From: a virus
Lineage: Duplodnaviria; Heunggongvirae; Uroviricota; Caudoviricetes
Virus record (IMG/VR): IMGVR_UViG_3300032322_001781
DNA length: 64,000 nucleotides
Reading direction: 5' to 3' (one strand)
Part shown: piece by piece, positions 1 through 64,000 of the stretch
Numbering within the stretch: position 1 is the first letter of the stretch
How the letters are laid out: every line of letters begins with the position of its first letter
The notes under the pieces: model-generated
Database searches by the model: none
What the model saw: the letters and a program-made list of their open reading frames with translations, nothing else
What the model was told of the DNA's origin: nothing
Program-made: the position numbers and the translations under genes

Positions 1-1
1 A

Positions 2-391
2 GGTAGCAATAATAGAACTTATGGATATGCTAGTCATGCTGAGGGTTCTGGCACAACGGCTAATGGTGATTATTCACATTCTGAAGGTGTGTTCACAACA
101 GCAGAAGGTATAGCCAGTCATGCTGGCGGTAGGGGAACAACAGCTTTGGGAAATTATAGTTTTGTGCATGGAACGGGTTCAACAGCAAGTGGCACAACAA
201 CAATAGTTTTGGGTAATAATATAACAAATACTTTACCAAATACAGTTTATGTTAACCCTATTGTTGTTAAAAAATTAGACTTAACACAAAGAAATGCACT
301 GACACCTGAAAATGGTATGATAATATATAACACTATAACTGATAAATTTCAAGGTTACGCTAGCGGAACAACTTGGGTAGATTTATCGTAA
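2..391 (+). CDS. Tail fibre/adhesin-like protein, C-terminal part (5' end lies outside the window)
   Basis: Frame is open from base 2. S-H-A-E-G-type repeats (YASHAEG, YSHSEG, ASHAGG) and a C-terminal ENGMIIYNT motif. Confidence 0.6.
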   Translation, partial: GSNNRTYGYASHAEGSGTTANGDYSHSEGVFTTAEGIASHAGGRGTTALGNYSFVHGTGSTASGTTTIVLGNNITNTLPNTVYVNPIVVKKLDLTQRNALTPENGMIIYNTITDKFQGYASGTTWVDLS

Positions 392-402
392 TTTAATATA
401 AC

Positions 403-645
403 ATGCCACAATTAATTAAAAATATAAAAGGTAATATTTATGATAATACAACTGGTAATGTTGTTTATTTGAAGGGTGTTTCGGCTGAATTACAACAAGA
501 AGACTATATTAATATATATAGTTTGATTGCTTATTTACAAAATTTTACTAAAATTGAACAAGCATTTGCTTTAACAAAACCTTTATTATTAGGTTTAAAA
601 AATAGCAAAAACTTAACAGTAACAACATTAAATATAAATTATTAA
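403..645 (+). CDS. Hypothetical protein
   Basis: 80 aa ORF coupled to the next gene. Confidence 0.6.
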   Translation: MPQLIKNIKGNIYDNTTGNVVYLKGVSAELQQEDYINIYSLIAYLQNFTKIEQAFALTKPLLLGLKNSKNLTVTTLNINY

Positions 646-2081
646 TGAGGTATCAAGAACTTATATACATACAGAATCAACATAGTGCTGTTAGAAACAA
701 GGACTTCGTCAATGTTAATATGAGTTCGGATATTAACATTTTTGAGGGACCCTTGTTTACGTTAAGTGGTGCTTCTAAAATAGATTGTTCTGGTGTTACT
801 ACTGGTAATACATATGTTATAACAACTGAAGCTGAAATACCCCTAGAATTTACATTTACAGCCAATACAAATACCTTTACAGCAAATAGTGCTACATTTA
901 GATATGAAATTTATAAGTACAACGAAAATGCTAATATATTTGCACAACCACCAGTATATAGGTCTGGAAACTTCAATAACTCTAATTTGACAACCAAAGG
1001 TGGTAACAAAACTTTACTGCAAAATATACCAATTAATTCTTTAGCTTTAGATGGTGATTATTTGGTTAAGGGTTATTATAATTTTAGCGCAACAACAAAA
1101 TATTTAGGTGAATTGGGTAAAATAGTGGACACAGCACAATATAAAAATGGAACTGAATATGCGTTATATGATTCAAATATTGATTATTACTTTATAGCTT
1201 TTAAAGGTGCTGAAACGCCAAAATTATTAAACAATAGTAGTAATTTGGCTCCAGCAAATCAGTTATTTCAACAAGTATTTTTACCAGAAAACGGTCAAAC
1301 AACATTTGTTGTATCTTATTTAGTAAAAGGGTTTTTTATAATAACATTAAATGGTTTAGTATTAGCCCCAACATACGATTATACTTACTCTGGTAGTCTT
1401 GTAACTATGAATTCATCTATGGTTAAGGGTGATATAGTTACCATTATTTACACAACAAACGGTGGAAATAATTTAGTTGGTGACAATATTGATATTTCTT
1501 CATCAATAGTCAGCGGTTCAACTGGAAACGAAGGCTCTAATTCAGTGTATTATAATACAACCAAACAAAAATATGAAATTTATACTAGTGTGTCACCAGC
1601 TACTGGTGGTTCTATATTGGTTATGTTAAATGGTGTTATGCTAGCAAATGGAATCGATTACTATCAATCAAAATCAAACCCAAAAAGAATAATATTAGAA
1701 GGTGATTTGTTGGTAGGTGATTTGATTACAATAGCATATTTCCCAATTGTATCAGCAGTAAATGGTTTGATAACAAATAATCCTAGTGTTGGGTGGCAAA
1801 TAACAACACCTCCACAAAAACCTAACGGTACCTTTACGTTAGAAGTTAGCACTGGAAAAACTTTTTCAACACTTTACAGCAGCATTTCTCAACCTTACGT
1901 TACAGGTATTTCACTTTATTATGATACGTTTATTGCTAGTGGAACAGTCGGAACGACTTTATATTATAGAGTTAAAAATGAAAAAAACTATGAAGCACTT
2001 TGTGGTAATGTTATTACTGATATTGCATATAGTGAAACAATACCAATAATAGTACAAACAAATTCAATAAATTCATACTAA
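645..2081 (+). CDS. Virion structural protein (tail/baseplate)
   Basis: T/S/N/G-rich beta-type sequence with repeated LNG-x-L-x-x-x-DY motifs; structural gene context. Confidence 0.6.
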   Translation: MRYQELIYIQNQHSAVRNKDFVNVNMSSDINIFEGPLFTLSGASKIDCSGVTTGNTYVITTEAEIPLEFTFTANTNTFTANSATFRYEIYKYNENANIFAQPPVYRSGNFNNSNLTTKGGNKTLLQNIPINSLALDGDYLVKGYYNFSATTKYLGELGKIVDTAQYKNGTEYALYDSNIDYYFIAFKGAETPKLLNNSSNLAPANQLFQQVFLPENGQTTFVVSYLVKGFFIITLNGLVLAPTYDYTYSGSLVTMNSSMVKGDIVTIIYTTNGGNNLVGDNIDISSSIVSGSTGNEGSNSVYYNTTKQKYEIYTSVSPATGGSILVMLNGVMLANGIDYYQSKSNPKRIILEGDLLVGDLITIAYFPIVSAVNGLITNNPSVGWQITTPPQKPNGTFTLEVSTGKTFSTLYSSISQPYVTGISLYYDTFIASGTVGTTLYYRVKNEKNYEALCGNVITDIAYSETIPIIVQTNSINSY

Positions 2082-2143
2082 TATTATTGACTATTGGATA
2101 TTTATAACTAAAATAAAGCTAAAAACAAAGATATTTATAACAT

Positions 2144-4279
2144 ATGAGCTATATCATTACAAGCACGAATCCATTTGTGAGTGTCAAATTAACTGAAAAA
2201 GGGAGAGAACAACTTTCTTTAGGTCAATTGAACTTTAGTTATTGGGCGATTGGAGATTCTGAAATAAACTACGAAAGAGAAGCAATAGTAGATGCAAACC
2301 CTAATAACGTGACTCTTTCAGCCACAAGTAAAGTTTTAAGACCAGTTGATAGACAACCAAATATTAAAAGCTTTATCACCTCTAGCACATCAACGTCAAA
2401 CTATCAAGCTATAAATGCCTCAAATATGAACGTTGTAAAAGCGATTGTAAACAATCAAGCTGATGAAAGAGGTTTTTTCACAAACAATATAACAGGTTTT
2501 ACAACGAATCTATCAACAACTTTAACACCTTATTATCAACCAGTTGCAAATTCTACTTTATCTGGCACCACTACATTAATATTAAGTGGTTCACCAGTTG
2601 TTAGTGTTGGTGATATAGTTCTGCTTAAATTAACCAATTCAATCGTAGGACCAATTTCAGCTAATGAAACTACGATTGCAACACCAAATTTATGGTTTAA
2701 AGTTCAAGGGTTAACTGGCAATACAGCAACTTTGGATAGAAATTTGCCAAATCTTTCTGGTGATTCACAATCTTCCCAATTATTGATTTATAGAGGTGGT
2801 GAAATTTATGATACTATTGCAACTGGTACTACAACAGCATATTGGGATACTGGAACGCTATCTTTTAATTCTTCAATAAATGTAACATGTCATGATGTTC
2901 CAGTTTGGAACATGAATAATGTTTGGTGTGAAAACTTAGCTGGTATGTCAGGTGGGACACATGAAGATTATACCTATTTTGGTTCATATCCATATTTTGG
3001 AACTAAAAACCCATATTTTGAATATCTTTGTGTTTCTAGTGGTTTAAGTGAAACACAATTAAAATGTAACGACCCAGGGATTAGTTATCTAGACGATGTC
3101 TCAAAATCAATTTCTATAATTCATTATACAAACAACGCTATATCAAATTTATATGGTGAATTTTTCTATGTAGATGCTACAAATAACAAATATGTTAAAG
3201 TACATATGCCTAATTTAATGTACCATAGAGATGGTTATGCAACAGCCAGCGGTACATCAATGGGTATGGATTTCATAGCTAGTGGGTCAACACAAAGAAT
3301 TGGTACTAGCGATATAGAATACATTGATTTAATTGAAGACCCATCATTCATATCAACAGCAAACACAACACCATTGGTTGTGGGTAAAGTTTTTCCACAA
3401 TTAAAAATGATTGTGATAGATAATGATGAAATCGTTGCTGCTATGTCTTATAAATCTAACAGAAATTGGACATTACCAGAATTAGCGGCTACACTTCAAT
3501 CACCTTCTGGTGGTACATCTACTGGTGTTTTGGGTTCAAACCAAACAATGTATTTAACATATTCTTTGGAAGTAAGTGGTGTTAGCGGATTAACAACAAG
3601 TCTCCCATGTCAACAATACGTTAAAGTTGATAATATCACGTCAACAGCTAAAGATATTGCTTTTAGAATAAACGGTACAGATTTACTCCCATATATGCGT
3701 AAAATAGAGAATGTTGGTTATGACGGTTTAGGGTTTTACGCTACTAATTTTAAGTTATTATATCAAGTAGTATCTGGCTCAACACAGAGACCAGACCCAG
3801 CAGCTTGGAAAGCGTATGATTTTACAAGCAATGCGATAACCGTAAATACAGGTCAAACAATTGACCCTAAACTTTTAGAAAATCAATCACCAGCAACAAA
3901 TGGTTTTATTTTAGATAGTTTAAAAGCGGCTTCCGCAACAACATTTAATTTGGTTCCTTTATTAAACTTACCACAAATAAACCAACCAAATAACTTACAA
4001 TTTGGTGATGAAAGGTTTTTTTATGGTAACTTAGAAACATATATTGGGGCTACTATTTATAAAACTATTTTTGATGTCAGAGTTAATTCAAGTTTATTCA
4101 ATCTGACATCAAACCCAACCAGAAGTACTGACCCAGCAACCAATCCACCTAATATTAGAGTAACGGAAGTTGGTATTTACGATAATTTACAAAACCTAGT
4201 TTGTATTGGTAAATTAAGTAGACCAGTTATATTGCTACCAGGCAACACAATAATGATGGAACTTTCAATGGATTTTTAA
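2144..4279 (+). CDS. Baseplate/tail structural protein
   Basis: N-terminal VKLTEKGR and C-terminal TEVGIYD..LVCIGKL motifs typical of tail-fibre-attachment/baseplate proteins; TATTTAT motif upstream. Confidence 0.65.
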   Translation: MSYIITSTNPFVSVKLTEKGREQLSLGQLNFSYWAIGDSEINYEREAIVDANPNNVTLSATSKVLRPVDRQPNIKSFITSSTSTSNYQAINASNMNVVKAIVNNQADERGFFTNNITGFTTNLSTTLTPYYQPVANSTLSGTTTLILSGSPVVSVGDIVLLKLTNSIVGPISANETTIATPNLWFKVQGLTGNTATLDRNLPNLSGDSQSSQLLIYRGGEIYDTIATGTTTAYWDTGTLSFNSSINVTCHDVPVWNMNNVWCENLAGMSGGTHEDYTYFGSYPYFGTKNPYFEYLCVSSGLSETQLKCNDPGISYLDDVSKSISIIHYTNNAISNLYGEFFYVDATNNKYVKVHMPNLMYHRDGYATASGTSMGMDFIASGSTQRIGTSDIEYIDLIEDPSFISTANTTPLVVGKVFPQLKMIVIDNDEIVAAMSYKSNRNWTLPELAATLQSPSGGTSTGVLGSNQTMYLTYSLEVSGVSGLTTSLPCQQYVKVDNITSTAKDIAFRINGTDLLPYMRKIENVGYDGLGFYATNFKLLYQVVSGSTQRPDPAAWKAYDFTSNAITVNTGQTIDPKLLENQSPATNGFILDSLKAASATTFNLVPLLNLPQINQPNNLQFGDERFFYGNLETYIGATIYKTIFDVRVNSSLFNLTSNPTRSTDPATNPPNIRVTEVGIYDNLQNLVCIGKLSRPVILLPGNTIMMELSMDF

Positions 4280-4280
4280 A

Positions 4281-5483
4281 ATGGGATTTATATCAAGTGC
4301 AAATACGATTACATTAAACGCTAAGTTAACACCATTAGGTAGACAAAGAATGATTTCTACAAATAATGGACTTATCACCACATTTTCTTTGGGTGACTCT
4401 GACGCTAATTACTATGTTCCATTAACTTTGTCAACTGGACAAATTCCAGCTGAAGCTGGTGAAATTGGTGCAAACGCATCTTTTAGCAATAGTACTGCTC
4501 AAAACGTAAAATTAAAATCACCTATTATTGTTAATTCTAGTGGTTTACTAAGAAAACCAGTTGAATCTCAATCAATAACAATATCAACAGATTTATTATC
4601 AAATGGTTTTACAACAGTAAGTGGTAATAATTTAACACGAGTTATTATTGACAGAAATAATTACAATACGGATGCTTTGGTTAATTTATATTATTCATTT
4701 GGTTTACCTTTAAACACAAATAATGATAATACTTATACTGGTATAACATATGCAAATGGTGGATATTCAGATACAGCACTTAGTGCGATTTCTAAAACAA
4801 AAATATTAGTTATTGGCATAAACAATGCAAATTATGGTGAGTGTATTGATGGTAAAACTGTAAAAATACAATTACCTACATCAGCTGGCACCTATACAAT
4901 TTATAGCACTTTTCAAAATGATGGAACTTCTTTATCCATCCAAGATGCTAATATAAGAGACACATCAGTTGTAACAAGCTATTTAGATGATAATATTGCA
5001 ATGTTATTCTCAGATTCTATTGCTAGACCAAACGGTGGCTCTAGTTCATTAAGTTGGGCAACTGGATACGGGACAACAAAACCTTTTAGCGTTAATGGAA
5101 AACAACTTTACAATTTACAAACAAATAGCAATATTGGAACTACAGCTGATACTATTGTTGGTATTGCATACCTTGATAAGGGCTTTATGGTCATTACAAA
5201 CCAACAGATTATTTCAAATTATACTTCAACAGCAGCCACAGCTACTACAGTTAGTTTTAACAGTGTTTCAACTTCAGTTTACCAAAATATAACATGTGTT
5301 GCAGCTAGAGGCGAATTTGGCACTTCAACCAATTCAACTTTTACAGGTTCAGATGTTGTTAGGATTTCAGAAGTAGGTTTATACGACAATTTAAATAATT
5401 TGATAGCTATCGGTAAAACTGATAGACAAGTTACAAAAAATGTAAATGAATTTTTAGCTTTAAGTGTAAAAATAAATTTGTAA
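4281..5483 (+). CDS. Baseplate/tail structural protein (paralogous ends to 2144..4279)
   Basis: AKLTPLGR ... SEVGLYDNLNNLIAIGK motifs. Confidence 0.65.
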   Translation: MGFISSANTITLNAKLTPLGRQRMISTNNGLITTFSLGDSDANYYVPLTLSTGQIPAEAGEIGANASFSNSTAQNVKLKSPIIVNSSGLLRKPVESQSITISTDLLSNGFTTVSGNNLTRVIIDRNNYNTDALVNLYYSFGLPLNTNNDNTYTGITYANGGYSDTALSAISKTKILVIGINNANYGECIDGKTVKIQLPTSAGTYTIYSTFQNDGTSLSIQDANIRDTSVVTSYLDDNIAMLFSDSIARPNGGSSSLSWATGYGTTKPFSVNGKQLYNLQTNSNIGTTADTIVGIAYLDKGFMVITNQQIISNYTSTAATATTVSFNSVSTSVYQNITCVAARGEFGTSTNSTFTGSDVVRISEVGLYDNLNNLIAIGKTDRQVTKNVNEFLALSVKINL

Positions 5484-5527
5484 TCTTTACCTTTTATTAA
5501 AGGTTCTTAGATTAGTGTTAAAAACAT

Positions 5528-6169
5528 ATGCAAAAAGAACCAAAATTTATATTGGCCTTGGATGTATCCACATCTACAATAGGTATTGCTTTATTTGAAG
5601 ACTTGGGTGACAAAGGAGAACTTAAATTGTTACATCATGTTAGCCCAAAGGTAAAACCAAAACCAGAAAACAAAATGGAAGAATTATTCAAAAAAGTTGA
5701 AATCTTCCAAACAGAGTTTTTAAACAAATATGCAGATTTTGGTATTTCAAATGTTATTATTGAAGAACCACTTTTACAATCAAACAACGTATATACAATT
5801 GCAACGCTTTTACGTTTTAATGGGATGATTTCTAAATCTGTTTTTGATACCATCGGTGTTGTACCAGATTTTATATCATCATACGATGCTCGTAAATATG
5901 CGTTTCCAGAATTGATGTCTGTTAGAAAAGCTAAAAAAGATGGAACCCCATTGTCAGAAAAACAAATATCTAAAAACGAACCTGTGTTATTTGGGGGTTA
6001 CCCATTTGATGTGGATAAAAAAATGGTAATTTTTGACAAAGTTTGTGATTTAGAACCACAAATAAAATGGATATTAGATAAAAACAATGTACTAAAAAAA
6101 GAAAATTTTGACATGAGTGATGCTTACACATGTGGTTTAGCTTGGTTTAATCTTAGAAAACAAAGTTAA
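5528..6169 (+). CDS. ruvC: RuvC-like Holliday junction resolvase
   Basis: ILALDVST, IIEEP and DMSDAY RNase H-fold acidic motifs. Confidence 0.75.
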   Translation: MQKEPKFILALDVSTSTIGIALFEDLGDKGELKLLHHVSPKVKPKPENKMEELFKKVEIFQTEFLNKYADFGISNVIIEEPLLQSNNVYTIATLLRFNGMISKSVFDTIGVVPDFISSYDARKYAFPELMSVRKAKKDGTPLSEKQISKNEPVLFGGYPFDVDKKMVIFDKVCDLEPQIKWILDKNNVLKKENFDMSDAYTCGLAWFNLRKQS

Positions 6170-6208
6170 ATATTTGCTTTTTCCAATTTTATTTAATACC
6201 TTTGTTGG

Positions 6209-7165
6209 ATGTCACACTTATTAGTGAATATTCTAGAGGGGTTCTTAGGTGAACACAGAAAACATAATGAAGACACTGGACAAGTATCTTTTGATTGCCC
6301 TGCGTGTTCAGAAGATAAAGGTATGCCAGATGGCGATGGCAAGGGTAATCTTGAAATTAATTATCAGCGAAATGTATTTAAATGTTGGGCCTGTCAAGAT
6401 ACAAACAATATGTATGGTCCAGTAATGAAATTACTTAAAAGGTATGCCACACCAAGAAACATTCGTGAGTATTTATTGGTTAAACCAGATGCTGATGAAA
6501 TACATGATAAAGAACACAGTGAAATAATTGTAACCTTACCAGAAGGTTATAAAAAATTATCATTATGTTCTAGTATGGATTATAAGTCTGATTTAGCGTT
6601 AAGGTACTTGAGAGAGCGTGGAATAACTGATGAAATTATAGATGATTACAAAATTGGTTACACAATTCATGGAAAATACTATAACAGAATAATTATCCCA
6701 TCATATGATTCAGATGGAAAATTAAATTATTTTATCGCTAGATGGTTTGCTAAGGAGAAGACTAAGTTAAAGTATCTTAATCCAGAAGCTGAAAAACAAG
6801 AAATAATCTTTAATGAAGGTAAATTAAATTTGGATGCAACCATTTATTTGGTTGAAGGTGTGACTGACCATATAGTAACACCAAATTCAATACCATTATT
6901 AGGTAAGTTTATATCACCTAAATTGTTAGATTTGCTTTATGAAAGGTCTAGCGGATATATAGTAATAGTATTAGATGACGATGCTTATGAAGATGCTGTC
7001 AACTTATATAAACAACTCAATTTTGGGAACCTTTATGGTAGGATAAAAATAGTAAAATCCCCTGAAGGTTATGACCCATCAAAAATATACGAAAAACTTG
7101 GTTCAAAAGGTATTGTTAAATTATTAATGAGTGCTAGACAATTAACCTACAACGAATTGAGTTAA
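6209..7165 (+). CDS. DNA primase (Zn finger plus TOPRIM)
   Basis: CPAC...CWAC zinc finger; LVEGVTD and LDDD TOPRIM motifs. Confidence 0.85.
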   Translation: MSHLLVNILEGFLGEHRKHNEDTGQVSFDCPACSEDKGMPDGDGKGNLEINYQRNVFKCWACQDTNNMYGPVMKLLKRYATPRNIREYLLVKPDADEIHDKEHSEIIVTLPEGYKKLSLCSSMDYKSDLALRYLRERGITDEIIDDYKIGYTIHGKYYNRIIIPSYDSDGKLNYFIARWFAKEKTKLKYLNPEAEKQEIIFNEGKLNLDATIYLVEGVTDHIVTPNSIPLLGKFISPKLLDLLYERSSGYIVIVLDDDAYEDAVNLYKQLNFGNLYGRIKIVKSPEGYDPSKIYEKLGSKGIVKLLMSARQLTYNELS

Positions 7166-7639
7166 TTCTTCTTTATTTGGGTGGTTTTTTATCATACATA
7201 AATCACCTAATTCACTAGAAACACAATCAAAATCCGAATCATTTTTTAGTTTATCCCATATCTTAGTAACCATTGGGTTTAATCTTCTACCTTTACCAGA
7301 ATATAAATGTCCTAAATCGTTTATAACGGCTTTATATATTTTATAACCTAAACCTAATCCTCTTAAATCTTCTGGTAAATGTACATGCATTTGATATACC
7401 ATGTCATTAATTAATTGAATATCAATGACGATTGATTCTGAAGCAATGGTTTCAAAGGGTAATAAAACAGCCAAATGAGCAATGTTTCCAGAACCACCTA
7501 AATCATCTATTTTAAGGTCAGTCCATTTAACGTTTTTAATGGCTAGTTTTTCATCATCGCTAATCTTAACATCTTTTGGTAATCTAAATGATGGTATCTC
7601 TAAAGCTTCACGAAGTAATTTTTTAACAATTTGGCTCAT
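7142..7639 (-). CDS. GNAT-fold-like protein with KKLLRE leader
   Basis: LRGLGLG acetyl-CoA-binding-like motif; likely start MSQIVKKLLRE at 7639. Confidence 0.45.
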   Translation of the reverse strand: MSQIVKKLLREALEIPSFRLPKDVKISDDEKLAIKNVKWTDLKIDDLGGSGNIAHLAVLLPFETIASESIVIDIQLINDMVYQMHVHLPEDLRGLGLGYKIYKAVINDLGHLYSGKGRRLNPMVTKIWDKLKNDSDFDCVSSELGDLCMIKNHPNKEELTQFVVG

Positions 7640-7696
7640 CTTAAGTTTTACAATAAATACTTGCACAACATAACAAATAATCGTATATTTGCAAAT

Positions 7697-8482
7697 ATGG
7701 CTAAAATAAAAAAATGGGAGTCTATTATATTTCTAGAACCCATACAACATAAATATCATCATAGGGAAACTGGTAAAATATACAAATCAGTTACCACAAC
7801 GCTAGCCTCAATTGAACCACATTTTGATGCTGAGGCTGTTTCCTTGGCAATTACAAGACAAGCAGACAACGTTAAACAAGAGCGTTATATTGGCTTATCT
7901 CAACAAGAGATTCTAGATTATTGGCAATTACTGAATGATGAAGCAAATGTTTATGGTAGCAAGGTTCACGACATTGTTGAACGATATCTTTTGGCTAACA
8001 AATGGTATTTCCCAGAGGATAATGAAGAAGGTTTGTTTGAACAAAAAGTTATTGATGGTTACAACGCATTAAATATTGAAGAAGGTGTTGCTATGTGGCC
8101 AGAAAGAATATTATTTTCTGAACAGTATGAGTTAGCTGGTACTTCAGATTTGATTATCGACATAAACGATGTTTTTTTTGATGTGGCTGATTATAAGACT
8201 AATAGGGTTTTTAATTTTTATAATCCTTATGGTTATGAAACATTATTAAAACCATTCGAGCATCTTCAAGCTTGTCAATGGTCAATATATACACTGCAAC
8301 TAAGTGTTTATGCGTATATGTATGAGTTAGAGTTTCCAAAAAGAAAATGTAGACAAATTTATGTTTTATATTGGGATAAAGAAAAACTCTCGTTTCAAAA
8401 AATACAAATAATGTATCTCAAAAAAGAAGCAAAACAGCTAATTGAGATGCACCACTATAATATTATGAAAAATAATGGTTAA
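7697..8482 (+). CDS. PD-(D/E)XK exonuclease (Cas4/RecB-like)
   Basis: GSKVH, AGTSDL, DYKT and QLSVY motifs; start chosen downstream of the TATATTTG promoter at 7684. Confidence 0.8.
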   Translation: MAKIKKWESIIFLEPIQHKYHHRETGKIYKSVTTTLASIEPHFDAEAVSLAITRQADNVKQERYIGLSQQEILDYWQLLNDEANVYGSKVHDIVERYLLANKWYFPEDNEEGLFEQKVIDGYNALNIEEGVAMWPERILFSEQYELAGTSDLIIDINDVFFDVADYKTNRVFNFYNPYGYETLLKPFEHLQACQWSIYTLQLSVYAYMYELEFPKRKCRQIYVLYWDKEKLSFQKIQIMYLKKEAKQLIEMHHYNIMKNNG

Positions 8483-9287
8483 AAAAATAATTCATTTGAG
8501 TGATATTCACATTAGAACCTTTAGGTTACATGATGAATACAAAGAAGTTTTTGTTACTTTGTTAAAAGACATAAAAGAACTAATTAAAGATTATCAGAGA
8601 GAAGAAGTTAGGATAGTAATTGCTGGTGATTTAGTTCACCAAAAAATAGTCATTTCAAATGAACAGCTTATATTGGGGACTTGGCTTTTAAGGTCTTTGG
8701 AAAAAATAGCACCTGTTATTATTATTGCTGGTAATCATGATTTGTTGGAGAATAACAAAGATAGAATGGATAGCATCACCCCAATGGTTCAATTTTTACC
8801 AGATAGCAATATAAATTTCTTTAAAGAAAGCAAGTGTTATTTAGATGACAATATTGTTTGGTGTGTTTATTCTATTTTTGAAGGAAATACCAGACCAGAT
8901 ATTGAGTCAGCTAGACTTACATTTGGAGATGATAAAACATATGTTGGGTTATTTCACGCCCCTCTGGTAAACGCAAAAACAGATATTGGTTATGAAATTG
9001 ACCATGGTGCTGAATTGGATGAGTTTGAAGGGTGTGATTTTGTTTTGTTGGGTGACATTCACAAAAGACAAGTTTTTAACCACAAAGGAATTCTGGTGGC
9101 TTATTCATCATCTTTGATACAACAAAATTTTGGGGAAAATGTGTCAAAACATGGTTTTTTATTGTGGGATGTGGAGAGTAAAACATTTACAGAACATGAT
9201 GTGGAAAACAAATATCCGTATTATCAATTTAAAATAAAATCTCTAGAAGATTTAGAGACTGGGAGTGAAAAATTAACAAACGTATGA
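8475..9287 (+). CDS. sbcD: Metallophosphoesterase nuclease subunit (SbcD/gp47-like)
   Basis: LSDIH, GDLVH, GNHD and LGDIH motifs. Confidence 0.85.
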   Translation: MVKKIIHLSDIHIRTFRLHDEYKEVFVTLLKDIKELIKDYQREEVRIVIAGDLVHQKIVISNEQLILGTWLLRSLEKIAPVIIIAGNHDLLENNKDRMDSITPMVQFLPDSNINFFKESKCYLDDNIVWCVYSIFEGNTRPDIESARLTFGDDKTYVGLFHAPLVNAKTDIGYEIDHGAELDEFEGCDFVLLGDIHKRQVFNHKGILVAYSSSLIQQNFGENVSKHGFLLWDVESKTFTEHDVENKYPYYQFKIKSLEDLETGSEKLTNV

Positions 9288-9553
9288 GTGAAGAAAAAAC
9301 AACTGGAATTACAATAAAAGAATTAAAAGCTTTTTTAGATGGACTACCAAAAGAATTTGATGATTTTGGTTTAGTAAATGGTGAAGTTATTGGGGTTGAT
9401 GAGTATTATGTGAGGGTTGATAAACCAATAATACATTTAGAAATAGATGAAACAACCAAAGAATTCATGTTGCTTCATCAATCGGAAAAAGAATTAGAAG
9501 AAATTTTAAAAGATATTGAAAAATATGGAACTTCCGAAGGAACTAAAGAATGA
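9284..9553 (+). CDS. Hypothetical protein
   Basis: 89 aa ORF in operon. Confidence 0.6.
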   Translation: MSEEKTTGITIKELKAFLDGLPKEFDDFGLVNGEVIGVDEYYVRVDKPIIHLEIDETTKEFMLLHQSEKELEEILKDIEKYGTSEGTKE

Positions 9554-9971
9554 TATTTGGGATTATTGTAGAAACAATAACATCACCAATATTGATGAGT
9601 TTACATTAAAACTAGTGAAACAGGGTTTTACTGTTGAAAAGTACGGTGCCACACCAATACAAAAAACGATAGAGGTTGAAAAAATAGTTGAAAAGATTAT
9701 TGAAAAACCCATTGAAAAAATCATAGAAGTACCTGTTGAAAAAATTGTAGAAAAAGAAGTAATAGTTACTGATAATTCACAGGTTAAAGTTTTAGCTGAT
9801 AAAGTAAATGATTTGCAAAATAAACTGTTAGAACAACAATCTCAATACAATATAACAATAAAAGAGCTTCAAACAAATGTTGACGAAAAAAACAAAGAGT
9901 TAGAGGTTGTTCAAAAATTGTTAATCGAAGAAAAAAATAAACACAAAAAAGATTTATACGGAGAAATATAA
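9525..9971 (+). CDS. Coiled-coil protein with EKIIEKP-type repeats
   Basis: Coding repeats and heptad pattern. Confidence 0.6.
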   Translation: MELPKELKNDIWDYCRNNNITNIDEFTLKLVKQGFTVEKYGATPIQKTIEVEKIVEKIIEKPIEKIIEVPVEKIVEKEVIVTDNSQVKVLADKVNDLQNKLLEQQSQYNITIKELQTNVDEKNKELEVVQKLLIEEKNKHKKDLYGEI

Positions 9972-12322
9972 TGGAAGATAAATTAAGAATATCACCTTAT
10001 TCTAGAATAAAAGTAGAATGGACAGACCGACCAGAAAATTATTCTAAAGAAAATAAGAATAAAGTAAGAAACTATTTTGCTAACAAATATGGTGTGAATA
10101 AAAATAACATAAATGTTGTTTATAAACCTGTTAAATTTAATGAAAATGGTGACGCTATTGAAATAACTGGTGCTGGTATTGAAAACATTATGGATGTTAA
10201 TTATCAAAGAGCTCTTATGAAAGAGTTAATTGTTAGAGATAATAAAAATGTTGATTTTAACAGAATTATTGCGCTAGATGATAAAGTTAATGGTGAATTA
10301 AACATCGATTTAACTCAATCACAACACAAGTCGTGGTCTATAAAATGGATTATGATTGATAATTTTCTTTCTTTTGGTGAAAACAATTATATCCCTTTTA
10401 GTAAATTTAAAGGCTTAACAGTTGTGAATTCAATTCCTGGGAATCAAGGTGGTAAAACAACACTTACCATAGATGCTATAAAATTTTTATTACATGGTTC
10501 CACAACCAAAACCGATAAAAACGAAGAAGTATTTAACACTTATACTGGCAAAAATGAATTGGTTGTTCGAGGGATGATTGAAATTGAAGGTGAAGAAACC
10601 ATCATAGAGCGTAAAATGAAGCGAAGCTCCAAAAAAGGTGGTGGTTGGACTGTCATAAACAAGGTAAATTACTATAAAATTTTACCAGATGGGGAAGAAG
10701 AAGAATTAAATGAAGAAGATGCTAAAAAGACGACTTCAAAATTAAAAGAGACCATAGGTAGTGAAAAAGATTTTGAAATGTTGGTTTTGGCAACTGAAAA
10801 AAATCTAGATGACCTTATCGGTTTGACAACAACAGAATCTGGTAAAATATTAACTAGGCTTATTGGTTTGGAAATACTTGAGTTAAAAGAAGCTGCTGTT
10901 AGGGTGATGTATAATGATTTTACCAGAAAGAAAAAATCAAATGAATTCGATGTAATCACATTAACGAATGAAATCGAAGAACATAAAAACAAGATACTAG
11001 AATCTGAACAACTTGAAGAATTGTTTAGAAAAAGATTGTCAGATACTAAATCAGAGCTCCAAAAAAACAATGAGGAGAATGATAGGTTATTAAATAGCAA
11101 ACAAAAAATAGATGTTTCGATTTCTACATTAAACCCATCATCACTTCAAAATGAAGTAGATTTGTTAACAAAAAAAGGTGTAGAAACAAAGGCGAAGATA
11201 ACTGAAATGAATGATGTTATTTTTGCATATGGTAAAATTGAATTTGATGAAGACCTTCATTATATGTATACCAAAGAACTTAATGGTTTGACTTCTAAAA
11301 AAGCTGTTTTTGAAGCGGAAATAAAACGGTTAACTAAAGTTATTGCTGATTTGATAGCTGGGGGTATTTGTCAATCATGTCATCGTAAATTGGATGATGT
11401 AGACAATACTGAACATATTAATAAACACAATGAAGAGATAAATAAAATTAACAGTGACATATCTGATATATCAAAAAGACTAGAGGTGTTAGAGAGTTAT
11501 TTGTTGAACCTTAATGAGATTAAAGTAAAAGTAGATAAGAAAAATAGATTAGAGTTAGATAGAGATAGATTAGAGGTTGAAATTGGTTCATTAAGAAATA
11601 AGGTGGTTGAAAAAATGAATGATTTAAAAAAATACAACCTTAACTTAGAAGCTATTGAACATAATAAAAGAATTGATATTGAGGTTAGTAAAGTAAAAAC
11701 AAATATTTCAGTACTTAATCATACTAAAGATGAAACAATAACTAGGATAGAAAGAGTTACAAACGAAATACAAAATCATAATACCAACATTTCGACCAAA
11801 ACAAAATTAATAGAAACTATTAAAAAAGAAGAAGAGATTGATAAAATTTTTAAGATTTATATTGACTTGGTTGGTAAAAAAGGTATAAGCAAGTTGGTAT
11901 TAAGGTCAGTGTTACCTATAATAAATTCAGAAGTTCAAAGATTATTAGAAGATGTTTGTGATTTTGAAGTGGAGATATTTATAGATGATAAAAACGATGT
12001 TCAATTTTTGATAAATAAGGATGATGTTTCAAAACAACTTAAATCAGCTAGTGGTTTTGAAAAAACTGCGTCTAGTCTTGCGTTAAGAGGTGTTCTGGGT
12101 AAAATGTCTACGTTACCTATGCCTAATTTCATAACTTTTGATGAAGTTTTAGGTAAAGTAGCTCCAGAAAATATTGAAAAACTGAAAGGGTTGTTTGATA
12201 AGATTAAAAACATGTATGAAATTGTTTTTTTAATAACACATAATGATTTGGTAAAAGATTGGGCTGTTTCTTTGGTTACCGTTATAAAAGAAAATAATGT
12301 TTCGAAAATTAAAATTACATAA
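9971..12322 (+). CDS. sbcC: SMC-like recombination ATPase (SbcC/gp46/Rad50-like)
   Basis: Walker A NQGGKTT, CQSC zinc hook, SASGFEK signature, Walker B FITFDEV. Confidence 0.9.
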   Translation: MEDKLRISPYSRIKVEWTDRPENYSKENKNKVRNYFANKYGVNKNNINVVYKPVKFNENGDAIEITGAGIENIMDVNYQRALMKELIVRDNKNVDFNRIIALDDKVNGELNIDLTQSQHKSWSIKWIMIDNFLSFGENNYIPFSKFKGLTVVNSIPGNQGGKTTLTIDAIKFLLHGSTTKTDKNEEVFNTYTGKNELVVRGMIEIEGEETIIERKMKRSSKKGGGWTVINKVNYYKILPDGEEEELNEEDAKKTTSKLKETIGSEKDFEMLVLATEKNLDDLIGLTTTESGKILTRLIGLEILELKEAAVRVMYNDFTRKKKSNEFDVITLTNEIEEHKNKILESEQLEELFRKRLSDTKSELQKNNEENDRLLNSKQKIDVSISTLNPSSLQNEVDLLTKKGVETKAKITEMNDVIFAYGKIEFDEDLHYMYTKELNGLTSKKAVFEAEIKRLTKVIADLIAGGICQSCHRKLDDVDNTEHINKHNEEINKINSDISDISKRLEVLESYLLNLNEIKVKVDKKNRLELDRDRLEVEIGSLRNKVVEKMNDLKKYNLNLEAIEHNKRIDIEVSKVKTNISVLNHTKDETITRIERVTNEIQNHNTNISTKTKLIETIKKEEEIDKIFKIYIDLVGKKGISKLVLRSVLPIINSEVQRLLEDVCDFEVEIFIDDKNDVQFLINKDDVSKQLKSASGFEKTASSLALRGVLGKMSTLPMPNFITFDEVLGKVAPENIEKLKGLFDKIKNMYEIVFLITHNDLVKDWAVSLVTVIKENNVSKIKIT

Positions 12323-12378
12323 TTTATAATAAAAATAGTTTTATTAAATAAAAAAACGTACCTTTGTAAAAAATACAT

Positions 12379-12894
12379 ATGTTTAGAAACTACTGCATAG
12401 TGATTATGGGCGATACACTTGGCTCCCAAGAAGAAATAATAAAGATAAGTGAAATTAAACCAAATGTTTTGGACGCTAAAGGTATATTGATAGCAACATT
12501 TTCTTCTATCATAGAACCAAGCGAACTAACCGAATGGTTTACTAGTAGGAAGAGAAGTTTTTTGTTGTTTGATTTAAACGAGTCATCTTCTGGGTTTAAC
12601 ATTACTAAAAAAGAAATTCATGAAGGGTTGTTTGGGTTTCTAAAGGAATTTAATGTTGAACAAATGAATGAAGATTTTTTGAGAACTATCAATATGTCTT
12701 CAGAAACAAAAACAACCAAAAATAATAATAAAAAAACAAAAACTGAAAACAAAGATAAAAATTTATTAGACCCTGTTAAAATAGAAAAAATGAGTTCGTT
12801 TGAAAAAGATACGCTACTCAATAAGCTAATAGATAGTGGGCTTGAAAAATTATCTGAACATGATAAAACACTATTGCCTTTGTTGGCAAAATAA
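12379..12894 (+). CDS. Hypothetical protein
   Basis: 171 aa ORF following a TACCTTTG promoter. Confidence 0.6.
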   Translation: MFRNYCIVIMGDTLGSQEEIIKISEIKPNVLDAKGILIATFSSIIEPSELTEWFTSRKRSFLLFDLNESSSGFNITKKEIHEGLFGFLKEFNVEQMNEDFLRTINMSSETKTTKNNNKKTKTENKDKNLLDPVKIEKMSSFEKDTLLNKLIDSGLEKLSEHDKTLLPLLAK

Positions 12895-12977
12895 GGTTAA
12901 AATCCTTGACTTTTAAGGATTTTAACGTATATTTGTTTATATAATAATATAACATAAAAGTAAAATGAGACAATTTA

Positions 12978-13805
12978 ATGAGTAAAATTTTTTTAAATTT
13001 TGATAGTGATGATAGTATTGCAAAGTATTTTAAAGACGTTAAGAAATCAATAATCCTAACCAAAGAACAAGAGGTAGATTTGGCGAAAAGAATAAAGCTA
13101 GGCGACCAAAAAGCAATCCACCAATTGGTTAAAGCAAATTTAAAATTTGTTATCTCAATAGCTAAAGAATACCAAGGACAAGGTTTACCATTATCTGATT
13201 TAATAAACGAGGGTAACTATGGTTTAATAAAAGCGGCAAGTAAATTTGACCATAAGAAAGGTTTTAGATTTATATCATATGCTGTGTGGTGGATTAAACA
13301 ATCGATTTTACAAAGTTTAAATGATAATGCTAGGATAGTAAGATTACCAGCAAACGTTATAAGTAAAATATCGTATCTAAACAAAGAGATAACCAAGTTT
13401 GAGACTGAAAACGAAAGAGAACCTATATTTGGTGAAATATTCGATAAGGATAATGATATTATGTCTTTGGTAATTTATCCTAGATGTGCATCATTAAATG
13501 AAGTGATTAACGAAGACGGGGATGAATTAATTGATTTAATACCTATTGAAGATAGTGAAGATTCTTTAGAAATTGATGAAAGGTTAAAGAATGAGATAAA
13601 TAAAACTTTATCTGTTTTGGAAACTAGAGAAAGAATGATTATTGAGGCTTATTTTGGTATAAACACAGATTGCAGACCAATGACCTTGGAAGCAATCGGT
13701 GAAAGATATAATTTAACAAAGGAAAGAATAAGACAAATTAAAGAAAAAGCTATAAGAAAATTGAGACATAACGCACACGATTTATATAATTTAATAAATG
13801 AATAA
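12978..13805 (+). CDS. Sigma-70 family RNA polymerase sigma factor (RpoD/RpoS-like)
   Basis: ANLKFVISIAK, DLINEGNYGL, FISYAVWWIKQ and TLEAIG...TKERIRQI regions 2 and 4. Confidence 0.92.
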   Translation: MSKIFLNFDSDDSIAKYFKDVKKSIILTKEQEVDLAKRIKLGDQKAIHQLVKANLKFVISIAKEYQGQGLPLSDLINEGNYGLIKAASKFDHKKGFRFISYAVWWIKQSILQSLNDNARIVRLPANVISKISYLNKEITKFETENEREPIFGEIFDKDNDIMSLVIYPRCASLNEVINEDGDELIDLIPIEDSEDSLEIDERLKNEINKTLSVLETRERMIIEAYFGINTDCRPMTLEAIGERYNLTKERIRQIKEKAIRKLRHNAHDLYNLINE

Positions 13806-13858
13806 AAGGGTTAATAACCCTTTTATTCGTTATGTGTATTTATATTAAAATTAATGAT

Positions 13859-15004
13859 ATGAAATTAAAATTTAGCTACATTGTATTGTTACTGGCACTA
13901 ATTGTTTCTGGTTGTGCTGCTTATTTTTCAGTATGGGGGCTTAGTCAACTATTTGCTGGTGCTAGCACGGCTGTTATAATAATGGCTACTGCATTGGAAA
14001 TTGGTAAAGTGGTTGTAACGACTGCTTTACATAGGTATTGGGATAAAATATCTGGTTGGTTAAAATTTTATTTAACTATTAGTGTTGGTGTTTTAATGAT
14101 AATTACATCAGCTGGTATATATGGGTTTTTGTCAAATGCCTATCAAAAAACAGCAAATAAATTAGAAATCCAAGAAGGTCAAGTTGGTGTATTGGATGCT
14201 AAAAAATCTTTGTTTGAAAAAAGTATTTTAGACAATGAAAAGATTATAGCCAATAAAACAAAACGTATTGACCAACTAACAAACTTAAGGAATACGCAAG
14301 AAGTTAGATTAGATAACGCTTCTAGCAATAGGGCTAAAGATAAAGCTAGGGCTGACATAAAATTGGCTAATGACGAAATTCAAAAGTTATCAAACGAAAT
14401 TGATGGGTTTAATGTTAAGAATTCTATTATGTCAGATTCAATAAGTGTTTATTCAACAAAAGCAATAGAATTAACAGCTAATAGCGAAGTTTCAGCTGAA
14501 GTGGGACCACTTAAATATATATCAGAATTAACAGGTCAACCTATGGGTAACGTTGTTAATATATTAATATTGTTTTTGATATTTGTATTTGACCCATTGG
14601 CTATCTCTATGATTTTAATGACGAATAAAATTTTTGAATTAGAGAAAGGTGACCATTCAGAAATCAAAAAAAAAGTTGAACCGAAGCCAGAATCAATTAC
14701 CCAGTTAATCGAAGCTAAGGAAAATCAAACAGTTACTGAAGAGTCAGAAATTTTTGAAGAAGAAGAATTTAATGAAGTTGAAGAATCGTCTGACGTTGTG
14801 GAAAAAAATGTTGTTGAACAAAAAGATAGAGAACCAGTAATACCAACTGGCAAGATTCAATTAGAAGATATTAGAGAGATAAAAAATAGAGGATTTTCCG
14901 TTGATGTACCAACACCTAAAAAAAGCAATATTGTTGAAAGAATAGGTACAAACAAAGTGGTTAAAAACGGTGATAACAACAAAGTTTATTATAGGAAAAA
15001 CTAA
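13859..15004 (+). CDS. Membrane-anchored coiled-coil protein
   Basis: Three N-terminal hydrophobic segments, a long coiled coil and a further TM (FVFDPLA). Confidence 0.65.
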   Translation: MKLKFSYIVLLLALIVSGCAAYFSVWGLSQLFAGASTAVIIMATALEIGKVVVTTALHRYWDKISGWLKFYLTISVGVLMIITSAGIYGFLSNAYQKTANKLEIQEGQVGVLDAKKSLFEKSILDNEKIIANKTKRIDQLTNLRNTQEVRLDNASSNRAKDKARADIKLANDEIQKLSNEIDGFNVKNSIMSDSISVYSTKAIELTANSEVSAEVGPLKYISELTGQPMGNVVNILILFLIFVFDPLAISMILMTNKIFELEKGDHSEIKKKVEPKPESITQLIEAKENQTVTEESEIFEEEEFNEVEESSDVVEKNVVEQKDREPVIPTGKIQLEDIREIKNRGFSVDVPTPKKSNIVERIGTNKVVKNGDNNKVYYRKN

Positions 15005-15615
15005 TGAACATTGATGACACGTCATACGTATTATCTAGCGAGAATTATGTGGCTGTAGAATCAAAGAAAACACGTATAGTCTTAGCTCATACCTTTACAA
15101 ATGATATGAAACATTTTATTGGTTGGAAACATAGGTATAATGGGTTATATAAAAATACAGCACCTTTTACAATCTCAAAATCTGGCCAAATTTACAAACA
15201 TTACGACCCTAGTTTTTCAACTAAAATGTTGAAAAATTATGAATTTAACATGTCGTGTATTGTAATATTATTAGAGAACGAAGGTTGGTTGATAAAAGAT
15301 TCAAATAAAAATGAATTTATTACGTGGATTGGTGATATTTATAAAGAACCGAACATGGTTGTTGAAAAAAGATGGAGAGGTTACAATTATTGGGCTCCAT
15401 ATACAAAAGAACAATTATATTCGGCCAGTGAGTTGGTAAAATCATTATGTGCCAAATTTGACATACCTTTATCTGTGGTAGCACACAATACAAAATTGGA
15501 AAATTTTAGCACGTACAATGGTGTATTTTATAAAAGTAACATTGAAAAGCACTATACTGATTTAAACCCAACTTGGGATTTTGAAACATTTAAAACAAAA
15601 ATAGAAAAAAAATGA
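15004..15615 (+). CDS. N-acetylmuramoyl-L-alanine amidase-like protein
   Basis: IVLAHT, I.I.LENEG, YTKEQ...LV..LC and VVAHN pattern of the Amidase_2 fold. Confidence 0.55.
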   Translation: MNIDDTSYVLSSENYVAVESKKTRIVLAHTFTNDMKHFIGWKHRYNGLYKNTAPFTISKSGQIYKHYDPSFSTKMLKNYEFNMSCIVILLENEGWLIKDSNKNEFITWIGDIYKEPNMVVEKRWRGYNYWAPYTKEQLYSASELVKSLCAKFDIPLSVVAHNTKLENFSTYNGVFYKSNIEKHYTDLNPTWDFETFKTKIEKK

Positions 15616-16073
15616 AAAACAACATCAATGAACACGATATGACCAAAAAAATGATGGATGTCATTAGAGGTGGGTATAAGTCTAGATTGTTATCCGAAGC
15701 AGATGAGTTATCTCCAACCCAAGATGATTATAAAGACACACTAGATGTTAAAAAAACGGATTCTGTTTATAAATCAGAATTAAAAAAATTACAAGATATT
15801 GTTGACCCTAGGGTTGAAATTACAAATTTTAAAATTTATCCAGAAGACAGCAATGTTTTAATAGAGGGTATATTTTTAAAAGGTGAAAACGAAGACACAG
15901 GTATAAAATTTAGAATGTCTTTGGCCGCAGGTGAAATAAACATAACAATGAGCAACATTGAAGTTACCGATAAGGTTAGTTTATTACTCACCAAATTAAA
16001 AGGTTATTATGAAAATTGGGTAGATGAATGGGCTTTAAAATTAGCTAACGAATACAAACCAAAAAAAGACTAA
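15612..16073 (+). CDS. Hypothetical protein (LLSE leader)
   Basis: 153 aa ORF. Confidence 0.6.
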   Translation: MKNNINEHDMTKKMMDVIRGGYKSRLLSEADELSPTQDDYKDTLDVKKTDSVYKSELKKLQDIVDPRVEITNFKIYPEDSNVLIEGIFLKGENEDTGIKFRMSLAAGEINITMSNIEVTDKVSLLLTKLKGYYENWVDEWALKLANEYKPKKD

Positions 16074-16474
16074 TGGGAGAGAAACGTTTCGATTTTAAAA
16101 ATTTAGACGCTAAAAGCATTTTTATAATAATATTAGCGATAGCGTTAATATTAAGTTTTTTATTTAATATACATAATAGTATAGTTTACCCAAAAGATGA
16201 AATAAAAAAGTTAAGAGAAGCTAATGAAATATTGTCTAAAAAGAATGATAGTGTTTTTTTGGTGAATAAAGGTTTAGATAAAAAATTAGCTGAATTGGGT
16301 TTAATCTTAAAAAATAACGATAAAAAATTAGCTGAAACAGAATCAGAGTTAAAACAATTAAAAAAGAAAAAAAATGAAACACCTAACTATGTTAATCGTT
16401 TGTCTGCTAGTGGCGTTGCAACTGCACTCTCAGAATATCTCGATAAAACCACAAAGAGTAAAAACAGTCGTTAA
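16073..16474 (+). CDS. N-terminally anchored coiled-coil protein (spanin-like?)
   Basis: Single N-terminal TM plus coiled coil; overlaps the next ORF by 101 nt. Confidence 0.45.
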   Translation: MGEKRFDFKNLDAKSIFIIILAIALILSFLFNIHNSIVYPKDEIKKLREANEILSKKNDSVFLVNKGLDKKLAELGLILKNNDKKLAETESELKQLKKKKNETPNYVNRLSASGVATALSEYLDKTTKSKNSR

Positions 16475-16847
16475 TACATATGGTGACACTCTTATTGAGA
16501 TGTCATTATCAGATGCAAGGCTAATCCTTACGGACATAATTGACAAACAAGTTTCTGATAATATTATATCAGTATACGAATTCAGAGATAGCTTAAACAA
16601 AAGCGCAATACAAATACAGTTAACACAAATAAACATATTAAAAGAAAAAGTAAAAAATTGTGAAACTGTGATTAAAAATTTAAACGAGATGTTGATTAAT
16701 AAAGAAAAAGAAATAGCCTTGTTGAACGAAACCATAATAAGACAAAAAAGAGAAATTAGGAAGCAAAAAATATTGAAAATAATAGGATTTACAAGTGCTG
16801 TTATATTACCTGTTATTACACTTGGAGTTGTTTTGGGTGTAAAATAA
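16374..16847 (+). CDS. Secreted coiled-coil protein with C-terminal TM (spanin-like?)
   Basis: Signal-peptide-like N-terminus and hydrophobic C-terminus. Confidence 0.45.
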   Translation: MKHLTMLIVCLLVALQLHSQNISIKPQRVKTVVNTYGDTLIEMSLSDARLILTDIIDKQVSDNIISVYEFRDSLNKSAIQIQLTQINILKEKVKNCETVIKNLNEMLINKEKEIALLNETIIRQKREIRKQKILKIIGFTSAVILPVITLGVVLGVK

Positions 16848-16949
16848 ATGGTTAATTACAATATATTTATTTATAACATTAAATAAGACCCCTTAAAGGG
16901 GTTTTTTTATGTTATAACGATATTTATATAAAAATAAATTAGAGCTATC

Positions 16950-17192
16950 ATGAAAAACCAAATCAAAGAAAATTTGACCAAGTCTGATGTATCCAAAGAG
17001 ATTAAAATATACATGGACACCAAAGAATTCAAGTCAAAAATTGAAAAGATTGTTAAAGATAGAATAAAAAATGAAAAAGAGTTAGAAGACAAAGTTGTTG
17101 ATATAACTAGAAACGTCCTGACTCAATTATATAAAACCTTATGGACAAAAAGAGCCACATGGGTAAATAATTTAAGCAATAAAAATAATTAA
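16950..17192 (+). CDS. Small late protein
   Basis: Follows GATATTTATA at about 16920. Confidence 0.55.
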   Translation: MKNQIKENLTKSDVSKEIKIYMDTKEFKSKIEKIVKDRIKNEKELEDKVVDITRNVLTQLYKTLWTKRATWVNNLSNKNN

Positions 17193-17193
17193 A

Positions 17194-18819
17194 ATGAAAA
17201 AAATTAGAATCACGGAAAGCCAAGCCAAAAAATTGGGGTTAATTAATGAGAATAGTGGTGAGGATTCTGGACTTAAATCGTCTAGTGGTGCACTTGGACC
17301 AAAACCAATTAGAATTGTAATATCTGGTGATTCCATTATAAAACTTAAGGATATTATAATAAAAGCAATTAAAAGACAAGACTCAGATGCAAACGTAGCT
17401 TATTATGAAGCTACTGGTAAAATTGTTGGAACTGTAAGTGAATATAAATTGGAATCAATAAAAAGAGATGTTAAACAAATAGACCCAATGTTATCACTAG
17501 AAAAAAAATCGTTAGTAAAAGCTTTAAAAGAAAATAAAAAAAATGTTCTTAAAATAACAAAAGAACAATATAATAACTTATTAAATTCTGGTTTAATAAA
17601 AGAAGAGGCTTTTAAAGTTAATGGTGGTCTGTCTAGAGTTGATAAAACTTTTAATAAAGAATTTACAAAAAACAAAACTAAAAATTTTTTAACTGAAACA
17701 AAAAAATTAATAGAATATTTATATGGTAATACACAAGACTACCCTAGTTTTTTAAATCAATACAATTTGTCATATGACGATATTTGCGAAGTATTATCAA
17801 AAGAAGGCGTGATACTTGAAAATGAAGGACATTGGAAATTATCAAAAGCTTTAGGAACACCTGAAATGGCTATTAATACCGTCATGGAAAAATTAAATGA
17901 AATGATAACAAATAATCGTAAATTAGAAACAGAGAACTCACCAATTGACGCTTTAGAGAACGAAATTATGTTTGATGTAATTTATCACAATAGAGAAATT
18001 GCGATATTAACGGATAAAGAAGGTAATATGTTCGTTTTAAACCATGATTCAATCCCTAAAACTAACGTTGGAAATGATGAAGATGCAATAGAAAGATATA
18101 TAAATGACAACTTAAATAGTTTTTCTTATGGTAATGGTCTTGATGATTTTGAATCAGGTAAAGATATTATTAAAATTGATTCTAATCTTAAAGATGATTT
18201 ATTAAGATTATATGACAAAGATAATAAATTAGTTTCCAAACTTTCTTCGATACAAGAAGATAGTAATTTAATTAATAATTTATTAGGTAGCACAGAGAAA
18301 GCCATGACCCCTCAAGGTGAAACAAAAGAAAAAACAAAAGAGGAAGTAAGGCAAATGGCTAGAAAACTTGCTAAACTATATAAAAAACCAGTTAAATTTT
18401 ATTTGGACAAATTAAATAAAAAGTATGGTATTGAAGAAACAACCACAGCTGCGTCATCTGGTTCATATACTGGTCCCTTTTTAGGTTCACCAGCTGAAGC
18501 ACCAGAAGACCCAAATAAACTTGAAGTTCCTGTTGTTGGTGAAGTAACTGCTGGAAGCGGTAGTGTTGGCGCTTATGATGCCAATGCATTACCAAATATT
18601 GGTAGAGATGGTGAGTTTAAATCAAATCCTAAAGTACCAAAAGCATTTAAAAAAACACAATATGCAAAAGGAGGGTTTGTAAAGTTTAATGACTGCGTTA
18701 AATTAAATAACAAACCAGCTGGTGCTGGTTGCAGCCAAGGAGCTGTAGATAATGTTGTTAAAATTGTACAAACAAAAGGTAACGTAAATGCACCATCACT
18801 TGGCGAAGGAAATAATTAA
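17194..18819 (+). CDS. Putative head-internal protein
   Basis: Repeated L/I-x-E motifs (ITES, LINE, LKEN, LIKEE) resembling T4 prohead-protease sites. Confidence 0.5.
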   Translation: MKKIRITESQAKKLGLINENSGEDSGLKSSSGALGPKPIRIVISGDSIIKLKDIIIKAIKRQDSDANVAYYEATGKIVGTVSEYKLESIKRDVKQIDPMLSLEKKSLVKALKENKKNVLKITKEQYNNLLNSGLIKEEAFKVNGGLSRVDKTFNKEFTKNKTKNFLTETKKLIEYLYGNTQDYPSFLNQYNLSYDDICEVLSKEGVILENEGHWKLSKALGTPEMAINTVMEKLNEMITNNRKLETENSPIDALENEIMFDVIYHNREIAILTDKEGNMFVLNHDSIPKTNVGNDEDAIERYINDNLNSFSYGNGLDDFESGKDIIKIDSNLKDDLLRLYDKDNKLVSKLSSIQEDSNLINNLLGSTEKAMTPQGETKEKTKEEVRQMARKLAKLYKKPVKFYLDKLNKKYGIEETTTAASSGSYTGPFLGSPAEAPEDPNKLEVPVVGEVTAGSGSVGAYDANALPNIGRDGEFKSNPKVPKAFKKTQYAKGGFVKFNDCVKLNNKPAGAGCSQGAVDNVVKIVQTKGNVNAPSLGEGNN

Positions 18820-18859
18820 CTTTGCTTAAAATTAATATATTTATTATAAAATCAATAAA

Positions 18860-20542
18860 ATGAATAAAAAAACAATAAAAAACTACTTAGCAAAAAGATT
18901 TTTGTCAGAGGAAGTGGTTCCAGGTATTTCTGTAACAAAAAATGCTTTGAACCAATCTAAAAAAATCAATATGCAAGGTTTAAAAGATATTGAAAAAAAC
19001 GTTGCTGATTTTGAAAAAGCTGTTAGACCAGATGCTAACGCAAAAGAAATGGCACCGAACAAATTCAACTACGAAAACGATTTTGAGAAAACATATCATG
19101 ACCAAATGGAAATAATGAATGGTCAAGAAATGATTCAATATTCTTCAGTACCTAGTGAAAGGTTTAAAGAAAGAGCTTTAGAAGCTTTAGAAGGTAGTTC
19201 AAAAATGGGTAACAACCCAGAATGGGCAAATGTGATACCAGCACAACAAGGTTTTACTGGTCCTAATTTTGGAAAAAATCTTGTAAAGAACATAAAAGCA
19301 TCTATTAAAAAGAGGGCAGATGAAACTGAACCAGATTATGAATTAACTGGTGCTGACATAAAACCACAAATAAAAGGCAACGGTACCAAACCTTATGCTA
19401 TTTCTGAAAATAAAGATAATAATAAACCACAAATAAAAGAAACAATGAAAAGATTAACGTTTAAAAATCCATTTAATGGTGTTGGAAACGCATTAAAACT
19501 TATCCCAGAAGGATACAGAGTAAATAATAAAGTATTTGAAATGACTGATGGAAACGAAAGTTACAAGATTCGTTGGGAAGGTTCTTTAAATGAAGGTAAA
19601 GCTGTTGTATTAACTGCTGCTGACAAAACTTTGGTTAATGAAGACATTTCTAGAATGAAACAATTATTTGGTTACAAATCACATGAAACCCTTGGCCTTT
19701 TAAAAGGAAAAGAAAGACTTGATGAAAACAAAGTATTTTCAGATATTTGGAACAAAACAAAAACCTTATTGGAAACTGAAGATATGGAAGGTGCTAATGC
19801 TAAAGAAGGTAATTGGGATGAAGAAACAAAAAAAGCTCCAGAAGCAACAAAACACGTTAAATCATCTGTAAAAAAAGATTCAGCTATAGCAAAAGGTAAA
19901 GAAGGAAACCCAGATAAAGCTGTTTCACACGCACCAGAAGCAAAAACCCCAATGAAAAGTTCAAAAGGTGTAAACATTGAAACTGATGCTGACGCTGCTG
20001 AAGGCTATTGGGAAGCTGCGGCAAAACCTCAAGCTCCAGAAGCTAAAAAACACGTTCATTTAAAAGAATCCGAAATGGAAGAAGCTGAGATGGAAGAAGG
20101 TTCTTTGGTTGATGAAGGATACATGGATGAAGCTATGTTGGATGAAATGATGAAGTCAGAAGGTTGGATGAACGAAGCTGAAGAAGAAGGTGAGGAAGAT
20201 GAAGTAGATTCATGGGAAAAAGGTGATGAAGATGAAGATGGAGGTGAAGAAATGGAACCAACTGCCGCTGATATAAAAGCTGATATCCCAACTCCTTCAA
20301 ATGATGATGATGATGATGAATTTGTTGTACCATCTACCGCTAACTTTAAGCTATTATTTAGCCCATCAAGTGGTGAATATTGGATTGATAACAACGGTAT
20401 TAAAACACAGGTTCCATCTAAATTTTACTCTATAGCTTCTGATAAGTCTAAAAAAGGTGCTGAAAAAGCTGCCAAAATTGTTGCTCTTATGGCAAAAGAC
20501 TCTGAAAATTCTGCCGAAATGGGTGGTGAAGAAGAAATGTAA
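18860..20542 (+). CDS. Putative head-internal/scaffold-like acidic protein
   Basis: L-x-E motifs, internal APEAKKHV repeats, acidic tail, TATTTAT upstream. Confidence 0.5.
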   Translation: MNKKTIKNYLAKRFLSEEVVPGISVTKNALNQSKKINMQGLKDIEKNVADFEKAVRPDANAKEMAPNKFNYENDFEKTYHDQMEIMNGQEMIQYSSVPSERFKERALEALEGSSKMGNNPEWANVIPAQQGFTGPNFGKNLVKNIKASIKKRADETEPDYELTGADIKPQIKGNGTKPYAISENKDNNKPQIKETMKRLTFKNPFNGVGNALKLIPEGYRVNNKVFEMTDGNESYKIRWEGSLNEGKAVVLTAADKTLVNEDISRMKQLFGYKSHETLGLLKGKERLDENKVFSDIWNKTKTLLETEDMEGANAKEGNWDEETKKAPEATKHVKSSVKKDSAIAKGKEGNPDKAVSHAPEAKTPMKSSKGVNIETDADAAEGYWEAAAKPQAPEAKKHVHLKESEMEEAEMEEGSLVDEGYMDEAMLDEMMKSEGWMNEAEEEGEEDEVDSWEKGDEDEDGGEEMEPTAADIKADIPTPSNDDDDDEFVVPSTANFKLLFSPSSGEYWIDNNGIKTQVPSKFYSIASDKSKKGAEKAAKIVALMAKDSENSAEMGGEEEM

Positions 20543-20631
20543 TATTTTTAGTTAAAACAACATAAAAAAACCCCATAATTATGGGGTTTTTTATTTTATA
20601 AAGATATTTATTAACAGTTAATATCTTTATA

Positions 20632-21246
20632 ATGTCACTAAAAAAACTACAAGAGAAAATTGGTGTAAAATCAGATGGAGAATTTGGACCTATTACATTA
20701 AAAAAAGCTGCTGAATATTATAAAATGTCACCAGAAAGAGCCGCACATTTTTTTGGACAAACCGCCCACGAGACAGGTAATTATGCTACTTTTAGCGAAA
20801 ACTTAAATTACTCAGCAGATGGTTTGAAAAAAATATTTGGTAAGTATTTTCCAAACAATTTAGCTGAAAGTTATGCAAGACAACCAGAAAAAATTGGTTC
20901 TAGAGTCTATGCCAATAGAATGGGAAATGGTGATGAAGCTTCAATGGATGGTTTTTTATTCAGAGGAAGAGGTGCTTTGCAAACAACGGGAAAATCAAAT
21001 TATAAAGCACTTTCAGGATATCTAAAAAAGCCAGAAATAATGACAAACCCAGATTTGGTAGCAAATGAATTTGCTTTTGAATCTGCTTTATATTTTTTTG
21101 AGAGTAACAAACTTTGGGCGATTACTGATAAAGGGGTAAATGCAGAAACAATTTTGGCACTAACAAAAAGAATCAACGGTGGTACCAACGGACTAGACCA
21201 TAGGACCGAACTGACAAATAAATTCTATATTTGGTTAAAATCTTAA
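20632..21246 (+). CDS. Glycoside hydrolase family 19 endolysin
   Basis: QTAHETG, FRGRGALQTTGKSNY and INGGTNG motifs. Confidence 0.88.
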   Translation: MSLKKLQEKIGVKSDGEFGPITLKKAAEYYKMSPERAAHFFGQTAHETGNYATFSENLNYSADGLKKIFGKYFPNNLAESYARQPEKIGSRVYANRMGNGDEASMDGFLFRGRGALQTTGKSNYKALSGYLKKPEIMTNPDLVANEFAFESALYFFESNKLWAITDKGVNAETILALTKRINGGTNGLDHRTELTNKFYIWLKS

Positions 21247-21293
21247 AGTTTAAATCTTTATTTTAGGCTCTTATTGTATATATTTAACAATAA

Positions 21294-21758
21294 GTGATGA
21301 ATAATAAACACAAAAATTTTTTAGCCTATATAAATAAACCTATGAGCAAGGAAAGCATCATGATGGTTTATGACGCAAACAACGTAAAGTTTGAGCGTTG
21401 TGAATTATATAATGATTTCATTCAGTCTCTTTTAAGGATATTATTCGAAACATATATGGGTGATGAAATTACAGATTCGGTTGATAAATTAAAACATTTT
21501 AATTGGTGTTGGGATAAAAACATAAACAATTTTAAAAATGAGGGTTTTTTATTTGAAAACCAAAAATTATATGAATATTTTTTAGAATACTCGATACAAG
21601 TTTTCTATTCTGTTGAAAAAAATATTGATTATAGTGATAAAAATAGTTTAATATTTTGGAATGAGTTGTTTGACTATAGTAAAAATAAAACAAACTCTGA
21701 AATTGACACGTTTATTGAAATTTATAAAATTATTGAAAAAGCACAAAAAACACTATAA
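21294..21758 (+). CDS. Hypothetical protein
   Basis: 154 aa ORF. Confidence 0.6.
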   Translation: MMNNKHKNFLAYINKPMSKESIMMVYDANNVKFERCELYNDFIQSLLRILFETYMGDEITDSVDKLKHFNWCWDKNINNFKNEGFLFENQKLYEYFLEYSIQVFYSVEKNIDYSDKNSLIFWNELFDYSKNKTNSEIDTFIEIYKIIEKAQKTL

Positions 21759-21807
21759 AAATAAGGTTTACTATTTATTTTATTATTTATCGACTTATAA
21801 TTGTTTT

Positions 21808-22041
21808 ATGAACACTGAAAGAATATTTAGAATGGTAATGACTGATTTGACCTTGGAACGGCTAAAATTAGAGGAAGATTTAGAAAGAACTGTTAATTCC
21901 GATTTAGAATCGGACTTTAAATTACAACAAATTAAATCTATGGTTAGTAGAATTGCTATAGTTGATGCTAGTTTAGCGCAATTCTCATCAATGATGAATA
22001 ATAACATAACTAAAAACGAAACAGAAAATGGAAAAGTTTAA
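21808..22041 (+). CDS. Hypothetical protein
   Basis: Likely start MNTERIF. Confidence 0.5.
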   Translation: MNTERIFRMVMTDLTLERLKLEEDLERTVNSDLESDFKLQQIKSMVSRIAIVDASLAQFSSMMNNNITKNETENGKV

Positions 22042-22204
22042 TGAATTAAAAACATTGATTGCTAGCATGGAAGAAGATGCTGCAAAATTCTTTAACAAAG
22101 ACAACAAAGCGGCTGGTGTAAGACTTAGAAAAGGATTGCAAGACGTTAAAGCTTTATCTCAAGCAATTAGGGTTGAAGTATCTGACAAAAATAAAAAGGA
22201 TTAA
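22028..22204 (+). CDS. Histone H1-like (Hc1-family) small DNA-binding protein
   Basis: 58 aa, not in the ORF track: MEKFNELK...KDNKAAGVRLRKGLQDVK, with the N-K-A-A-G-x-R-x-R-K motif. Confidence 0.7.
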   Translation: MEKFNELKTLIASMEEDAAKFFNKDNKAAGVRLRKGLQDVKALSQAIRVEVSDKNKKD

Positions 22205-22208
22205 TAAT

Positions 22209-22421
22209 ATGCTTTTAGAAATTGTCAACAGAATATTGATAGTGCTATTTTTTATGTCTTGTTTGATAACAATTAGACATGGTTACTTCTTTATTCAAGC
22301 AATAATAACATCAAGCAGTGAGGAACCAATAAAATACAGGCTATCATCAACATCATTATTTTTTTTATGTGTTTCGATTGCTTATATTTTGTCCGTAATC
22401 TTTACTGGGATAACAATATAA
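22209..22421 (+). CDS. Small two-TM membrane protein
   Basis: Two hydrophobic stretches. Confidence 0.55.
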   Translation: MLLEIVNRILIVLFFMSCLITIRHGYFFIQAIITSSSEEPIKYRLSSTSLFFLCVSIAYILSVIFTGITI

Positions 22422-22425
22422 CTGA

Positions 22426-23151
22426 ATGTCAAACATACAAAAGACTTTAGATGCGCTACAACCATATGTGATAGGCATCAGATATTTAGAAGGTACCGCA
22501 GTAGTAGATGCTGTATTTAAAGAAGGTTGGACAGTTCTAGACGACCCTAATATAAAAAAAATAAAAGGTAACGAAGAACTTAATTATTTCATGTTTTATA
22601 GTGAGGCTCCAAATATTGGATTAGATGAACTTCTTAACTATGTTGATAGAATAATAAAAGCTAATCAAGAAAGAGAGAAAAAACATGAGCTTTTACGTGA
22701 AAAAGTAAATGAACTAAAAGAGCTATTCAAAAAGAATTCACTACATAAATTAACAAGGTTAAAATTTGTACTAGGTGAAGAAGATTTTGTACCAAAACTT
22801 GATGAGTTTGAAATTGATGATAATTTAGACGAAACGCCAATTATCGAACCAACTCCAATATCAAATGAAGAACCAAAAGTAAATAACGTATCTTATTTAG
22901 ATGAAAACGGTAACCCAATAGAACTAAGTGAAGAAGAAAGGGAATTACTAGAAGAAGAAGCTAGAGCTGAAAAAAATAGAAAAGCATTGGCTAGTAAAAA
23001 AAATACACCTGCCTCTAAAATAGCCGCTAAAATAGATTTACCTCCGAAGAAAAAAATAGAAATGGCTATCGCTAACAATGATTACGATTATGAATGTGAT
23101 TGTGGACCAGAAGAAGCCTGTTCTAAATGTATAGATAGCAAAGGTCTATAA
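22426..23151 (+). CDS. Hypothetical protein with C-terminal CxC...CxxC
   Basis: 241 aa ORF. Confidence 0.65.
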   Translation: MSNIQKTLDALQPYVIGIRYLEGTAVVDAVFKEGWTVLDDPNIKKIKGNEELNYFMFYSEAPNIGLDELLNYVDRIIKANQEREKKHELLREKVNELKELFKKNSLHKLTRLKFVLGEEDFVPKLDEFEIDDNLDETPIIEPTPISNEEPKVNNVSYLDENGNPIELSEEERELLEEEARAEKNRKALASKKNTPASKIAAKIDLPPKKKIEMAIANNDYDYECDCGPEEACSKCIDSKGL

Positions 23152-23175
23152 AAAAAAGTCCCGTTTGGGGTTTTT

Positions 23176-23514
23176 TTATTTTTGGTGATGTCTTTCAAAC
23201 GCCTCTTGTACCGTATGTATTAACCATACACCAGCTGCTGAAAGCAACCCATTTAAGAATACAATCAAATAAGGGTCTTCAACACCTATTGAACCTACTG
23301 GTGTTAAGTGCCCATAACCAAACTGAAGCATTATGGCACTAATTGCAAAACCCATCCAAGTACCTAAACACATAAAGCATGTGAATAGTTTATGCAAACT
23401 ATAGCCACTTGTACCTAGTTTTGATAGAGTATTTCTCCATCCTTCAAATATAGAACCGTAAATCATATTGTTACAAGCTCCATAACAAATTAAAATAAAA
23501 ATAATTGTTTCCAT
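23176..23514 (-). CDS. Membrane protein (DUF1360-like)
   Basis: LFTCFMCLGTW motif between TM helices. Confidence 0.55.
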   Translation of the reverse strand: METIIFILICYGACNNMIYGSIFEGWRNTLSKLGTSGYSLHKLFTCFMCLGTWMGFAISAIMLQFGYGHLTPVGSIGVEDPYLIVFLNGLLSAAGVWLIHTVQEAFERHHQK

Positions 23515-23568
23515 GTCTTTTAATTACAATAATACGATTTATAGACGAAATAGTCAATATTTATAGTT

Positions 23569-23982
23569 ATGAAAAGATTTATAAAAAAAATACTTAGAGA
23601 AACCGTAATGAAAAATAACGCTGTTGGAGTTTTAATAAAATGTGAAACAACAGACAAAATATTTCTTATGTTAAGAAATGATAAAATACCAACTTGGTCT
23701 TTGGTTTCTGGTGGTTTGGAAATAGGTGAGAAACCCATAGAATGTTTAAAAAGAGAAATCATAGAAGAACTATCAATAAACCCAAACTCAATCAATTACA
23801 AAAAAATTGGTGTTGAAGAAATTGCAGATAAAAATCTAACTTTTCACTATTACGAAGGCTTGACTTCCAAAGAATTTACACCTAAATTAGACCATGAAAA
23901 TTTAGAATGGGGGTGGTTTGATAAAAAAAACTTACCATCACCATTATATAGAGGAATGAAAGAAAAAATAATAAACATATGA
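23569..23982 (+). CDS. Nudix hydrolase with KKILRE leader
   Basis: Nudix box GGLEIGEKPIECLKREIIEE. Confidence 0.85.
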   Translation: MKRFIKKILRETVMKNNAVGVLIKCETTDKIFLMLRNDKIPTWSLVSGGLEIGEKPIECLKREIIEELSINPNSINYKKIGVEEIADKNLTFHYYEGLTSKEFTPKLDHENLEWGWFDKKNLPSPLYRGMKEKIINI

Positions 23983-24194
23983 AAGACGCATTATCTAGAG
24001 AAGTTGAACTTGTTGAAAAACAAAAAATAAATGACAAATATGTTACGGCTTTAAAAAAAGCTCAGTTTGCAAACGAAATCAAAAGTGGGTTAGGTGTAAA
24101 GATAAAAGAAAACCCAAATGGGGTTAAATTAATAAAAAAATCATGGGGACAAAAATTATCTTCATGGTTTAAAAACATTTTTACAAAGTTTTAA
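23979..24194 (+). CDS. Hypothetical protein
   Basis: 71 aa ORF. Confidence 0.5.
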   Translation: MKDALSREVELVEKQKINDKYVTALKKAQFANEIKSGLGVKIKENPNGVKLIKKSWGQKLSSWFKNIFTKF

Positions 24195-24195
24195 T

Positions 24196-24420
24196 ATGAC
24201 ATACGAACAATTAATAGAAACTATATCATTAATAGTTGAGACCGAAAAGATACAAAAAATTGGTTTAACTCTTAATTATGAATTAGATGAAAAACAGCAT
24301 TTGATTCTAAATGAAGACATATACAAAAGAACAAATCCATATTCAACCAACTTTACACCAACAGATGAGTTTGAAGTTATGATAGCAGGTATTTTAATAA
24401 AATTTACAAAAAGAAAATAA
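24196..24420 (+). CDS. Hypothetical protein
   Basis: 74 aa ORF. Confidence 0.5.
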   Translation: MTYEQLIETISLIVETEKIQKIGLTLNYELDEKQHLILNEDIYKRTNPYSTNFTPTDEFEVMIAGILIKFTKRK

Positions 24421-24466
24421 TAAAAATTTTGTAATATCAAAAAAAAGTTATACCTTTGCAATTGTT

Positions 24467-24967
24467 ATGAAAAATTTAGGATTTATATTTTTACTAAGCG
24501 TTATCTTGGTGTCTTGTTCAAAAGAAGATATGACACCTGGTAGTTATAAACCATCACAACCACCACCTCAAGACACAACCAGTTGGCAATCAACATATGA
24601 AGATGCTGGAACGATTCCTAATTGGGGTAGTGGGTCACAAACAAATGAGTTGGTTGGTACAACATGGGTTTTGACAAATTTACAAATAGGTTTGACAACA
24701 CAACCATTACCTATTGACACTATCAGGTTTGTAAACAACATATATTACACGATTAATAGTGGTTCGGTTAGAACATATCAGTTGTCATCTGGTGTTGCGA
24801 CTAGTAGTAAATCACTTACACTAAATTTTCACTATCCTTTTGGAAGTGGAAATTACAAAGGGGAGGTTTCACCAACGTTTGTTTCGGATGGTGTAATATA
24901 TAACTGTGAGTTTTATAATACAAACACTAGTACGATGATGGTTAGAGCTTCTTTCATCAAACTTTAA
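24467..24967 (+). CDS. Predicted lipoprotein
   Basis: Bacteroidota-style lipobox ILVSC-SKED. Confidence 0.65.
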   Translation: MKNLGFIFLLSVILVSCSKEDMTPGSYKPSQPPPQDTTSWQSTYEDAGTIPNWGSGSQTNELVGTTWVLTNLQIGLTTQPLPIDTIRFVNNIYYTINSGSVRTYQLSSGVATSSKSLTLNFHYPFGSGNYKGEVSPTFVSDGVIYNCEFYNTNTSTMMVRASFIKL

Positions 24968-25052
24968 ATTTTTTTTTAAAAATACTTGACACGAAAAGTA
25001 ATTTTTAGTACCTTTGCAAAAATTAATCAGAAAAACTTTTAAATAAATTATT

Positions 25053-25544
25053 ATGAGTAAACTTTTAGCTGCTATGCAAACAAACGATGTTCTTACTTTA
25101 AACGGTATGCCTACAAATTCATCAAGTCTTAATCATTGCGTTAACCTATTTTTCCAAATAGGTGCGTTGAGAGGACAAGATAAGGTTCGGCTTATTAATG
25201 CTTTTACAAAAGCTTTTGGTGAGAATCCGTTGACAGCTATGAAACTTTTGTTTTGGGCTCGTGACGTTCGTGGTGGTGCTGGAGAAAGACAAATATTTAG
25301 AGATATTGTTGAATATCTTGCTAAAAACCGTAAGGATAGTTTATCAAAAAACCTTCACTTGATTTCAGAATTCGGTAGATGGGATGACCTTTTGGTTTTG
25401 GTTGGAACACCTCTAGAAAAAGAGGCTCTTGACCTTATCGCTAAAGGTTTGGCTGATAAAACAAAAGCTGAACAAGTTTTAAAAAACCTTGATTCGCTAA
25501 CTGAAGATGAATGTGCTAAATTAATTACTGAGTTTTCGATTTAA
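25053..25544 (+). CDS. DUF2828/Ro60(TROVE)-like protein, N-terminal fragment
   Basis: TLNG, ARDVRGGAGER and FGRWDDLL motifs; ends in a non-homologous tail of about 27 aa. Confidence 0.75.
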   Translation: MSKLLAAMQTNDVLTLNGMPTNSSSLNHCVNLFFQIGALRGQDKVRLINAFTKAFGENPLTAMKLLFWARDVRGGAGERQIFRDIVEYLAKNRKDSLSKNLHLISEFGRWDDLLVLVGTPLEKEALDLIAKGLADKTKAEQVLKNLDSLTEDECAKLITEFSI

Positions 25545-26247
25545 AATTATTAAAGTTATTAGAATTTAGTTGTGTTAAATAAGATTTTCTAGTAACTTCT
25601 GAACGTTCTTTTAAAATATATGGGTTAATATTAGGGTTTAATTTACAATTATCCCCATGAAATCTTTTAAAGTTTCCACCATCACATTGTTTATCACAAT
25701 GTTCACATGTTATTTTTGGTGTTAATTTTCTAGCTTCAATAATTCGTTCTTTTCTTATTTCACTACATGGACCAGAAGGTTTAATTTTTTTACCTTTATT
25801 TTTAGATGGTAGTCCTTTTCTAACTTTAGAGAAGTTCTGTCGGTGTTTATCGGTAAAACCTCTAACCCATCCACTTGGTATAGGTAATTTTTCATCATGA
25901 TAAGTTTCCATTCCTAAGTCATTATGGATAGTTATTAGACCTTTTCTAGAGTAGTTTGGCATGTTGTTAGCCTTATTGATAAACTTACCATTTACAGCTG
26001 CGTTAACCCTTGTTAAAACTGCTTTTTCATGGTTAACGGCATCAGTTTTATTGTTAAATGTTTTAGTTACCTTAATAATAAATGAATCAACACCATATTC
26101 TTTAATCAGTTTATTTATGTGTTTAGATGATGTAAAGTATGATACAAACAAATCAGTAGGGTGACAACCTTTAGCCCATCTAACACCATAGTAATATTGG
26201 TTAGTTGGTTTGAAAATTAGTTTGTAAGTGTAAGGTATTGTTTCCAT
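25525..26247 (-). mobile_element. Free-standing GIY-YIG (Seg-like) homing endonuclease
   Basis: YTY...YYYG N-terminus, NUMOD3-like basic motifs, C-terminal CxxC...H..C; flanked by a 9-bp direct repeat ATGTGCTAA (25511-25519, 26254-26262). Confidence 0.75.
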
Positions 26248-26316
26248 ATCAGTATGTGCTAAGTGGATGCGTTATTTATTAATAAATATGTTTGTTTAAT
26301 TAAAAAGATAAAATAA

Positions 26317-26535
26317 ATGAGAAATAAAAAAATTAAATACCGAATAAAACCAATAAATTGGTTTTATAGATTAATTGCCTATTTTGGTATATTCAAGCAT
26401 GAAACTGGATATTATCACCAATATGGGTATTCTGGTAATCAAAAAGACGATAATCCAGATATAATAATAGTTGAAAAAGAAGACGGTTCGGTTATTACCA
26501 TACCAAATAATAAAAAAACATATAAATTAATATAA
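26317..26535 (+). CDS. Hypothetical protein inside the split gene
   Basis: 72 aa ORF after the palindromic TATTTATTAATAAATA at 26274-26289. Confidence 0.5.
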   Translation: MRNKKIKYRIKPINWFYRLIAYFGIFKHETGYYHQYGYSGNQKDDNPDIIIVEKEDGSVITIPNNKKTYKLI

Positions 26536-26537
26536 TT

Positions 26538-27614
26538 ATGACAAATAAATTAAAATTGAAATCATTATTGAATGAAAAAATAATGACTGGTTCTTTGGTG
26601 GCTAAATGGATGCCACGTCCAAATGTGTCAAATCGTCAAAAGAAAATATGGGCTGCTGCTGTTAGACAACACATGGGTTTGTCTCCAAAAGAGTACCGTA
26701 AGTTGCTTGTTGAAAACTCTAACACCGTTGAGCAATTGATGTGTGCTAATGAGTGGTCAGCTATTCAATATTCTAAACTGCCTTCTAAGGCTATGAGTGA
26801 CTTGATGAAAGCGTTCACAAAACACGATAAAGAAAGGTTTGCTGCTTACTTGGAGAGCGTGAACAAAGGTGAAGCTAAAATTAACGCTGGTGCCGTATAT
26901 CCATACGACATTGTTAAAAACTTAAGATTTGGTGACAAATCTGGAGCTAACACACAGTGGAATGCTCTTCCAAATTACCTTGAGGGTAATAAAGAAAGAT
27001 TCTTGCCAGTAGTTGACGTATCTGGTTCTATGTCATGTCCAGCTGGGAATAATCCTAACGTTACATGTATGGATGTTGCAATCTCATTGGGTTTATATAT
27101 TTCTGAACGTAATGTTGGCCCTTTCAAGGATGCGTTTGTTACTTTCTCAAACAACCCTAAACTGCAAATCCTTAACGGTAATTTGCAAGAAAGATTCAGT
27201 CAGTTGTCAAGGGCTGAATGGGATATGTCAACCAACGTTGAGGCTGTGTTCAATTTGATACTTCAAAAAGCTAAATCTTCTAACGTACCTGCGGAAGAAA
27301 TGCCAACAATGATTCTGATTATGTCAGACATGGAGTTCAATTCTGGAACACGTGGAAACTTTGGGCTTTCTGCTCAGCAAATGTTTGAAAAGATGTATGC
27401 TGAAGCTGGGTATAACATGCCTAAAATTGTTTACTGGAACATTCAAGCCAAAAGCGATAACTTCCCAGTTCACTTTGATAAAAATGGTGTTGCATTGGTA
27501 TCTGGTTTTAGCCCATCTTTGCTTACTAACCTGTTAGGTGGTAAAGACTTAACTCCAATGTCTATGATGTTGGAAGTTATTAACTCAGAACGTTACTCTG
27601 TTATAACAGTTTAA
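26538..27614 (+). CDS. DUF2828/Ro60-like protein, C-terminal fragment with vWA domain
   Basis: LVAKWMPR, GAVYPYD, MIDAS DVSGSM and ILIMSDMEF motifs. Confidence 0.8.
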   Translation: MTNKLKLKSLLNEKIMTGSLVAKWMPRPNVSNRQKKIWAAAVRQHMGLSPKEYRKLLVENSNTVEQLMCANEWSAIQYSKLPSKAMSDLMKAFTKHDKERFAAYLESVNKGEAKINAGAVYPYDIVKNLRFGDKSGANTQWNALPNYLEGNKERFLPVVDVSGSMSCPAGNNPNVTCMDVAISLGLYISERNVGPFKDAFVTFSNNPKLQILNGNLQERFSQLSRAEWDMSTNVEAVFNLILQKAKSSNVPAEEMPTMILIMSDMEFNSGTRGNFGLSAQQMFEKMYAEAGYNMPKIVYWNIQAKSDNFPVHFDKNGVALVSGFSPSLLTNLLGGKDLTPMSMMLEVINSERYSVITV

Positions 27615-27660
27615 TATTAAAGGGGTTTGATTCACTATGTGGTTCAACCCCTTTTTTCAT

Positions 27661-27812
27661 ATGTGTTCATAATAAAAGTGTATTCTGCAAAAAGAAAACC
27701 ACAATTATAAATGTTCAACTATCAATGTAGGAACCGCTTCCTCTATTTTTTAAAGCGGTAAACTTCAAAACAGGGTTAGAAGTAAAAACCCCAACACTTT
27801 GATTGAACACAT
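27661..27812 (+). ncRNA. Candidate structured ncRNA (helix + TTCTGCAA family)
   Basis: Closing helices ATGTGTTCA/TGAACACAT and AAAGTGT/ACACTTT; bracketed by terminator hairpins near 27620-27656 and 27815-27838. Confidence 0.55.
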
Positions 27813-27881
27813 AAAACCCCATTATGGGGTTTTTTTATTTTTAACTATTTACACTTAATTTTAAAATGGTTAAATTTGTAA

Positions 27882-28136
27882 ATGAAAAAAATAATAGTAA
27901 AAGAAATTGACAGACTTAATAGCACTGTTTTTAAAGAAAAACAAATTTCAGAATATTTAATTTATCTAATGTTAGATGATATAAAATTAAATGCTTATAC
28001 TGAAATTGGTTCCGATGCTAAAAAAGAGAGGGTAAATGAACTATTGCTTACCCATTTTATAACAGAACAAAATAACAAAATATCCATTGAAGACATTATA
28101 CAAGAAATGTCATTGGAAGAAATCAAAAAAAATTAA
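27882..28136 (+). CDS. Hypothetical protein
   Basis: 84 aa ORF. Confidence 0.5.
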   Translation: MKKIIVKEIDRLNSTVFKEKQISEYLIYLMLDDIKLNAYTEIGSDAKKERVNELLLTHFITEQNNKISIEDIIQEMSLEEIKKN

Positions 28137-28138
28137 AT

Positions 28139-28489
28139 ATGGAAAATAATTATCCTTTGGTTTTGGTGTTTTATTTAGATGCCGAACTTATGAAAAACCC
28201 ACAAATTATAAAACCATTTGCTGAATCTATTGATAAAATGTTAGCATTTAAAAAAGCAAATGCTTTAGCTTTCTTTTTACCAACAATTGGTGAAGAACGT
28301 GTAGAATGCATCAACCCAATTATGGTAAAAGAGACTGATATGGAAAAAATAAACAAATTAATTGAAGATATTAAACAAAATTTCTCAATCGGTGTTGATA
28401 TGGAAATCGATATTGACGAAACTAGTATAGATGAACAAAAACCATGTGATTGTGGTAATAACCCAAACGGAAACTGTAAATGTGATTAA
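28139..28489 (+). CDS. Hypothetical protein
   Basis: 116 aa ORF with Cys-rich tail. Confidence 0.6.
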   Translation: MENNYPLVLVFYLDAELMKNPQIIKPFAESIDKMLAFKKANALAFFLPTIGEERVECINPIMVKETDMEKINKLIEDIKQNFSIGVDMEIDIDETSIDEQKPCDCGNNPNGNCKCD

Positions 28490-28490
28490 T

Positions 28491-28679
28491 ATGACCAACC
28501 AAGAAAAAGCAATTATATATGACAATTGCACCAGAGAAAGTGATAAATTGTTAAGAGAGATATCCAAGTATAAATCAGAATATGCTACTAGTATCCCGCC
28601 ACATATTGAAAAAGAGATAAAAATAAGAGAAGCTAGAATAGCTGTTCTAGTTGGTAGATTAGAAAGTCTTTTTAAATAA
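28491..28679 (+). CDS. Hypothetical protein
   Basis: Likely start MTNQEK. Confidence 0.5.
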   Translation: MTNQEKAIIYDNCTRESDKLLREISKYKSEYATSIPPHIEKEIKIREARIAVLVGRLESLFK

Positions 28680-28682
28680 TTA

Positions 28683-29360
28683 ATGAATAAATTTGATATT
28701 TTAAAGTTTTTAGGTAGAAATTATAAAATTGAGAATGATTCTTTTTTTGATGTTTCTTTAGATAAAAAAGTTTATGGTTCTGATATATTGGAACATTTAA
28801 ACATAATTTTTTCTAACGATGAAAACACAAATAAAGAATTAATAAAAGAGTGGGCGTTAAAAACTATAACGTTAGAATGTTTTGAAAATAATTGGGAATT
28901 CAAGAGACTAATTCCAGAGATTGGACGATATGAACTAAAAAAAATGAATAGATTTTTAATTACTTTTCCAGATTATTTTAATATTCCGCAATGGGTTGTT
29001 TTTGAACTGGATAGACCATCAGCTAGATTAATAACAAAGGACATTTTAGGGGTTAATTTGTTTAAAAAATTAGTTTGGGATGATATGATAATAAAAATGA
29101 GGGACCCAATTGGTCCTTCAACATCACAGTCTTTTATGGATTTAGTTCATAAGAACTTCTATCACAAAGAACGAATTATTAAAAATAAATTCAACATGAA
29201 ATTAGAGATGTTGGACCCAGTGGGTGAGGTTGTTGAAAGATGGGATTTATCTGACTGTGAAATAAAATCTATTAATTTTGGTCAGTTATCTTATCAAATA
29301 GATGACCCAGTTGTTATTACTTTGGTTATTAAACTTGGTAGTGTAATTCTTGAGTTTTAA
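28683..29360 (+). CDS. Protein with C-terminal tail-tube (gp19-like) domain
   Basis: LEMLDPVGEVVERWDL..C....FGQLSY motif. Confidence 0.55.
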   Translation: MNKFDILKFLGRNYKIENDSFFDVSLDKKVYGSDILEHLNIIFSNDENTNKELIKEWALKTITLECFENNWEFKRLIPEIGRYELKKMNRFLITFPDYFNIPQWVVFELDRPSARLITKDILGVNLFKKLVWDDMIIKMRDPIGPSTSQSFMDLVHKNFYHKERIIKNKFNMKLEMLDPVGEVVERWDLSDCEIKSINFGQLSYQIDDPVVITLVIKLGSVILEF

Positions 29361-30013
29361 GGTCTTGTGCTTCTTCTTCTAATTTTGGTATAAGGCCATT
29401 TGGTATTATCATGGATTAGGTCATACATTCTACCAATATTTGCTTTGCTGGCTGTACCCATAAACATAAGACTTTTAATTTTTTGTTTTTTTGCTATTCT
29501 TGCTAGTGTATGGTGTAACCTTTGAGCGTCTTCCATATTTTTGCATAAAACCATATCAAATTGGTCTTCATTGTAAATAATTAATTTATTATACACTACA
29601 ATAATTTGCTTTACCATTTTTTTAGAATGAGCACCAGTAACTAATCTTTTAACGACTTCTTTTATCGTAGGTCTTTCTAATTTAGGGTTAAACCTGTACA
29701 TCCAAAATGATTCCTCAATTTCATAACTATCAGAATGCAATATTGTCCAATCACCTAAAGGCGATTCTGTATATGTTCTACCAAAATCATCCCTAAGAAT
29801 CCTAAAAACATCAGATTCTTCTGTTGGTTTGGTTACACATATTTCGTATTTAACAGGTTTTATGCCTTTTGTGTTAATAAATTTTTGTGGAAACATAACT
29901 TTGTTTTCATCTTTTATTCTATGAAAATTAATAAATGCAGTTTCCCTAGTTTTACACCTATGTAAAGTTTTTTTATAAACACCATTTGCTGTTAAAACAA
30001 CTCTATAATTCAC
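29357..30013 (-). CDS. Hypothetical protein
   Basis: 218 aa ORF. Confidence 0.65.
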
Positions 30014-30071
30014 AATATTATTTGGTTTTTACAATAAATTTAAGTACTTTTGTGGAAAAATAAAGACTGAC

Positions 30072-31046
30072 ATGTCAAAAAAAAATTATTATGAAATATT
30101 AGGGGTCTCAAAAGAATCTTCTTCTGATGATATTAAAAAAGCGTATAGAAATCTTGCCAAACTTTATCATCCAGATAAAAACCCAAATAACTCAGAAGCT
30201 GAAGAAAATTTTAAACAAGTATCAGAAGCTTATGAAACATTATCAGACCCTGAAAAGAAAAATAGGTATGATAATGCCGAACGTTTTTCTGGTTTTGGTT
30301 TTAATAATACAGGCCGACAAAGACCTATTAGAGTAGGGGAGAGTATTAAACTAAACGTAAAACTTACGTTGGAAGAAATATTTTCTGGTGTTAAAAAAAC
30401 ATATAAATTTAAAAGAAATGATATTTGTTCGTCATGCGATGGTCATGGCGGTACCGATATTATTACCTGTTCAACTTGTAACGGTAGTGGGATTTTGGTT
30501 CAAACCTTTAATACACCCATTGGTTATATTAGACAAGCAATTGAATGTCCAGATTGTAACGGCTCTGGCCAAACATATAAAAATAAATGCGATGTTTGTA
30601 ATGGTGATGGTGTTAACTTAGTTGATGAAACAGTAGAAATAAATGTTCCTTATGGTGTTTTAGATGGTGCTACCTTTATAATGGGTGGAAAAGGACATGC
30701 GATTAAAAGTGGTAGGCATGGTGATTTATACATCATTATAAATGAATTACCACACCATAAATTCATTAGAGATGGTAACAACTTAAAAATAAAGTTAAAT
30801 CTTAGTTACCCACAATTAGTTTTGGGTGATAAAGTTGAAGTTGAAACTATTGATGGTAGCAGAATCAGGGTCAATATACCAGAATTTAGTCAAGTGGATA
30901 CTAATTTAAAGGTTATTGGTAAAGGAATGGCTGAATTTAAAGGTAGTAATCGGGGTGATATGATAATAACGCTGGGTGTAAACATTCCAAAAAAAATTGA
31001 TGATGAAACAAGAGATGTTCTAGAAAAATTAAAAACAAAATTTTAA
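30072..31046 (+). CDS. dnaJ: DnaJ chaperone
   Basis: J-domain HPD and four CxxCxGxG repeats. Confidence 0.95.
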
Positions 31047-31115
31047 ACATTACTTGCAGGTTCAGTAATTAATTAGTAGTTTTGCGATAATAACAATAAA
31101 AACAAAACTAAAATT

Positions 31116-31550
31116 ATGGCTAAATACGAAGAACCATTTGAAGACACTCAAACACTGTTTAACGAAGTTATTGAAGCTACTGGGTTAAACAACTACATTA
31201 ACATTACTGTTCTTACAAACAACAAATCAAAAGATATTTTTAAAGTTAATAAATCAAACGAACTTCTTAAATATAGAACTGGAGATGATGTTATCATTGT
31301 TTTGAATGAAAATATATTTGAAAAGTTACATGATGAACAAAAAAGAATTGTTGTTGAAGAAGCTATAGCTTATATTTCTTTCGACACAGAAAAAGACAAA
31401 TTGGTTATAACACAACCTGATTTTATGGCTCATAGTGGTATTTTACGTAAACATACTTTTACGACTATTGAAGTCGTTAGAGAATCAATTAAAACTCTTT
31501 TTCAATCTGAAAAACAAGCTGAAGACGAAACTGAAGCTATTGCAAACTAA
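31116..31550 (+). CDS. Hypothetical protein (phage metallopeptidase-like fold?)
   Basis: 144 aa ORF. Confidence 0.55.
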   Translation: MAKYEEPFEDTQTLFNEVIEATGLNNYINITVLTNNKSKDIFKVNKSNELLKYRTGDDVIIVLNENIFEKLHDEQKRIVVEEAIAYISFDTEKDKLVITQPDFMAHSGILRKHTFTTIEVVRESIKTLFQSEKQAEDETEAIAN

Positions 31551-31808
31551 ATGAACATAGAACAAATAGAAGAAATAAACCCAGAAGCTTTGATTTGTGA
31601 TGGGTTTGATGAAGCAATAATAGGCATGGCCGAGAGAATAAACCTTGGCCCTGTCGTTGCTTATAGCGTTGAAAAAATATTAGACACGTTAATCAACAGA
31701 GATGGTATGACATATGAAGAAGCTGTTGAATATTACGAGTTTAATATTGTAGGTGCTTGGTTTGGTGAATTTACACCAGTTTTTATAACAAATTATGAAA
31801 ATATATAA
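31551..31808 (+). CDS. Conserved phage hypothetical protein
   Basis: DGFDEAIIG...EAVEYYEFNIVGAW motif. Confidence 0.6.
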   Translation: MNIEQIEEINPEALICDGFDEAIIGMAERINLGPVVAYSVEKILDTLINRDGMTYEEAVEYYEFNIVGAWFGEFTPVFITNYENI

Positions 31809-31809
31809 A

Positions 31810-32064
31810 ATGAAAAAATTATTAATCGACATGTTGAGGACCCAACTTGAGGCCCAAAGAAGAAAAGCATTATTAACACTACACTTATTATCACATCATT
31901 CTGTTGGCATTGGTGACCATTCTACAGGAGATTTTTATAAAAATGCTGATGAAGCTCTAAGTATGTTAACTGAAGCTGATGATAAACTTGAAACTTTATC
32001 TAAATACGAATTTGAACTTGTTAATGGTGAGAATGTAACTTATAAAAATGGAGAAGCCTTATGA
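31810..32064 (+). CDS. Hypothetical protein
   Basis: VGIGDHS motif. Confidence 0.55.
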   Translation: MKKLLIDMLRTQLEAQRRKALLTLHLLSHHSVGIGDHSTGDFYKNADEALSMLTEADDKLETLSKYEFELVNGENVTYKNGEAL

Positions 32065-32756
32065 ATATAATGAATGAATTTAGAGAATATGCTGTAAAGC
32101 ATATGGGTGTTAGTAGTTTACAAATACATTATTGGGAACAACTTCAAGAAAAACTTTATGGTACTAACGCTTCTTTGACACCATATATTTTAGAGGAAAG
32201 AGAAATGCGTGCTACACAAATTGATATTTTTTCTAGAATGATGATGGACCGTATTATATGGTTGGCGGGACCTGTTAACGATAGAATGAGTACCGTTGTT
32301 CAAGCACAGCTTATGTTCTTAGATAATATTGAGACCAAAGATATTGTATTGCACATAGATTCACCTGGTGGTTCTGTAAAATCTGGGCTCAGTATTGTTG
32401 ATGTGATAGATTATGTATCTTCAGATATCGTAACTATAAACACAGGTATGGCTGCTAGCATGGGTAGTATTTTATTAGGTTCTGGTACCAAAGGTAAACG
32501 TTACAGTTTGCGTTTTAGTAGAGTTATGCTACACCAAGTTTCTAGTGGTGCGGAAGGTAACATTCAAGATATTCGTATTAGCTTAGCTGAAGCTGAAAAA
32601 TATAATGAAATTCTTTTTGACCTTCTTGGGAAATGTACAAACAAAGACCCAAAACAGGTAATGGAAGATGCTAGTCGTGATAAATGGTTAAATTCTGATG
32701 AAGCATTAGCTTATGGTATTGTAGATAACATTATTTTAAATAAAAATAAAAAATAA
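32061..32756 (+). CDS. clpP: ATP-dependent Clp protease proteolytic subunit
   Basis: IDSPGG, AASMGS, MLHQ and RDKWL...EALAYG motifs. Confidence 0.95.
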   Translation: MNIMNEFREYAVKHMGVSSLQIHYWEQLQEKLYGTNASLTPYILEEREMRATQIDIFSRMMMDRIIWLAGPVNDRMSTVVQAQLMFLDNIETKDIVLHIDSPGGSVKSGLSIVDVIDYVSSDIVTINTGMAASMGSILLGSGTKGKRYSLRFSRVMLHQVSSGAEGNIQDIRISLAEAEKYNEILFDLLGKCTNKDPKQVMEDASRDKWLNSDEALAYGIVDNIILNKNKK

Positions 32757-32868
32757 TTGGTAAAGTGTTTGTATTTTTAAATATAATTTAGTACCTTTGC
32801 ATTAACAATAAAAATATGTGGTCTTTTTTATTAGGCCACATATTTATATTACAAGTTCTTTAATTTAT

Positions 32869-33223
32869 GGGGATATAAAGGTATTGACTGAGTATAGTCG
32901 TAATTGGTAAGCATGTAGTGCTAAATGGAAGCACTTTAAACTAGCTATTAAACTTTTTAAACGGCAACGATTTTGTTGTATCCGAAAATTTCCTTAACGA
33001 AGCTGCATGCAGTTTCGCTGGAGAGCTTGCTGTAGCCTAATATAGCTGATAGTGATAATTCACTTCATCGTGGTATGTTCCACGACATGATGGTAGTCCA
33101 TTAGGGTATCATGATTTCCTTCACGAATAATCATGATATTTGGCTTCATTAGAAAAAGAAGATAAACATGTAGAAAGTCTTTGAAGAATATTCAACACAT
33201 GGGTTCGATTCCCATTATCTCCA
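32869..33223 (+). ncRNA. ssrA: tmRNA
   Basis: GGGGATA/TATCTCC acceptor, GGTTCGATTCCC T-arm, and tag ORF 32963-33040 (GNDFVVSENFLNEAACSFAGELAVA*). Confidence 0.92.
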
Positions 33224-33323
33224 CTCATACCAGATTTATGTCCAATAAATACGCCACGGGATATAAAATAAAAACCCCCAGTAAATCGCTTTATTGGGGG
33301 TAATTTTTTGGTAGCCTCAACAT

Positions 33324-33410
33324 TTATTTGCTAGGTGTTGGGGGGTTAGTTGTGGTTGTGCTTGTAGGCTTTGGTTTGCCACATCCACATCCGTTGCTTA
33401 CTGTGTTCAT
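33324..33410 (-). CDS. 28-aa GCGCGK peptide
   Basis: MNTVSNGCGCGKPKPTSTTTTNPPTPSK; minus-strand TATTTATA motif upstream. Confidence 0.5.
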   Translation of the reverse strand: MNTVSNGCGCGKPKPTSTTTTNPPTPSK

Positions 33411-33487
33411 GTTCTTTTAATTTTTATAGTGTGTTATTGTTATATATAAATACTTGACTTATCATAAATAAGATTTTATATTTAATT

Positions 33488-33703
33488 ATGTTTAAATCAA
33501 AGTATACTGTTTCATTCTTAGATAGTAAATGGAATGTCTTGAAAAATAATATTAAAGTTCATTCTTTACCTAGAAAAGACGAATATGTTTTTTTTAATGG
33601 GTTGTATTATGAAGTTTTAAACGTAGTGCATACTATTGATAATAATCACATAATATACGTCATTATCAATGAAGTGCCACATCAACACAAACCAACAAAA
33701 TAA
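33488..33703 (+). CDS. Hypothetical protein
   Basis: 71 aa ORF. Confidence 0.55.
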   Translation: MFKSKYTVSFLDSKWNVLKNNIKVHSLPRKDEYVFFNGLYYEVLNVVHTIDNNHIIYVIINEVPHQHKPTK

Positions 33704-33799
33704 AAAAAAAATATTTTTTTTAAATTTACTTGACAAATAATGATTTTTTTAGTACTTTTGCATATATATTTAAACAACGTTCTTTAAAAAACAAAAATT

Positions 33800-34020
33800 A
33801 TCCAAAAAGGTGGGTTCTGCAAACGAACTTTAAACAATTACTAATATGTAAAAAGTATGTGGGCCTTTTACCAAACCTATGACCGAAAGGATGGTTTGGA
33901 ACCAAAACCACCATGGTGTAAGACCATGTAAAAAAATAACTTCATGACGGAGGTCATGTAAAAATAGCTGCTAGGTAAACGGGAGTCCTATAAAATAAAA
34001 ACGAACAGCCATCTTGGGAT
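33800..34020 (+). ncRNA. Candidate structured ncRNA (helix + TTCTGCAA family)
   Basis: AAGGTGG/CCATCTT closing helix; internal hairpins CCAAACC/GGTTTGG, CATGG/CCATG, CATGAC/GTCATG; own TAnnTTTG promoter at 33753. Confidence 0.55.
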
Positions 34021-34025
34021 AACAT

Positions 34026-34095
34026 AGGGGATTGAGCGTAAGTAACGCTGAGGGCGATTGGGCCCTTTGATTAAGTATCGAATCTTCATCCCCTA
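34026..34095 (+). tRNA. Degenerate tRNA-like gene, anticodon unclear
   Basis: AGGGGAT/ATCCCCT acceptor, D-arm, AGGGC/GCCCT arm with a 6-nt loop, weak T-arm. Confidence 0.45.
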
Positions 34096-34100
34096 CATAT

Positions 34101-34172
34101 TGCGAGTCGGAGAAATGGTAACTCATTGGGCTCATAACCCAAAGATGGTTGGTTCGATTCCAACACTCGCTA
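34101..34172 (+). tRNA. tRNA-fMet(CAT)
   Basis: 1:72 mismatch, GGG/CCC anticodon stem, CAT anticodon. Confidence 0.9.
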
Positions 34173-34178
34173 CAAAAA

Positions 34179-34238
34179 AGAATGGATTCAGCAATTTAAA
34201 ATTCTATTTAGGAAAAACAGAAAACAACCCCATTCTGA
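34179..34238 (+). ncRNA. Minimal helix + TTCAGCAA RNA
   Basis: AGAATGG-ATTCAGCAA...CCATTCT-GA, followed by a terminator at about 34246-34272. Confidence 0.45.
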
Positions 34239-34331
34239 ACTTATTAAAAAGCCTCTTCGTGAGGCTTTTTTTGTTTACAATAATTACAAAGAATTATTTG
34301 CTTAATTCAATTTTTTTAGTAGCTTTGTATT

Positions 34332-34832
34332 ATGAATAAAAAATTATTAATAATTGGAAATATGAAACACGGAAAAGATACCTTTGCCGAAATATTAAAT
34401 GAACAATTTGGATTAAAATATCAGTCGTCATCACAAGCATCGGCTGATATTTTTTTATATGATGTTCTTAAAGATAAGTATGGGTATAAAACACCAGAAG
34501 AATGTTTTGAAGACCGTGTTAATCACAGGGCTGAATGGAAACAAATGATTTGTGATTATAACAAAGACGATAGAGCCAAGCTAGCGAAAGAAATCCTAAA
34601 GAATTCTGATTGTTATGTAGGAATGCGTGATAGAAAAGAAATCAATGAATGTATGAAACAAGGCTTGTTTGATATTATTGTATGGGTTGATGCGTCTGAA
34701 AGACTTCCTTTAGAACCAGCTAGTTCTTTTGATATTGACAAAACTTGTGCTGATGTTATAATTGAAAACAACGGTACTTTTGAAGAGTTCAAAGAAAAAG
34801 TTTTGAGATTTGGAAAAATATTTGCAAAATAA
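34332..34832 (+). CDS. Deoxynucleoside monophosphate kinase-like P-loop protein
   Basis: IGNMKHGKDT motif. Confidence 0.7.
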   Translation: MNKKLLIIGNMKHGKDTFAEILNEQFGLKYQSSSQASADIFLYDVLKDKYGYKTPEECFEDRVNHRAEWKQMICDYNKDDRAKLAKEILKNSDCYVGMRDRKEINECMKQGLFDIIVWVDASERLPLEPASSFDIDKTCADVIIENNGTFEEFKEKVLRFGKIFAK

Positions 34833-34884
34833 TATTTGTTAAAGTCATTTTGTTTTTATACCTTTGTAAAAAAAACAAAAAAAA

Positions 34885-35796
34885 ATGATTTTTAACAATA
34901 AAGTAAGTAGCGATAATGTTTTAAGACCAGAAAATAGGTCTTTCTTTGATAAGTATGTTAAAGAAATTGCAAAATTTAAAATTTTAACAAGGGATGAAGA
35001 ACAAAATCTTTTCAAGGAATATGAAGAGACTGGTGATGAAAAGATTTTAACTAAAATTTGTAAACACAATTTATTATTTGTTGTAACAGTAGCTAGACAT
35101 TATGCCAAATCGTTATCTTTTTCAAACACCATTGTGTTAGAAGATTTAGTAAACGAAGGAAATATGGGTTTATGCATTGCCGTTAAACGTTTTGACTATA
35201 AAACTGGTAATAAGTTTATAACATATGCTATATGGTTTATTAGACAACAAATTTTAAATTCAATGCAATTTAATTCTAAAAATATAAGAATCCCTTTCTC
35301 AGCTAGAGAAAATATAGTATTTTATAAAAATAAAAAAGATGAGTTAGAACAGAAACTAGGATGTGAAATTGATTTGGTTGATTTATATAATCATTTATCG
35401 GATGAAGGTTTATTAAGCGGTTTTGAAGATTTCACCAAAATGGAACATTTATTGAGGATGAATAAATATGAAACTAGATTAAATAGCAAAGTTGGTGACG
35501 ATGAAGAAGCTGAACTTATAGATTTTTTAAATACTTCTGACGATTATTTGGCTGATTCGGAACTTATGAAAAAAGATAGAAAAAATCAGGTTGATAGTAT
35601 TTTAAAAATGTTAGATGAAAAAACAGCTTCTTATATTAGAGATTATTTTGGGATTGATAGTACAGAACCATTGAATTTTAGGGGAATTGCAACGAAATAC
35701 AACACCAACCCAACAAATGTTATAAATCATATTAAAAGAGGTTTTAGACGAATTAATCGTCTAAAAAATAGAAAAGTTATTTCTATTGATATTTAA
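34885..35796 (+). CDS. Second sigma-70 family factor
   Basis: EDLVNEGNMGL and FITYAIWFIRQ motifs. Confidence 0.88.
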   Translation: MIFNNKVSSDNVLRPENRSFFDKYVKEIAKFKILTRDEEQNLFKEYEETGDEKILTKICKHNLLFVVTVARHYAKSLSFSNTIVLEDLVNEGNMGLCIAVKRFDYKTGNKFITYAIWFIRQQILNSMQFNSKNIRIPFSARENIVFYKNKKDELEQKLGCEIDLVDLYNHLSDEGLLSGFEDFTKMEHLLRMNKYETRLNSKVGDDEEAELIDFLNTSDDYLADSELMKKDRKNQVDSILKMLDEKTASYIRDYFGIDSTEPLNFRGIATKYNTNPTNVINHIKRGFRRINRLKNRKVISIDI

Positions 35797-35801
35797 TAAT
35801 A

Positions 35802-36980
35802 ATGAAACGTGAAATTGTAAAAATACTTAGAGAAGGACTTGTGCGTGAAGAACGTATAAAGTTTGATTTTACTATACCACAAGATATTCAACAAATAAAA
35901 GACGTGTTCAAAAAGAACGGTTTTAAACTATATGTTGTTGGTGGAGCTGTTCGTGATGCACTTTTGGGGAAAAAACCCAAAGATTTTGATTTGGTTACCG
36001 ATGCTCATCCAGACAAAGTAGAAGAAATTATGGCCAAATCTGGTCTTAGAACGCTCCCAACAGGCAAGGCGTTTGGTGTTATAAATGTGTTTACTGACCA
36101 AGGTGAATATGAAATAGCAACTATGCGTAAGGACATAGGTTCTGGCAGAAGACCAGATTCTGTTGAATATACAGATATTAATCACGATGTTTTAAGAAGA
36201 GACCTTACCATCAATGCATTGTTTTACGATATTGATACACATGAAATTGTTGATTTAGTTGGTGGTGTGCAAGACCTTAAAAATGGTGTTATAAGAACCG
36301 TTGGTGCACCAGAAGATAGATTTGGTGAAGACCGTTTGCGTATCATGAGAGCAATACGTTTTTCTGGCAGATTTGGAAATGAATTGGACCCAGCTACTGA
36401 TGCTGCGTTGCAAAAAGATGCGAGTCTTGAGGGAATTTCTGGTGAACGTATTCGTGATGAATTCATCAAAGGGATTAATTCTGCCAAGTCACAAAAACAC
36501 TTCTTGGAGATGTTAAACAGATACAATTTGTTTGATTGGATATTCAAAGGTTTGAATGTTGACTTGGATTTTATTTCTAGTATGAATAAGAATCATGATG
36601 ATTACATTGTGTTATTAGCAAGACTCCTAAAGAAAAACAACCTAGACGTATTAAAGAAAAAATTAAATGAATTAAAATACTCTGTTGAAGAAGTTAAAGC
36701 CATAACATTCCTTATAGCTATGTTGAAATTGGATGTTGACACAGCGGTTACCTTAAAAAAAGCTGAACAAAATTCTGGTGTATCTCCAGACCAAATCAGA
36801 GAGTTCTGTGGAAAGGAAAATGTGCCATCACAACTTTTGAACGCATTTGAAGAATTCAGACTTTCTGTAAGTGGCCAAGAAGTTATGGATAAAATGGGTT
36901 TGAAACAAGGTCCAGAGCTTGGTAAAGCAATTCAAAAGATTGAGACTGATAACTTCAAAAAAATACTGGGTTCTATCTAA
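35802..36980 (+). CDS. cca: CCA-adding tRNA nucleotidyltransferase
   Basis: VGGAVRD, DFDLVT, RRDLTINA and EDRLRIMRAIRF motifs. Confidence 0.93.
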   Translation: MKREIVKILREGLVREERIKFDFTIPQDIQQIKDVFKKNGFKLYVVGGAVRDALLGKKPKDFDLVTDAHPDKVEEIMAKSGLRTLPTGKAFGVINVFTDQGEYEIATMRKDIGSGRRPDSVEYTDINHDVLRRDLTINALFYDIDTHEIVDLVGGVQDLKNGVIRTVGAPEDRFGEDRLRIMRAIRFSGRFGNELDPATDAALQKDASLEGISGERIRDEFIKGINSAKSQKHFLEMLNRYNLFDWIFKGLNVDLDFISSMNKNHDDYIVLLARLLKKNNLDVLKKKLNELKYSVEEVKAITFLIAMLKLDVDTAVTLKKAEQNSGVSPDQIREFCGKENVPSQLLNAFEEFRLSVSGQEVMDKMGLKQGPELGKAIQKIETDNFKKILGSI

Positions 36981-37029
36981 CGCTTTATTTTTTTGTATGG
37001 TGTGATATATTTATTGCATATTTAAATTT

Positions 37030-37404
37030 ATGGCAAAATATATTGTAACTTTCAATGACCAGATAAATGATATTGAATTATTTGGTTTCAAACTTATGAC
37101 TGAAAAAGAAGTAGAATCGTTTGAAGATTTATCAGAAAGCATTAGATGGACTTTTTACTTTCCTTTGGCAAATCATCTTGAATTAGAATTTTCAGATGGT
37201 AATGATTTATTATCAAAATTGGACTTCAAAGAAGTTAGCAATGATGAGTTTAAATATTTAAAAAAAGTTTTTGGTGAAGGATTTGGATTTTTTATTGATG
37301 AGGAATTTTTAGAATCTCAACTAGAAGAGGAAGAAGAAGAACTTTATGACCAAGAAGATGATTACGACCAAGAAGATTCTTTTGATAATGATGATGATTA
37401 TTAA
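37030..37404 (+). CDS. Acidic hypothetical protein
   Basis: 124 aa ORF with D/E-rich tail. Confidence 0.6.
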   Translation: MAKYIVTFNDQINDIELFGFKLMTEKEVESFEDLSESIRWTFYFPLANHLELEFSDGNDLLSKLDFKEVSNDEFKYLKKVFGEGFGFFIDEEFLESQLEEEEEELYDQEDDYDQEDSFDNDDDY

Positions 37405-37443
37405 TTTTTATATCTTATAAGATATTTATTATAAAATATTATC

Positions 37444-38049
37444 ATGAGAAAGAAAGAAATAATCACTGAAGCTAAAAGGAAAACTTTGTTGGCTGATAGA
37501 GAAAAAGCAATTGTTGAATCATTTGCAAAAAATTTTAACAAAATAAAAAGATTGGATGAAGCGTACGGAATGTCTTTTGAAGAAGCAAAAGCAGAAGCCA
37601 AAAGAATTTCTGATGAAGAAGGTGGTGCAGCTCAACATGTAAATCAAGTCGGTGAAGACAAATTCATTGTTTCTGACTTTTTTGATTCTGACACAACAGT
37701 AGCTAGTTTTGGTTTAGGTATTGATGAAGCTGAAGAAGTTTATGAACTAGCCTCTAGAGGTGTTGAATATGGAATGGACCCGTATTCTGAAAGACCATCA
37801 TTATTTGATGCTGTTGATAAGATATTGGTTTCTAGACCAGAAGGTATGGGAGGAGTTATAAATATTATATATGGTATATATATTATATATAAAAATGGTA
37901 AACAAGAAAAAATTAACTCAGTTGAAGAATTCAATCAAAAATTCGGAACAGATATTCCATTAACCAAAGACCCTAGGGAAGTTGTTTCTTATCTTGAAAT
38001 GAATTACCCAGAAGTTACAGTATATTTGGATGAATTTGACGTTTCGTAA
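37444..38049 (+). CDS. Putative head-internal protein
   Basis: IITEAKR...IVES...LDEA L-x-E motifs; TATTTAT upstream. Confidence 0.5.
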   Translation: MRKKEIITEAKRKTLLADREKAIVESFAKNFNKIKRLDEAYGMSFEEAKAEAKRISDEEGGAAQHVNQVGEDKFIVSDFFDSDTTVASFGLGIDEAEEVYELASRGVEYGMDPYSERPSLFDAVDKILVSRPEGMGGVINIIYGIYIIYKNGKQEKINSVEEFNQKFGTDIPLTKDPREVVSYLEMNYPEVTVYLDEFDVS

Positions 38050-38161
38050 ATATAATTCTTATTAAGAATATAGATAATTTTTTAAAATAAATTTGGTAAT
38101 GTCAAAATTAATTCGTACCTTTGTCTTATCAAATTAAAACAAAAAAAATATTTTGCAAAAA

Positions 38162-38226
38162 TACTTGACAAATTAAAAAATAATTAGTACCTTTGCATAA
38201 CTTTTAGAAAAAACAACATATTTATT
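38162..38226 (+). promoter_or_regulatory. tRNA-operon promoter, copy 1
   Basis: TTGACA (38165) ... TACCTTTG (38188) followed by TATTTAT; near-identical copies at about 56451, 59517 and 63425. Confidence 0.8.
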
Positions 38227-38240
38227 TAAAAATAAAAACA

Positions 38241-38342
38241 ATGAGAAACATTAATATACATATAAATTCGATTAGCATGTGGAGACGTAATAGTAATCCA
38301 TTTGAGTCGGCTATGTCTGTAAGTTTCTTTGATGACATCTAA
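38241..38342 (+). CDS. Attenuator leader peptide L1, MRNINIHINSISMWRRNSNPFESAMSVSFFDDI
   Basis: Codons 2-19 encode only R, N, I, H, S, M, W; antiterminator segment TTTGAGTCGG at 38301-38310. Confidence 0.85.
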   Translation: MRNINIHINSISMWRRNSNPFESAMSVSFFDDI

Positions 38343-38365
38343 AATCAAAATAAACAATAAAGAAG

Positions 38366-38401
38366 AACCCGATTCAGAATAAAATCTAAATCGGGTTTTT
38401 T
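38366..38401 (+). terminator. Attenuator terminator T1
   Basis: AACCCGATTCAG/CTAAATCGGGTT stem plus T-run. Confidence 0.85.
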
Positions 38402-38412
38402 CATTTTAAAAA

Positions 38413-38583
38413 ATGGCTGAACAAAGACTCAAAAAACTTGGAATCGTAAAAGCGACTAAATTAACCAAGAATTTTGATGAGCTTTATGAGGTTTACAAAA
38501 AGAAAGCTGAAAAAGCTGGATATATTGGTGAACTTAAGTTCATCAACGAACATGGTAGAGTGTTTATCTACGTAGTTCTTTGA
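38413..38583 (+). CDS. Small hypothetical protein (56 aa), first gene after T1
   Basis: MAEQRLKKLG...; not in the ORF track. Confidence 0.5.
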   Translation: MAEQRLKKLGIVKATKLTKNFDELYEVYKKKAEKAGYIGELKFINEHGRVFIYVVL

Positions 38584-38599
38584 CATGGTGGTTAAATAC

Positions 38600-38681
38600 A
38601 CAGTGGCATTCATTGGCGAGATAAGCAGTCTCCAAAACTGTGAGCATTACGCTCTTGTGAGTTCAACTCTCACTCACTGTG
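38600..38681 (+). tRNA. tRNA-Trp(CCA), long variable arm
   Basis: Cloverleaf, ctCCAaa loop, G73. Confidence 0.85.
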
Positions 38682-38695
38682 CAAATTATTTTAAT

Positions 38696-38786
38696 GGAAG
38701 CTCCCATGTGGCGTGGTACGTGGTCTTGAAAACCATGAGGTCGGTAACCAATCCGATGTGGCCGAGTTCGACTCTCCCAGTTTCCG
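38696..38786 (+). tRNA. tRNA-Ser(TGA)
   Basis: ctTGAaa loop, long variable arm, G73. Confidence 0.85.
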
Positions 38787-38802
38787 CTTTTAAACTTTAT
38801 AT

Positions 38803-38876
38803 GGGTCAGTTAGCTCAATTGGCAGAGCAATAGATTGTGATTCTATGGGTTATGGGTTCGAGTCCCATACTGGCCC
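38803..38876 (+). tRNA. tRNA-His(GTG)
   Basis: G-1, C73, ttGTGat loop. Confidence 0.9.
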
Positions 38877-38885
38877 CTTAAATAT

Positions 38886-38961
38886 GGTGTTTGAAGCTTT
38901 AATGGTTAAGCGTTGGTCTGTGAATCCAAAGAAGACGGCTCGGTACCGTCCTTACACCCCA
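38886..38961 (+). tRNA. tRNA-His(GTG)
   Basis: ctGTGaa loop, encoded CCA, atypical CTCGGTA T-loop. Confidence 0.8.
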
Positions 38962-39131
38962 CTTTTTTACCGCCTTTAAACGATGGTTTGAACTCCATAG
39001 AGATGGATGCTAGTGAATATGATAATAAACTAGGGCGGTTGAGAGTTAGAATTTATTATAAAATAAAAAAAATACACATGAAAAAAGAATTTGATATGCT
39101 TTAGGACTGCTAAACAACAGTCATTTAAGCA

Positions 39132-39317
39132 ATGAGTAACGAAAAATCAAAAACAACAAATCGTTCTGTATATAATAAACTATATCAAAACGAATTATCT
39201 AAAAAATTTGGATTATGTCCAATATGTGGCCCACATTCTGGTTGTAATAGTCGATTTGGAAAAAAAGGACCATATAGAAATTGGAAAAATTATAGAAAAA
39301 CAAGGTGGAAACAATAG
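39132..39317 (+). CDS. Small basic protein with CPICGPHSGC
   Basis: 61 aa ORF within the tRNA cluster. Confidence 0.55.
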   Translation: MSNEKSKTTNRSVYNKLYQNELSKKFGLCPICGPHSGCNSRFGKKGPYRNWKNYRKTRWKQ

Positions 39318-39333
39318 GGTCTCCACCATTAAA

Positions 39334-39418
39334 CGTGAGGTGGTCTAGCGGTTTGGGGCACCAGTCTGATACACTGGAGAGGAAACTCTATAGGTGGGTT
39401 CGACTCCCACCCTCACGA
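39334..39418 (+). tRNA. tRNA-Ile(GAT), long variable arm
   Basis: ctGATac loop, CCAGT/ACTGG stem. Confidence 0.85.
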
Positions 39419-39427
39419 CTTTAAATT

Positions 39428-39502
39428 CTTGAGGTAATAGTCAATGGTGAGACTGGGAAGCTTATATCTTCGCACGTGTGGGTTCGAGTCCCACCTTCAA
39501 GA
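39428..39502 (+). tRNA. tRNA-Ile(TAT)
   Basis: ctTATat loop, CTTGAGG/CTTCAAG acceptor. Confidence 0.8.
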
Positions 39503-39524
39503 CTTGGAACTTTTTGTAAAATAT

Positions 39525-39597
39525 GGACTGTAAGCTGACAAGGTGTAGCGGTGGTTTGTTAAACCAAGGGTGGTTGGTTCGATTCCAACACAGTCCG
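39525..39597 (+). tRNA. tRNA-Asn(GTT)
   Basis: ttGTTaa loop, G73. Confidence 0.88.
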
Positions 39598-39661
39598 CAA
39601 CATTAATTTTTATTGTTAATAATTGGTTTTTTGTGTTAGAACCACATAAATAATTAAAAAT

Positions 39662-39767
39662 GGACTGGTAGCTCAGAGGCAGAGCAAACGGCTAGGTGTG
39701 ATAATTAGTTTCACACAAAAGAGTGTTAACCGTTAGGCCGAGATTTCAAAATTCTCTCAGTCCTCCA
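39662..39767 (+). tRNA. tRNA-Asn(GTT) with a 31-nt insertion in the anticodon loop
   Basis: AACGG-CT-[39694..39724]-GTT-AA-CCGTT; encoded CCA. Confidence 0.7.
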
Positions 39768-39775
39768 AAATAAAT

Positions 39776-39845
39776 TGCATGTGTTATTGGAAAACAACCA
39801 GCTCTCATAAGGCAGGTCAAGTGGGTTCGACCCCCATCCATGCGA
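39776..39845 (+). tRNA. tRNA-Met(CAT) (or lysidine-type Ile)
   Basis: ctCATaa loop; imperfect stems. Confidence 0.7.
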
Positions 39846-39850
39846 CAAAT

Positions 39851-39930
39851 GCAGACGTAACCGAGCTAAGCTACGAACTTAGTAACCGTAAATGGAGTTG
39901 TAAATGGGGGTTCGAGTCCCTCCGTCTGTA
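39851..39930 (+). tRNA. tRNA-Arg(ACG), D-arm missing, long variable region
   Basis: GCAGACG/CGTCTGT acceptor, CTAAG-ctACGaa-CTTAG arm, only 8 nt between acceptor and anticodon stems. Confidence 0.65.
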
Positions 39931-39937
39931 CTATAAT

Positions 39938-40008
39938 GGTTCCATCGTTCAACGGAAGGACAAGGGTCTTCTAAGCCCTTTATGTAGGTTCGAGTCCTAC
40001 TGGGACTA
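39938..40008 (+). tRNA. tRNA-Arg(TCT)
   Basis: Canonical cloverleaf, ctTCTaa loop. Confidence 0.9.
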
Positions 40009-40012
40009 CTAT

Positions 40013-40101
40013 GGAGAGCTAACTGGACAGGGTTCCAGACTTGTTTGCTAAACAATGGGTGCGTCTAAAAAGCGCATGGTTTTCGATTAACCAGTTCTCC
40101 G
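40013..40101 (+). tRNA. tRNA-Ser(GCT)
   Basis: ttGCTaa loop, long variable arm, G73. Confidence 0.85.
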
Positions 40102-40149
40102 CCCTTGACTTTTTTATTTTGGCTAATATTTATAGAAAATTTTTAGCCA

Positions 40150-40536
40150 ATGTTTATACCAAACCACCTACATTTAATAGTTAAGGGTACCTTTAAAAAC
40201 CCACCAACAGAAGTTGATGTTTTAAATAAATGGTTTATTGAGTTAGTTGAAAGAGTTTCAATGAAAGTTGTCGCTGGCCCAACTTCAGTTTATGTACATG
40301 AAGAAGGCAATGAAGGATTGACAGGAACTGTTACTTTGGCAACCAGCCATGCATCAATACATATATGGGAAAAATATGAACCATCAATGTTTCAGTTTGA
40401 TATATATTCATGTTCATGTTTTTCTGCTGAAGAGGTTTTGCACCATTTAAATAAATTTGATTTAATAAAGTGTGAATACATTCTAATAGATAGAAACGGA
40501 GATAAAATGGTAATCATTGAAGATGGCTCAAAATGA
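40150..40536 (+). CDS. speD: S-adenosylmethionine decarboxylase proenzyme-like protein
   Basis: HL...G, GLTGTVTLATSHASIHIW and FDIYSC motifs. Confidence 0.75.
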   Translation: MFIPNHLHLIVKGTFKNPPTEVDVLNKWFIELVERVSMKVVAGPTSVYVHEEGNEGLTGTVTLATSHASIHIWEKYEPSMFQFDIYSCSCFSAEEVLHHLNKFDLIKCEYILIDRNGDKMVIIEDGSK

Positions 40537-40846
40537 TGATAATGTAGACTTCTTCCAATTTAGTTTTTGGCTTCTTAAAGACGTATTCTGGCTTTTAAAA
40601 TGTAAAGTATTGGCTATGTCAATGGCCATTCCAACGGTTATTCTAACAGTTTATTTGTTATTAAAAACAAAAAAATTAGTCTCTACAAATACCATATTTT
40701 CATCATGGGTTATGACAAATGTTTTTTGGATGTTACACGAATTATATAACACACCTTTGGAAATTGCGAAGATATTTATAGTTACGGGAATAACAACATT
40801 GGTTTTATACATTATTAAGAACCATAAAACGCTTATAAAAATTTAA
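40517..40846 (+). CDS. Membrane protein
   Basis: Three hydrophobic segments. Confidence 0.6.
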   Translation: MKMAQNDDNVDFFQFSFWLLKDVFWLLKCKVLAMSMAIPTVILTVYLLLKTKKLVSTNTIFSSWVMTNVFWMLHELYNTPLEIAKIFIVTGITTLVLYIIKNHKTLIKI

Positions 40847-40848
40847 TT

Positions 40849-41364
40849 ATGGATACAGTTACATTACAAAGAATACAACTTTTACATCCCAAAGTAAGAA
40901 CAGAAGTAGATAACATTTATAAAAATCAAATAGTCCCAGCTCTAACTGGTAGAGCAATATGTAGGTTTGCATATACGCTTAGAACATTTGCTGAACAAGA
41001 TGTTTTGTATGCTCAAGGTAGGACAAGATTGTTTGATAGTAAAGGTAATAGATTAGGTATAGTTACCAAAGCTAAAGGAGGCCAATCAATACATAATTTT
41101 GGATTAGCTTTGGATATTGTTCTAATAAAGGATAATAAAACGGCCAGTTGGGAAGACAACGTTGATTTTGATAAAGATGGTAAAGCAGATTGGCTGGAAG
41201 TGGTTGATATTATGAAGTCTAATGGTTGGACTTGGGGTGGTGATTGGAAATCATTTAAAGACAAACCACACTTTGAAAAAACATTTGGTTATACATGGCA
41301 ACAATTATTGGCAAAACATAATGCTGGTGATTTTATCGCTGGTACCAACTATGTGAATATTTGA
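40849..41364 (+). CDS. M15-family L-Ala-D-Glu peptidase (endolysin)
   Basis: SIHNFGLALDI and DKPHFE motifs. Confidence 0.88.
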   Translation: MDTVTLQRIQLLHPKVRTEVDNIYKNQIVPALTGRAICRFAYTLRTFAEQDVLYAQGRTRLFDSKGNRLGIVTKAKGGQSIHNFGLALDIVLIKDNKTASWEDNVDFDKDGKADWLEVVDIMKSNGWTWGGDWKSFKDKPHFEKTFGYTWQQLLAKHNAGDFIAGTNYVNI

Positions 41365-41365
41365 T

Positions 41366-41929
41366 ATGAAACATTTAATTAAAAAATTATTAAGAGAAAA
41401 TTTACTTAAAGAAATTAAAACGATAAAACCTATTATAGCTTATCACGGCAGTCCTAATAAAATATTAAAATTTGTTGATGAGTTTGTAGGTGGGGAAAAA
41501 GCCAACGACCAAGAAGGTCCAGGTATTTATTTTACTTCATCATTTGACAATGCTGGACATTATGGGGGGTATGTTCATACAGTCACACTTTCACCTAGAA
41601 AACTAATATCCATGGCTCCATCATCAAATAAAATTAGCGGTCTTATTAATAAAATGGTTTTGATGGCACCAGATTGGCAAATGTCAGCTCAAAACTATGA
41701 TGAAAACCCTAGAATAGGACTTAGAAATTTTATAGAAGCAACCATTGATTACAATGATACTGAAAAAGATGTGGTTCAACAGATATGGTATGATTTTTAT
41801 CGTTACAACCCAATTGATTTTGTTAGGAATATGGTTAAACTAGGTATTGATGGGATAATGGTTACCAAAGATAATGGTGTTATTCATTATATTATATATA
41901 ATCCATCCATAATAAAAATTCAAGATTAA
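41366..41929 (+). CDS. ADP-ribosyltransferase-like protein with KKLLRE leader
   Basis: AYHGS and GPGIYFTS motifs. Confidence 0.65.
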   Translation: MKHLIKKLLRENLLKEIKTIKPIIAYHGSPNKILKFVDEFVGGEKANDQEGPGIYFTSSFDNAGHYGGYVHTVTLSPRKLISMAPSSNKISGLINKMVLMAPDWQMSAQNYDENPRIGLRNFIEATIDYNDTEKDVVQQIWYDFYRYNPIDFVRNMVKLGIDGIMVTKDNGVIHYIIYNPSIIKIQD

Positions 41930-41966
41930 TTTGGTTTTATAAAATTAATCTTGTACCTTTGTCTTT

Positions 41967-42896
41967 ATGAAAGATAAAATCAAAGAAATATTACGTGAAA
42001 ACGTAGATAAAAATATTTTGGGGGTTAGTGTTACAAGACCTAATCAAGAGCTTATTATTATGCGTGGTGTACCTGGAGCTGGAAAATCAACCAAAGCCAA
42101 ATCGCTTGTAGGTCAAGGAAAAATTCACTCGACTGATGACCTCATTCAAAAGTCTGGTGATTATCGTGAATTTTTTGCTAATATGATTGCTACAGGTGAT
42201 TTTAGTGCTTTAAGCAAAATGCATTCCCAAAACCTAAAAGACGCTATTGCCTCTATGAAATCTGGTGTTACACCAGTTATCGTAGATAACACCAACATTA
42301 AGCAAAACGAACCAAAAGCGTATGTTGTAGCGGCACTAGAAATGGGCTTTGCTGATAACAATATAAAGTTTGTTGACGTTGGTACAGCTGGGCTTGAAGC
42401 ACAACAATTAGTTGAAAGAAACACTCATGGTGTTCCATTAAATAAAATTGAAGCGATGATTGCAAGTCACACAGCACAAGGCCCCCTTACTCTTAAAAGT
42501 GTTTTGGAATCTAAGGATATGTATAATAAATCAAATGTATTATATTCTTGTGTTCTTCTAGATAAAGCTTCGCACAACAAATTAATTGACAGATTTGCCT
42601 TGGATATTCCTGATGGTTGGAAAACATTTGCTCATCACATGACAATAACAATGGGTGAGTTAAAGGATAAGACAGACATTGGCAAAGAAGTTATTTTGAA
42701 GGTAATAAAAGTTGGTTTGTCTGATATGGCAATGGCTGTACAAGTCGATGGGTATCCATCAAAAAATGTTATCCCCCATGTTACTATTGCGGTGAACCCA
42801 GAAGGTGGTAAACCAAAAGATTCTAATGACATTACCAAATGGGAAGATATTAAACCTTTTTATGTCACAGGTTTTGTAACCGAAATCACGAAGTAA
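41967..42896 (+). CDS. Polynucleotide-kinase-like P-loop fused to a 2H phosphoesterase domain
   Basis: GVPGAGKST, VDNTN and RNTHGVP; C-terminal HHMTI and PHVTI 2H motifs. Confidence 0.8.
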   Translation: MKDKIKEILRENVDKNILGVSVTRPNQELIIMRGVPGAGKSTKAKSLVGQGKIHSTDDLIQKSGDYREFFANMIATGDFSALSKMHSQNLKDAIASMKSGVTPVIVDNTNIKQNEPKAYVVAALEMGFADNNIKFVDVGTAGLEAQQLVERNTHGVPLNKIEAMIASHTAQGPLTLKSVLESKDMYNKSNVLYSCVLLDKASHNKLIDRFALDIPDGWKTFAHHMTITMGELKDKTDIGKEVILKVIKVGLSDMAMAVQVDGYPSKNVIPHVTIAVNPEGGKPKDSNDITKWEDIKPFYVTGFVTEITK

Positions 42897-43528
42897 TGAA
42901 AGTATCTGCACAAGTAGTATTGATTAACCAACAAGGGTTGGTATTGGGTGTGTCACGTAAAAATGACCATTATGATTTTGGTTTTATAGGTGGAAAAATG
43001 GAACCAGAAGATAATGGTGATGCGATGGTTACTGCAATTCGTGAAACACTTGAAGAGACTGGTCTTAATATTTCAAATTTGAGATTGATTTTAGCTATTC
43101 ATAAAGATGGTTATATGAGTTATACCTATTTAGCTGATTACGAAGGAGAAATCAACCATAATGAACCACATGTAGTGAAATGGTTGCCGATGGAAAGATT
43201 GGTTAATGGTAGTTTTGGAAAGTATAACAAATTGGTTTCTGAATCTTTGAAGGATATGGGTGTATCATTTAAGTATGACATATCCTTGGATGAAATTAGA
43301 GAAGAAATAAAGAACTATATCACATCTATTGGCTATAGGTATATATCTGTCAACAAATCTTATGATTGGTTAGGCAGATATATACTCGAAGTTAGATTTG
43401 GACATACGTTTGAAGAAATTTATGAAGAACTTGGGGATGAAGGATACCGAATTCAAGATAAATTAATAGAAATTGGTAAAGGATATGGATTAGATATTTC
43501 TTTTCCTAGTTATTATTTTTCAAAATAA
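42896..43528 (+). CDS. Nudix hydrolase
   Basis: GGKMEP...AIRETLEETG motif. Confidence 0.85.
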   Translation: MKVSAQVVLINQQGLVLGVSRKNDHYDFGFIGGKMEPEDNGDAMVTAIRETLEETGLNISNLRLILAIHKDGYMSYTYLADYEGEINHNEPHVVKWLPMERLVNGSFGKYNKLVSESLKDMGVSFKYDISLDEIREEIKNYITSIGYRYISVNKSYDWLGRYILEVRFGHTFEEIYEELGDEGYRIQDKLIEIGKGYGLDISFPSYYFSK

Positions 43529-43564
43529 CTTGCAACTTGTAAAAAATAGTGGTATCTTTGTAAA

Positions 43565-43873
43565 ATGAATGAAAAAAATAAAACAATGGAAAGAAGAATT
43601 GAGCTAAGCAATAAATTTATTGAGATGGGCCGTTCTTTAATCAAAGAGGGTAATGAAATAAATGATTACTCCATAACACAATCAGGTAATTTTCTTATTC
43701 TTATATCAGGTATTATCTTAGAAGAGAAGGATTCTGTTGAATTTGCGAATTTATGTGCTATGTTTTCAGCTAAAAAATTAATGGAAAACATGGGTGATTT
43801 TTGGTCTGATATCCCTAATGAAGAAATGATTAGAAAAATGTTAGGGTTGGATGATGAATCATTAGAAAATTAA
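43565..43873 (+). CDS. Hypothetical protein
   Basis: 102 aa ORF after a TAnnTTTG promoter. Confidence 0.55.
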   Translation: MNEKNKTMERRIELSNKFIEMGRSLIKEGNEINDYSITQSGNFLILISGIILEEKDSVEFANLCAMFSAKKLMENMGDFWSDIPNEEMIRKMLGLDDESLEN

Positions 43874-43876
43874 TTT

Positions 43877-44137
43877 ATGACTGAAGAAAAATTTAACCAA
43901 ATTAAAGAACTTAAAAACAAAATTGAAGGTAAAGAAGACAAATTAAGAGATATAGATTTGTTGATTCAAACCCCAAAACTTGTTTGTAAAATTTATGGGT
44001 CACCGAATAGGTCTCTTAGACAAGACCCTGAGTTTTATTTTTTTGAAGAAGATGAAATTATTAGACTTTTGAAACTTGGTAGAGAAAAAATTAATTCTGA
44101 GTTATCTGAGTTAAAAAAAACTTTTTCTGAATTATAA
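43877..44137 (+). CDS. Hypothetical protein
   Basis: 86 aa ORF. Confidence 0.55.
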   Translation: MTEEKFNQIKELKNKIEGKEDKLRDIDLLIQTPKLVCKIYGSPNRSLRQDPEFYFFEEDEIIRLLKLGREKINSELSELKKTFSEL

Positions 44138-44194
44138 GGTTTTTATTTTGAAAATTAAATATTTTTATTTACCTTTGTAGTATAAATAAAAATT

Positions 44195-45319
44195 ATGTTA
44201 CTAATACAAGAATTTATCATTAAAAATGGTTTAGAAAACGCTGTAAGTGAATTTAATCTTAAAATACGTGAGTACGAATCAAAAATTTTATTAAAATATG
44301 ACCAATTATCACCTCCATCAATGATGGGGTTAAAAGAAGTTCAAGAATGTCGTGGCCTTATTTTGGAAAAAAAATCTTGGCGTGTCATGTCTTTGGCTTT
44401 TAAAAAATTCTTTAACTCTGAAGAATCCAATGCACATAAGATTGATTGGAATTCTGCACATGTTTTAGAAAAACTGGATGGTACTTGCATTCAAGTTTAT
44501 TATGATTGGAATGACATGACATGGTATGCTGGAACTACAGGCACTGCTGATGGTGAAGGTGAAGTTAATAATAAAACTGGCACGACATTCAATCAATTAT
44601 TTTGGAAGACTGTTAAAGAAAAATATAACTTAGACACATCAAAGTTTAATGCTGGTTACACTTATGTATTTGAATTAACAACACCTTATAATATCGTTGT
44701 TAAACCTCATGGTGAGTCATCAGCCACTTTGTTGACTGTTAGGAATCTAGAAACATTGAAAGAATTGTCTTTCGATGAATTGACAAGGGTTTCTGAAGAA
44801 TTGGGTATCCCACGTGTTAAGGCATACGACTTGAACGTTAAAAATGTTGGAACCTTGTTGAAGACATTTGACAACATGGTATGGTATGACGAAGGTTATG
44901 TTGTGGTAGATGCTAAACACAACCGAGTAAAAATAAAAAACCCAGCTTATGTTGCGGTTCACCATCTTAAAGGTAAAACGGCTGAACACAATATTTTGAC
45001 GATAGTAAAGACCAATGAAATAGAAGAATTCGCTGCTACCTTCCCAGACCGTAAGGATGAGTTGGTTAAGTTGAAGGCTAACTATGATGCGTTGATTGCT
45101 AAGTTGGATTCTGTTTGGGTTGAGTTACAAGTATTTCGTCCAAAGAATATCACACCACAAGAAAAGAAGAAGTATGCAATAGCGGTGTTTGAAGTGTGTG
45201 GTAAACGTGATGTCAAGAATTTTACTGGCCTATACTTCGGTTTGGTTGATGGTAAAGTAACATCTGTTGAAGACTATATGTTAAAATATGATGATAAAGC
45301 CTTATATAAAATGTTATAA
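44195..45319 (+). CDS. RNA ligase, T4 Rnl1-like
   Basis: ECRGLIL, FKKFFN, EKLDG, FEL, EGYVV and RVKIK motifs. Confidence 0.88.
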   Translation: MLLIQEFIIKNGLENAVSEFNLKIREYESKILLKYDQLSPPSMMGLKEVQECRGLILEKKSWRVMSLAFKKFFNSEESNAHKIDWNSAHVLEKLDGTCIQVYYDWNDMTWYAGTTGTADGEGEVNNKTGTTFNQLFWKTVKEKYNLDTSKFNAGYTYVFELTTPYNIVVKPHGESSATLLTVRNLETLKELSFDELTRVSEELGIPRVKAYDLNVKNVGTLLKTFDNMVWYDEGYVVVDAKHNRVKIKNPAYVAVHHLKGKTAEHNILTIVKTNEIEEFAATFPDRKDELVKLKANYDALIAKLDSVWVELQVFRPKNITPQEKKKYAIAVFEVCGKRDVKNFTGLYFGLVDGKVTSVEDYMLKYDDKALYKML

Positions 45320-45365
45320 AGTTTATCTTTTTTAACATCTCTATTAAACTAATAAATAAAGCAGT

Positions 45366-45791
45366 ATGGGATACAACACAGGAAATATTAATAAGATAAC
45401 AAAAGAAGAATTAGATAACTATCTAGTTTCTATTGGTGGTTTAGAGAGAAGTTGGCGTAAAGATTTGGGGCCTATATTTAATACTAATTTTTTTGCGGTA
45501 GATGAAGGTTGGTATGGATTGATTAAGAGTTTAATCGAAGAATTGATTGAAGCTGGGTGGGATAAAAAATTAGTACAAGTTAAAGAAAAATTTGGCGGAC
45601 TTCATTTTTACATTGAAAATAGTGATGAGTTATCATATGCTATAATTTCAAAGTACGAAAAATTATCTTATAAAGTTTGTGAGAAGTGTGGTTCTGAAGG
45701 TGTTTTAAGAAAAGGTGCTTGGTTAAAAACTCTTTGTGATGAACATTCTGATGGAAGAGAAGAAATGATTTTTAACGAGCCACCAATTTAA
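45366..45791 (+). CDS. Hypothetical protein
   Basis: QVKEKFGGLHFY...CEKCG...TLCDEH motif. Confidence 0.6.
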   Translation: MGYNTGNINKITKEELDNYLVSIGGLERSWRKDLGPIFNTNFFAVDEGWYGLIKSLIEELIEAGWDKKLVQVKEKFGGLHFYIENSDELSYAIISKYEKLSYKVCEKCGSEGVLRKGAWLKTLCDEHSDGREEMIFNEPPI

Positions 45792-45846
45792 ATTTGGTAA
45801 TTTCAAAAAAAATTACTACCTTTGCATTAACAAAACAAAAAACGAT

Positions 45847-47259
45847 ATGAGTATCAAACAAATCTTTGACGAAATAGCTGCTGAATCAAGCACCAACCAA
45901 AAAATGGAAATCCTTAAAAAATATAAGGATAATGAATTGCTTAAACGTGTGCTTTATATGGCAAACTCAAAGCGAGTAAAGTTTTATTTAAAACAAATAC
46001 CAGCGTACACCCATAATAAAATTGGTTGGACTCTTGAAGAAGCGTTGAATATGCTTATGAGTATAGCTAATCGTGAGTTTACAGGTCAAAATGCTATAGA
46101 TAAATTAACTATTTGGTTAGAAAATGTATCAGCTGATGATGCGTATATCATTGAGCGTATTATTGAAAAAGATTGTAAGATTGGTATGGGTACCACTTTT
46201 ATGAATAAGGTTATCAAAGACCTTATTGAAGACACAGCATACATGGGTGCTATCTCTTTTGATGAGAAAAAGGCTCGTGAAGTTTTTAAAAAAGGGAAAG
46301 GCGGCTTTTCTCAAATTAAAATGGATGGCCGTTATTGCAACGCTATTATTCGTAGCGGTGAAGTTGAACTTGAGAGTCGTAGCGGTGAACCAACCGTGTT
46401 AACTGGTGCTAAATTTGTTTCTGAATTGGCTTCATTTCAAGATAGTGTATTAAACGGTGAATTAACCATGGATGGTGTTCCTCGTTATGAGAGCAACGGT
46501 ATCATTGCTTCTTTGATTGATATTCAAGGTAAACGTAATGAGCGCACAGAATCTGAAACGCAAAAGAAAATTGCTACATTTGAGAAGAAACACGGTAGTT
46601 TTAAAACAGCTCTTAACAATGTTCGGTACACCGTATGGGATATGATAACTGTTGATGAATACTTTGAAAAAAAATCAAACAACCCCTATTACATTCGTTT
46701 GAACAATGCTTCTAGTCTTATTAGTTTGTCAAGCTCAACAATGGTTAGTTTAATTAACTCCAAGTTTGTTAAGACATATGGTGAAGCGATGGAACACTTT
46801 CAAGAAGTATTGGCCACTGAAATTGATGGGGTGCCACAAGAAGGAACAATATTGAAAGCTTACGATGGTGAGTGGAAAGATGGTAAACCTAATTGGCAAA
46901 TCAAACTAAAAATCGAGATGGATTTGGACCTTAAAATTGTTGGTTTCAACTATGGTACCAAAGGAACAAAAAACGAAGATATTATTTCAAGTCTTAATTG
47001 CGAATCATCAGATGGGTTGGTTAAAACTCGCCCTCAAGGTATCAAAGAAGATATGATGATTTATATTACTGAAAATCAACCAGAACTTATGGGTAAGATT
47101 GTTAAGATTAAATGTAATGGCTTGTCAAAAGACAAAGATGGTAATTACTCTCTATTATACCCAGCATTTATGGAAATTCGTGATGATAAAACAGAAGCAG
47201 ATTCTTTAGATAACATAAAGAATATCGAAGACACGGTTAAACAATTAGCAACTAATTAA
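45847..47259 (+). CDS. ATP-dependent DNA ligase
   Basis: KMDGRY, LNGEL, EGTILK and OB-domain LYPAF motifs. Confidence 0.92.
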   Translation: MSIKQIFDEIAAESSTNQKMEILKKYKDNELLKRVLYMANSKRVKFYLKQIPAYTHNKIGWTLEEALNMLMSIANREFTGQNAIDKLTIWLENVSADDAYIIERIIEKDCKIGMGTTFMNKVIKDLIEDTAYMGAISFDEKKAREVFKKGKGGFSQIKMDGRYCNAIIRSGEVELESRSGEPTVLTGAKFVSELASFQDSVLNGELTMDGVPRYESNGIIASLIDIQGKRNERTESETQKKIATFEKKHGSFKTALNNVRYTVWDMITVDEYFEKKSNNPYYIRLNNASSLISLSSSTMVSLINSKFVKTYGEAMEHFQEVLATEIDGVPQEGTILKAYDGEWKDGKPNWQIKLKIEMDLDLKIVGFNYGTKGTKNEDIISSLNCESSDGLVKTRPQGIKEDMMIYITENQPELMGKIVKIKCNGLSKDKDGNYSLLYPAFMEIRDDKTEADSLDNIKNIEDTVKQLATN

Positions 47260-47269
47260 AAATATAAAA

Positions 47270-48346
47270 ATGAAAAAACACATTTCTTTTCCTAGTATTG
47301 AACAATTCAGAAACGTAATTGCTGGTATTAATCGTCAATACAACTTTGTTGGTTTACTTGAAAATGGTGAACCTGTTTATGACACAACACGTACAAAGCC
47401 TACGCTTACCTTTAAGGGTACGGTAAAGCTCCACGGGACCAATGCTGGTGTTTGTTATAACAAAACTGATGGTATCTGGTATCAATCACGTGAAAACATC
47501 ATCACACCAGAAAAAGATAATGCTGGGTTTGCGTTTTTCGCTGAGTCAAATAAAGCAGTGTTTCAAGAGTTGTTCGCACAAGTTATTGATAAAACAATCC
47601 CTTATGTGGACCCAACTCAAAACACTATCAGTATTTTTTTTGAGTGGGCTGGTACTGGGGTACAAAAAAATGTTGCTATATCTAATATTAAGAAAAGTGC
47701 ATTTATTATTGGAATTAAAATTACGCCACATACTAATAGTGAGGAGGAATCAAAAAATAAACCAGCGTTTTGGGTTGATTTTTCTGGTATTAGAAATGAA
47801 GAATGCAAAATATATAATATTTTAGATTTTCCGACTTATGATGTAGAAATAGATTTTGACAAGCCAGAGTTGTCTGTAAATAAAATTTTAGATTTAACTT
47901 TAAAAGTGGAGGAAAACTGTCCAGTTGCTAAACACTTTGGTTTTGATGGTATTGGGGAAGGATTGGTTTTTTCATGTGAACACAAAGGAAGTGTTTTGCG
48001 TTTTAAATCAAAAGGTGACAAACATGCTGGTAAGTCAAAGATAAAGACTTTAAAACCTGTTGATGATGGTAAGATTAGTAAACTTATAGAACTGGCTGAT
48101 AAATTAACACCAGAATGGCGTTTAGACCAAATGTTAACTAATACATTTAATTTGCTTAATAATGGTGAATTAGATATTAAGCGTCTTGGTGAATATATCA
48201 AAAATGTAAATGCTGATATTCTAAAAGAAGAAATAGATGTAATAGCTGAGGCTGGTTTTGAATATAAAGATATCGCCAAATATGTTTCTGAAATTTCTAA
48301 GAAATATTTTTTCCAAAGATTTAATGAGGTAACTGGTTTAAAATAA
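47270..48346 (+). CDS. RNA ligase, Rnl2-family
   Basis: TVKLHGTNAG, GEGLVF and RFKSKG motifs. Confidence 0.85.
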   Translation: MKKHISFPSIEQFRNVIAGINRQYNFVGLLENGEPVYDTTRTKPTLTFKGTVKLHGTNAGVCYNKTDGIWYQSRENIITPEKDNAGFAFFAESNKAVFQELFAQVIDKTIPYVDPTQNTISIFFEWAGTGVQKNVAISNIKKSAFIIGIKITPHTNSEEESKNKPAFWVDFSGIRNEECKIYNILDFPTYDVEIDFDKPELSVNKILDLTLKVEENCPVAKHFGFDGIGEGLVFSCEHKGSVLRFKSKGDKHAGKSKIKTLKPVDDGKISKLIELADKLTPEWRLDQMLTNTFNLLNNGELDIKRLGEYIKNVNADILKEEIDVIAEAGFEYKDIAKYVSEISKKYFFQRFNEVTGLK

Positions 48347-48423
48347 TATCATGGTAAAAGGAGAAAAAAAATACATTTTTTTTTATTTAAAAATTAATTG
48401 TACCTTTGCTAAAACGATAAAAA

Positions 48424-48768
48424 ATGAATAATAAGTTAGAACATATTTTCATATCTATGATGGTAGGTGCTATTAGAAATAGTGAATTGGAAAATCTACA
48501 TTCTGGCGTGTCACCATCAACAAAAACTGGTGATTATAGCGATGTTAAAGTTGTGACACCGTATGGTGAGATAGAATGGAGTAAAGTCAGTAGGATAAGT
48601 GATAAAGAAATGGGTTTATTAAAAGACTCAATTAGAGAAGAAATAACACAACAAATTGAAATGCTTAAAAATAATGGCCTTATTATTTCTGTAAAAGAAA
48701 AATCTATTCTATCTTCAGCCATAAAAAAATTTTTTCAAATTACCTGTATAATTGTTGGTTTTTATTAA
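48424..48768 (+). CDS. Hypothetical protein
   Basis: 114 aa ORF. Confidence 0.55.
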   Translation: MNNKLEHIFISMMVGAIRNSELENLHSGVSPSTKTGDYSDVKVVTPYGEIEWSKVSRISDKEMGLLKDSIREEITQQIEMLKNNGLIISVKEKSILSSAIKKFFQITCIIVGFY

Positions 48769-48789
48769 AATAAGTAGTATCTTTGATTC

Positions 48790-48993
48790 ATGATAACAAA
48801 TAAAGTATACAAATTGAAACAAGACACCGAAGTAATGAAAGGTGTCAATCTACAGGCTGGTCAGGAGATTGAAGTGGTAATGGATGTTGTTTATATGAAT
48901 GGCTATCCGTTGCCACCAAATCTTCAACCAACTTTTATGGCTTGGTTAAAGAATAATCCAAATTTATTTAAGGACGACACGAGACAGTGGTAA
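48790..48993 (+). CDS. Hypothetical protein
   Basis: 67 aa ORF. Confidence 0.55.
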   Translation: MITNKVYKLKQDTEVMKGVNLQAGQEIEVVMDVVYMNGYPLPPNLQPTFMAWLKNNPNLFKDDTRQW

Positions 48994-48994
48994 A

Positions 48995-49438
48995 ATGGAA
49001 CTAGTAACAACAAATATATGTAAAACTTCTGATATAGGTTTACATAACAATATGTTTGGTGGCGAGCTTATGTCAATAATAGACTTAGCTTCAGCGGCTT
49101 ATGCTGCTCAAATTTGTGATTCACCTAGACTTGTAACTCTTAAAATTGATGAGTTAATATTTAAAACACCTGCTAGAGTTGGGAATATAATTAAAACATA
49201 TGCTAATGTTAAAGAATTTGGAAACACGTCTATAACTCTTTATATTGAACTTAGAAAGCATAATGTATATACTGGTAAACAAGAGATTGTTATACATACA
49301 AATATAAAATTTGTTCATATTGATGAAGAAAACAATCCAATCCCAATTCCAGAAAGAATTAAACTTAGGTATAAAGAAAGAATGGTAAAATATGGCAAGG
49401 GGTTGTTAAGTTTTGAAGAATTACAAAATGAACGATAA
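48995..49438 (+). CDS. Acyl-CoA thioesterase (HotDog fold)
   Basis: NMFGG..MS.ID motif. Confidence 0.85.
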   Translation: MELVTTNICKTSDIGLHNNMFGGELMSIIDLASAAYAAQICDSPRLVTLKIDELIFKTPARVGNIIKTYANVKEFGNTSITLYIELRKHNVYTGKQEIVIHTNIKFVHIDEENNPIPIPERIKLRYKERMVKYGKGLLSFEELQNER

Positions 49439-49697
49439 TTTTATTTTAAGGTCTGGAAAATATCAAGGTAAAACAATTGCTTGGGTTAAAAAAACTGATA
49501 ATAATTATTTAATTTGGGTTAAAGAAAATAGACCAGAAATGCTTAAAGAGTTAACACCAAAGGGACCAACAATACGAAAGATGATTCCTGATGATGTAAA
49601 AGTTTCGGCTATGCAACCAAATTTAAATTTTTGGAATGAAGGGCCTGATGAAAAAAGTTTAATTTATTTAAAAAAAGAAAAAGATAATGATAACTAA
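49428..49697 (+). CDS. Hypothetical protein
   Basis: GKYQGK...YLIW motif. Confidence 0.5.
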   Translation: MNDNFILRSGKYQGKTIAWVKKTDNNYLIWVKENRPEMLKELTPKGPTIRKMIPDDVKVSAMQPNLNFWNEGPDEKSLIYLKKEKDNDN

Positions 49698-50985
49698 AGA
49701 AAATGGGTTGCGTTACGCTAAACTAATCCATGTAAGTGTGGATAATGGAAAAACCGATAATAGCAATAAAGTTTATATAATGGAGGAACTTTCTGATGGT
49801 CGAATTAAATGTGAGTATGGTCGAGTTGGTAAATCGTTGACAACAGAGTATAAATCAAGTTCAAAATGGTCTTCTGTTTACAAACAAAAAACTGGAAAAA
49901 GTAAGGGTTATACCGATGTAACAGAACTTCTTGCAGAACCAGTTGTCGACCAAGACCAACCAAAAGATGAGAAGGTTGAGGCTATTAAAGATACTGTAGT
50001 TAAGAAACTTGTGGAAGAATTGATGGCATTTGCTAATAAATCTATCCAAAAAAACTATAAAGTAACCCAAGAATCGGTATCTGAACAACAAGTAGTCTCA
50101 GCTCAAGAAGTCTTAGACCAAATTAGCGGACTCATAAAAATAGGGGTTGATATCAAGCATGTGAATGATATGCTATTGAAACTTTACACTATTATCCCTC
50201 GTAAAATGGACAATGTAAAGAATCATTTATTCAATGACATCAAAGATGTAAATTCGTTATCCCAAGCTCAACGTTTGCTTGACAACGAACAAAGTGCTTT
50301 GGATACAATGGCTGGACAGGTACAGTTGATTAAACAACAACGTGACGCTGCCAAAGAATCTGCTGATGAAAAAACCAAAGGTAAAAAGTCTAGTAAAACA
50401 ATTCTTGACCAAATTGGGCTTGCTATTGAGGTTGAAACAGATAAAGATACACTTGACCTTATATCAAAACTGCTTGGTCCTAACTCAAACCAAGCCAAGA
50501 AAGTTTACAAGATTATCAACCTTAAAACTCAAGCTAGGTTTGATGCTAACATGGCCAAGGCTGAAGTTAAGAAAAAACGTCTTTATTGGCACGGTTCACG
50601 TAACGAGAATTGGTTTAACATTCTGCAAACTGGATTGCTTATTCGTCCATCTGGTGCGGTTCATACGGGAAGCATGTTTGGTGATGGTATCTACTTTGCC
50701 GACAAAGCACAGAAGTCTATCGGTTACACATCACTAAGAGGTTCATATTGGGCTCATGGTGGAGATAACAAAGCATTCTTGGCTTTGTTTGATGTTCACT
50801 TAGGAAAACAAAAAGAAATTCTTAATCATAACTCAGATTGTTATAAATTGTCTGATAAAGTGTTGAAACAAGAAGGTTATGACAGTGTGTTTGCTAAAGG
50901 AGGTGCTGACCTCCGTAATAATGAGTTCATCGTTTACAATTCAGCACAATGTACAATATCACACTTAATAGAAATTACAAATTAA
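49687..50985 (+). CDS. Poly(ADP-ribose) polymerase (WGR-like, regulatory and catalytic domains)
   Basis: YGRVG, LYTIIPR, YWHGS, MFGDGIYFAD, KSIGY and NNEFIVY (H-Y-E triad). Confidence 0.9.
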   Translation: MITKENGLRYAKLIHVSVDNGKTDNSNKVYIMEELSDGRIKCEYGRVGKSLTTEYKSSSKWSSVYKQKTGKSKGYTDVTELLAEPVVDQDQPKDEKVEAIKDTVVKKLVEELMAFANKSIQKNYKVTQESVSEQQVVSAQEVLDQISGLIKIGVDIKHVNDMLLKLYTIIPRKMDNVKNHLFNDIKDVNSLSQAQRLLDNEQSALDTMAGQVQLIKQQRDAAKESADEKTKGKKSSKTILDQIGLAIEVETDKDTLDLISKLLGPNSNQAKKVYKIINLKTQARFDANMAKAEVKKKRLYWHGSRNENWFNILQTGLLIRPSGAVHTGSMFGDGIYFADKAQKSIGYTSLRGSYWAHGGDNKAFLALFDVHLGKQKEILNHNSDCYKLSDKVLKQEGYDSVFAKGGADLRNNEFIVYNSAQCTISHLIEITN

Positions 50986-50986
50986 A

Positions 50987-51703
50987 ATGAATATGACATT
51001 AAAATCTGGGTATGAATGGTGTTTAGAAGCCAATATGCGTATATTAAACATTTCTTCTTGGGATACGAATTGGGATTCTTATGAAGAATCATATTATGAA
51101 GAAAAAATAGATTTAAAAGAATTTTACAGACGTATAGAATTGTGTAAAGTAAAACCTAATTCTATGCCACGTAAAACTGAAATGTATCTTGAATATCGTA
51201 TGTATGGTATGGTAAATTATCAGTTAAGTGGTACAATACACGCTGGTATCCAATTTGGACATGCTGTTGTTGATTATGGTCAAACCGTAAGAGGTATGGG
51301 TACATTGGAAAAAGTATATAATAAATGGGCCAACAAAGATAAAACATTTATTATTCTTAACGGTGGTACAACCAATAACAACCAAGACCGATTGGGTACA
51401 TTGAACAAACACTTATTAGCGTTGCAAGAAGCTAAGATTGTGGTTCAAAGTTTTTGTGAACCAGATTTGGGTGACCAATTAACAGCTGTTGTGTTCCTAG
51501 TAGATGAACGAGTGTTTAACAAAACCCTTTACCCAGATTTCACACCAGAAACACTTCCATGGAGTCGTAATAAACCAAGTGAAAAACAAGTTTCTGAATT
51601 GGAAGCAAAAAATAATGAAAACTATAAGCACTGGGTTGAGAAAATAGGTGGTGAAAAAAATGCGTTCTTGAGAGAATATTTAAAACCTTTAAGATTAGCT
51701 TAA
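50987..51703 (+). CDS. Peptidyl-tRNA hydrolase 2-like protein
   Basis: GIQFGHAV, KTFIILNGG and EPDL..QLTA motifs. Confidence 0.55.
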   Translation: MNMTLKSGYEWCLEANMRILNISSWDTNWDSYEESYYEEKIDLKEFYRRIELCKVKPNSMPRKTEMYLEYRMYGMVNYQLSGTIHAGIQFGHAVVDYGQTVRGMGTLEKVYNKWANKDKTFIILNGGTTNNNQDRLGTLNKHLLALQEAKIVVQSFCEPDLGDQLTAVVFLVDERVFNKTLYPDFTPETLPWSRNKPSEKQVSELEAKNNENYKHWVEKIGGEKNAFLREYLKPLRLA

Positions 51704-52224
51704 TGAATGATAGAATAACTCTGTCTGGTAAGATTGGGTTTGAACCAGATAACAAGACTAAAAAACACGATGCACAGTCATCTTGGAAAAGAATGGCTAT
51801 GGTCTATTTAAATGGCGATATAACAGAATACTACGCTTGGTTTATACAAAAACGTTACAATCTAGTATTGAACAAACCATTGAGAGGTGCCCACATTTCA
51901 TTTATCAACGATAGCATAAAAGACCTCAGTTTAAATGGTACCAAAACCATGGAAGAAATTGATGCAACATGGAATGCGGTAAAAACAAAATGGGATAAAC
52001 AAACAGTCCCAATAACACTTGAGTTGAGCCCTAGAACTGATGATAAACATTGGTGGTTGAGGGTGGCTGATGAAAGTCGTCATGACTTACATGGAATTAG
52101 GGCTGAACTAGGATTGGGTAAACCATTTTGGGGTCTACACATGAGTATTGGGAGGGCTGAACATCGCCATTATGAACACTCACAATATATACATAGTTTA
52201 ATTAAACAAGGTTTTATATTATAA
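51703..52224 (+). CDS. 2H phosphoesterase
   Basis: HISF and HMSI H-x-S motifs. Confidence 0.7.
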   Translation: MNDRITLSGKIGFEPDNKTKKHDAQSSWKRMAMVYLNGDITEYYAWFIQKRYNLVLNKPLRGAHISFINDSIKDLSLNGTKTMEEIDATWNAVKTKWDKQTVPITLELSPRTDDKHWWLRVADESRHDLHGIRAELGLGKPFWGLHMSIGRAEHRHYEHSQYIHSLIKQGFIL

Positions 52225-52281
52225 AAAAAATATTCTTCATTCAAAATATATAGAACATTTATTTAAAGTTAAATTTTTAAC

Positions 52282-53334
52282 ATGACAACAATCCTTTCAA
52301 TTTTTGGTATTGTAGCTTCAAGTATAATATCAATTTGGGCTATATTAAAATTTATTGTATCTCAAAGTTATAGATTAGATGATAATCTTAGTAAAACTCT
52401 AATTAAAAAAATTCAAACTGATGCTACTTTTAAGTTTGAACTAAATAATGAGTTTAGTATAAATAAAAAATATCCAGCGATTTATGAAACATTTTGTTTT
52501 ATTAATGGTTGTTTTTTATTGTTTAGGAGAAATGAAAGGTTATTAAATGCTGGTTGGCAAAGTAAAGATACTATAAGTGAAATATATTTCTTTAGATGGC
52601 AAAAAAACAAATTTTTGAATTATATACAAACTATCTCTAAAGTACAAGATAGTATAAATGTAATGGTTTTGGGTCCTTATGGTTCAGATAAATTAGGTCA
52701 GTTAGAAATAACTGAACCAACAATTAGCATAGATAAACATTTATATGAAGATATTGAAGCTGATATTAAAGATATGTTGGAAAACAATAAATCAAAAACT
52801 GGTTGTTTGCTATACGGTAAACCAGGTACTGGTAAAACAAGACTAGTAAAATATTTTTCTCAAAAATTTTCATTACCTATATATACAATTTATTTGAGTC
52901 CAGATTATAGCAATTTTGATATTCTTATGATGTTTGGCTCTATACCAGAAAAATGTATAGTTCTTTTTGAAGATTTTGACAACTATTTCAATAATAGAGA
53001 ATGCACTTTAAAGAATGAGAATGTAAAATTTACATTTGATGCAATCATTAATGCGTTAGACGGTATATATAATGACTATAAACAAGTTGTATTTATAATG
53101 ACGGCCAATGATATAACTAAAATAGATGATTCGATTAAATTGCGTTCATCTAGATTCAAATTCGTTAGAGAAATCACACCACCATCTTATGAAACAAGAT
53201 TAAATATTCTTGAAGATGAAGAATTAGCCTTAAAAACTGAAGGTATGACCGTGGACAAAATTTATTTTGTCAAATCATTGAAAGATAAATACAACATTGA
53301 CGAAATAATTAAAAAAGCAAATTTAAGTGTTTAA
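52282..53334 (+). CDS. Membrane-anchored AAA+ ATPase (BCS1-like)
   Basis: N-terminal TM, GKPGTGKT, LFEDFD and MTAN motifs. Confidence 0.8.
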   Translation: MTTILSIFGIVASSIISIWAILKFIVSQSYRLDDNLSKTLIKKIQTDATFKFELNNEFSINKKYPAIYETFCFINGCFLLFRRNERLLNAGWQSKDTISEIYFFRWQKNKFLNYIQTISKVQDSINVMVLGPYGSDKLGQLEITEPTISIDKHLYEDIEADIKDMLENNKSKTGCLLYGKPGTGKTRLVKYFSQKFSLPIYTIYLSPDYSNFDILMMFGSIPEKCIVLFEDFDNYFNNRECTLKNENVKFTFDAIINALDGIYNDYKQVVFIMTANDITKIDDSIKLRSSRFKFVREITPPSYETRLNILEDEELALKTEGMTVDKIYFVKSLKDKYNIDEIIKKANLSV

Positions 53335-53388
53335 ATTTGGTAATATAAAATTCTTTTATTACCTTTGCAATCACAAAATAAAAAAGAC

Positions 53389-53784
53389 ATGTTTTTTAGA
53401 CGCAAACATTTAGTAGAATTCGGATATAAAGTCATGGGGCTTGATTTCGGTAGCAATAACACATACAATAACTATGTTAAATATTTTCCAGAGCATAACT
53501 CAATGGTTGTGTTCTCAAGTATTCATAACAATAGGGTTTTGGTTTATCGACTAACCAAACAACAATATGATGATTTCCAAGAAGGAAAGTTTGCGTTGTC
53601 ACATGATGGTAGAGGTTGGGGTTCAACTCCAACTGGTCATCCGATTAAAAATCATGGTATAACAGCCATATTTGCTGGTGGTGAAATAAGCAGACGAAAG
53701 TATCTAAAAGAAATGCTTGATGTAGCTGAAGAAATAGCACAAGGCAAAGAAATAGAATTTGAATTCGTAATTAAAAGAAAATAA
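53389..53784 (+). CDS. Hypothetical protein
   Basis: Likely start MFFRR. Confidence 0.5.
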   Translation: MFFRRKHLVEFGYKVMGLDFGSNNTYNNYVKYFPEHNSMVVFSSIHNNRVLVYRLTKQQYDDFQEGKFALSHDGRGWGSTPTGHPIKNHGITAIFAGGEISRRKYLKEMLDVAEEIAQGKEIEFEFVIKRK

Positions 53785-53785
53785 A

Positions 53786-54793
53786 ATGGGCGGGAAAGCG
53801 TTGAAAGGTGAAAATACAATTACTCGTAGATACGAGAGAGCAGAATTTGACACCATAAGTGTTGAACTTATGAACATGCTAAAGCCAGACTTTAAACGTG
53901 TTGCAATGCCTCTCTTCTATAATAACAAAGAATCATTCGGTGATGCTGATATTCTCCTTTCAATGGAAGGTTTTAATGGCAACATACGTGATTACATCAC
54001 TGATAAGTTCAATCCCAACGAGATATTCCATAATGGAAACTGTTGGTCATTTGATTACAAAGAACTTCAAGTTGACCTTATCACGGTATCAGCTGAAGAC
54101 TTTGACACCAATGAAATGTATTTGTCATACAATGACCTTGGCAATTATATAGGAAAAATAGCCCATGGTTTTGGTTTAAAATATGGGCAAAATTGTTTAA
54201 CCTATGACCATTATTTTAAAGGTGTAAAAATAGGTAGAGTTTTTATTTCACAAGACTTTCCTAGAGTTTTTGAATTTTTAGGGTTGGATTATAATAGATA
54301 TCTTCAGGGATTTGATGAATTAGAGGATATCTTCAAATATATATCTGAATCTAAATATTTTAATTGGGAATTCCTTCAATTAGAAAACAATAATAAAGTT
54401 AATAGAGATAGAGATAAAAAACGAAAATCATATATGTCATTTTTAGAATATATTGAAAATAATTGTAAAGATGATAATCATAGATACCAATACGAAAAAG
54501 ATAAATCTATATATTTTAATAAAATTATTGAATTTTTTCCAGAAAGTAATCTAGAAATGGAAATCAGAAGGATGGAATATGAATATTGTAAATCACTTTA
54601 CATCAAAGCCAAATTCAATGGTGGTGAAGTAATGCGTAGATATGGACTACAAGGCAAGGAGTTGGGTGACGCTATATCTGGGTTTAAAAAAAACATAATG
54701 AGTGTTTTTGGTGAAAAAACGTATGAAGACTACATCATAAACAACGGATTAGAAAAAATATACAGTGATTTTGAAGTTTATTTAAAAAGATAA
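53786..54793 (+). CDS. Pol-beta-like nucleotidyltransferase
   Basis: FGDADIL...QVDLI motif. Confidence 0.65.
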   Translation: MGGKALKGENTITRRYERAEFDTISVELMNMLKPDFKRVAMPLFYNNKESFGDADILLSMEGFNGNIRDYITDKFNPNEIFHNGNCWSFDYKELQVDLITVSAEDFDTNEMYLSYNDLGNYIGKIAHGFGLKYGQNCLTYDHYFKGVKIGRVFISQDFPRVFEFLGLDYNRYLQGFDELEDIFKYISESKYFNWEFLQLENNNKVNRDRDKKRKSYMSFLEYIENNCKDDNHRYQYEKDKSIYFNKIIEFFPESNLEMEIRRMEYEYCKSLYIKAKFNGGEVMRRYGLQGKELGDAISGFKKNIMSVFGEKTYEDYIINNGLEKIYSDFEVYLKR

Positions 54794-54797
54794 AATT

Positions 54798-55301
54798 ATG
54801 AATATAGATGATGCACCAAAAGATTCGATAAGAACAAATTCTGGTTTATACATAAATGTATTTGACACTGACCCAGCTACAATTAAAATAGAAGACATTG
54901 CACATGCTTTGTCTAGGCTTCCTAGATTTGGTGGTCATTTAAATCGTCATTATTCTGTCGCACAACATAGCGTGTTATGTGCTCAAATGGCTAAAACAAA
55001 AAAAGATAAAAAGGCAGCTTTACTACATGATGCCAGCGAATCCTATCTTTTGGATATGCCAACGCCAATCAAAGCCAAAATGAACGAATACAAATCTTAC
55101 GAAAATAAGCTGATGGCAGTTATTTTTAAAAAATATGGATTGGTATGGCCTTTAAACCCAAATATTAAAAAGATTGATAGAAAAATGTTATTGATTGAGT
55201 GGGAAAATCTAGCAGTTAATGATAATAAGTCTTTTGAATGTTGGAAACCTAATAAGGCTAAAAAAGAATTCTTAAAACTATATAAAGAATTGTTTAAATA
55301 G
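54798..55301 (+). CDS. HD-domain phosphohydrolase (YfbR-like)
   Basis: YSVAQHS and LLHDASE motifs. Confidence 0.85.
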   Translation: MNIDDAPKDSIRTNSGLYINVFDTDPATIKIEDIAHALSRLPRFGGHLNRHYSVAQHSVLCAQMAKTKKDKKAALLHDASESYLLDMPTPIKAKMNEYKSYENKLMAVIFKKYGLVWPLNPNIKKIDRKMLLIEWENLAVNDNKSFECWKPNKAKKEFLKLYKELFK

Positions 55302-55325
55302 AACAAGTTCAAAAATGAAATTACA

Positions 55326-55658
55326 TTATTTGTAGAAAGGGTTTTGTTCCAGAAGAAGTTTTACAGTTTTATCAATCCATTTACATCTATCAATAAACCC
55401 TAAAACTTGTTCATCATCTAATGAAAACCATTCATTATTAGCCTCTGTTTTTTTACTAGCAAAGTCTCTATGCAACCATCTTTCTATTTTTTTATAGTTA
55501 TCGGTTTCATAAAAATTTAAAAGACTAATAATATTAGAATTACCAGTTGACAATTGTTTAACTCTTTTTTCAGGGTGATTTTTAGAATGACCTATTTTGT
55601 ATCTTTCATGACCATGTTTATCCACCTCTAATAAAATATATACATAACCCATAAACAA
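55326..55658 (-). CDS. GIY-YIG (T5orf172-like) protein
   Basis: YVYI, YKIG, R..QL.TGN and EWF motifs. Confidence 0.75.
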   Translation of the reverse strand: MFMGYVYILLEVDKHGHERYKIGHSKNHPEKRVKQLSTGNSNIISLLNFYETDNYKKIERWLHRDFASKKTEANNEWFSLDDEQVLGFIDRCKWIDKTVKLLLEQNPFYK

Positions 55659-55688
55659 ATTTAAAGAAAAAGATTACCTTTGTAAAGA

Positions 55689-56432
55689 TTAACTTTCTGA
55701 AATCGCTAAATTTATTAGTTTTATCAGTTGAATCCCTTTAGAACTAATAAAAACATCCTCATGATTATTAAAATTTGCAATAACATTGATGGGACTGTTA
55801 TCAATTCTAATTAATTCATCTTCATGATAAGCTTTTGATAAACGTTTAAAATATTTTGATTTAAAAATAAATTCATTTGGGTTGGTAGTATATTCCAACA
55901 CAAACGCCATTCTCAAATCCTCTTCAATCATTTCTCTTAACAAAATTTTACGTGACTCAGGTGTTTTATAATCATTAAAATCTATATTTGCCGCTACTTC
56001 TGTTAAAATTTCATGATTACCAAAAATTGATGCTGAATCAATATTGGTAGACCAACTTTGAATTTTACTTTTTGCCTTATAAACATAAGGAAAAGGTTTA
56101 TACATATTTATTGGTATTTTTTTATTTATAAAATAACTTGCTGGTAGAGTTAAACCACGATATACTTTAGTTTTTTCTGGTGTTAGAACTTCAGGATATT
56201 GTGCCATACATCCTTTTAATGTTTTAATAGCGTTTATAAAATCTGGTGTTATTTCTTGACCATACATATTATCAGTAAAATCTTCAATGTCTCTTACGTA
56301 TTGGTTTTCCAATCCAGTGTTTTTTTCGACCCCACCCAATTCATCACCAAATAATTCAGAACCAAACTTCCTAACACAAGCCTCTATTTCAGACTCATTT
56401 ATAAGTGTTTTATAAACTTCTAAAATTTTCAT
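55689..56432 (-). CDS. Hypothetical protein with LINE leader (ART-like motifs possible)
   Basis: VYRG and QSWST motifs; minus-strand TATTTATA upstream. Confidence 0.5.
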   Translation of the reverse strand: MKILEVYKTLINESEIEACVRKFGSELFGDELGGVEKNTGLENQYVRDIEDFTDNMYGQEITPDFINAIKTLKGCMAQYPEVLTPEKTKVYRGLTLPASYFINKKIPINMYKPFPYVYKAKSKIQSWSTNIDSASIFGNHEILTEVAANIDFNDYKTPESRKILLREMIEEDLRMAFVLEYTTNPNEFIFKSKYFKRLSKAYHEDELIRIDNSPINVIANFNNHEDVFISSKGIQLIKLINLAISES

Positions 56433-56450
56433 TTGTTTTTTTTATATAAA

Positions 56451-56512
56451 TACTTGACAAATTGAAAAATAATTACTACCTTTGCATAACTTTTAAAAAT
56501 AACTATATATTT
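56451..56512 (+). promoter_or_regulatory. tRNA-operon promoter, copy 2
   Basis: TTGACA at 56454, TACCTTTG at 56477. Confidence 0.8.
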
Positions 56513-56521
56513 AATAGTAAT

Positions 56522-56596
56522 ATGAAAAACTTAAATTTAAACTTAGTCCTTGTGTTATGTTTGCTAGTGGCAGACTGGATGGGCTATGTTTGTTAA
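56522..56596 (+). CDS. Attenuator leader peptide L2, MKNLNLNLVLVLCLLVADWMGYVC
   Basis: 11 of codons 2-16 are L, V or C; antiterminator segment GGATGGGCT at 56577-56585. Confidence 0.85.
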   Translation: MKNLNLNLVLVLCLLVADWMGYVC

Positions 56597-56620
56597 GTAA
56601 GTAATAAACTGAAATAACCG

Positions 56621-56650
56621 AAGCCCATCCGTAAAAAGATGGGCTTTTTG
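56621..56650 (+). terminator. Attenuator terminator T2
   Basis: AAGCCCATC/GATGGGCTT stem plus T-run. Confidence 0.88.
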
Positions 56651-56659
56651 CTTTTATAT

Positions 56660-56746
56660 GCTCATATACCAAAGTGGTTGAATGGGGCGGTCTGCAAAAC
56701 CGCTGGATTGAAAAATCCCACGTAGGTTCGAATCCTACTATGAGCT
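56660..56746 (+). tRNA. tRNA-Cys(GCA), long variable arm
   Basis: ctGCAaa loop, U73. Confidence 0.88.
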
Positions 56747-56764
56747 CACAAACAAATAATAAAA

Positions 56765-57088
56765 ATGAATAAAAACGAAGTAACAAAAGAATTGTATAAA
56801 TCAAAAGCAATGGCTAAGTTTAGTCATTATATTGGTGGTAATTTATATTACATGGTTGAAGTTTTTGGTGAATTGTATCAGTTCCCAATCTCAACAATTG
56901 AGCCCAGACAAATTATGATAGGTGGTATGGATGAAATGGATGGTCCAGCAGATGCTGAATATATTGAAACTATAAAGCTTTCTGAAGATTTAGGTACAAC
57001 TAGGTTTGAAGGTGAAGTTAGAGGTTCAGAATTGAATAGATGGATTGGTAAAGCGATAGATACTAATAATTTTATAAAAATAAATTGA
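56765..57088 (+). CDS. Hypothetical protein
   Basis: 107 aa ORF in the tRNA cluster. Confidence 0.6.
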   Translation: MNKNEVTKELYKSKAMAKFSHYIGGNLYYMVEVFGELYQFPISTIEPRQIMIGGMDEMDGPADAEYIETIKLSEDLGTTRFEGEVRGSELNRWIGKAIDTNNFIKIN

Positions 57089-57089
57089 A

Positions 57090-57311
57090 ATGAAGGAAAT
57101 TAGAAAAGTTGGTATTGAAATAGAGATTGAGGTTCAACCAATAGAAGAATATTTTAAAGAAAATGGGATTGAATCTAATGGTGAGCCATCTAGTAAATTG
57201 GCTTGTTATATTCCATGTATAAATACATCGTTTTCAACAAAACCAGAAAATTTTGAATCTATGGTAAAATCAATATTTTATAGTTTTTTTCAAGAAAAAC
57301 TTAAAAAATGA
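57090..57311 (+). CDS. Hypothetical protein
   Basis: 73 aa ORF. Confidence 0.5.
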   Translation: MKEIRKVGIEIEIEVQPIEEYFKENGIESNGEPSSKLACYIPCINTSFSTKPENFESMVKSIFYSFFQEKLKK

Positions 57312-57316
57312 AATAT

Positions 57317-57388
57317 GGGGGTTGCGTATAATGGTAGTATGCATGGTTTACATCCATGAAGGAAACGGTTCGATTCCGTTAGCCCCTA
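57317..57388 (+). tRNA. tRNA-Val(TAC)
   Basis: CATGG-ttTACat-CCATG arm. Confidence 0.9.
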
Positions 57389-57394
57389 CAACAG

Positions 57395-57465
57395 TGTTCT
57401 AGCATATGATGGTAGTATACTTCTTTGACATGGAAGGTGAAGCAGTTCGATTCTGCTTAGAACAA
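57395..57465 (+). tRNA. tRNA-Val(GAC)
   Basis: CTTCT-ttGACat-GGAAG arm. Confidence 0.85.
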
Positions 57466-57525
57466 CAAAAATAAATTTGGTAATATTAAAAATATATATT
57501 ACCTTTGTTTCGTTCTTTAATATAT

Positions 57526-57611
57526 GGGTGGGTGGCGTAACTGGTAGCCGCACTAGACTTAAAATCTAGGGTCCCGAAAGGGGCGTATGGGTTCGAATCC
57601 CATCCCGCCTA
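57526..57611 (+). tRNA. tRNA-Leu(TAA)
   Basis: Canonical class II tRNA, ctTAAaa loop. Confidence 0.92.
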
Positions 57612-57688
57612 CGCTAATTAAGCTAGTTTATGAACAGCCTATGAGGTGAGATGCTCTCATTATAAGACAGCTCGGAAAGACGAGCAAT

Positions 57689-57794
57689 GGTGAGGTGGTG
57701 AAATTGGTAGACGCAACCTATTAAGGGGTCGGAGGTAATAGCAAAACGTAAGATACGGAATAACTCCATGCAAGTTCAAATCTTGTCCTCACCA
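57689..57794 (+). tRNA. tRNA-Leu-like gene, irregular anticodon loop (TAA or AAG), variable arm of about 40 nt
   Basis: Leu-type D-arm GGTGAAATTGGTAGACGC, intact acceptor and T-arm. Confidence 0.6.
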
Positions 57795-57870
57795 CCTTGT
57801 GCTCAGTAAAGCCTCTTGCGAAAGCAACGTAACTGATGGAAGTATCTCTAATGAGTACGCCTTCCAAAAT

Positions 57871-57968
57871 GGCCAGATGGTGGAATTGGTAGACACAGCG
57901 TAAGTAGGTATTACAGTAAACCGAACTCGCTTCTGTATTTATGTAGGTTCGAGTCCTACTCTGGGCCA
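57871..57968 (+). tRNA. tRNA-Leu-like gene with elongated anticodon arm (CAG at tip?)
   Basis: Leu-type D-arm; AGCG/CGCT stem encloses 27 nt. Confidence 0.55.
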
Positions 57969-58051
57969 CAAAATCTTGCTTTGCAACTGATGAGTGAAAG
58001 ACCTCAAAATTATGCAATGGTAGTTGACTGCTTGGAATAGACAAGCACCAT

Positions 58052-58135
58052 GGGGAAATGATGGAATTGGCAGACATAATCGCCTTAGAAGCGATGGCTG
58101 AAATATGCGTAAGAGTTCGAGTCTCTTTTTCCCTA
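58052..58135 (+). tRNA. tRNA-Leu(TAG)
   Basis: ATCGC-ctTAGaa-GCGAT arm. Confidence 0.9.
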
Positions 58136-58184
58136 CAAATCTTGAGAGTAATTAACTCAAGACTGAACGATTCGAAGCGTTCGA

Positions 58185-58274
58185 TTGGTCATAGTGTAGT
58201 GGGCACACTGGCCCTAGACTCCATATAGAGGGTCGGGGCTGGAGGTTGGTGGTTCGAATCCTACCTTGACTAAC
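58185..58274 (+). tRNA. tRNA-like gene with extended anticodon arm, identity unclear
   Basis: TTGGTCA/TGACTAA acceptor, GCCCT/GGGGC stem enclosing an extra GAC/GTC hairpin, T-loop TTCGAAT. Confidence 0.5.
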
Positions 58275-58278
58275 TAAA

Positions 58279-58363
58279 AAGATGGTTACAGCAAATAACT
58301 TAGGATAAAAATTTGTCTCGAAAACGAATCTAGTGGTTCAAATCCACAAATATACCATCTTGA
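58279..58363 (+). ncRNA. tRNA-mimic RNA of the helix + CAGCAA family
   Basis: AAGATGGT/ACCATCTT helix, TACAGCAA, an anticodon-like arm (ctCGAaa) and T-arm GTGG-TTCAAAT-CCAC. Confidence 0.6.
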
Positions 58364-58367
58364 TTTT

Positions 58368-58449
58368 GGCCCTATGGTGGAACTGGTAGACACGCTTGAC
58401 TCAAAATCAAGTGCCGCAAGGCGTAACGGTTCGAGTCCGTTTATCCCTA
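58368..58449 (+). tRNA. tRNA-Leu(CAA) with mismatched acceptor stem
   Basis: ctCAAaa loop; GGCCCTA vs TATCCCT gives three mismatches. Confidence 0.65.
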
Positions 58450-58454
58450 CAAAT

Positions 58455-58544
58455 GGTTCAGTGGTGCAACTGGTTGAGACACAGCAGATTTAAAATCTGC
58501 TACCCAAGAGGTAAACGTTGTGGGTTCGAATCCCACTTGGACTA
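58455..58544 (+). tRNA. tRNA-Leu(TAA)
   Basis: GCAGA-ttTAAaa-TCTGC arm. Confidence 0.88.
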
Positions 58545-58612
58545 CTTAAGTTCTTTGAAATATTTTTACATGTAGTGTGTACTTTTCACGCGTCTACCTT
58601 ATATTTATAAGT

Positions 58613-59047
58613 ATGAGAACAGATATAATTGAAAGAAAAACAGAAATACTTAATTGGATAAGTGAAAATAAATCTAAAGCTTATATGATTAAAGAATTAG
58701 GTTGTAAACAAGATACACTAAATCAATATTTAAAATTAATGAATATTGATTATAACGGTAATCAAGCTGGTGTTGGTTTACTAAAAAGTAAAGTAGAATT
58801 AGAAGATATAATAACTAACAAAGTTAAGTTCAGTCGTCATCAATTAAAGAAAAGACTATTACATTTAGGTATACTTGAATATAAATGTTGTTGGTGTGAT
58901 AATATTGGTGAATGGAATGGTAAACCGATGTCGTTAGAGTTAGACCACATTAATGGTATCAATGATGATAATCGATTAGAGAATCTTAGAATCCTTTGCC
59001 CAAATTGTCATAGTCAAACACCTACATATAAAAATAAAAATAGATAA
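58613..59047 (+). mobile_element. HNH homing endonuclease
   Basis: CCWC...LELDHING...N...NLRILCPNCH motif; TATTTAT promoter at about 58601. Confidence 0.85.
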
Positions 59048-59048
59048 T

Positions 59049-59135
59049 ACCCTTATAAGCAAACTGGTAAAGCTGGTGGTCTTAGAAGCCATGGCAAACA
59101 TTGATACGTTCTCGGTTCGAGTCCCACTATCCTCA
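59049..59135 (+). pseudogene. Degenerate tRNA-Leu(TAG)
   Basis: GTGGT-ctTAGaa-GCCAT arm, with unpaired acceptor and weak T-stem. Confidence 0.6.
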
Positions 59136-59248
59136 CAAGAAATATTTAAAGCTGATATTGCAATATCATCTTTTTTTATGTATATTTGTGTTATGATAAA
59201 ATTGAAAATTTTATCCATTTTTTATGTATATTTATATGTATATGTGAA

Positions 59249-59455
59249 ATGCTTAAAATAAATAAAATATCAGAATTGATAATTGGTCATGATTATTATT
59301 ATCAAAAAAATAATATCACTGGTATTCTTATTTTTATTAACTTTTCAAATAATTTAGGTTCGTTTAAAATTAAACAATTAAATAGATTAATAGATTTTGA
59401 TATCCTTTGTTTATCAGAAGAATCAATACTAAATCATATTTATAAAAAAGTTTAA
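59249..59455 (+). CDS. Hypothetical protein
   Basis: Likely start MLKINK. Confidence 0.4.
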   Translation: MLKINKISELIIGHDYYYQKNNITGILIFINFSNNLGSFKIKQLNRLIDFDILCLSEESILNHIYKKV

Positions 59456-59516
59456 AATAAATTTGGTAATGTTAAAATTAATACATACCTTTGTCCTATC
59501 AAATTAAAAACAAAAA

Positions 59517-59582
59517 TACTTGACAATTTAAAATTAATTAGTACCTTTGCATAACTTTTAAAAACAACAACATATTTATATT
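59517..59582 (+). promoter_or_regulatory. tRNA-operon promoter, copy 3
   Basis: TTGACA at 59520, TACCTTTG at 59542, then TATTTAT. Confidence 0.8.
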
Positions 59583-59595
59583 AAAAATAAAAACA

Positions 59596-59685
59596 ATGAG
59601 AACTTTTAACAACATATTTGATTTTGCAGCGTTTGCAGCCGAGGAGGATAGACTCTTAGGTAGGTCAGTTATTGTCAAAAGTTAA
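59596..59685 (+). CDS. Attenuator leader peptide L3, MRTFNNIFDFAAFAAEEDRLLGRSVIVKS
   Basis: 12 of codons 2-18 are F, D, A or E; antiterminator segment GGTCAG at 59663-59668. Confidence 0.85.
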   Translation: MRTFNNIFDFAAFAAEEDRLLGRSVIVKS

Positions 59686-59708
59686 CATAAAAAGTTAAAA
59701 CATGATAG

Positions 59709-59738
59709 AAGCCTGACCGTAAAAAGTCAGGCTTTTTT
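59709..59738 (+). terminator. Attenuator terminator T3
   Basis: AAGCCTGAC/GTCAGGCTT stem plus T-run. Confidence 0.88.
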
Positions 59739-59745
59739 CGTTTAT

Positions 59746-59818
59746 GGGGGTATAGCAAAGATGGTCTATGCGGAGGACTGAAAATCCTTAGATGTTGGCT
59801 CGGTACCAACTGCCCTCA
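59746..59818 (+). tRNA. tRNA-Phe(GAA)
   Basis: GAGGA-ctGAAaa-TCCTT arm; CTCGGTA T-loop. Confidence 0.85.
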
Positions 59819-59907
59819 CAGAATAGTTATTTGACGTATTGGCGATTGAAATAGAATTTAAAAAATGTTATTCCATGTCTTTTAATGTTAATATAACGGT
59901 ATGATTT

Positions 59908-59991
59908 GGTCCATAATACAAAGGGGTGAGTGGCTGCTCTTTCAAGGCAGATGTAGAAATACTAGAGAGGGTTCGATTCCCTTGTGGACTA
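59908..59991 (+). tRNA. tRNA-Glu(TTC), long variable arm
   Basis: CTGCT-ctTTCaa-GGCAG arm. Confidence 0.75.
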
Positions 59992-60001
59992 CAATATAAA
60001 T

Positions 60002-60087
60002 GTCGCATTAGCCTAACAGGTTAGGGCACCAGCCTTTCAAGCTGGAAGTCGAAAGACTGTGAGAGGGTTCGAGTCCCTCATGCGATA
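60002..60087 (+). tRNA. tRNA-Glu(TTC), long variable arm
   Basis: CCAGC-ctTTCaa-GCTGG arm; AGTC-GAAA-GACT variable arm. Confidence 0.88.
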
Positions 60088-60150
60088 CCTTGACTTTTTT
60101 TGTACTTTTTCTATAAAGAAAGAAGAACAATTTGGAAAGACGGATAATAT

Positions 60151-60226
60151 GGCTGATAGGTCAAACGGTTAAGATATCTCCTTGTCACGGAGTATGGAGC
60201 GAGTTCAACTCTCGTATCAGCCGCCA
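60151..60226 (+). tRNA. tRNA-Asp(GTC)
   Basis: ttGTCac loop, G73, encoded CCA. Confidence 0.9.
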
Positions 60227-60256
60227 TAATAGACAATCTGGAAAGACAGATAAAAA

Positions 60257-60331
60257 CGAGCATTAGGCCCCTTGGTGGGGAACAAGATTGTCACTCTTGT
60301 AAAATTAACGGGTCGCAACCGTTATGTTCGG
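60257..60331 (+). tRNA. tRNA-Asp(GTC)
   Basis: CAAGA-ttGTCac-TCTTG arm; atypical T-loop. Confidence 0.75.
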
Positions 60332-60333
60332 CA

Positions 60334-60437
60334 AAACTAAATACCCTTATTGGGCAAGCTGGATTGGGTCACTAGCATTCTCGTTCGAGTCGAGCTTTGT
60401 GGGCCAGCTAGGAGAAATGAAGACCTATTTAGTTTTT
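60334..60437 (+). ncRNA. Candidate permuted tRNA-mimic RNA
   Basis: AAAACTAAATA/TATTTAGTTTT closing helix with an internal CTCG-TTCGAGT-CGAG T-arm. Confidence 0.45.
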
Positions 60438-60439
60438 AT

Positions 60440-60513
60440 GGGTCATTGGTGAAGCTGGCTATCACACATGTCTTGCAAACATGAGTCTCGGATTCGAGGT
60501 CCGAATGTATCCA
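60440..60513 (+). tRNA. tRNA-Ala(TGC)
   Basis: CATGT-ctTGCaa-ACATG arm; irregular acceptor and T-loop. Confidence 0.75.
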
Positions 60514-60579
60514 CAATAGAGTTATGGTGTACACAGAAAAACTCTATTCGTCAATCCAATCGGAAGGTTGGTGCGATGA

Positions 60580-60651
60580 AGTCATGAAGTATTTATGGTA
60601 AGTATTCCACACGGCCTGTGGGGGTTATTGGTTCGAATCCAGTCATGACTG
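60580..60651 (+). tRNA. tRNA-Ala(GGC)-like gene
   Basis: AGTCATG/CATGACT acceptor, CCAC-acGGCct-GTGG arm, TTCGAAT T-loop. Confidence 0.6.
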
Positions 60652-60914
60652 CAAAAACCCTAAAATTTTTTATTTTATACTTGCACGATATTAAAATGTT
60701 TAGTAGCTTTGCATTATTAAACAAACGTTCTGATTTTTTTTAGTGATTAAAGGGCTGTCCATGGCCCACGTAATAAAATACGTATGAACTACAGTTCATG
60801 TAAACATATGACAAATTAGCCAATTGTTAGTAGCAATATGTTAAAAAACAGAGACCAATGGATTCTAATTTGAATGGTTAGATAGGTAGTTAGAGCCGAA
60901 AAATCTAATAAATG

Positions 60915-60986
60915 GTGACGTAGCTCAGTTGGTAGAGCAAAGGACTGAAAATCCTTGTGTCGGTGGTTCGATTCCACCCGTCACCA
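60915..60986 (+). tRNA. tRNA-Phe(GAA)
   Basis: Canonical cloverleaf. Confidence 0.95.
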
Positions 60987-61113
60987 CGATGTGTCAACAC
61001 GTGTGGTGAATGTGTTAAAATGATGGATAACATACCCGAATAATCAATGAGACCCCATCAAGTAGGAAAGACTGCGACTAAACCTACTTAGCTTTTGTAA
61101 GGTAAAAGCAAAT

Positions 61114-61235
61114 AGGGAGGTGGCCAAATTGGTAAAGGCGGCAGTAAGCAAAAAGATTAATCTGTTAAGATTAAGTTCAGCAACCAAAACGCAATGGAAA
61201 ACTGCTATTTGTGGGTTCGAATCCTACCCTCCCTA
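61114..61235 (+). tRNA. tRNA-like gene with a 55-nt anticodon loop containing the helix + TTCAGCAA motif
   Basis: AGGGAGG/CCTCCCT acceptor; GCAGT/ACTGC stem encloses TTAATCT/AGATTAA-GTTCAGCAA. Confidence 0.65.
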
Positions 61236-61432
61236 CAATTATAAAAAGGTATAAAATATAAGGCTAAACTTCATTATTTTTCATTAAAAAAAATGTTAAT
61301 AAAAAACTGATAATCAATAAAATAGGTTCGTATTTTATTAATAAAATTGCTTGACTTTTAATAAAAATATATTATATTTGTTTATAAAAAAAATTATAAT
61401 AACAATAATAAAAAACAAATAAAATAAAACAA

Positions 61433-62068
61433 ATGGCTGGAAAAACAACCACAACAAAAAAAGCAAGTGCGTCAACTGAAATCGTATTAGGTCAAGCCGC
61501 ACAACAAATTTCTAAAGCGGTAAGCGAATTGAATGCTGCTACAGAAACTGTAAACAAATTAGCAACACAAGCTGAAGACTTGACTCTTCAAGTTGCAAAC
61601 AAAGAAGCTCAGATTTCTGAATTAGATGTTCAGTACGCTGAAAAAGCTCGTCAAGCTGAAGTTGATTTCAATTTGAACGTTAAAGCTAACTCTCAACGTG
61701 TAGTAAACGAAATTTTGAGAGAAGGTGGAATGGAATCTATCAGCTCTGCTGAATTGAAAGCATTGCGTCAAGAATTGGCTGATACCAAAGCTGGTGCTGA
61801 AGCTGAAACCAAGAAGCAAGTTGCTATTGTGTCTTCAACTCTTAAGGCTCAATTCGACAATGATTTACGTTTTATCCAATCTGAAAACAAAGCTATCGCT
61901 GCTGAGAATGCTTCTAAAATCGGTGTATTAGCTGAAAAGAACAAGTTCCTTGAAGAACAAGTTACCAAGTTGTACACTCAATTGGATTCTGAACGTCAAG
62001 CTGGTATAGAAAGGGCTAAAGCTGGTTCTATCGGAAATATCACGGTTGGTGATACTTCTCGTAAGTAA
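61433..62068 (+). CDS. Coiled-coil protein
   Basis: 211 aa, A/E/K/Q-rich, well-adapted codon usage. Confidence 0.7.
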   Translation: MAGKTTTTKKASASTEIVLGQAAQQISKAVSELNAATETVNKLATQAEDLTLQVANKEAQISELDVQYAEKARQAEVDFNLNVKANSQRVVNEILREGGMESISSAELKALRQELADTKAGAEAETKKQVAIVSSTLKAQFDNDLRFIQSENKAIAAENASKIGVLAEKNKFLEEQVTKLYTQLDSERQAGIERAKAGSIGNITVGDTSRK

Positions 62069-62083
62069 TCCAAAAAACAATAA

Positions 62084-62290
62084 GCTATGTGAGGAATTGC
62101 ATAGCTCATTGCAAGGTAAAAGATTACTTCATAAGAACAAACTCGTGTAGCGTTAGGGTGGCTCCCTTTCCCACATTTGGGATATGACCAAAAAGAGCTG
62201 TGGCTGACCACGGGCATCCTTTATACAGGGGGCGAAATAACGCAAACGGTTTCTAGAGCCTAGGTAAATTCCCACGAGTCCCTGTTCCTT
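62084..62290 (+). ncRNA. Candidate multi-stem ncRNA
   Basis: GC-rich intergenic island; ACTCGTG/CACGAGT and GCGTTA/TAACGC long-range helices plus several hairpins. Confidence 0.45.
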
Positions 62291-62590
62291 TTTATCTCCA
62301 CAAATATTTTTTATAGAAAAATTTGTAAATCCCAAATATTATTCGTACCTTTGTATTCATTAATAATAAAACTTTCTAAAGCTATGGGGTTAGCTTGGAC
62401 TGAATACGGAGATAAACATAGAGATGTTTTTCACGATATTAAATAATTATTGTTAAAATCCTAAAAAATACTAGGTTAACTTGACAGTTTATAAAAATTA
62501 AGTATATTTGTGTGGTTCTATATATTTATAAAAAATAAAATCCTTCAAAGTTATTGGTTGGGTTAAAAATTAAATCAAATTAAATGGATA

Positions 62591-63013
62591 GTGGTGAGTG
62601 TAGTAAACAGGAAGACGCTGGGGACAGTATGTCTAGCGATAGCAACCTTCCTAAACCCTTTTGGGTTCGATATTTTGGTTTACAAACTAATGTCGTTAAC
62701 AAACGATTATTGGAGCACAATGCTTATATTATATGTATTTTCGGCCCTGTTCTTTGGAGTATCTTTTATTTCATTTAAATTAGGTGAAAAGATAATAGCA
62801 AATGCAACGATGACTGTTGGTTTATTTTTGAATCCGTTAGGTTATGATTTTGTTGTTTTTGGTATAAATAAATTAACAAACGATTATTGGATTACAATGA
62901 GTATTATGTATATAATGGCTACGTTATTTTTTATTGGTTTTATGGTTTTTTATAAAATAAATCCGATAAAAATAATTAATATAAAAACTAAAAAATATGG
63001 ACAAAAATTTTAA
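62591..63013 (+). CDS. Four-TM membrane protein with internal duplication
   Basis: Two copies of FLNP(F/L)G(F/Y)D...LTNDYW.TM. Confidence 0.65.
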   Translation: MVSVVNRKTLGTVCLAIATFLNPFGFDILVYKLMSLTNDYWSTMLILYVFSALFFGVSFISFKLGEKIIANATMTVGLFLNPLGYDFVVFGINKLTNDYWITMSIMYIMATLFFIGFMVFYKINPIKIINIKTKKYGQKF

Positions 63014-63407
63014 CGACTTATTTGACGAATTTTTTTTTAAAAAAAATTTATCCGATAGCGATTTCTACAAAAAAATAAACATCAATATTAAACAATTGTT
63101 TGACCTTCTTAAAAATGTTAAAACAAATGAAATTGATGGAAAAACAGATATGTCATTGGGCGAACCAGATAGTGTTGAATCATATTCAGATGGTTTTTTC
63201 TTTTTTGAAAAAAAAGTATGGCACACCCCAAATGGTGATATTATAAAAATAACAGCTTCAGATAATACAGATAATTTACATGAGCCAGAAAAAACGTTAC
63301 AAGAACAATTGGATGAAGCTATAAATAATGAAAACTACGAGAAAGCCGCACAGATTCGTGACCTTATGAATCCACCAAAGAAAAAAAAGTCCACCAAAAA
63401 AAAATAA
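62997..63407 (+). CDS. UVR (UvrB/UvrC-motif) domain protein
   Basis: LDEAINNENYEKAAQIRD motif. Confidence 0.7.
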   Translation: MDKNFNDLFDEFFFKKNLSDSDFYKKININIKQLFDLLKNVKTNEIDGKTDMSLGEPDSVESYSDGFFFFEKKVWHTPNGDIIKITASDNTDNLHEPEKTLQEQLDEAINNENYEKAAQIRDLMNPPKKKKSTKKK

Positions 63408-63424
63408 AAAATATTTTGCAAAAA

Positions 63425-63490
63425 ACTTGACAAATTAAAAATTAATTAGTACCTTTGCATAACTTTTAGAAACAACAACATATTTATATA
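63425..63490 (+). promoter_or_regulatory. tRNA-operon promoter, copy 4
   Basis: TTGACA at 63427, TACCTTTG at 63450, then TATTTAT. Confidence 0.8.
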
Positions 63491-63502
63491 ACAATAAAAG
63501 CA

Positions 63503-63595
63503 ATGAAAACAACAACGACATATACAGGGAAACAGTATCCGCAAGGCAAACAATTGCCTAACGGACTAGTAATGTCGTTATATAATCTAAGCTAA
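63503..63595 (+). CDS. Attenuator leader peptide L4, MKTTTTYTGKQYPQGKQLPNGLVMSLYNLS
   Basis: Codons 2-17 encode only K, T, Y, G, Q, P; antiterminator segment GGACTAG at 63563-63569. Confidence 0.85.
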   Translation: MKTTTTYTGKQYPQGKQLPNGLVMSLYNLS

Positions 63596-63618
63596 CAAAA
63601 CTTAGATATTTTAAAGAC

Positions 63619-63651
63619 AACCCCTAGTCCTCAAAAAACTAGGGGTTTTTT
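63619..63651 (+). terminator. Attenuator terminator T4
   Basis: AACCCCTAGT/ACTAGGGGTT stem plus T-run. Confidence 0.88.
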
Positions 63652-63714
63652 GTTTTTGGTAGGTCACCATATAAAATATAGACCAAACGTATATTTGACA
63701 TTTTGGATTTTCAT

Positions 63715-63787
63715 AGGGTAATATATCAATTGGAAGATTACATACTTTGGGAGTATGAGGTTGGAGGTTCGAGTCCTCTTTACCCTA
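63715..63787 (+). tRNA. tRNA-Pro(TGG)
   Basis: CATAC-ttTGGga-GTATG arm. Confidence 0.88.
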
Positions 63788-63795
63788 CAATAAAT

Positions 63796-63889
63796 CGGGA
63801 TTTGTGCGAGAGGTTTAAGCATCCAGTCTTGGAAACTGGAAACCGTACAAGGTTAGTGCGGTTCGAGGGTTCGACTCCCTCAATCCCGA
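63796..63889 (+). tRNA. tRNA-Ser(GGA)
   Basis: CCAGT-ctTGGAa region read as ttGGAaa; long variable arm. Confidence 0.75.
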
Positions 63890-63902
63890 CAAATTTTATC
63901 AT

Positions 63903-63989
63903 TCTGCTTTCGCCTAATTGGTAGGGCACGGGGCTTTGAACTCCGCAATCGTAAGATTCTAGGTCTAGGTTCGAATCCTAGAGGCAGAA
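63903..63989 (+). tRNA. tRNA-Gln(TTG), long variable arm
   Basis: U1:A72, ctTTGaa loop. Confidence 0.75.
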
Positions 63990-64000
63990 CATTTAAGAGT

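Follow-up and report, generated by a model that had tools for sequence, protein, structure and literature searches.

Leader-peptide attenuators such as trpL, hisL, leuL, thrL, pheL and ilvL (ilvGMEDA) place a short ORF enriched in regulatory codons in front of an intrinsic terminator. Mutually exclusive 1:2, 2:3 and 3:4 pairings in these leaders yield distinct outcomes under no translation, stalling and full translation, and some leaders (ilvL, thrL) sense several amino acids at once. Leader-peptide attenuators also precede the aminoacyl-tRNA synthetase genes leuS, trpS, alaS and thrS of Streptomyces lividans (PMC8079986). E. coli pheST is likewise preceded by a leader-peptide attenuator. T-box riboswitches are cis-acting leaders that sense a specific tRNA's state via a codon and accordingly choose between terminator and antiterminator. 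tRNA genes themselves are usually viewed as constitutive or growth-rate controlled. In the literature that we searched, no regulatory leader has been described for phage tRNA arrays and no attenuation has been described for tRNA genes, in agreement with an earlier note on this sequence, which knew of no attenuation of phage tRNA genes.

The window analysed here is a stretch of 64,000 nucleotides, and the source of its units is a large freshwater phage. We identified four units in the window (38165-38401, 56454-56649, 59520-59738 and 63427-63651; here and below, all unit elements and tRNA clusters lie on the plus strand) that share one order of elements: a promoter, an ORF of 24-33 codons, a spacer of about 25 nt, a hairpin with a T-run, and a tRNA cluster. 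An attenuator-like feature is thus present in front of the tRNA clusters. The earlier note had placed four loci of common layout at 38162, 56451, 59517 and 63425, and all four were confirmed. Like trpL and its counterparts, the units combine a short, codon-enriched ORF with an intrinsic terminator. Like ilvL and thrL, each leader addresses several amino acids, and like the synthetase-gene attenuators, the units would tune charged-tRNA supply rather than the amino acid.

The promoter blocks (38165-38195, 56454-56484, 59520-59549 and 63427-63457) are near-identical and of Bacteroidota type (TTGACA-N19-TACCTTTGCATAACTTTT). In unit 1, TTGACA is followed after 19 nt by the Bacteroidota-type -7 box TACCTTTG. 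Zero chance matches are expected for the 42-nt promoter consensus. Leader ORFs start 31-40 nt downstream of the -7 box.

The four tRNA clusters partition all 20 amino acids among them. Cluster 1 (38600-40103) encodes Trp, Ser(tga), two His, Ile(gat), Ile(tat), Asn, Met, an unresolved tRNA (39851-39931), Arg(tct) and Ser(gct), with small ORFs between; relatives carry Arg(acg) at the place of the unresolved tRNA. Cluster 2 (56660-58545) encodes Cys, Val(tac), Val(gac), two Leu(taa), Leu(tag), two Rfam-only tRNA matches and small ORFs. Cluster 3 (59746-61236) encodes two each of Phe, Glu and Asp, as well as Ala(tgc), Ala(ggc) and one Rfam-only match. The start of cluster 4 (63715-63990) encodes Pro, Pro and Gln, and the cluster continues past the window end; in a near-identical relative (L038), these genes are followed by Tyr, Thr, Lys, Gly and Gly tRNAs. 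Besides 39851-39931, weak tRNA calls at 57689-57794, 58368-58449 and 61114-61236 are unresolved in identity. The genes downstream of the terminators are tRNAs and a few small ORFs, not genes for amino-acid biosynthesis, transport or charging. Protein-coding ORFs within the clusters would be co-regulated with the tRNAs.

The leader ORFs are dominated by codons for the amino acids of their own clusters. Codons 2-19 of leader 1 (38241-38342, 33 codons) specify R, N, I, H, S, M and W only. Leader 2 (56522-56596, 24 codons) is rich in Leu, Val and Cys, leader 3 (59596-59685, 29 codons) in Phe, Asp, Ala and Glu, and leader 4 (63503-63595, 30 codons) in Thr, Tyr, Gly, Lys, Gln and Pro. Over codons 2-19, leaders 1-4 match their own cluster at 18/18, 11/18, 12/18 and 17/18 positions and any other cluster at no more than 5/18. 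The earlier note's claim that downstream tRNA amino acids dominate the codons before the pairing segment therefore held. Random 18-residue windows of the phage's own proteins never reached the values of leaders 1, 2 and 4 (0/12981) and rarely that of leader 3 (9/12981). Essentially just the leaders themselves attain such values among the 372 short ORFs in the window. The match is also frame dependent: across 34 distinct leaders it is 81% in the ORF frame and only 24% and 16% when the two alternative frames are read. All 26 called anticodon species have one or more codons in the cognate leader, and for Ser, Ile, Leu, Val, Ala and Gly this covers both isoacceptors. From leader 4, tRNAs for Thr, Tyr, Lys and Gly were expected past the end of the window, and relatives confirmed them. 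Counting against attenuation, leaders 2 and 3 begin with codons for Lys, Asn, Thr and Ile, none of them served by the cluster downstream.

Related contigs, viral and metagenomic, provide 35 distinct units in which the design is kept. The earlier note had proposed seeking leaders in relatives together with pairing and codon-anticodon links, and had held that homologous loci with leader composition unlinked to downstream tRNAs would refute attenuation. This check was run and the opposite was found, with the codon link kept in relatives. Among single-base codon variants, 31/67 are synonymous versus ~20% expected. This synonymous bias and the frame-specific composition indicate that the leaders are translated, an inference from sequence alone. 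At the peptide level, the leaders are conserved in their C-terminal halves. In one relative (L005), leader 4 and its terminator are retained with ORFs in place of the downstream tRNAs, and the nearest record (G001) is without the promoters.

We also identified the design in the cultured Cellulophaga phage phi4:1, which has three non-homologous leader-terminator units before differently grouped tRNAs. The phi4:1 leaders track those groupings: leader A uses CGT and cluster A has Arg(acg), while leader B uses AGA and cluster B has Arg(tct). Leader composition thus equals the own tRNA set in seven non-homologous units across two phage lineages. A BLAST search with leader cassette 4 and cluster 1 against cultured phages gave tRNA-level matches only and no leader. 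Controls outside Bacteroidota phages were T4 and KVP40. Unlike the units described here, the tRNA cluster of T4 has neither a coding-strand hairpin with a T-run nor a matching short ORF in the surrounding 2.5 kb. KVP40 is uninformative as a control, because tRNAs for 14-15 amino acids lie within 3 kb and any ORF matches.

Each leader is followed by a hairpin of -11.2 to -11.9 kcal/mol and T5-T6. These terminators are T1 (38366-38401; -11.4 kcal/mol, T6), T2 (56620-56649), T3 (59707-59738) and T4 (63620-63651). The first paired base lies 25, 26, 25 and 25 nt after the stop codon in units 1-4; spacers had earlier been given as 23, 24, 23 and 23 nt, which held apart from a 1-2 nt difference in boundary definition. 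A terminator scan ranked T2 and T3 as the top two terminator-like sites in 56000-64000, and the loops of T1 and T4 exceed the length limit of that scan. Across both tRNA regions, the only strong coding-strand elements with a hairpin and T-run are T1-T4 and one behind tRNA-Met. The first tRNA follows the terminator by 8-13 nt in units 2 and 3 (tRNA-Cys starts 11 nt after T2, tRNA-Phe 8 nt after T3), which therefore leaves no space for a second promoter. In unit 1 this distance is ~200 nt, with an intervening 56-codon ORF.

A segment at leader codons 18-25 (segment 2, the antiterminator strand) is complementary to the terminator's 5' arm. Segment 2 of unit 1 (38301-38310) pairs with 38369-38378 (10 bp including 2 G-U) and that of unit 2 (56576-56585) with 56622-56631 (9-10 bp); segment 1 of unit 2 lies at 56544-56549. 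In unit 3, 59663-59668 pairs with 59713-59718 (6 bp), and in unit 4, 63563-63569 pairs with 63624-63630 (7 bp). Pairings of 10, 9, 6 and 7 bp from codons ~19-25 had been claimed earlier, and this claim held. Leaders pair with their own arms at a mean of -13.2 kcal/mol versus -9.4 kcal/mol with other arms (p < 5e-5). Within-family permutation of own arms gave p 0.0008 for family 4 and p ~0.05 for families 1 and 2; the 6 bp antiterminator of family 3 was not significant in this test and no better than chance pairings. A reversed-arm control left a small residual effect (0.7 kcal/mol, p 0.03, versus 3.8 kcal/mol for the real effect), so part of the pairing signal reflects G-rich versus C-rich composition. 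The family 2 antiterminator helix is paired in 96.6% of cells versus 25-60% when slid. Column-wise covariation in family 2 is weak, with one double compensatory change only and shuffles that often equal the score, and we therefore prefer own-versus-other energies as evidence. These analyses establish the anatomy of the units, the codon-anticodon match with its conservation and frame dependence, and the alternative pairings with their family-specific conservation.

Folding with a modelled ribosome predicts the three states of classical attenuation. The antiterminator helix forms in truncated transcripts of 4/4 units. Across the 35 units, the terminator is favoured over the antiterminator by 7.1 kcal/mol without a ribosome. 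This margin drops to ~+0.9 kcal/mol (minimum -0.9) when codons 4-15 are occupied by a ribosome, and it is +9.2 kcal/mol for a ribosome at the ORF end. Without a ribosome, native sensors give a higher terminator advantage than shuffled sensors in 35/35 units (7.1 vs 2.7 kcal/mol). In the model, the untranslated sensor region is predicted to mask segment 2 through 1:2 pairing, and RNAalifold recovered the 1:2 helix of family 2. Stalls at sensor codons 16-19 would favour termination, because these codons are close enough to segment 2 for the ribosome footprint to reach it, a further point against the model. The check suggested earlier, folding leaders with and without the ribosome-covered region, was thus run: a ribosome on the sensor codons erases the terminator's energy advantage. 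Two results count against this picture. Equilibrium folds that include the U-tract retain the terminator in leaders 1 and 3 at any ribosome position, and the best modelled state of leader 4 still favours the terminator by 0.8 kcal/mol.

We consider it likely that the units attenuate transcription by a ribosome-mediated (leader-peptide) mechanism, each before a tRNA operon, giving demand-driven tRNA synthesis, though we have no expression data. In this view, transcription would start at the strong conserved promoter, the short ORF would lie in the first ~150 nt, and RNA polymerase would next reach the intrinsic terminator upstream of the first tRNA gene. With a fast or absent ribosome, segment 2 would be covered by the ribosome or re-paired with segment 1, the terminator would form and transcription would stop. 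A ribosome stalled at sensor codons for scarce aminoacyl-tRNAs would leave segment 2 free to pair with the terminator 5' arm, and polymerase would continue into the tRNA genes. With tRNA itself as the product, this regulation would be negative feedback on decoding capacity, per codon class, and the four channels would jointly span all 20 amino acids. The trp/his/thr/ilv-type logic proposed in the earlier note is supported by every testable sequence-level prediction, the leader 3 antiterminator alone being indistinguishable from chance. The dependence of read-through on stalling and the cause of scarcity in infection are inferred, without transcript ends, ribosome footprints or reporter data. 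Leaders were absent from public RNA runs, and three aquatic RNA libraries contained only tRNA-sized pieces, mostly from other organisms or relatives, that were uninformative on 3' ends.

The mechanism itself is known; the new part would be tRNA genes as the regulated target. Classical attenuators regulate biosynthetic enzymes and respond to amino-acid supply, whereas the phage units would provide feedback on tRNA supply. Runs of one codon are typical of the classical leaders, whereas a phage leader covers as many as seven amino acids, with one to a few codons for each isoacceptor class. Synthetase-gene attenuators control one amino acid's charging enzyme, and the phage units would control many tRNAs together. 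T-boxes bind uncharged tRNA directly and without a ribosome; the phage units instead have a frame-specific ORF whose translation is inferred. The units also differ from classical attenuators in being phage-encoded and in matching no Rfam leader family.

Several alternatives merit consideration. First, the leader could be an independent small gene, or the terminator constitutively leaky, with a fixed read-through fraction making tRNAs without supply sensing. The peptide conservation of the C-terminal halves, the L005 leader and terminator without tRNAs behind them, and the terminators retained by leaders 1 and 3 at equilibrium all favour this reading. It leaves unexplained the in-frame-only match of leader and tRNAs in seven non-homologous units of two lineages, the strand complementary to the own terminator arm in each leader, and the masking of that strand by the sensor. 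We consider it unlikely. Second, leader translation could control read-through and report general translation capacity or amino-acid starvation, not specific tRNA supply, for instance to turn all tRNA synthesis off or up according to host state. Any slowdown of elongation at sensor codons, including a missing amino acid, would give the same stall, and a single promoter type is common to the four units. Such a sensor would not need four cluster-matched channels sampling each anticodon, and the phi4:1 leaders follow groupings that differ. This second reading also appears improbable.

Third, read-through could be set by a non-ribosomal factor, such as a phage antitermination protein or uncharged tRNA contacting the leader in T-box fashion, the ORF being incidental. 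Antitermination factors are common in phages. Genes for a sigma-70-like protein (34885-35796) and for many RNA-handling enzymes lie in the window. Against this reading, only tRNA and tmRNA passed the gathering score when Rfam covariance models were run over the whole window, with no T-box or other curated leader family, and the frame-specific codon signal and synonymous bias indicate translation. A T-box would require one specifier codon, not 11-18, and we rejected that version for want of a model match and for a signal that is a frame-specific ORF. A non-ribosomal factor is therefore very unlikely. Finally, chance resemblance in an AT-rich genome, in which Asn, Ile and Lys are common, is all but excluded by the 0-9/12981 windows, the near-uniqueness of the leaders among 372 short ORFs, and the 35 units and phi4:1.

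If the attenuation reading is correct, a tRNA gene set would be wired to a direct read-out of its own codons' decoding speed. This would explain how tRNA-rich phages avoid over- and under-production of tRNAs and would offer a straightforward physiological rationale for why phage tRNAs are grouped into clusters. Modular leaders could act as natural sensors of individual codons' decoding capacity. The hypothesis is directly testable, because the cultured pair Cellulophaga baltica and phage phi4:1 has three such units. The triggers proposed earlier (starvation, codon-usage mismatch, and anticodon nucleases such as PrrC and RloC) are still inference only. A bolder and less probable possibility is that the four attenuators sense damage, codon by codon, as part of the phage-host arms race; the design would then be a general form of translation control, hitherto unrecognised, that many Bacteroidota phages share. 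Host defences (anticodon nucleases and similar) would cut or deplete tRNAs, ribosomes would stall on the matching leader, and only the operon with replacement tRNAs would switch on, next to phage tRNA-repair enzymes. A CCA-adding enzyme, a polynucleotide kinase/phosphoesterase and RNA ligases are encoded beside the tRNA clusters, as in other large-phage tRNA arrays and repair kits (the T4 cluster with Pnkp and Rnl1, jumbo-phage translation gene sets), and attenuation, if true, would tie tRNA supply to these adjacent repair genes.

We identified a tmRNA and about 30 tRNA genes in the window, all on the + strand (ARAGORN and Rfam). The tRNA genes form four groups (38.6-40.1 kb, 56.7-58.5 kb, 59.7-61.2 kb and 63.7 kb to the window end), and one common cassette stands before each (units 1-4, at 38165-38401, 56454-56649, 59520-59738 and 63427-63651). 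The cassette comprises a promoter block (TTGACA-N19-TACCTTTGCATAACTTTT) with a Bacteroidota-type -7 box, an A-rich 5' untranslated stretch of 31-40 nt, an ATG-initiated leader ORF (33, 24, 29 and 30 codons in units 1-4), a spacer of ~25 nt and a terminator, consisting of a GC-rich hairpin and T5-T6. The first tRNA of units 2 and 3 begins 8-13 nt past the T-run, so polymerase can gain access to these tRNAs only via the terminator. In both tRNA regions, the coding strand has no strong hairpin and T-run elements other than the four unit terminators and one element behind tRNA-Met.

Other conserved elements lie near these cassettes. In units 1 and 3, the leader promoter is preceded at a distance of ~70 nt by a second promoter-like block (TTTGG..N..TACCTTTG; 38092-38123 and 59462-59493), and tandem promoters are thus possible at these units. 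In clusters 1 and 4, the conserved motif TTGACAT(N)TTGG precedes the first tRNA by 15-25 nt (38575-38590 and 63692-63704); the motif is also found in related contigs (L005, L007, L024 and L072). This motif scores as a sigma-70-like -35 box, the implied start site would fall within that tRNA, and its function is unknown. In some relatives (L001, L003, L005, L007, L019 and L024), the 5' untranslated region from promoter to leader ATG contains a small GGGG-N3-4-CCC hairpin, which is missing from all four window units.

Leader composition follows the tRNAs encoded downstream. With the sensor fixed at codons 2-19 for every leader, without tuning, 18/18, 11/18, 12/18 and 17/18 sensor residues of leaders 1-4 fall within the amino acids of their own cluster, and no more than 5/18 within those of other clusters. 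Among 12981 18-residue windows from the phage's long ORFs, the observed match was equalled or exceeded by 0, 0, 9 and 0 for leaders 1-4. The four amino-acid sets do not overlap and jointly include all 20 amino acids. Each called anticodon species (26/26) is sampled at least once by its own leader, and clusters with two isoacceptors (Ser, Ile, Leu, Val, Ala, Gly) have both codon classes in the leader. In leader 1, the sole sensor codon without a called reader is CGT; Arg(acg) in relatives occupies the site of an unresolved window tRNA (39851-39931). The cluster 4 tRNA set was taken from L038, a metagenome contig with a leader just one residue different from that of the window. Following Pro, Pro and Gln, the L038 cluster runs on as Tyr, Thr, Lys, Gly and Gly, which confirms leader 4's prediction for the tRNAs past the window end.

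Pattern scans of IMG/VR and metagenome contigs identified 35 distinct units in four leader families (families 1-4, after leaders 1-4). The relative contigs come from lake and freshwater samples. CheckV completeness is 18-21% for relatives of 56-73 kb, pointing to a genome size of about 300-400 kb. Sensor residues drift in order and sequence within a family, and composition keeps to the amino-acid set of that family. The composition match, taken over 34 distinct leaders, falls from 81% in the ORF's frame to 24% in frame +1 and 16% in frame +2. Single-base codon variants between length-matched family members are frequently synonymous (31/67 vs ~20% expected) and frequently at the third position (35/67). 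We interpret this bias as selection on the translated product, an inference made from sequence alone.

A similar arrangement is present in a cultured phage. The DNA ligases of the window and of Cellulophaga phage phi4:1 (NC_021788) share 50% identity. In phi4:1, 23 clustered tRNAs are divided by three leader-terminator units (87065-87133, 87989-88108 and 89771-89869) that are not homologous to the window units. Codons 4-14 of leader A encode Q R L H L Q E L E Q P, and its cluster encodes tRNAs Pro, Glu, Gln, His, Leu(tag), Leu(taa) and Arg(acg). Leader B, annotated as gp075, is rich in K, I, V, T, G, D, A and R and precedes tRNAs Ala, Lys, Ile, Gly, Met, Asp, Thr, Val, Arg(tct) and Met. Leader C is rich in N, Y, C, S, W and F and precedes tRNAs Tyr, Ser, Ser, Asn, Trp and Phe. 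Even the Arg codons (CGT in leader A, AGA in leader B) correspond to the Arg anticodon of each cluster. The tRNA groupings of phi4:1 are unlike those of the window, and its leaders track them; the best pairing for each leader is with its own terminator arm.

An earlier note, made without database searches, had proposed that leader-peptide attenuation controls the four window tRNA operons. The shared layout that it described (promoter, short ORF, spacer, terminator, tRNA cluster) held at all four loci, and the link that it drew between leader composition and downstream tRNA identity held in the non-homologous phi4:1 units.

Complementarity between a leader segment and the 5' arm of its own terminator, also claimed in that note, held across units and in families 1, 2 and 4. 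In transcripts ending just before the terminator 3' arm, the minimum free energy structure pairs a leader segment at codons 18-25 with the terminator 5' arm in 4/4 leaders. Pairing is stronger with own arms than with other units' arms (mean -13.2 vs -9.4 kcal/mol, p below 5e-5 across units). By within-family permutation, own-arm pairing is supported in family 4 (p 0.0008) and at ~0.05 in families 1 and 2; it is not significant in family 3, where the antiterminator is weak. Covariation, proposed as a check, is seen in family 4, in which substitutions in the leader strand are accompanied by changes in both terminator arms (core CTAG in the window, CTGG/CCAG in relatives L035 and L044, TCGG/CCGA in L103). 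The family 2 antiterminator helix is paired in 96.6% of cells, vs 25-60% when slid, and shows just one double change. In family 2, RNAalifold predicts the terminator and an inner hairpin, the latter with a compensatory pair, as well as a helix joining the sensor region to the antiterminator strand.

We modelled a ribosome footprint of -15 to +12 nt about the A-site codon, excluding the U-tract because, at the decision point, it is part of the RNA-DNA hybrid. Without a ribosome, the terminator is favoured over the antiterminator by a mean of +7.1 kcal/mol across the 35 units. With the sensor region shuffled, this advantage drops to 2.7; 35/35 units score higher with the native sequence. A ribosome at codons 4-15 brings the averaged advantage to a median of +0.9 and a minimum of -0.9 kcal/mol, and a ribosome at the last five codons gives a mean of +9.2 kcal/mol. 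The modelled positions are predicted to correspond to the three states of classical attenuation, without expression data. The suggested folding check with and without a ribosome was borne out as a 35-unit average. In the best modelled state of leader 4 the terminator is still favoured (+0.8 kcal/mol), and leaders 1 and 3 retain the terminator in the equilibrium fold that includes the U-tract.

These phage tRNA leaders likely use the same attenuation mechanism as the trp, his, leu, thr and ilv leaders, as inferred from sequence and folding models rather than expression data. The nearest published use is in attenuator leaders before synthetase genes (PMC8079986). Another synthetase operon with such a leader is pheST. 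The full-text literature searched yielded no case, phage or bacterial, of tRNA genes under attenuation; most subscription journals were outside its scope, and this is absence of evidence only.

The proposal that scarce tRNA is the trigger remains an inference. Amino-acid shortage would also stall ribosomes on the leader. Since more tRNA could not remedy a lack of amino acid, tRNA scarcity seems the more sensible signal. Such scarcity may arise from codon-usage mismatch (the phage is 31% GC), early infection or tRNA cleavage.

One relative has a leader without its tRNAs. L005 (IMGVR_UViG_3300002307_000075, 5242-7400) encodes a leader 4 homolog and an intact terminator followed by protein-coding ORFs; the tRNAs are lost and only a weak Pro-like tRNA remnant is left. 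This attenuator may have been re-used for other genes or may be a relic.

RNA repair and modification genes, including one for a sigma-70-like protein, are encoded at 34885-36980 and 41967-50985. Genes between clusters 1 and 2 encode a CCA-adding enzyme, a tRNA-ligase-type kinase/phosphoesterase, two RNA ligases (one T4 Rnl1-like), an ATP-dependent DNA ligase and a PARP-like protein. Gene content is consistent with an island for tRNA supply and repair in a large Bacteroidota phage, a setting inferred only from sequence; the host is assigned from the promoter type and the nearest cultured relatives. The tRNA clusters also contain small ORFs and an HNH endonuclease. The HNH ORF (58577-59047) lies inside cluster 2 and an S-adenosylmethionine decarboxylase-like ORF (40150-40536) directly behind cluster 1.

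Several RNAs of the window have unusual features. Many of the tRNAs are over-long, at 83-95 nt for Trp, Ile, Cys, Glu, Pro and Gln, types that normally have no long extra arm (38600-38682, 39334-39419, 56660-56747, 60002-60089, 63796-63890 and 63903-63990). Three tRNA hits (39662-39767, 57689-57794 and 61114-61236) were obtained only by Rfam or ARAGORN intron mode and form a cloverleaf only with anticodon-loop inserts of 22-48 nt. A leader-type promoter at 33730-33760, a variant that recurs in four related contigs, is followed by an ORF-free stretch of ~340 nt with a more stable predicted fold than shuffled sequences (z -2.6). This element (33730-34100) has no Rfam family match, and its last ~75 nt are cloverleaf-like and abut tRNA-Met(cat) at 34101. 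The tmRNA (32869-33226) encodes an unusually long tag peptide of 25 residues, and relative L009 encodes an identical tag.

Follow-up and report, generated by a model that had tools for sequence, protein, structure and literature searches.

In this giant freshwater phage, sequence analysis indicates that each of four tRNA gene blocks is preceded by a short reading frame and a predicted, switchable transcription stop, and the four arrangements probably act as attenuators of transcription, of the ribosome-mediated, leader-peptide kind, with one block of phage tRNAs under the control of each. Since the frames are written in the amino acids of the tRNAs that follow them and cover all 20, a block is probably made only when the codons of its leader are decoded slowly. 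The anatomy of the units, the match between leader codons and tRNAs, its conservation, the alternative RNA pairings and the success of a prediction about DNA beyond the 64,000-nucleotide stretch that was analysed (the window) were all observed.

The four units lie on the plus strand, as do all features located below in the window, and share one order, in which a promoter is followed by an ORF of 24-33 codons, an intrinsic terminator and the tRNA cluster. The unit 1 promoter (38165-38195) has a TTGACA element, a 17 nt spacer and a Bacteroidota-type -7 box (TACCTTTG), and near-identical copies are located in units 2 (56454-56484), 3 (59520-59549) and 4 (63427-63457). Their core, TACCTTTGCATAACTTTTA, occurs as four exact copies, at 38188, 56477, 59542 and 63450, with a chance expectation of 0.1. 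In every unit the leader ORF starts 38-46 nt downstream of the -7 box, and a GC-rich hairpin of 9-13 pairs with a T-run (T5-T6) is found 22-25 nt past the leader stop. Promoter-like sites are also present within cluster 2, 5' of the Leu tRNAs (57476-57507), and within cluster 3, 5' of the second Phe tRNA (60681-60711); these may bypass the attenuators and give rise to unattenuated expression.

The tRNA genes were identified with ARAGORN and Rfam and by reading the sequence by eye. The leader of unit 1, MRNINIHINSISMWRRNSNPFESAMSVSFFDDI (33 codons, 38241-38342), uses only R, N, I, H, S, M and W in codons 2-19 (38244-38297), and cluster 1 (38597-40103) contains tRNAs for Trp, Ser(UGA), His (two copies), Ile(GAU), Ile(UAU), Asn, Met, Arg(ACG), Arg(UCU) and Ser(GCU), as well as an Asn-like gene with an insertion and a 61-aa ORF. 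The second leader, MKNLNLNLVLVLCLLVADWMGYVC (24 codons, 56522-56596), has the core LVLVLCLLV at codons 8-16 (56543-56569) and precedes cluster 2 (56660-58545), which holds Cys, two small ORFs, Val(UAC), Val(GAC), Leu(UAA), Leu(UAG), Leu(CAA) and again Leu(UAA), along with three degenerate tRNA-like genes. In the third, MRTFNNIFDFAAFAAEEDRLLGRSVIVKS (29 codons, 59596-59685), the core FDFAAFAAEED occupies codons 8-18 (59617-59649), and cluster 3 (59746-61236) encodes Phe, two Glu, two Asp, Ala(UGC), Ala(GGC) and Phe tRNAs, together with a tRNA-like gene that carries a 48-nt insertion. Codons 2-17 (63506-63553) of the fourth leader, MKTTTTYTGKQYPQGKQLPNGLVMSLYNLS (30 codons, 63503-63595), are limited to K, T, Y, G, Q and P, and the first part of cluster 4 (63715-64000) comprises Pro(UGG), a Pro(UGG) with a long extra arm, and Gln(UUG).

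Counting confident tRNAs, and with K, Y, T and G located past the window end, the cluster sets are W, S, H, I, N, M, R; C, V, L; F, E, D, A; and P, Q, Y, T, G, K. They are the same as the leader sets and jointly comprise all 20 amino acids, which bears out a sequence-only reading made earlier, in which the four leaders were proposed to split the 20 amino acids 7+3+4+6 without overlap. The partition may nonetheless prove less clean, since several tRNA-like genes, left out of these sets, have aberrant anticodon arms. An initiator-like tRNA-Met (34101-34173), having GGG:CCC at the foot of the anticodon stem and a 1:72 mismatch, lies outside the four putatively attenuated clusters; as such a tRNA is untestable by elongation, its position outside the system was counted in favour of the attenuator reading, which as a whole we regard as probable.

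Sensor codons were counted from codon 2 through the codon preceding the antiterminator segment, giving 75 codons over the four leaders. Fifty-eight of these match their own cluster, with 38 matches for the best wrong assignment of leaders to clusters. The remaining codons (17/75) are out of set; the K and N codons in L2 and the R, T, N and I codons in L3, previously raised as exceptions, are indeed present and are located at positions 2-7, which vary freely in relatives. It might be argued that the ORFs are low-complexity noise, unrelated to the tRNAs and copied along with duplicated promoter cassettes, as the promoters and 5' UTRs of the four units are clearly paralogous and short ORFs are abundant in AT-rich DNA. 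This explanation was already disfavoured and we give it almost no credence: in a permutation test of the kind suggested with the sequence-only reading, none of 1,000,000 random ways of dividing the 20 amino acids 7/3/4/6 gave the observed 58 matches, the maximum being 50.

Coincidence is also at odds with what lies past position 64000, where Thr, Tyr, Gly and Lys tRNA genes had been predicted on sequence that had not been seen. A 306-kb ENA scaffold, L001, showed zero mismatches to positions 52997-64000 of the window (11,004 shared bases), and a tRNA search of its downstream DNA, as had been proposed, revealed Tyr(GUA), Thr(UGU), Gly(UCC), Gly(GCC), Lys(CUU) and Lys(UUU) no more than 1.15 kb from the window end. 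These continue cluster 4 (L001 11066-12151) in the order Tyr, Thr, Gly, Gly, a Lys mini-leader, Lys(CUU) and Lys(UUU), and belong to the L4 unit; no TACCTTTG promoter box separates the L4 promoter from the next gene. The content first given for cluster 4 within the window, Pro, Ser(GGA) and Gln, was correct for Pro and Gln. The anticodon loop of the tRNA at 63796-63890 is CTTGGAA, so that its anticodon is UGG (Pro) and not GGA (Ser), and the supposed exception that L4 left unmatched is the second Pro(UGG), the one with the long extra arm. As to the proposal of four separately sensed groups, four units are found, but a nested mini-leader, MKKMSFKFKRKSKR, with its own hairpin precedes the Lys tRNAs in block 4, and sensing is thus better described as four units plus one.

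Leader ORFs are present in relatives of the phage. The L1 residue set is kept in homologues at L009, L010, L014, L018, L020, L028 and L029, and the cores LVLVLCLL, FDFA..FAAE.D and TTYTGKQYPQGK are likewise maintained. Among relatives down to 46% neighbouring-protein identity, the sensor part showed 42 alternative residues, of which 25 were in-set against an expected 24% (p about 1e-6), while in the tail part of the same leaders the count was 9 of 37. That substitutions stay in-set again speaks against a chance by-product. Residues also swap places between relatives (HINSISMW vs HMISISNW), and what is kept is the amino-acid set rather than the nucleotide triplets or their positions. This bears on another possibility, namely that the units are small non-coding RNAs or T-box-like tRNA-binding leaders in which the ORFs are untranslated and the codons serve as specifier triplets that pair with anticodons. 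sRNA genes, too, have a promoter followed by a terminator within about 200 nt, and T-box leaders likewise sense tRNA and work via antitermination. We nevertheless find this very unlikely, since the conserved feature is the set and not the triplets, the matched triplets share a single frame that runs from an ATG to a stop codon, the matched codons coincide with the productive stall window described below, and neither the T-box nor any other Rfam family was found at threshold on any of the leaders; T-box (RF00230) gave zero hits on the four leaders, whether the cutoff was the gathering threshold or E<=10.

The attenuator reading further draws on antiterminators that are mutually exclusive with the terminators in all four units and appear in the minimum free energy (MFE) structures of transcripts ending before region 4. 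In unit 1, region 2 (TTTGAGTCGG, 38301-38310), the 5' half of the antiterminator, pairs with region 3 (CCGATTCAGA, 38369-38378), which is common to the antiterminator and to the intrinsic terminator (38366-38401, a 13-pair hairpin and T6); the duplex has -12.9 kcal/mol and compensatory pairs (GC4/AU3/GU1 and GC7/CG1). The corresponding duplex of unit 2 (-18.9 kcal/mol) is formed by CTGGATGGGCT (56575-56585) and AGCCCATCCG (56622-56631), the latter within the terminator at 56620-56649. Region 2 of unit 3 is GGTCAG (59663-59668) and region 3 CTGACC (59713-59718; terminator 59707-59738), with GGTCAAG:CTTGGCC pairing in relatives, and in unit 4 GGACTAG (63563-63569) faces CTAGTCC (63624-63630; terminator 63620-63651), a pairing found in 9/9 relatives with one pair being AU5/GU3/GC1. 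Shuffled sequences reached the antiterminators of L1 to L4 in 5, 0, 265 and 130 of 2000 cases, respectively; the shuffles were beaten jointly, and the short L3 and L4 antiterminators (6-7 bp) are individually not significant. Covariation of the antiterminator with the terminator arm is seen in relatives as compensatory changes, partly read by eye.

When a ribosome footprint was masked, an A site on codons 2-16 (L1), 2-14 (L2), 2-18 (L3) or 2-16 (L4) permitted region 2:3 pairing and later codons abolished it, so that the permissive windows match the runs of in-set codons. Region 1:2 hairpins, candidate anti-antiterminators that would favour termination under fast or absent translation, appear in the full-length MFE structures and were 94% and 81% paired in relatives, compared with 22-40% for slid controls, with almost no covariation. 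Without a ribosome, thermodynamics favours pairing of region 2 with 3 over pairing of 1 with 2 in L1-L3, and termination in the unstalled state therefore needs a kinetic argument.

We infer that the leaders are translated, that ribosomes stall on them and that read-through responds to the stall. The strong promoter would yield a transcript whose first ~100 nt code for the short peptide, the early codons being those read by the tRNAs encoded downstream. With fast decoding the ribosome would move on across region 2, or a 1:2 hairpin would re-form behind it; region 3 would then pair with region 4, forming the terminator and leaving the tRNA block untranscribed. If any of the tested tRNAs were scarce or uncharged, the ribosome would stall at the sensor codons, and region 2, free during the stall, would pair with the emerging region 3 and allow RNA polymerase to read into the tRNA genes. 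If true, this would constitute a negative feedback on decoding capacity, with four blocks spanning the 20 amino acids and a nested Lys-specific unit in block 4.

The same hardware might instead respond to amino-acid starvation, through tRNA charging and not tRNA abundance, the leaders reporting nutritional state as in biosynthetic operons and tying tRNA output to nutrition. The architecture is of the classical attenuator type, and stalling is blind to whether a tRNA is absent or uncharged, as is established for trp/his-type attenuators (e.g. PMC1183508). Extra tRNA, however, cannot relieve amino-acid starvation, so that feedback driven by it would be futile. The match also goes beyond amino acids to isoacceptors: the leaders contain, for at least 20 distinct anticodons of their own clusters, a codon that is cognate or read by wobble, including AGA and CGT for Arg(UCU) and Arg(ACG), ATT and ATA for Ile(GAU) and Ile(UAU), GCA/GCG/GCC for Ala(UGC) and Ala(GGC), and GGG and GGC for Gly(UCC) and Gly(GCC). 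In addition, the genome encodes a CCA-adding enzyme, Rnl1 and a tRNA ligase CPD domain, functions of tRNA repair and maturation. We therefore hold a starvation signal to be unlikely and favour the sensing of tRNA supply.

A literature search for leader peptides or attenuators of phage tRNA arrays found no published description. In LR745206.1, a published phage of 634 kb, there are at least seven leader-plus-terminator units, each matching the tRNAs that follow under a different partition; these predicted units are an independent replicate of the design, and matching leaders in so distant a phage are again difficult to reconcile with coincidence. The LR745206.1 record is without any annotation.

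Multivalent leaders are known from enterobacteria, where thrL senses Thr and Ile and ilvL/ivbL sense Leu, Val and Ile, in addition to trpL, hisL, pheL and leuL. Like these, the phage units have a putatively translated short ORF with regulatory codons for several amino acids, in which the sensor region is predicted to pair with region 2, and an intrinsic terminator whose formation excludes that of an antiterminator. Unlike them, they would control tRNA genes and not biosynthetic enzymes, with up to seven amino acids per leader, Bacteroidota-type promoters and four phage-borne units that partition the 20 amino acids. The Rfam families Thr_leader, Phe_leader, Trp_leader, His_leader and Bacteroid-trp gave best scores of 13-22.5 bits on the four leaders against gathering thresholds of 41-55, all below threshold (Thr_leader 21.9 vs 55, Phe_leader 18.9 vs 55, Trp_leader 13 vs 41). 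The pheM leader of E. coli pheST attenuates an aminoacyl-tRNA synthetase operon and senses one amino acid; the likeness would lie in leader-peptide attenuation of a component of the translation apparatus with cognate codons as the sensor, whereas the phage units would control the tRNAs themselves. With T-box RNAs they would share transcription antitermination that reports tRNA status and translation-related targets, but a T-box binds uncharged tRNA directly via one specifier codon and needs no ORF, and the phage units have ORFs. The Bacteroidete tryptophan peptide leader RNA (RF01692), a leader-peptide attenuator from the same host phylum, bears a weak, sub-threshold resemblance to L3 (22.5 bits vs a threshold of 49) but is a different family, which senses Trp and controls trp genes. 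Finally, as in T4, T5, KVP40 and huge phages such as LR745206.1, the tRNA genes are clustered beside genes for tRNA repair and maturation; unlike the accounts of large-phage tRNA arrays located in the literature search, the present one includes putative leader peptides and attenuators.

Short leader open reading frames (ORFs), four in number (L1 to L4), precede the four tRNA clusters (C1 to C4) of the phage, and we favour the explanation that each is a ribosome-mediated leader-peptide attenuator, in which stalling on sensor codons would permit read-through into the tRNA block. The 19-mer TACCTTTGCATAACTTTTA has exactly four exact copies in the window (38188, 56477, 59542 and 63450; 0.1 expected), every one within a TTGACA-N17-TACCTTTG promoter, and about 40 nt downstream of them the leader ORFs L1 (38241-38342), L2 (56522-56596), L3 (59596-59685) and L4 (63503-63595) open with ATG. 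At 22-25 nt past each leader stop codon lies a GC-rich hairpin with a T-run, after which the tRNA cluster begins. The terminator scanner missed the L4 terminator, which has a 9-nt loop, and gave the L1 hairpin on the minus strand only; both were recovered by RNAfold. A sigma-70 promoter scanner was uninformative, since the promoters of the window are of the Bacteroidota type. Promoter-like sites were also found within cluster 2 (57476-57507) and cluster 3 (60681-60711), and may provide basal, unattenuated expression.

Several further elements were seen around the leader promoters. The element CATATTTA, located about 25 nt past the -7 box, is kept in all units. A second promoter family, AAATAAATTTGGTAAT...TACCTTTGT, occurs at 38092-38123 and 59462-59493, where each copy precedes a leader promoter by about 70 nt, as well as at 57476-57507, the last of these in cluster 2, ahead of the Leu tRNAs. 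A small hairpin, GGGG(A/C)AACCC, is present in the leader 5' UTR of relatives (L009 6700-6716; L006 and L019) and absent from the window phage. The leader-promoter 20-mer was also found upstream of an ATP-cone (Nrd-like) ORF in three loci (L015 367, L016 1637, L030 9176), on contigs of 11-180 kb that possibly come from a host or a different phage.

The window has a GC content of about 31% and carries nearly all of its genes on the plus strand, among them genes for a CCA-adding enzyme, a T4 Rnl1-type RNA ligase, a DNA ligase, a PARP-like protein, one tmRNA and more than 30 tRNAs. The Bacteroidota-type promoter TTG ... TAnnTTTG matched 54 times on the plus strand vs 13 times on the minus strand. 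A 306-kb lake metagenome scaffold from ENA (L001) has 0 mismatches to the window across 11,004 common bases and runs past its end, and the relatives of the window come from freshwater metagenomes. We therefore take this to be a jumbo phage whose hosts are probably Bacteroidota of fresh water. A phage search with the CCA-adding enzyme found no cultured relative, the best matches being uncultured phages of 32-39% identity; scans of IMG/VR by exact sequence and promoter pattern gave no match, and megablast against phage records gave matches of tRNA size only. The nearest record in the genome set compared (G001) is fragmentary, spanning 42.7 kb and containing a single tRNA. At 32869-34100 the tmRNA is followed by some 900 nt poor in ORFs with a promoter-like site of its own (33730-33760), located upstream of the initiator-like tRNA described below, and this stretch may hold another structured RNA.

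The tRNAs were assigned by ARAGORN at two thresholds, by Rfam and by reading of the anticodon loop. Among the genes assigned with confidence, cluster 1 contains Trp, Ser(UGA), two His, Ile(GAU), Ile(UAU), Asn, Met, Arg(ACG), Arg(UCU) and Ser(GCU); cluster 2 Cys, Val(UAC), Val(GAC) and Leu(UAA, UAG, CAA, UAA); and cluster 3 two each of Phe, Glu and Asp with Ala(UGC) and Ala(GGC). Cluster 4 has two Pro(UGG) and Gln(UUG) within the window and continues past base 64000, in L001, with Tyr(GUA), Thr(UGU), Gly(UCC), Gly(GCC), Lys(CUU) and Lys(UUU); no TACCTTTG promoter box was found from the L4 promoter to the next gene. From the leader codons, the sequence-only reading had proposed that the 20 amino acids were split without overlap (7+3+4+6) and had staked this on Thr, Tyr, Gly and Lys tRNA genes lying just past base 64000. 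All of them are present in L001, and the clusters {W,S,H,I,N,M,R}, {C,V,L}, {F,E,D,A} and {P,Q,Y,T,G,K} equal the leader sets. The same reading had placed in cluster 4 a Ser(GGA) unmatched by L4, an assignment that was mistaken; the gene at 63796-63890 has the loop CTTGGAA and a class-II-like extra arm and is therefore Pro(UGG), which removes the caveat. An initiator-like tRNA-Met (34101-34173) lies in a separate unit, apart from the four with leaders, a sensible placement given that initiators are not open to testing by elongation.

We measured the match over a sensor window running from codon 2 through the codon preceding the antiterminator segment. In it, 58 of the 75 codons belonged to the leader's own cluster set (18/19, 11/16, 12/21 and 17/19 for L1 to L4), vs 38 for the best mispaired assignment of leaders to clusters. 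It might be proposed that such a match is coincidence; in the permutation test that had been suggested with the partition, none of 10^6 random 7/3/4/6 partitions reached 58, the maximum being 50, and this reading was rejected. The match extends to isoacceptors, for instance with AGA and CGT for Arg(UCU) and Arg(ACG), ATT and ATA for Ile(GAU) and Ile(UAU), TCG, AGC and AGT for Ser(UGA) and Ser(GCU), GTC and GTG for Val(GAC) and Val(UAC), TTA, CTA and TTG for Leu(UAA), Leu(UAG) and Leu(CAA), GCA/GCG/GCC for Ala(UGC) and Ala(GGC), and GGG and GGC for Gly(UCC) and Gly(GCC).

Relatives were found through neighbouring proteins and one metagenome scan with the promoter core, giving 8, 6, 9 and 9 distinct sequences for the L1 to L4 families. 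The leader cores LVLVLCLL, FDFA..FAAE.D and TTYTGKQYPQGK were kept, and the residues of L1 varied within their set, with variants including MRNNNIHMNSINIWRRSSS, MRNINIHMNSINWRRSSH and MRTINIHMISISNWRRNSHSN. In the sensor parts of the four families 25 of 42 alternative residues were in-set, where single-base changes alone would give 24% (binomial p ~1e-6); the C-terminal tails had 9 of 37 in-set, equal to expectation. The out-of-set codons that had been noted as caveats, K and N in L2 and R, T, N and I in L3, do lie early (positions 2-7) and vary freely in relatives.

The minimum free energy fold of the full-length transcript has a long hairpin between region 1 (the sensor codons) and region 2 (a later ORF segment), together with the 3:4 terminator, and in transcripts cut ahead of region 4, region 2 takes region 3 as its partner. 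Their cores, in that order, are TTTGAGTCGG and CCGATTCAGA in L1, CTGGATGGGCT and AGCCCATCCG in L2, GGTCAG and CTGACC in L3, and GGACTAG and CTAGTCC in L4; the terminator stems differ among all four paralogous units, each having its own matching upstream segment. Among 2000 dinucleotide shuffles of the upstream part, 5, 0, 265 and 130 reached the region 2:3 duplex for L1 to L4. In relatives 93% of the L1 antiterminator helix was paired and compensatory changes were seen at two pairs (GC4/AU3/GU1 and GC7/CG1), the L4 helix was 100% paired with changes at one pair (AU5/GU3/GC1), and those of L2 and L3 stay paired through G-U or joint changes, e.g. GGTCAAG with CTTGGCC; pairs in alignment A2, where MAFFT misaligns the terminator, were read by eye. 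Region 1:2 hairpins were 94% and 81% paired in relatives vs 22-40% in slid controls, with scant covariation. When a 30-nt ribosome footprint was masked at each A-site codon, A sites at codons 2-16 (L1), 2-14 (L2), 2-18 (L3) and 2-16 (L4) left region 2 free for region 3, and those at later codons blocked the pairing; the matched-codon runs, which end at codons 19, 16, 18 and 17, coincide with these productive windows. A weakness of the model is that without any ribosome L1 to L3 thermodynamically prefer region 2:3 pairing, and therefore termination under fast translation must rest on kinetics. The translating ribosome would then cover region 2, or the 1:2 hairpin would re-form first, giving termination.

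Within cluster 4 a nested Lys-rich mini-leader, MKKMSFKFKRKSKR, with a hairpin lies directly ahead of the Lys tRNAs (L001 11898-11971; 894-967 bases past the window end). The hairpin (L001 11943-11971) has 12 pairs, abuts the stop codon and was scored as terminator-like by the scanner, and the unit is kept with stem covariation in four related loci (L002, L006, L007 and L023). Its 3' arm also shows complementarity, in several relatives, to the first of the Lys tRNAs at the 5' end.

The same design recurs in LR745206.1, the closest phage record by CCA-adding enzyme (39% identity), a published but unannotated 634-kb sequence of an uncultured phage. Its 61 tRNA matches are spread over several clusters, and it has at least seven units of leader plus terminator, in which the leader amino acids are those of the tRNAs that follow: HK.F.K.HKWF precedes His, Phe, Trp and Lys; S.SSSRSSS.S precedes Arg and Ser; YE.YYEE precedes Glu and Tyr; I.IA.IG.GAGAI precedes Ile, Gly and Ala; MTTMNLNMTMNLTLNVVNITL.NIR precedes Asn, Arg, Leu, Val, Ile, Thr and Met; P.P.P.D.DP precedes Asp and Pro; and QQ.QQQQ..Q, in a unit nested like the Lys unit of the window phage, precedes Gln. 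Since these units match under a partition that differs from that of the window, leader composition tracks cluster content across lineages, and this design of leader plus tRNA block is probably widespread in large Bacteroidota-type phages.

The clusters hold a number of unusual genes. Long class-II-like variable arms were seen on the class-I tRNAs Trp, Ile, Cys, Glu, Pro, Gln and Lys, of 85-95 nt (window 38597-38684, 39334-39419, 56660-56747, 59908-60089, 63796-63890, 63903-63990; L001 12063-12151), and their orthologues are of normal length in close relatives (Cys 72 nt in L002, Trp 72 nt in L009, Gln 73 nt in L004). The tRNA-Arg(ACG) at 39851-39931 has a clear anticodon arm (CTAAG-CTACGAA-CTTAG), a nearly absent D arm and a long extra arm, and its canonical orthologue lies at L010 8563-8637. 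Other tRNA-like genes are sound in the acceptor, D and T arms and have 20-50 extra nt in the anticodon arm (window 39662-39767, 57689-57796, 57875-57965, 58186-58274, 61114-61236; L001 11683-11790), which could be introns, decoys or signs of decayed genes; of those at 57689-57796, 57875-57965 and 58186-58274, Infernal scored the first alone as a tRNA, with an aberrant anticodon arm. ORFs of homing-endonuclease type (HNH, NUMOD3 and GIY-YIG-like) lie in or beside the clusters (window 58577-59047; L002 3835-4578; L013 1652-2374), their presence varying among near-identical phages, and Pfam gave no match to small ORFs within the clusters beyond one HNH endonuclease. A conserved 56-aa ORF without a Pfam match lies between the L1 terminator and tRNA-Trp (38413-38583; also L009 6904-7074 and L010 6944-7114), where it would share the regulation of tRNA block 1.

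A search for RNA runs listed none for a 7.6-kb stretch and, for the L1 region, gave low-share contig sets only. Aligned to the window, these were scattered pieces of relatives and other organisms, with pieces in two metatranscriptomes that cover the 56-aa ORF and some tRNAs; such pieces reveal neither where transcripts start or end nor how abundant they are, and may stem from carried-over DNA. It is from sequence that we infer that the leaders would be translated and that read-through would respond to tRNA supply.

Phage tRNA genes are usually viewed as constitutive supplements to codon usage, or as spare parts against tRNA-targeting defence. Our results suggest that decoding speed sets tRNA output by feedback, block by block, and this appears to cover all 20 amino acids. 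The leader gives a readable "label" of its tRNA operon, one that correctly foretold unseen genes, and such leaders could be tested and reused as compact natural sensors that report tRNA availability from several inputs. A more tentative proposal, which we hold to be possible rather than likely, is that the units form a homeostat of decoding capacity that doubles as counter-defence, each tRNA block being induced when its tRNAs are depleted. Depletion might arise because the tRNA pool of the host does not match the AT-rich codons of the phage, or because host immunity cleaves tRNAs, for example with anticodon nucleases. On this view the nested Lys-only unit and its Gln-only counterpart in LR745206.1 would be alarms dedicated to tRNAs that nucleases often target, acting alongside the phage Rnl1 ligase, CCA-adding enzyme and tmRNA.

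A small-RNA reading of the units was also considered and rejected. The Rfam search matched no leader family and no T-box, and a T-box reading was likewise rejected. A full-text literature search found no paper on leader-peptide control of tRNA genes, and to our knowledge this would be, if true, the first case of leader peptides governing tRNA genes. The architecture of the units is that of classical leader-peptide attenuation, above all of the multivalent thrL and ilvL types, and together with the Rfam and literature results this places them as a variant of it: classical attenuation is well known, and tRNA genes as its target are what would be new.

Follow-up and report, generated by a model that had tools for sequence, protein, structure and literature searches.

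The systems nearest to the locus analysed here are the amino-acid leaders of enterobacteria, namely those of ilvGMEDA (Ile, Leu, Val) and thr (Thr, Ile), trpL, hisL, leuL and pheL. In these, a short leader carrying regulatory codons is translated, and the position at which the ribosome stalls decides whether an intrinsic terminator or an antiterminator forms, each excluding the other. The same type of control acts on part of the translation machinery at the E. coli pheST attenuator, whose pheM leader reports the decoding of its cognate codons. T-box elements (RF00230) likewise use antitermination to report tRNA status upstream of translation-related genes, but they bind uncharged tRNA directly through one specifier codon, without being translated. 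As for phages, T4-like, jumbo and huge phages also possess clustered tRNA genes together with genes for tRNA repair or maturation. The regulation of phage tRNA genes is largely unknown, and they are usually treated as constitutive supplements to codon usage. In a literature search that left subscription journals largely out of scope, we found no account of codon-matched leader ORFs and terminators preceding phage tRNA arrays, and no published description of leader-peptide control of tRNA genes. An attenuator-like leader at the E. coli tRNA-Phe genes was considered as a candidate precedent and discarded, as in strain K-12 neither a leader ORF nor a terminator separates pheV from its promoter.

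The unit described here (unit 1) is part of a 64,000-nucleotide stretch of DNA from a large freshwater phage, hereafter the window, in which the elements of the units described below lie on the plus strand. It shares with the enterobacterial leaders a short leader ORF, regulatory codons, an intrinsic terminator and a potential exclusive antiterminator, and with the multivalent ones (ilvGMEDA and thr) the combination of several amino acids in one leader. Unlike them, it precedes tRNA genes rather than genes for biosynthetic enzymes, so that the product sensed would be the product made; its presumed regulated genes are 12 tRNA genes and two small ORFs, with no amino-acid biosynthesis or synthetase genes among them. 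It also differs in that it samples seven amino acids and ten anticodons, mostly as single codons instead of runs, and in its setting, a phage of a presumed Bacteroidota host. Whereas pheM acts on the aminoacyl-tRNA synthetase of a single amino acid, the phage unit would control the tRNAs themselves, for seven. Judging from the sequence, we consider it probable that unit 1 attenuates transcription through a translated leader peptide (ribosome-mediated attenuation), thereby gating a phage operon of 12 tRNA genes and making tRNA synthesis demand-driven, a mechanism that is inferred in the absence of RNA data.

The leader ORF (38241-38342, leader 1) begins with an ATG at 38241, ends with a stop codon at 38340-38342 and has 33 codons; it encodes MRNINIHINSISMWRRNSN-PFESAMSVSFFDDI (given as MRNINIHINSISMWRRNSNPFESAMSVSFFDDI). 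Its start context is A-rich and devoid of a Shine-Dalgarno sequence, resembling those of the long genes of the same phage. Codons 2 to 19 (38244-38297), hereafter the sensor, read AGA AAC ATT AAT ATA CAT ATA AAT TCG ATT AGC ATG TGG AGA CGT AAT AGT AAT. The first-pass annotation claimed that all of them specify Arg, Asn, Ile, His, Ser, Met or Trp and that the downstream tRNAs represent exactly this set. The codon count (18/18) was confirmed, and the list of 12 genes for seven amino acids is correct, though several of these genes are non-canonical; the same identities recur in relatives. The match extends to the anticodons, since each of the 18 sensor codons is readable by the 10 anticodons of the cluster, all 10 of which are used. 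The chance that 18 codons all fall in the set is 0.304^18 = 5e-10, and, given that they do, the probability that all 10 anticodons are covered is 0.02. A six-frame scan of the window yielded a longest in-set run of 19 codons, the next best being 10. As codons 2 and 3 fit an M-[RK]-[NT] start motif common to all four leaders of the window, the sensor proper probably corresponds to codons 4-19.

Most tRNA species are sampled by a single codon in leader 1 (Trp, His, internal Met, CGT and TCG), whereas classical leaders use codon runs, and its sensitivity may be low. A stalled ribosome cannot distinguish a scarce tRNA from an uncharged one, and the same RNA switch, whose folding anatomy fits both signals, could respond to amino-acid starvation or tRNA charging, as the trp and his leaders do, rather than to tRNA amount; the phage would then raise its tRNA output when the host is starved. 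We find this unlikely. Additional tRNA would give no relief from amino-acid starvation, and a match at the level of anticodons, with both isoacceptor families of Arg, of Ser and of Ile sampled, fits the sensing of tRNA species better.

Leader 1 is preceded by a Bacteroidota-type promoter (38165-38195), in which TTGACA occupies 38165-38170 and the -7 box, TACCTTTG, occupies 38188-38195. This promoter is near-identical across all four leaders of the window, as judged from alignment A1 and from matches to TANNTTTG. A tandem promoter belonging to a second class lies further upstream (38088-38123; AAATAAATTTGGTAATGT...TACCTTTG, -7 box at 38116-38123), in a block that recurs at 59456-59493 and 57470-57507. 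A scan with the exact 14-mer of the promoter gave matches mostly in unrelated contigs without tRNA arrays.

Between leader 1 and the first tRNA gene, we identified an intrinsic terminator (38366-38401) consisting of a 5' arm (38366-38378), a loop (38379-38384), a 3' arm (38385-38397) and a run of six T (38396-38401), the first two of which close the stem. The hairpin has a predicted energy of -18.3 kcal/mol; in one terminator listing, it appears on the minus strand only. A motif scan revealed no TAnnTTTG promoter box from 38196 to 40451, a range that includes everything from the terminator to the last tRNA gene, and the 12 tRNAs therefore depend on read-through.

The 5' strand of the putative antiterminator, hereafter region 2 (38301-38310, TTTGAGTCGG), spans codons 21-24 of the leader. 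As the first-pass annotation had it, this segment pairs with the 5' arm of the terminator (38369-38378) over 10 bp including 2 G-U pairs; the duplex has a predicted energy of -12.9 kcal/mol, equalled in 1.25% of shuffled leaders. All four leaders of the window harbour, at codons 19-25, a segment complementary to the 5' arm of their own terminator (P = 0.0125, <0.0005, 0.11 and 0.036 against shuffles for units 1 to 4, respectively), and the unit 1 leader is strongly structured (z = -4.35).

Folding with a ribosome mask predicts that the 5' arm of the terminator is tied up as long as the A site has not passed codon 18 and released once it stands at codons 19-29. The sensor run of leader 1 ends exactly at this 18/19 boundary, which is likewise present in most of 16 homologues. 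Without a ribosome, and before the 3' arm emerges, equilibrium folding already favours the antiterminator (P about 0.8), and the fold is ambiguous at equilibrium after the ribosome has passed or left. The leader ORF extends 10 codons beyond region 2, which is thus no longer covered by a ribosome that has reached the stop codon. Termination would therefore require either the right timing or that sensor and tail re-pair quickly; equilibrium folding alone does not yield the off state, whose kinetics are unresolved. The predicted formation of the antiterminator without a ribosome is also what one would expect of a general gauge of translation speed, in which any slowing lets the default antiterminator form and codon identity is secondary. 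This hypothesis appears quite improbable to us, as each unit has a sensor composition of its own, both in the four units of the window and in the seven of the distant phage LR745206.1 (see below), and this composition remains 95% conserved between homologues while codon order changes.

In support of leader-peptide attenuation, as had been proposed for this unit, each expectation that can be tested at the sequence level is fulfilled: the leader ORF is short and its start context normal, the regulatory codons come immediately before the antiterminator segment, and the intrinsic terminator has no promoter after it. Its anatomy, codon match, conservation, alternative-helix co-variation and lack of an internal promoter are direct observations. 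For this uncultured phage, there are no expression or termination data, no RNA data set being listed for 38150-40150, and the response of read-through has not been shown.

We infer that the leader is translated, in which direction the switch operates and what it senses, namely the supply of tRNA. Transcription from the promoters at 38116 and 38188 would yield RNAs that start with the 33-codon ORF that samples each downstream anticodon species. When a matching charged tRNA is scarce, slow decoding would make the ribosome stall before its A site has passed codon 18, leaving region 2 free to pair with the emerging 5' arm of the terminator. The terminator would thus be blocked, and RNA polymerase would continue into the tRNA genes. 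When decoding is fast, the ribosome would cover region 2 (A site at about codons 19-29), or the sensor would re-pair with the tail behind it; the terminator would then form and transcription would end at 38396-38401. The net result would be negative feedback, with the phage making the unit 1 set of tRNAs on demand, and three sister units would exert the same control for all other amino acids. The codons in question can also be decoded by host tRNAs, and supply has not been shown ever to become limiting. Neither has the coupling of transcription to translation been established in the presumed Bacteroidota host.

The cluster at 38600-40103 encompasses 12 tRNA genes with 10 anticodons for seven amino acids; only 5 to 7 of the genes pass default thresholds, the others requiring relaxed settings. 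ARAGORN in default mode reports five (Ser TGA, His GTG, Ile GAT, Asn GTT and Arg TCT), and Rfam at the gathering score adds the second His and Arg ACG; relaxed settings were needed for Trp CCA, Ile TAT, the Asn with an insertion, Met CAT and Ser GCT. The first gene is a tRNA-Trp (CCA) with a long variable arm (38600-38682; ARAGORN -ps, and 33.8 bits to the tRNA-Sec model, under its cut-off), followed by tRNA-Ser (TGA) (38696-38787; default ARAGORN), tRNA-His (GTG) (38804-38877; default ARAGORN, Rfam 65.9 bits) and a second copy of the latter (38887-38961; Rfam 36.9 bits, ARAGORN -ps90). Next come tRNA-Ile (GAT), with a long variable arm (39334-39419; default ARAGORN and relaxed search), tRNA-Ile (TAT), with the anticodon loop CUUAUAU (39431-39499; Rfam 28.7 bits for a cut-off of 29), and tRNA-Asn (GTT) (39525-39598; ARAGORN and Rfam). 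A tRNA-Asn-like gene whose anticodon loop carries a 31-nt insertion (39662-39767) is found in the intron mode of ARAGORN only, with its anticodon read as GTT. A tRNA with anticodon CAT, for Met or Ile2 (39776-39846), is detected by ARAGORN -ps90 only; CAT tRNAs recur at the equivalent cluster in relatives. The series ends with tRNA-Arg (ACG), which has a reduced D arm, a long variable region and the loop CUACGAA (39851-39930; Rfam 32.9 bits), tRNA-Arg (TCT) (39938-40009; ARAGORN and Rfam) and tRNA-Ser (GCT) (40013-40103; ARAGORN -ps90, and 33.8 bits to the tRNA-Sec model). Several of these tRNAs are thus non-canonical, and their function is unproven. The two small ORFs of the operon code for 56 residues (38413-38583, between the terminator and the first tRNA, kept in some relatives, L004 and L006) and 61 residues (39132-39317, within the cluster, an ORF call); neither matches Pfam or PHROGs.

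We collected 16 distinct homologues of leader 1, whose adjoining CCA-adding-enzyme genes are 53-88% identical; a DNA search found no close relative among GenBank phages. In the sensors of these homologues, 271/285 codons (95%) specify Arg, Asn, Ile, His, Ser, Met or Trp in changing order, for 37% in their tails and 30.5% in the proteome. A near-invariant W-R-R-N-S block in the sensor indicates a constraint beyond composition. Synonymous change is in excess between leader 1 and its homologues, with 7 synonymous codon changes between the window and L119 where 1.46 are expected.

These data also bear on direct sensing in the manner of a T-box, in which the codons displayed by the leader, those of the downstream tRNAs, would pair with tRNA anticodons without being translated. 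We rejected this highly unlikely reading. Neither T-box RF00230 nor the Rfam families for the Trp, His, Leu, Thr and Phe leaders gave a match at the gathering score, or at E up to 10 over 38150-40200, and no other riboswitch match was obtained. The conservation of the ATG, frame and stop codon, together with the excess of synonymous change, reveals a coding constraint, and 18 consecutive in-frame codons do not resemble a specifier loop.

Across the homologues, region 2, in the tail, and both arms of the terminator co-vary in at least five sequence classes, including GAGTCGG/CCGAYT, GGTCAAGG/CCTTGACC and TGTCAGG/CCTGACA, and one pair is G-U, A-U or G-C among close relatives. This co-variation was read from the duplexes of individual sequences. 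RNAalifold gave no consensus on a MAFFT alignment (A2), because the terminators of different classes are misaligned in it.

Three sister units are present in the window, and each of the four has a near-identical promoter, a leader ORF and a terminator ahead of one of the window's tRNA clusters. Unit 2 (56477-56650) comprises a promoter, the leader MKNLNLNLVLVLCLLVADWMGYVC (ATG at 56522) and a terminator (56622-56645), and precedes Cys, Val and Leu tRNAs. Unit 3 (59542-59738) has the leader MRTFNNIFDFAAFAAEEDRLLGRSVIVKS (ATG at 59596) and a terminator at 59710-59733, before Phe, Glu, Asp and Ala tRNAs, while unit 4 (63450-63652) has the leader MKTTTTYTGKQYPQGKQLPNGLVMSLYNLS (ATG at 63503) and a terminator at 63621-63645, before Pro and Gln tRNAs. 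The fourth cluster runs off the window; in relatives, it continues with Tyr, Thr, Gly and Lys, a content taken from G002 and G003. The nearest record, G001, ends at unit 4, and no tRNA was called downstream of L008, a homologue of leader 4. Amino acids of their own cluster account for 18/18, 11/17, 12/21 and 17/18 codons in leaders 1 to 4, respectively, and jointly the four tRNA sets represent all 20 amino acids.

The tRNA sets are invariant within the clade, and the homologues therefore do not represent independent events. This leaves room for a small peptide gene, followed by a constitutive terminator of its own and placed by coincidence ahead of the tRNAs, in which case chance or shared ancestry would explain the match. 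We consider this scarcely tenable and rejected it as well: the probability is about 5e-10 for unit 1 alone, the window has four such units, no promoter follows the terminator, and leaders still match their tRNAs in an unrelated lineage with a different partition of amino acids. The latter is the distant 635-kb phage LR745206.1, which has seven leader-terminator units. Its true assignment of leaders to tRNA blocks is the single best of 5040 permutations, and 5/7 units have an antiterminator segment directly after the sensor. Since two or more distant phage lineages share this design while grouping the amino acids differently, it points to a general strategy and not to a peculiarity of a single genome.

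With a codon-matched attenuator, tRNA output would be governed by product feedback for which the ribosome itself is the sensor, and a textbook mechanism would be extended to targets of a new class and to phages of Bacteroidota. More tentatively, since we judge the whole of it possible rather than probable, large Bacteroidota phages might run a complete, self-tuning tRNA supply, with the 20 amino acids split among a few operons, each switched on by its codon-matched leader only when its own codons are decoded slowly. This would be the first instance of leader-peptide attenuation acting on tRNA genes, and a natural sensor that reads tRNA abundance through multiple inputs. If so, host tRNAs would be replaced exactly when they are lost, for instance when the host tRNA pool is degraded or tRNA-cleaving defence nucleases are active, and attenuation of phage tRNA genes would bear on the arms race over tRNA-targeting defences. 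The leaders would also provide compact, naturally occurring sensors that report how available a given tRNA is. The phage encodes tRNA repair and maturation functions, namely a CCA-adding enzyme and a ligase/kinase-like protein, as well as a tmRNA, and the proximity of tRNA repair genes fits with a replacement of lost host tRNAs.

The leader ORF of unit 1 starts at 38241, stops at 38340-38342 and encodes MRNINIHINSISMWRRNSNPFESAMSVSFFDDI; a terminator (38366-38401) and the 12 tRNA genes of cluster 1 (38600-40103) follow. We propose that unit 1 is, quite likely, a leader-peptide transcription attenuator that gauges the decoding speed of cognate codons, such that the tRNA operon would be transcribed on demand, a mechanism inferred without RNA data. 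The first-pass annotation had matched codons 2-19 (the sensor) to the downstream tRNAs for Arg, Asn, Ile, His, Ser, Met and Trp, and this match was confirmed at the codon level, with 18/18 codons readable and 10/10 anticodons used. Codon AGA is read by anticodon TCT, CGT by ACG, TCG by TGA, AGC/AGT by GCT, ATT by GAT, ATA by TAT, CAT by GTG, AAC/AAT by GTT, ATG by CAT and TGG by CCA. The twelve annotated tRNAs were also all recovered, some only by relaxed ARAGORN or E-value Rfam searches: default ARAGORN called five, Rfam at gathering score added two, and the relaxed searches brought the number to 12. Their identities recur at the same cluster in relatives. For a chance match of leader and tRNA set, which we consider unlikely, the probability of 18/18 codons in the set is 5e-10 given the phage's own codon usage, and that of then covering all 10 anticodons is 0.02. 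In six frames of the 64-kb window, leader 1 has the longest run of in-set residues (19, versus 10 for the next best).

The unit 1 terminator is a hairpin of -18.3 kcal/mol followed by six T. The 10-bp pairing of its 5' arm (38369-38378) with 38301-38310 (region 2, the 5' strand of the putative antiterminator), already noted in the first-pass annotation, holds, with an energy of -12.9 kcal/mol that is equalled by 1.25% of shuffled leaders. The whole leader RNA is far more stably folded than shuffles (z = -4.35), and in its full fold the sensor is paired with the rest of the ORF (the tail) and the terminator is formed. When 27 nt were blocked around each A-site codon as a ribosome mask and the RNA was folded up to the terminator loop, the 5' arm was sequestered with the A site at codons 1-18 and free with the A site at codons 19-29. 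When the complete RNA was folded, stalling at codons 7-15 lowered the terminator probability from 0.98 to 0.2-0.7. A segment at codons 19-25 is complementary to the unit's own terminator 5' arm in 4/4 leaders of the window, and the cognate codon run stops where a stalled ribosome would start covering region 2, in all four and in most homologues. By classical logic, a ribosome stalled in the sensor would allow the antiterminator to form, giving read-through. Ribosome-free folding already favours the antiterminator prior to emergence of the 3' arm, and the ORF extends 10 codons past region 2; termination would therefore rely on the right timing or on re-pairing of the sensor with the tail behind the ribosome, which is not settled.

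Relatives were retrieved through the neighbouring CCA-adding enzyme (33 viral contigs, 53-88% identity). They yielded 16 distinct leader 1 homologues, each located 5' of the same tRNA set. Sensor order varies among them (INSISMW, MISINSW, MISISNW, MNSINW, IIHIMSSINW), and 271 of their 285 sensor residues belong to the set, with exceptions confined to codons 2-4. The in-set share is 37% in leader tails and 30.5% in the proteome. Among readings of the signal, the main competitor to tRNA amount is amino-acid starvation. However, isoacceptors are sampled at the anticodon level, which favours tRNA species. Every homologue contains both TCN and AGY Ser codons and both ATT and ATA, and in the conserved W-R-R block Arg is nearly always AGA then CGY, one codon per Arg tRNA.

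The leader tail and the terminator diverge together, as tail GAGTCGG(G) with terminator CCCGAYT or GCTCGACT, GGTCAAGG with CCTTGAC, TGTCAGG with CCTGACA, and AGGTCA..GCTT with AAGC..TGACCT. Among close relatives one pair is G-U, A-U or G-C, the terminator 3' arm changing in step, and synonymous changes in leader 1 exceed expectation (7 versus 1.46). In most relatives (e.g. loci L002, L119 and L129), a small GGGG-N3-CCC hairpin separates the promoter from the leader ATG; it is absent from the window's leader 1.

Three further tRNA clusters of the window are likewise preceded by the promoter block seen at unit 1, followed by a short ORF and a T-run hairpin: leader 2, MKNLNLNLVLVLCLLVADWMGYVC (unit at 56477-56650), upstream of Cys, Val and Leu tRNAs; leader 3, MRTFNNIFDFAAFAAEEDRLLGRSVIVKS (59542-59738), upstream of Phe, Glu, Asp and Ala tRNAs; and leader 4, MKTTTTYTGKQYPQGKQLPNGLVMSLYNLS (63450-63652), upstream of Pro and Gln tRNAs, a cluster extended in relatives with Tyr, Thr, Gly and Lys tRNAs. 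Together, the four sets account for the full complement of 20 amino acids. An M-[RK]-[NT] start is common to the four leaders, and codons 2-3 therefore probably serve initiation, not sensing. The longest own-set runs window-wide are leaders 2, 3 and 4 themselves (9 versus 7, 11 versus 7 and 16 versus 10). A gauge of translation speed in general appears unlikely, and the four-by-four table of leaders and sets is diagonal in the window and in two relatives. The same four leader-cluster pairs occur in G002, a complete 362-kb relative genome with terminal repeats, and in the related genomes G003-G006. In cluster 4 of G002, a nested mini-leader, MKTTKFICKKKKKR, and a hairpin lie directly 5' of the Lys tRNAs (locus L154, minus strand, ~5025-5143).

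An independent lineage is represented by LR745206.1, an uncultured phage of 635 kb with a CCA-adding enzyme of only 39% identity. Its tRNA genes form four arrays with seven leader-terminator units, and with a grouping of amino acids that differs from the window's: His, Phe, Trp and Lys; Arg and Ser; Glu and Tyr (with Ser); Ile, Gly, Met and Ala; Asn, Arg, Leu, Val, Ile, Thr and Met; Pro and Asp (with Ala); and Gln. Its leaders track these groupings, such as MTTTQQIQQQQINQTD 5' of three Gln tRNAs, and the true leader-to-block assignment outscores every other among 5040 permutations. LR745206.1 thus provides the co-variation of leader composition and tRNA content that close relatives could not give. 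In 5/7 of its leaders an antiterminator segment lies just past the sensor.

In its proposed mode of action unit 1 resembles the multivalent ilv and thr leaders, and the pheST attenuator is nearest in spirit by what is regulated. It meets the structural criteria of leader-peptide attenuators but, with tRNA genes as its targets, falls outside their classical scope. Direct binding of tRNA seems unlikely as an alternative to decoding, and Rfam leader and T-box models gave no match at unit 1. Full-text literature searches found no description of such control for tRNA genes. A possible precedent at Escherichia coli pheV finds no support in the K-12 sequence.

Bacteroidota promoters have TAnnTTTG as their -7 element, and such boxes occur in the window's intergenic regions, most commonly as TACCTTTG. 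None was found on either strand in 38196-40451, and the 12 tRNAs of cluster 1, with its two small ORFs, therefore lack an evident promoter of their own and would depend on read-through. These ORFs, of 56 residues (38413-38583; kept in some relatives) and 61 residues with CxxC...C motifs (39132-39317), lie within the attenuated operon and had no match in Pfam or PHROGs. Unlike cluster 1, cluster 2 has an internal promoter (57470-57507). It is of a second class (AAATAAATTTGGTAATGT...TACCTTTGT), lies directly 5' of the Leu tRNAs and would bypass attenuator 2; others of this class, in tandem, lie upstream of units 1 and 3 (38088-38123 and 59456-59493).

The window has ~31% G+C, with coding mostly on one strand, and A-rich upstream regions with a Shine-Dalgarno-like sequence in only 3 of 43 long genes. 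Lake and freshwater metagenomes contain near-identical DNA; we regard the window as part of a large uncultured phage, probably of freshwater Bacteroidota. It encodes a tmRNA, >25 tRNAs, and sigma-70-like, CCA-adding, ADP-ribosyltransferase-like and kinase/tRNA-ligase-like proteins. The genes for these proteins flank cluster 1 (34885-36980, 41366-42896) and together suggest an island for tRNA maintenance and repair.

Several tRNA genes are unusual. Type II-like long variable arms are found on the normally type I tRNA-Trp CCA (38600-38682) and tRNA-Ile GAT (39334-39419) of cluster 1, and on tRNA-Pro TGG (63796-63890). In cluster 1, tRNA-Arg(ACG) has a reduced D arm, tRNA-Met(CAT) is detected only at low stringency, and one tRNA-Asn (39662-39767) has a 31-nt insertion in the anticodon loop that folds into its own hairpin. 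This and other tRNA-like genes (57689-57794, 57872-57960, 61114-61235) carry insertions of 30-50 nt within or close to the anticodon loop, a length below that of group I introns. tRNAs with a CTA anticodon, labelled Pyl by ARAGORN, are present in relatives and in LR745206.1 (L158 at 850 and 4329, L161 at 3510, L164 at 4290, L165 at 11084 and 14264); they would suppress amber codons, a hint that these phages read through or recode TAG. The tmRNA gene (32869-33226) is served by a TACCTTTG promoter of its own, and there is a hairpin, ATATGTGG...CCACATAT, in its leader (both in 32792-32868). A promoter box and tRNA-Met (34101-34173) are separated by ~330 ORF-free nt (33753-34100) with several hairpins and, near 34027-34098, a tRNA-like piece; this stretch may represent a structured RNA, or tRNA genes that have decayed.

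Follow-up and report, generated by a model that had tools for sequence, protein, structure and literature searches.

The att2 cassette and its tRNA operon

The att2 locus comprises a promoter, a short leader ORF, an intrinsic terminator and an operon of Cys, Val and Leu tRNA genes in which two small ORFs are embedded (Table 1). It lies in a window of 64,000 nucleotides, the whole stretch of DNA that was analysed, and is one of four paralogous cassettes found there (at 38188, 56477, 59542 and 63450, att2 being that at 56477). The phage genome has a GC content of 31%. The source is a very large, freshwater, uncultured phage with a host that is likewise uncultured, and the runs containing the att2 region are DNA runs only, from lake-water metagenomes.

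Table 1. Features of the att2 cassette and its operon (positions in the window)
Feature	Position	Strand	Remarks
Promoter P-att2	56454–56484	+	TTGACA 56454–56459, TACCTTTG 56477–56484; Bacteroidota type
5' UTR	56490–56521	+	A/U-rich, without Shine-Dalgarno sequence
Leader ORF, 24 codons + TAA	56522–56596	+	MKNLNLNLVLVLCLLVADWMGYVC, then stop
Sensor run, codons 4–16	56531–56569	+	7 Leu, 3 Val, 1 Cys
Segment 1, anti-antiterminator	56544–56556	+	within sensor codons 8–12; pairs with segment 2 when leader is untranslated
Segment 2, antiterminator 5' strand	56577–56585	+	GGATGGGCT, codons 19–22
Segment 3, terminator 5' arm	56622–56630	+	AGCCCATCC; common to antiterminator and terminator
Segment 4, terminator 3' arm and T-run	56638–56655	+	arm 56638–56647, T-run 56645–56649
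tRNA-Cys(GCA)	56660–56747	+	88 nt, long extra arm, 59.8 bits; begins 10 nt past T-run
Small ORF, 107 aa	56765–57088	+	inside operon
Small ORF, 73 aa	57090–57311	+	inside operon
tRNA-Val(TAC)	57316–57389	+	canonical
tRNA-Val(GAC)	57395–57466	+	canonical
Second-class promoter-like motif	57473–57507	+	TTTGG box 57476–57480, TACCTTTG 57500–57507; leaderless, directly before Leu genes
Leu cluster	57526–58545	+	4 canonical Leu tRNAs plus tRNA-like genes
tRNA-Leu(TAA)	57526–57612	+	canonical
tRNA-Leu(TAG)	58052–58136	+	canonical
tRNA-Leu(CAA)	58368–58449	+	canonical
tRNA-Leu(TAA), second copy	58455–58545	+	canonical
tRNA-like genes	57689–57796, 57871–57967, 58186–58274	+	enlarged anticodon arms, atypical

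The promoter block is nearly identical across all four cassettes, and the 19-mer starting with TACCTTTG was found in exactly four copies in the window, against 0.1 expected. Judging from the −7 box, transcription of att2 probably starts near 56490. The leader ORF begins 38 nt beyond this box and has its own start and stop, so that a promoter-proximal short ORF lies upstream of the putatively regulated genes. The earlier note's counts for codons 2–16 were borne out: seven Leu, three Val and one Cys. The Leu codons are TTA (four times), TTG, CTT and CTA, the Val codons GTC and, twice, GTG, and the Cys codon TGT. These regulatory codons are clustered: 11 of the 15 codons specify one of the three amino acids (P = 8e-7), against a background in which Leu, Val and Cys together make up 15.3% of residues in the long ORFs of the window. 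A canonical downstream anticodon exists for 10 of the 11. The exception is CTT, which is without a canonical cognate anticodon in the window and whose decoding requires wobble by Leu(UAG), or else an AAG anticodon or the atypical gene at 57689. In the more distant relative G006, the leader contains two CTT codons and a Leu(AAG) gene is also present. Four further codons of the sensor region (Lys, and Asn three times) belong to other clusters; G006 does not conserve them, and they probably act as spacers.

The downstream tRNA genes correspond to those named in the earlier note (Cys, Val(TAC), Val(GAC), and Leu with TAA twice, TAG and CAA), except that two atypical genes had been claimed and at least three were found. 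Searches with the two small ORFs in Pfam, PHROGs and the ESM Atlas yielded no function. Both ORFs are absent from the near-identical contig L070, and the region of the 107-aa ORF gave only a weak match in G006 (90 nt, 70% identity).

The TAnnTTTG element previously suspected near 57500 is present as a motif, namely as TACCTTTG within the longer second-class motif. The latter occurs in five copies in the window (paralogues at 38090, 45791, 53334 and 59460), two of which precede protein genes. Because this promoter-like motif is leaderless, the Leu genes are probably only partly attenuator-controlled in this phage; an internal promoter here could even free Leu tRNA expression from the attenuator to a large extent, although Leu dominates the sensor. 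The motif is kept in L070 and absent from G006, and it may therefore be only in this lineage that the Leu genes are partly independent.

Alternative pairings and ribosome position

Between the leader and tRNA-Cys, the first gene, lies an intrinsic terminator (56620–56649). Its hairpin (56620–56647) was found to have 10 bp, an 8-nt loop and a T-run, with a folding energy of about −15 kcal/mol; the T-run is followed by G, C and a second T-run (56652–56655). Since only 10 nt separate the T-run from tRNA-Cys, this tRNA must come from readthrough, and a terminator abutting the first tRNA leaves no room for a further promoter before it. The perfect complementarity earlier noticed between segments 2 and 3 was borne out, forming a 2:3 helix of 9 bp between leader and terminator arm (−18.9 kcal/mol) that was reached by only 2 of 2000 shuffled leaders. 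Segment 1 in turn pairs with 56578–56586 and overlaps the regulatory codons. The antiterminator (2:3) and the terminator are mutually exclusive, and the anti-antiterminator (1:2) extends over these codons.

The dependence of this switch on ribosome position was evaluated by folding the RNA with the ribosome footprint masked and the A site stepped along the leader codons. With the A site at codons 1 to 15 or 16, 8–9 of the 10 bases of the terminator 5' arm were paired with 56578–56587; from codon 16 or 17 to the stop codon, segment 2 was masked and none of them were. Masking sets in where the Leu/Val/Cys run ends. A ribosome stalled in the sensor left the antiterminator conformer equal or nearly equal in energy to the terminator conformer, and one at the stop favoured the terminator by about 15 kcal/mol. 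For ribosome-free RNA, the computed energy was −38.7 kcal/mol for the 1:2 hairpin with the terminator and −34.2 kcal/mol for the antiterminator. The geometry in which segment 2 is free during a stall and masked at the stop was likewise observed in all nine cassettes tested. Of the four cassettes of the window, three had the terminator as the energetically more stable conformer wherever the ribosome stood, and antitermination in those three would therefore depend on kinetics.

Sister cassettes and orthologues

The match between leader codons and downstream tRNAs extends to the other cassettes. Over codons 2–17 of the four leaders, the amino acid specified has a tRNA in the cassette's own cluster for 54 of 64 codons, a number reached by none of 200,000 random partitions (highest, 46). 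By cassette, the amino acids are {W,S,H,I,N,M,R}, {C,V,L}, {F,E,D,A} and {P,Q,Y,T,K,G}, 20 in total; the Tyr, Thr, Lys and Gly genes of the fourth cluster lie past the end of the window and were seen in L070 and L134. In the relative G002, the att3 leader does not sample a Pro tRNA present in its cluster, showing that the match is not perfect everywhere. Among 13 cassettes, the mean duplex energy with a cassette's own arm was −13.1 kcal/mol, versus −8.5 kcal/mol with arms of other cassette types, and antiterminator pairing is thus cassette-specific. Spacer lengths vary widely among the paralogous cassettes.

These comparisons bear on the possibility that the ORF encodes a functional hydrophobic micro-protein with its own, leaky terminator. 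In that case, other promoters or passive readthrough would supply the tRNAs constitutively, and the match in codons would be meaningless for regulation. The att2 leader peptide is indeed hydrophobic, like a signal or membrane peptide, and the promoter-like motif ahead of the Leu genes would suit such an arrangement. The three sister leaders, however, are not hydrophobic, yet each is matched to its own tRNA set, and the nucleotide motif GGCTATGTYTGT in the 3' part, shared by att1 and att2, is read in different frames in the two, which indicates conservation as RNA and not as peptide. Together with the rarity of the 9-nt antiterminator in shuffled leaders, its cassette specificity and the lack of promoter space before tRNA-Cys, this makes a micro-protein very improbable.

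The att2 leader has three diverged orthologues, which keep its Leu/Val/Cys codons, its reading frame and both pairings; start codon, frame and stop are retained in L070, L166 and G006. The single indel in the coding part is of 3 nt and in frame, and indels in the spacer are not multiples of 3. In G006 and L166 the spacer codons have changed, with 6–7 Leu, Cys at codon 13, 2–3 Val, the frame and both helices retained. The orthologues amount to three distinct sequences only, and the changes in them are wobble-preserving rather than fully compensatory. A metagenome scan with the leader 3' end returned 66 stretches, of which three are true att2 loci (L038, which is the same contig as G006, and L041 and L070, both near-identical to the window) and the others chance matches. 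A looser promoter/UTR pattern returned 114 stretches, including three new cassettes (L134, L166 and L203); the remainder are unrelated Bacteroidota-phage promoters. G006 was the sole match to the terminator pattern among the viral contigs scanned, and megablast, blastn and tblastn searches for cultured relatives in the phage collection gave nothing relevant.

Could the leader RNA instead be a protein- or tRNA-binding riboswitch of the T-box or TRAP kind, or a Rho- or processing-dependent element, with the ORF incidental? T-box leaders do detect tRNAs directly, and they too employ terminator/antiterminator pairs. Such a single leader would nevertheless need to sense three to seven amino acid specificities, and neither the conserved ATG, frame and stop nor the in-frame indel would be expected of an incidental ORF; nor would the exact coincidence between the end of the sensor run and the onset of segment 2 masking. 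No Rfam family, T-boxes included, matches the leader at E ≤ 1, and a T-box (stem I specifier loop, conserved T-box sequence in the bulge of the antiterminator) likewise gave no Rfam match over 56440–58600 at this threshold. An element of this kind is considered highly unlikely.

Proposed regulation and comparison with known systems

Very probably, the att2 cassette attenuates transcription by a ribosome-mediated (leader-peptide) mechanism of the trp/ilv type and controls a phage tRNA operon, not an amino acid pathway. This assignment, based on sequence and folding, agrees with the earlier note: all the sequence-level hallmarks are present and mutually consistent, and the three sister cassettes and the orthologues keep the leader–tRNA match. 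Since a Leu/Val/Cys-rich leader and a switchable terminator stand ahead of the tRNAs for these same amino acids, the tRNAs are probably made only during slow decoding of the corresponding codons.

In the proposed mechanism, transcription would begin near 56490 and a ribosome would translate the 24-codon leader, coupled to the polymerase. Given an ample supply of charged Leu, Val and Cys tRNAs, the ribosome would move beyond codon 16 and cover segment 2, the 3:4 terminator would form and RNA polymerase would halt at about 56647–56655. Shortage, damage or lack of charging of any tRNA for TTA, TTG, CTT, CTA, GTC, GTG or TGT would stall the ribosome within codons 4–16. Segment 1 would then be covered, segment 2 would pair with segment 3 and the terminator would be blocked. 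The polymerase would read through into tRNA-Cys, the two small ORFs, the pair of Val tRNAs and the Leu cluster, and the newly made tRNAs would relieve the stall, closing a negative feedback loop. Untranslated leader RNA is predicted to fold into 1:2 plus 3:4 and hence to terminate.

More tentatively, and as a serious possibility rather than a probable one, the cassettes may constitute a codon-resolved homeostat of tRNA supply, triggered perhaps by host tRNA loss in infection, with the attenuators as the sensor arm of a counter-defence. The four leaders would serve as test tracks that share out the 20 amino acids, each activating only the operon whose products are short. Possible causes of host tRNA loss are host shut-off, a mismatch in codon usage with this genome of 31% GC, or cleavage by host anticodon nucleases. 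The same RNA switch might instead sense amino acid starvation through host tRNA charging, and so couple tRNA output to host nutrition without homeostasis. Classical leaders respond to charged tRNA, and a low tRNA level and low charging are indistinguishable from sequence, the switch geometry being identical. Extra tRNA, however, does not relieve amino acid starvation, and for each amino acid the leaders contain codons of several isoacceptors, every one with a matching anticodon downstream, which fits the sensing of individual tRNAs supplied by the operon; starvation sensing therefore appears unlikely.

Leader-peptide attenuation is a textbook mechanism. To our knowledge, its known targets are amino acid biosynthesis and a few synthetase genes. 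Here, its logic appears to be directed at tRNA genes themselves, and full-text searches of the literature, including one confined to leader-peptide attenuation in Bacteroidetes, turned up no description of tRNA genes under leader-peptide control. By such means the phage would gauge the decoding speed of each codon and top up only the limiting tRNAs. If true, this would directly answer, in a form open to testing, the question of why large phages express tRNA arrays and when they do so, tie phage tRNAs to host tRNA depletion and anticodon-nuclease defences, indicate that Bacteroidota-infecting phages exploit transcription–translation coupling, and supply synthetic biology with compact natural tRNA-availability sensors.

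How does att2 compare with known systems? Like the tRNA region of T4 and the arrays of huge phages, it belongs to a phage-borne tRNA array accompanied by a CCA-adding enzyme and a tmRNA. Unlike att2, the arrays of large phages are described, as far as the literature was searched, as simple promoter-driven units, and no report of a decoding-dependent attenuator for them was found there. T-boxes resemble att2 in that the state of a specific tRNA sets the choice between terminator and antiterminator and translation-related genes are controlled; they differ in binding uncharged tRNA directly, with no need of a ribosome or ORF, and in having one specifier codon, whereas att2 samples 11 codons of three amino acids.

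In E. coli, the pheM leader attenuates pheST, which encodes phenylalanyl-tRNA synthetase. As proposed for att2, leader-peptide attenuation acts on a component of the translation apparatus and provides feedback on the capacity to decode the sensed codon; the target of pheM, however, is the synthetase rather than the tRNA itself, and a single amino acid is sensed. A possible attenuator-like leader of E. coli pheV (tRNA-Phe) was considered and rejected, there being no leader or terminator upstream of it in K-12.

Further close parallels are the multivalent leader-peptide attenuators of enterobacterial branched-chain amino acid operons (ilvGMEDA, ilvBN and leu) and the trp attenuator. These and att2 share a short ORF close to the promoter that contains a stretch of regulatory codons, Leu and Val included, as well as four segments with 1:2, 2:3 and 3:4 pairings and an intrinsic terminator before the first structural gene; also shared, as predicted for att2, are the freeing of segment 2 by a stall on regulatory codons and the termination of untranslated RNA. 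Unlike these systems, att2 would target tRNA genes instead of biosynthetic enzymes, is phage-borne with a Bacteroidota-type promoter and without a Shine-Dalgarno sequence, shows no sequence or Rfam similarity to them (no match to the Leu, Trp, His and Thr amino acid leader families at gathering score or at E ≤ 1), and is one of four paralogous sensors that jointly cover 20 amino acids. Overall, att2 falls outside the Rfam families of the classical amino acid operon leaders but is predicted to work like them, with tRNA genes downstream.

Leader, terminator and folding of att2

Attenuator 2 (att2) consists of a promoter, a 24-codon leader ORF and a terminator ahead of Cys, Val and Leu tRNA genes. 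All eleven sensor codons claimed for the leader in the earlier note, seven Leu (TTA x4, TTG, CTT, CTA), three Val (GTC, GTG x2) and one Cys (TGT), were found, within codons 4-16; at least 11 such codons in 15 are expected by chance with P = 8e-7 (L+V+C = 15.3% in the window's long ORFs). The exact complementarity claimed between segments 2 and 3 was likewise confirmed, and the energy of the duplex (-18.9 kcal/mol) was equalled by only 2 of 2000 shuffled leaders. Segments 1:2, 2:3 and 3:4 correspond to anti-antiterminator, antiterminator and terminator.

The transcript from about 56490 was folded with the ribosome footprint kept single-stranded at every A-site position in turn, and pairing of 56578-56587 with the terminator 5' arm was scored before the 3' arm exists. 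With the A site at codons 1-15 (16 if the footprint is shorter), this strand paired with 8-9 of the ten 5'-arm bases, whereas none was paired from codon 16/17 to the stop; the switch boundary is the exact end of the Leu/Val/Cys run. In the complete RNA, the antiterminator conformer was observed to be the minimum-energy form or within 1-3 kcal/mol of it with the ribosome on codons 4-14, and about 15 kcal/mol worse with the ribosome on codons 16-25. Without a ribosome, 56544-56556 of the leader pairs with its own 56578-56586, and the energies favour the terminator conformer (-38.7 vs -34.2 kcal/mol for the antiterminator). From the sequence we infer that the leader would be translated, coupled to transcription and responsive to tRNA supply. 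The trigger would be tRNA abundance, charging or damage, among which sequence alone does not discriminate.

The leader is the same in the near-identical contigs L041 and L070. Its orthologues, including those of the related contigs G006 (MRTTSLQTLLLSCLLLVVDKMGNVC*) and L166 (MKNLSLQIVLVLCLLVADWVGYAC*), retain 6-7 Leu, Cys at codon 13 and 2-3 Val, and differ in the spacer codons (N/K vs T/S/Q/R). Terminator and 2:3 pairing are also retained, as is the reading frame, the one indel being of 3 nt and in frame. Both strands of the 2:3 pairing are changed in L166, and the pairing is preserved via G-U pairs. The leader of G006 contains two CTT codons, and a Leu(AAG) gene is also present there. The leader is followed by Cys, ORFs, Val x3 and Leu x5 in G006, and by Cys x2, Val x3 and Leu x4 in L166.

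Coordinates of features in the window
Feature	Position	Description
Promoter + 5' UTR block	38188, 56477, 59542, 63450	four copies; 0.1 expected
att2 leader ORF	56522-56596	MKNLNLNLVLVLCLLVADWMGYVC*
Segment 2	56577-56585	GGATGGGCT
Segment 3	56622-56630	AGCCCATCC
att2 terminator hairpin	56620-56647	10 bp, 8-nt loop, about -15 kcal/mol, T-run
Second promoter-like class	57473-57507	AAATTTGGTAAT...TACCTTTG (TACCTTTG at 57500-57507)
Other copies of this motif	38090, 45791, 53334, 59460	
tRNA-like genes	57689-57796, 57871-57967, 58186-58274	enlarged anticodon arms
Long-arm tRNAs	56660-56747, 60002-60089, 63796-63890, 63903-63990, 39334-39419	86-95 nt
HNH endonuclease gene	58577-59047	missing in L070
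tmRNA and CCA-adding enzyme	32869-33226 and 35802-36980	tag ...AGELAVA; near tRNA clusters

Four sister cassettes

Behind each of the four copies of the block comes an ORF of 24-33 codons, then an A-rich spacer, a terminator and a cluster of tRNA genes. Besides att2 (Cys, Val, Leu), these are att1 (leader MRNINIHINSISMWRRNSN...; Trp, Ser, His, Ile, Asn, Met, Arg), att3 (MRTFNNIFDFAAFAAEED...; Phe, Glu, Asp, Ala) and att4 (MKTTTTYTGKQYPQGKQ...; Pro, Gln, then Tyr, Thr, Lys, Gly), the last four genes lying past the window's end and being seen in L070 and in the related contig L134. The four amino-acid sets combined cover all 20. In leader codons 2-17, 54 of 64 specify an amino acid of their own cluster, a match reached by none of 200,000 random 7/3/4/6 amino-acid partitions (maximum 46).

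The terminator stems differ between cassettes (GAGUCGG/CCGAUUC, GGAUGGGCU/AGCCCAUCC, GGUCAG/CUGACC, GGACUAG/CUAGUCC), and each cassette has an antiterminator strand that matches its own stem and begins near codon 19-23 (mostly 19-20). Across 13 cassettes, the mean duplex energy was -13.1 kcal/mol for the own arm vs -8.5 kcal/mol for other-type arms. The motif GGCTATGTYTGT, 3' of segment 2, is common to att1 and att2 in different frames (...SAMSV... vs ...GYVC*), and is therefore conserved as RNA.

Small hairpins of the GGGG-AAA-CCC type were seen in cassette 5' UTRs of the related contigs G002-G006, L166 and L203, and are absent from the window's cassettes. L203 has an additional 36-codon, very basic ORF between promoter and att1 leader. 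On the minus strand of L134, some 2.1 kb past the att4 leader, a Lys-rich mini-ORF of 13 codons (MKNLNNKLKKKKR*) is followed by a hairpin and directly by two Lys(TTT) tRNA genes, and may be a fifth, nested sensor.

Genes behind att2 and their transcription

Only 10 nt separate the T-run from the start of tRNA-Cys (56660), so there is no room for a promoter there. After tRNA-Cys come two ORFs with no function assigned, Val(TAC), Val(GAC), Leu(TAA), Leu(TAG), Leu(CAA) and Leu(TAA). The canonical genes listed earlier are present; instead of the "two atypical" ones there are at least three tRNA-like genes, in which acceptor, D and T arms are normal and the anticodon arm is replaced by a stem whose loop measures 12-27 nt. 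These could be short introns, decoys or other; the second is 100% identical in L070 despite swapped neighbours.

The internal promoter proposed near 57500 is borne out as a motif, in which 15-16 nt separate AAATTTGGTAAT and TACCTTTG; the partial independence of the Leu genes is probable. Two copies lie ahead of protein genes, one ahead of the Leu tRNAs, and two form tandem promoters with those of att1 and att3, which they precede by about 50 nt. The Leu copy is retained in L070, and none was found in the Val-Leu spacer of G006. Transcription of the Leu genes in the window's phage therefore probably takes two routes, readthrough and this leaderless promoter.

The tRNA region is mosaic among near-identical phages, as observed on comparing 56658-57312 and 58394-59195 with L070. 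The att2 leader region is 97% identical; the tRNA-Cys differs (72 nt), two att2-operon ORFs are missing, one Leu(TAA) gene differs, Leu(AAG) stands instead of Leu(CAA)+Leu(TAA), and another HNH gene lies between the Gln and Tyr tRNAs.

Bacterial tRNAs with a long variable (extra) arm are normally only those for Leu, Ser and Tyr; in the window such an arm was also seen in the Cys, Glu, Pro, Gln and Ile tRNAs. Several of the window's tRNA genes do not encode CCA. With ARAGORN at a relaxed threshold, putative amber (anticodon CTA) and ochre (anticodon TTA) suppressor tRNAs were called in G005 (5408-5481, 10006-10096) and G006 (5295-5370), and none in the window.

Phage setting and relation to known systems

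The AT-rich window (GC 31%) carries about 30 tRNA genes and one tmRNA, together with replication and RNA genes of phage type (SbcC-like nuclease, DNA ligase, pieces of DNA polymerase, clamp loader, CCA-adding enzyme). Its promoter type is that of Bacteroidota (TTG...TAnnTTTG). Sequence searches gave no match to cultured phages. Related contigs from IMG/VR and lake metagenomes are 22-73 kb long and have a CheckV completeness of 6-21%, which indicates that this uncultured phage of fresh water is very large.

No Rfam leader or T-box family matches att2, full-text literature searches found no account, for phages or cells, of tRNA genes controlled by leader-peptide attenuation, and a leader looked for at E. 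coli pheV was absent. In sequence and folding, att2 follows the same four-segment logic as the trp attenuator. The proposed mechanism is the known one; what is new is tRNA genes as the target, a phage as host of the system, and the split of the genetic code among four cassettes.
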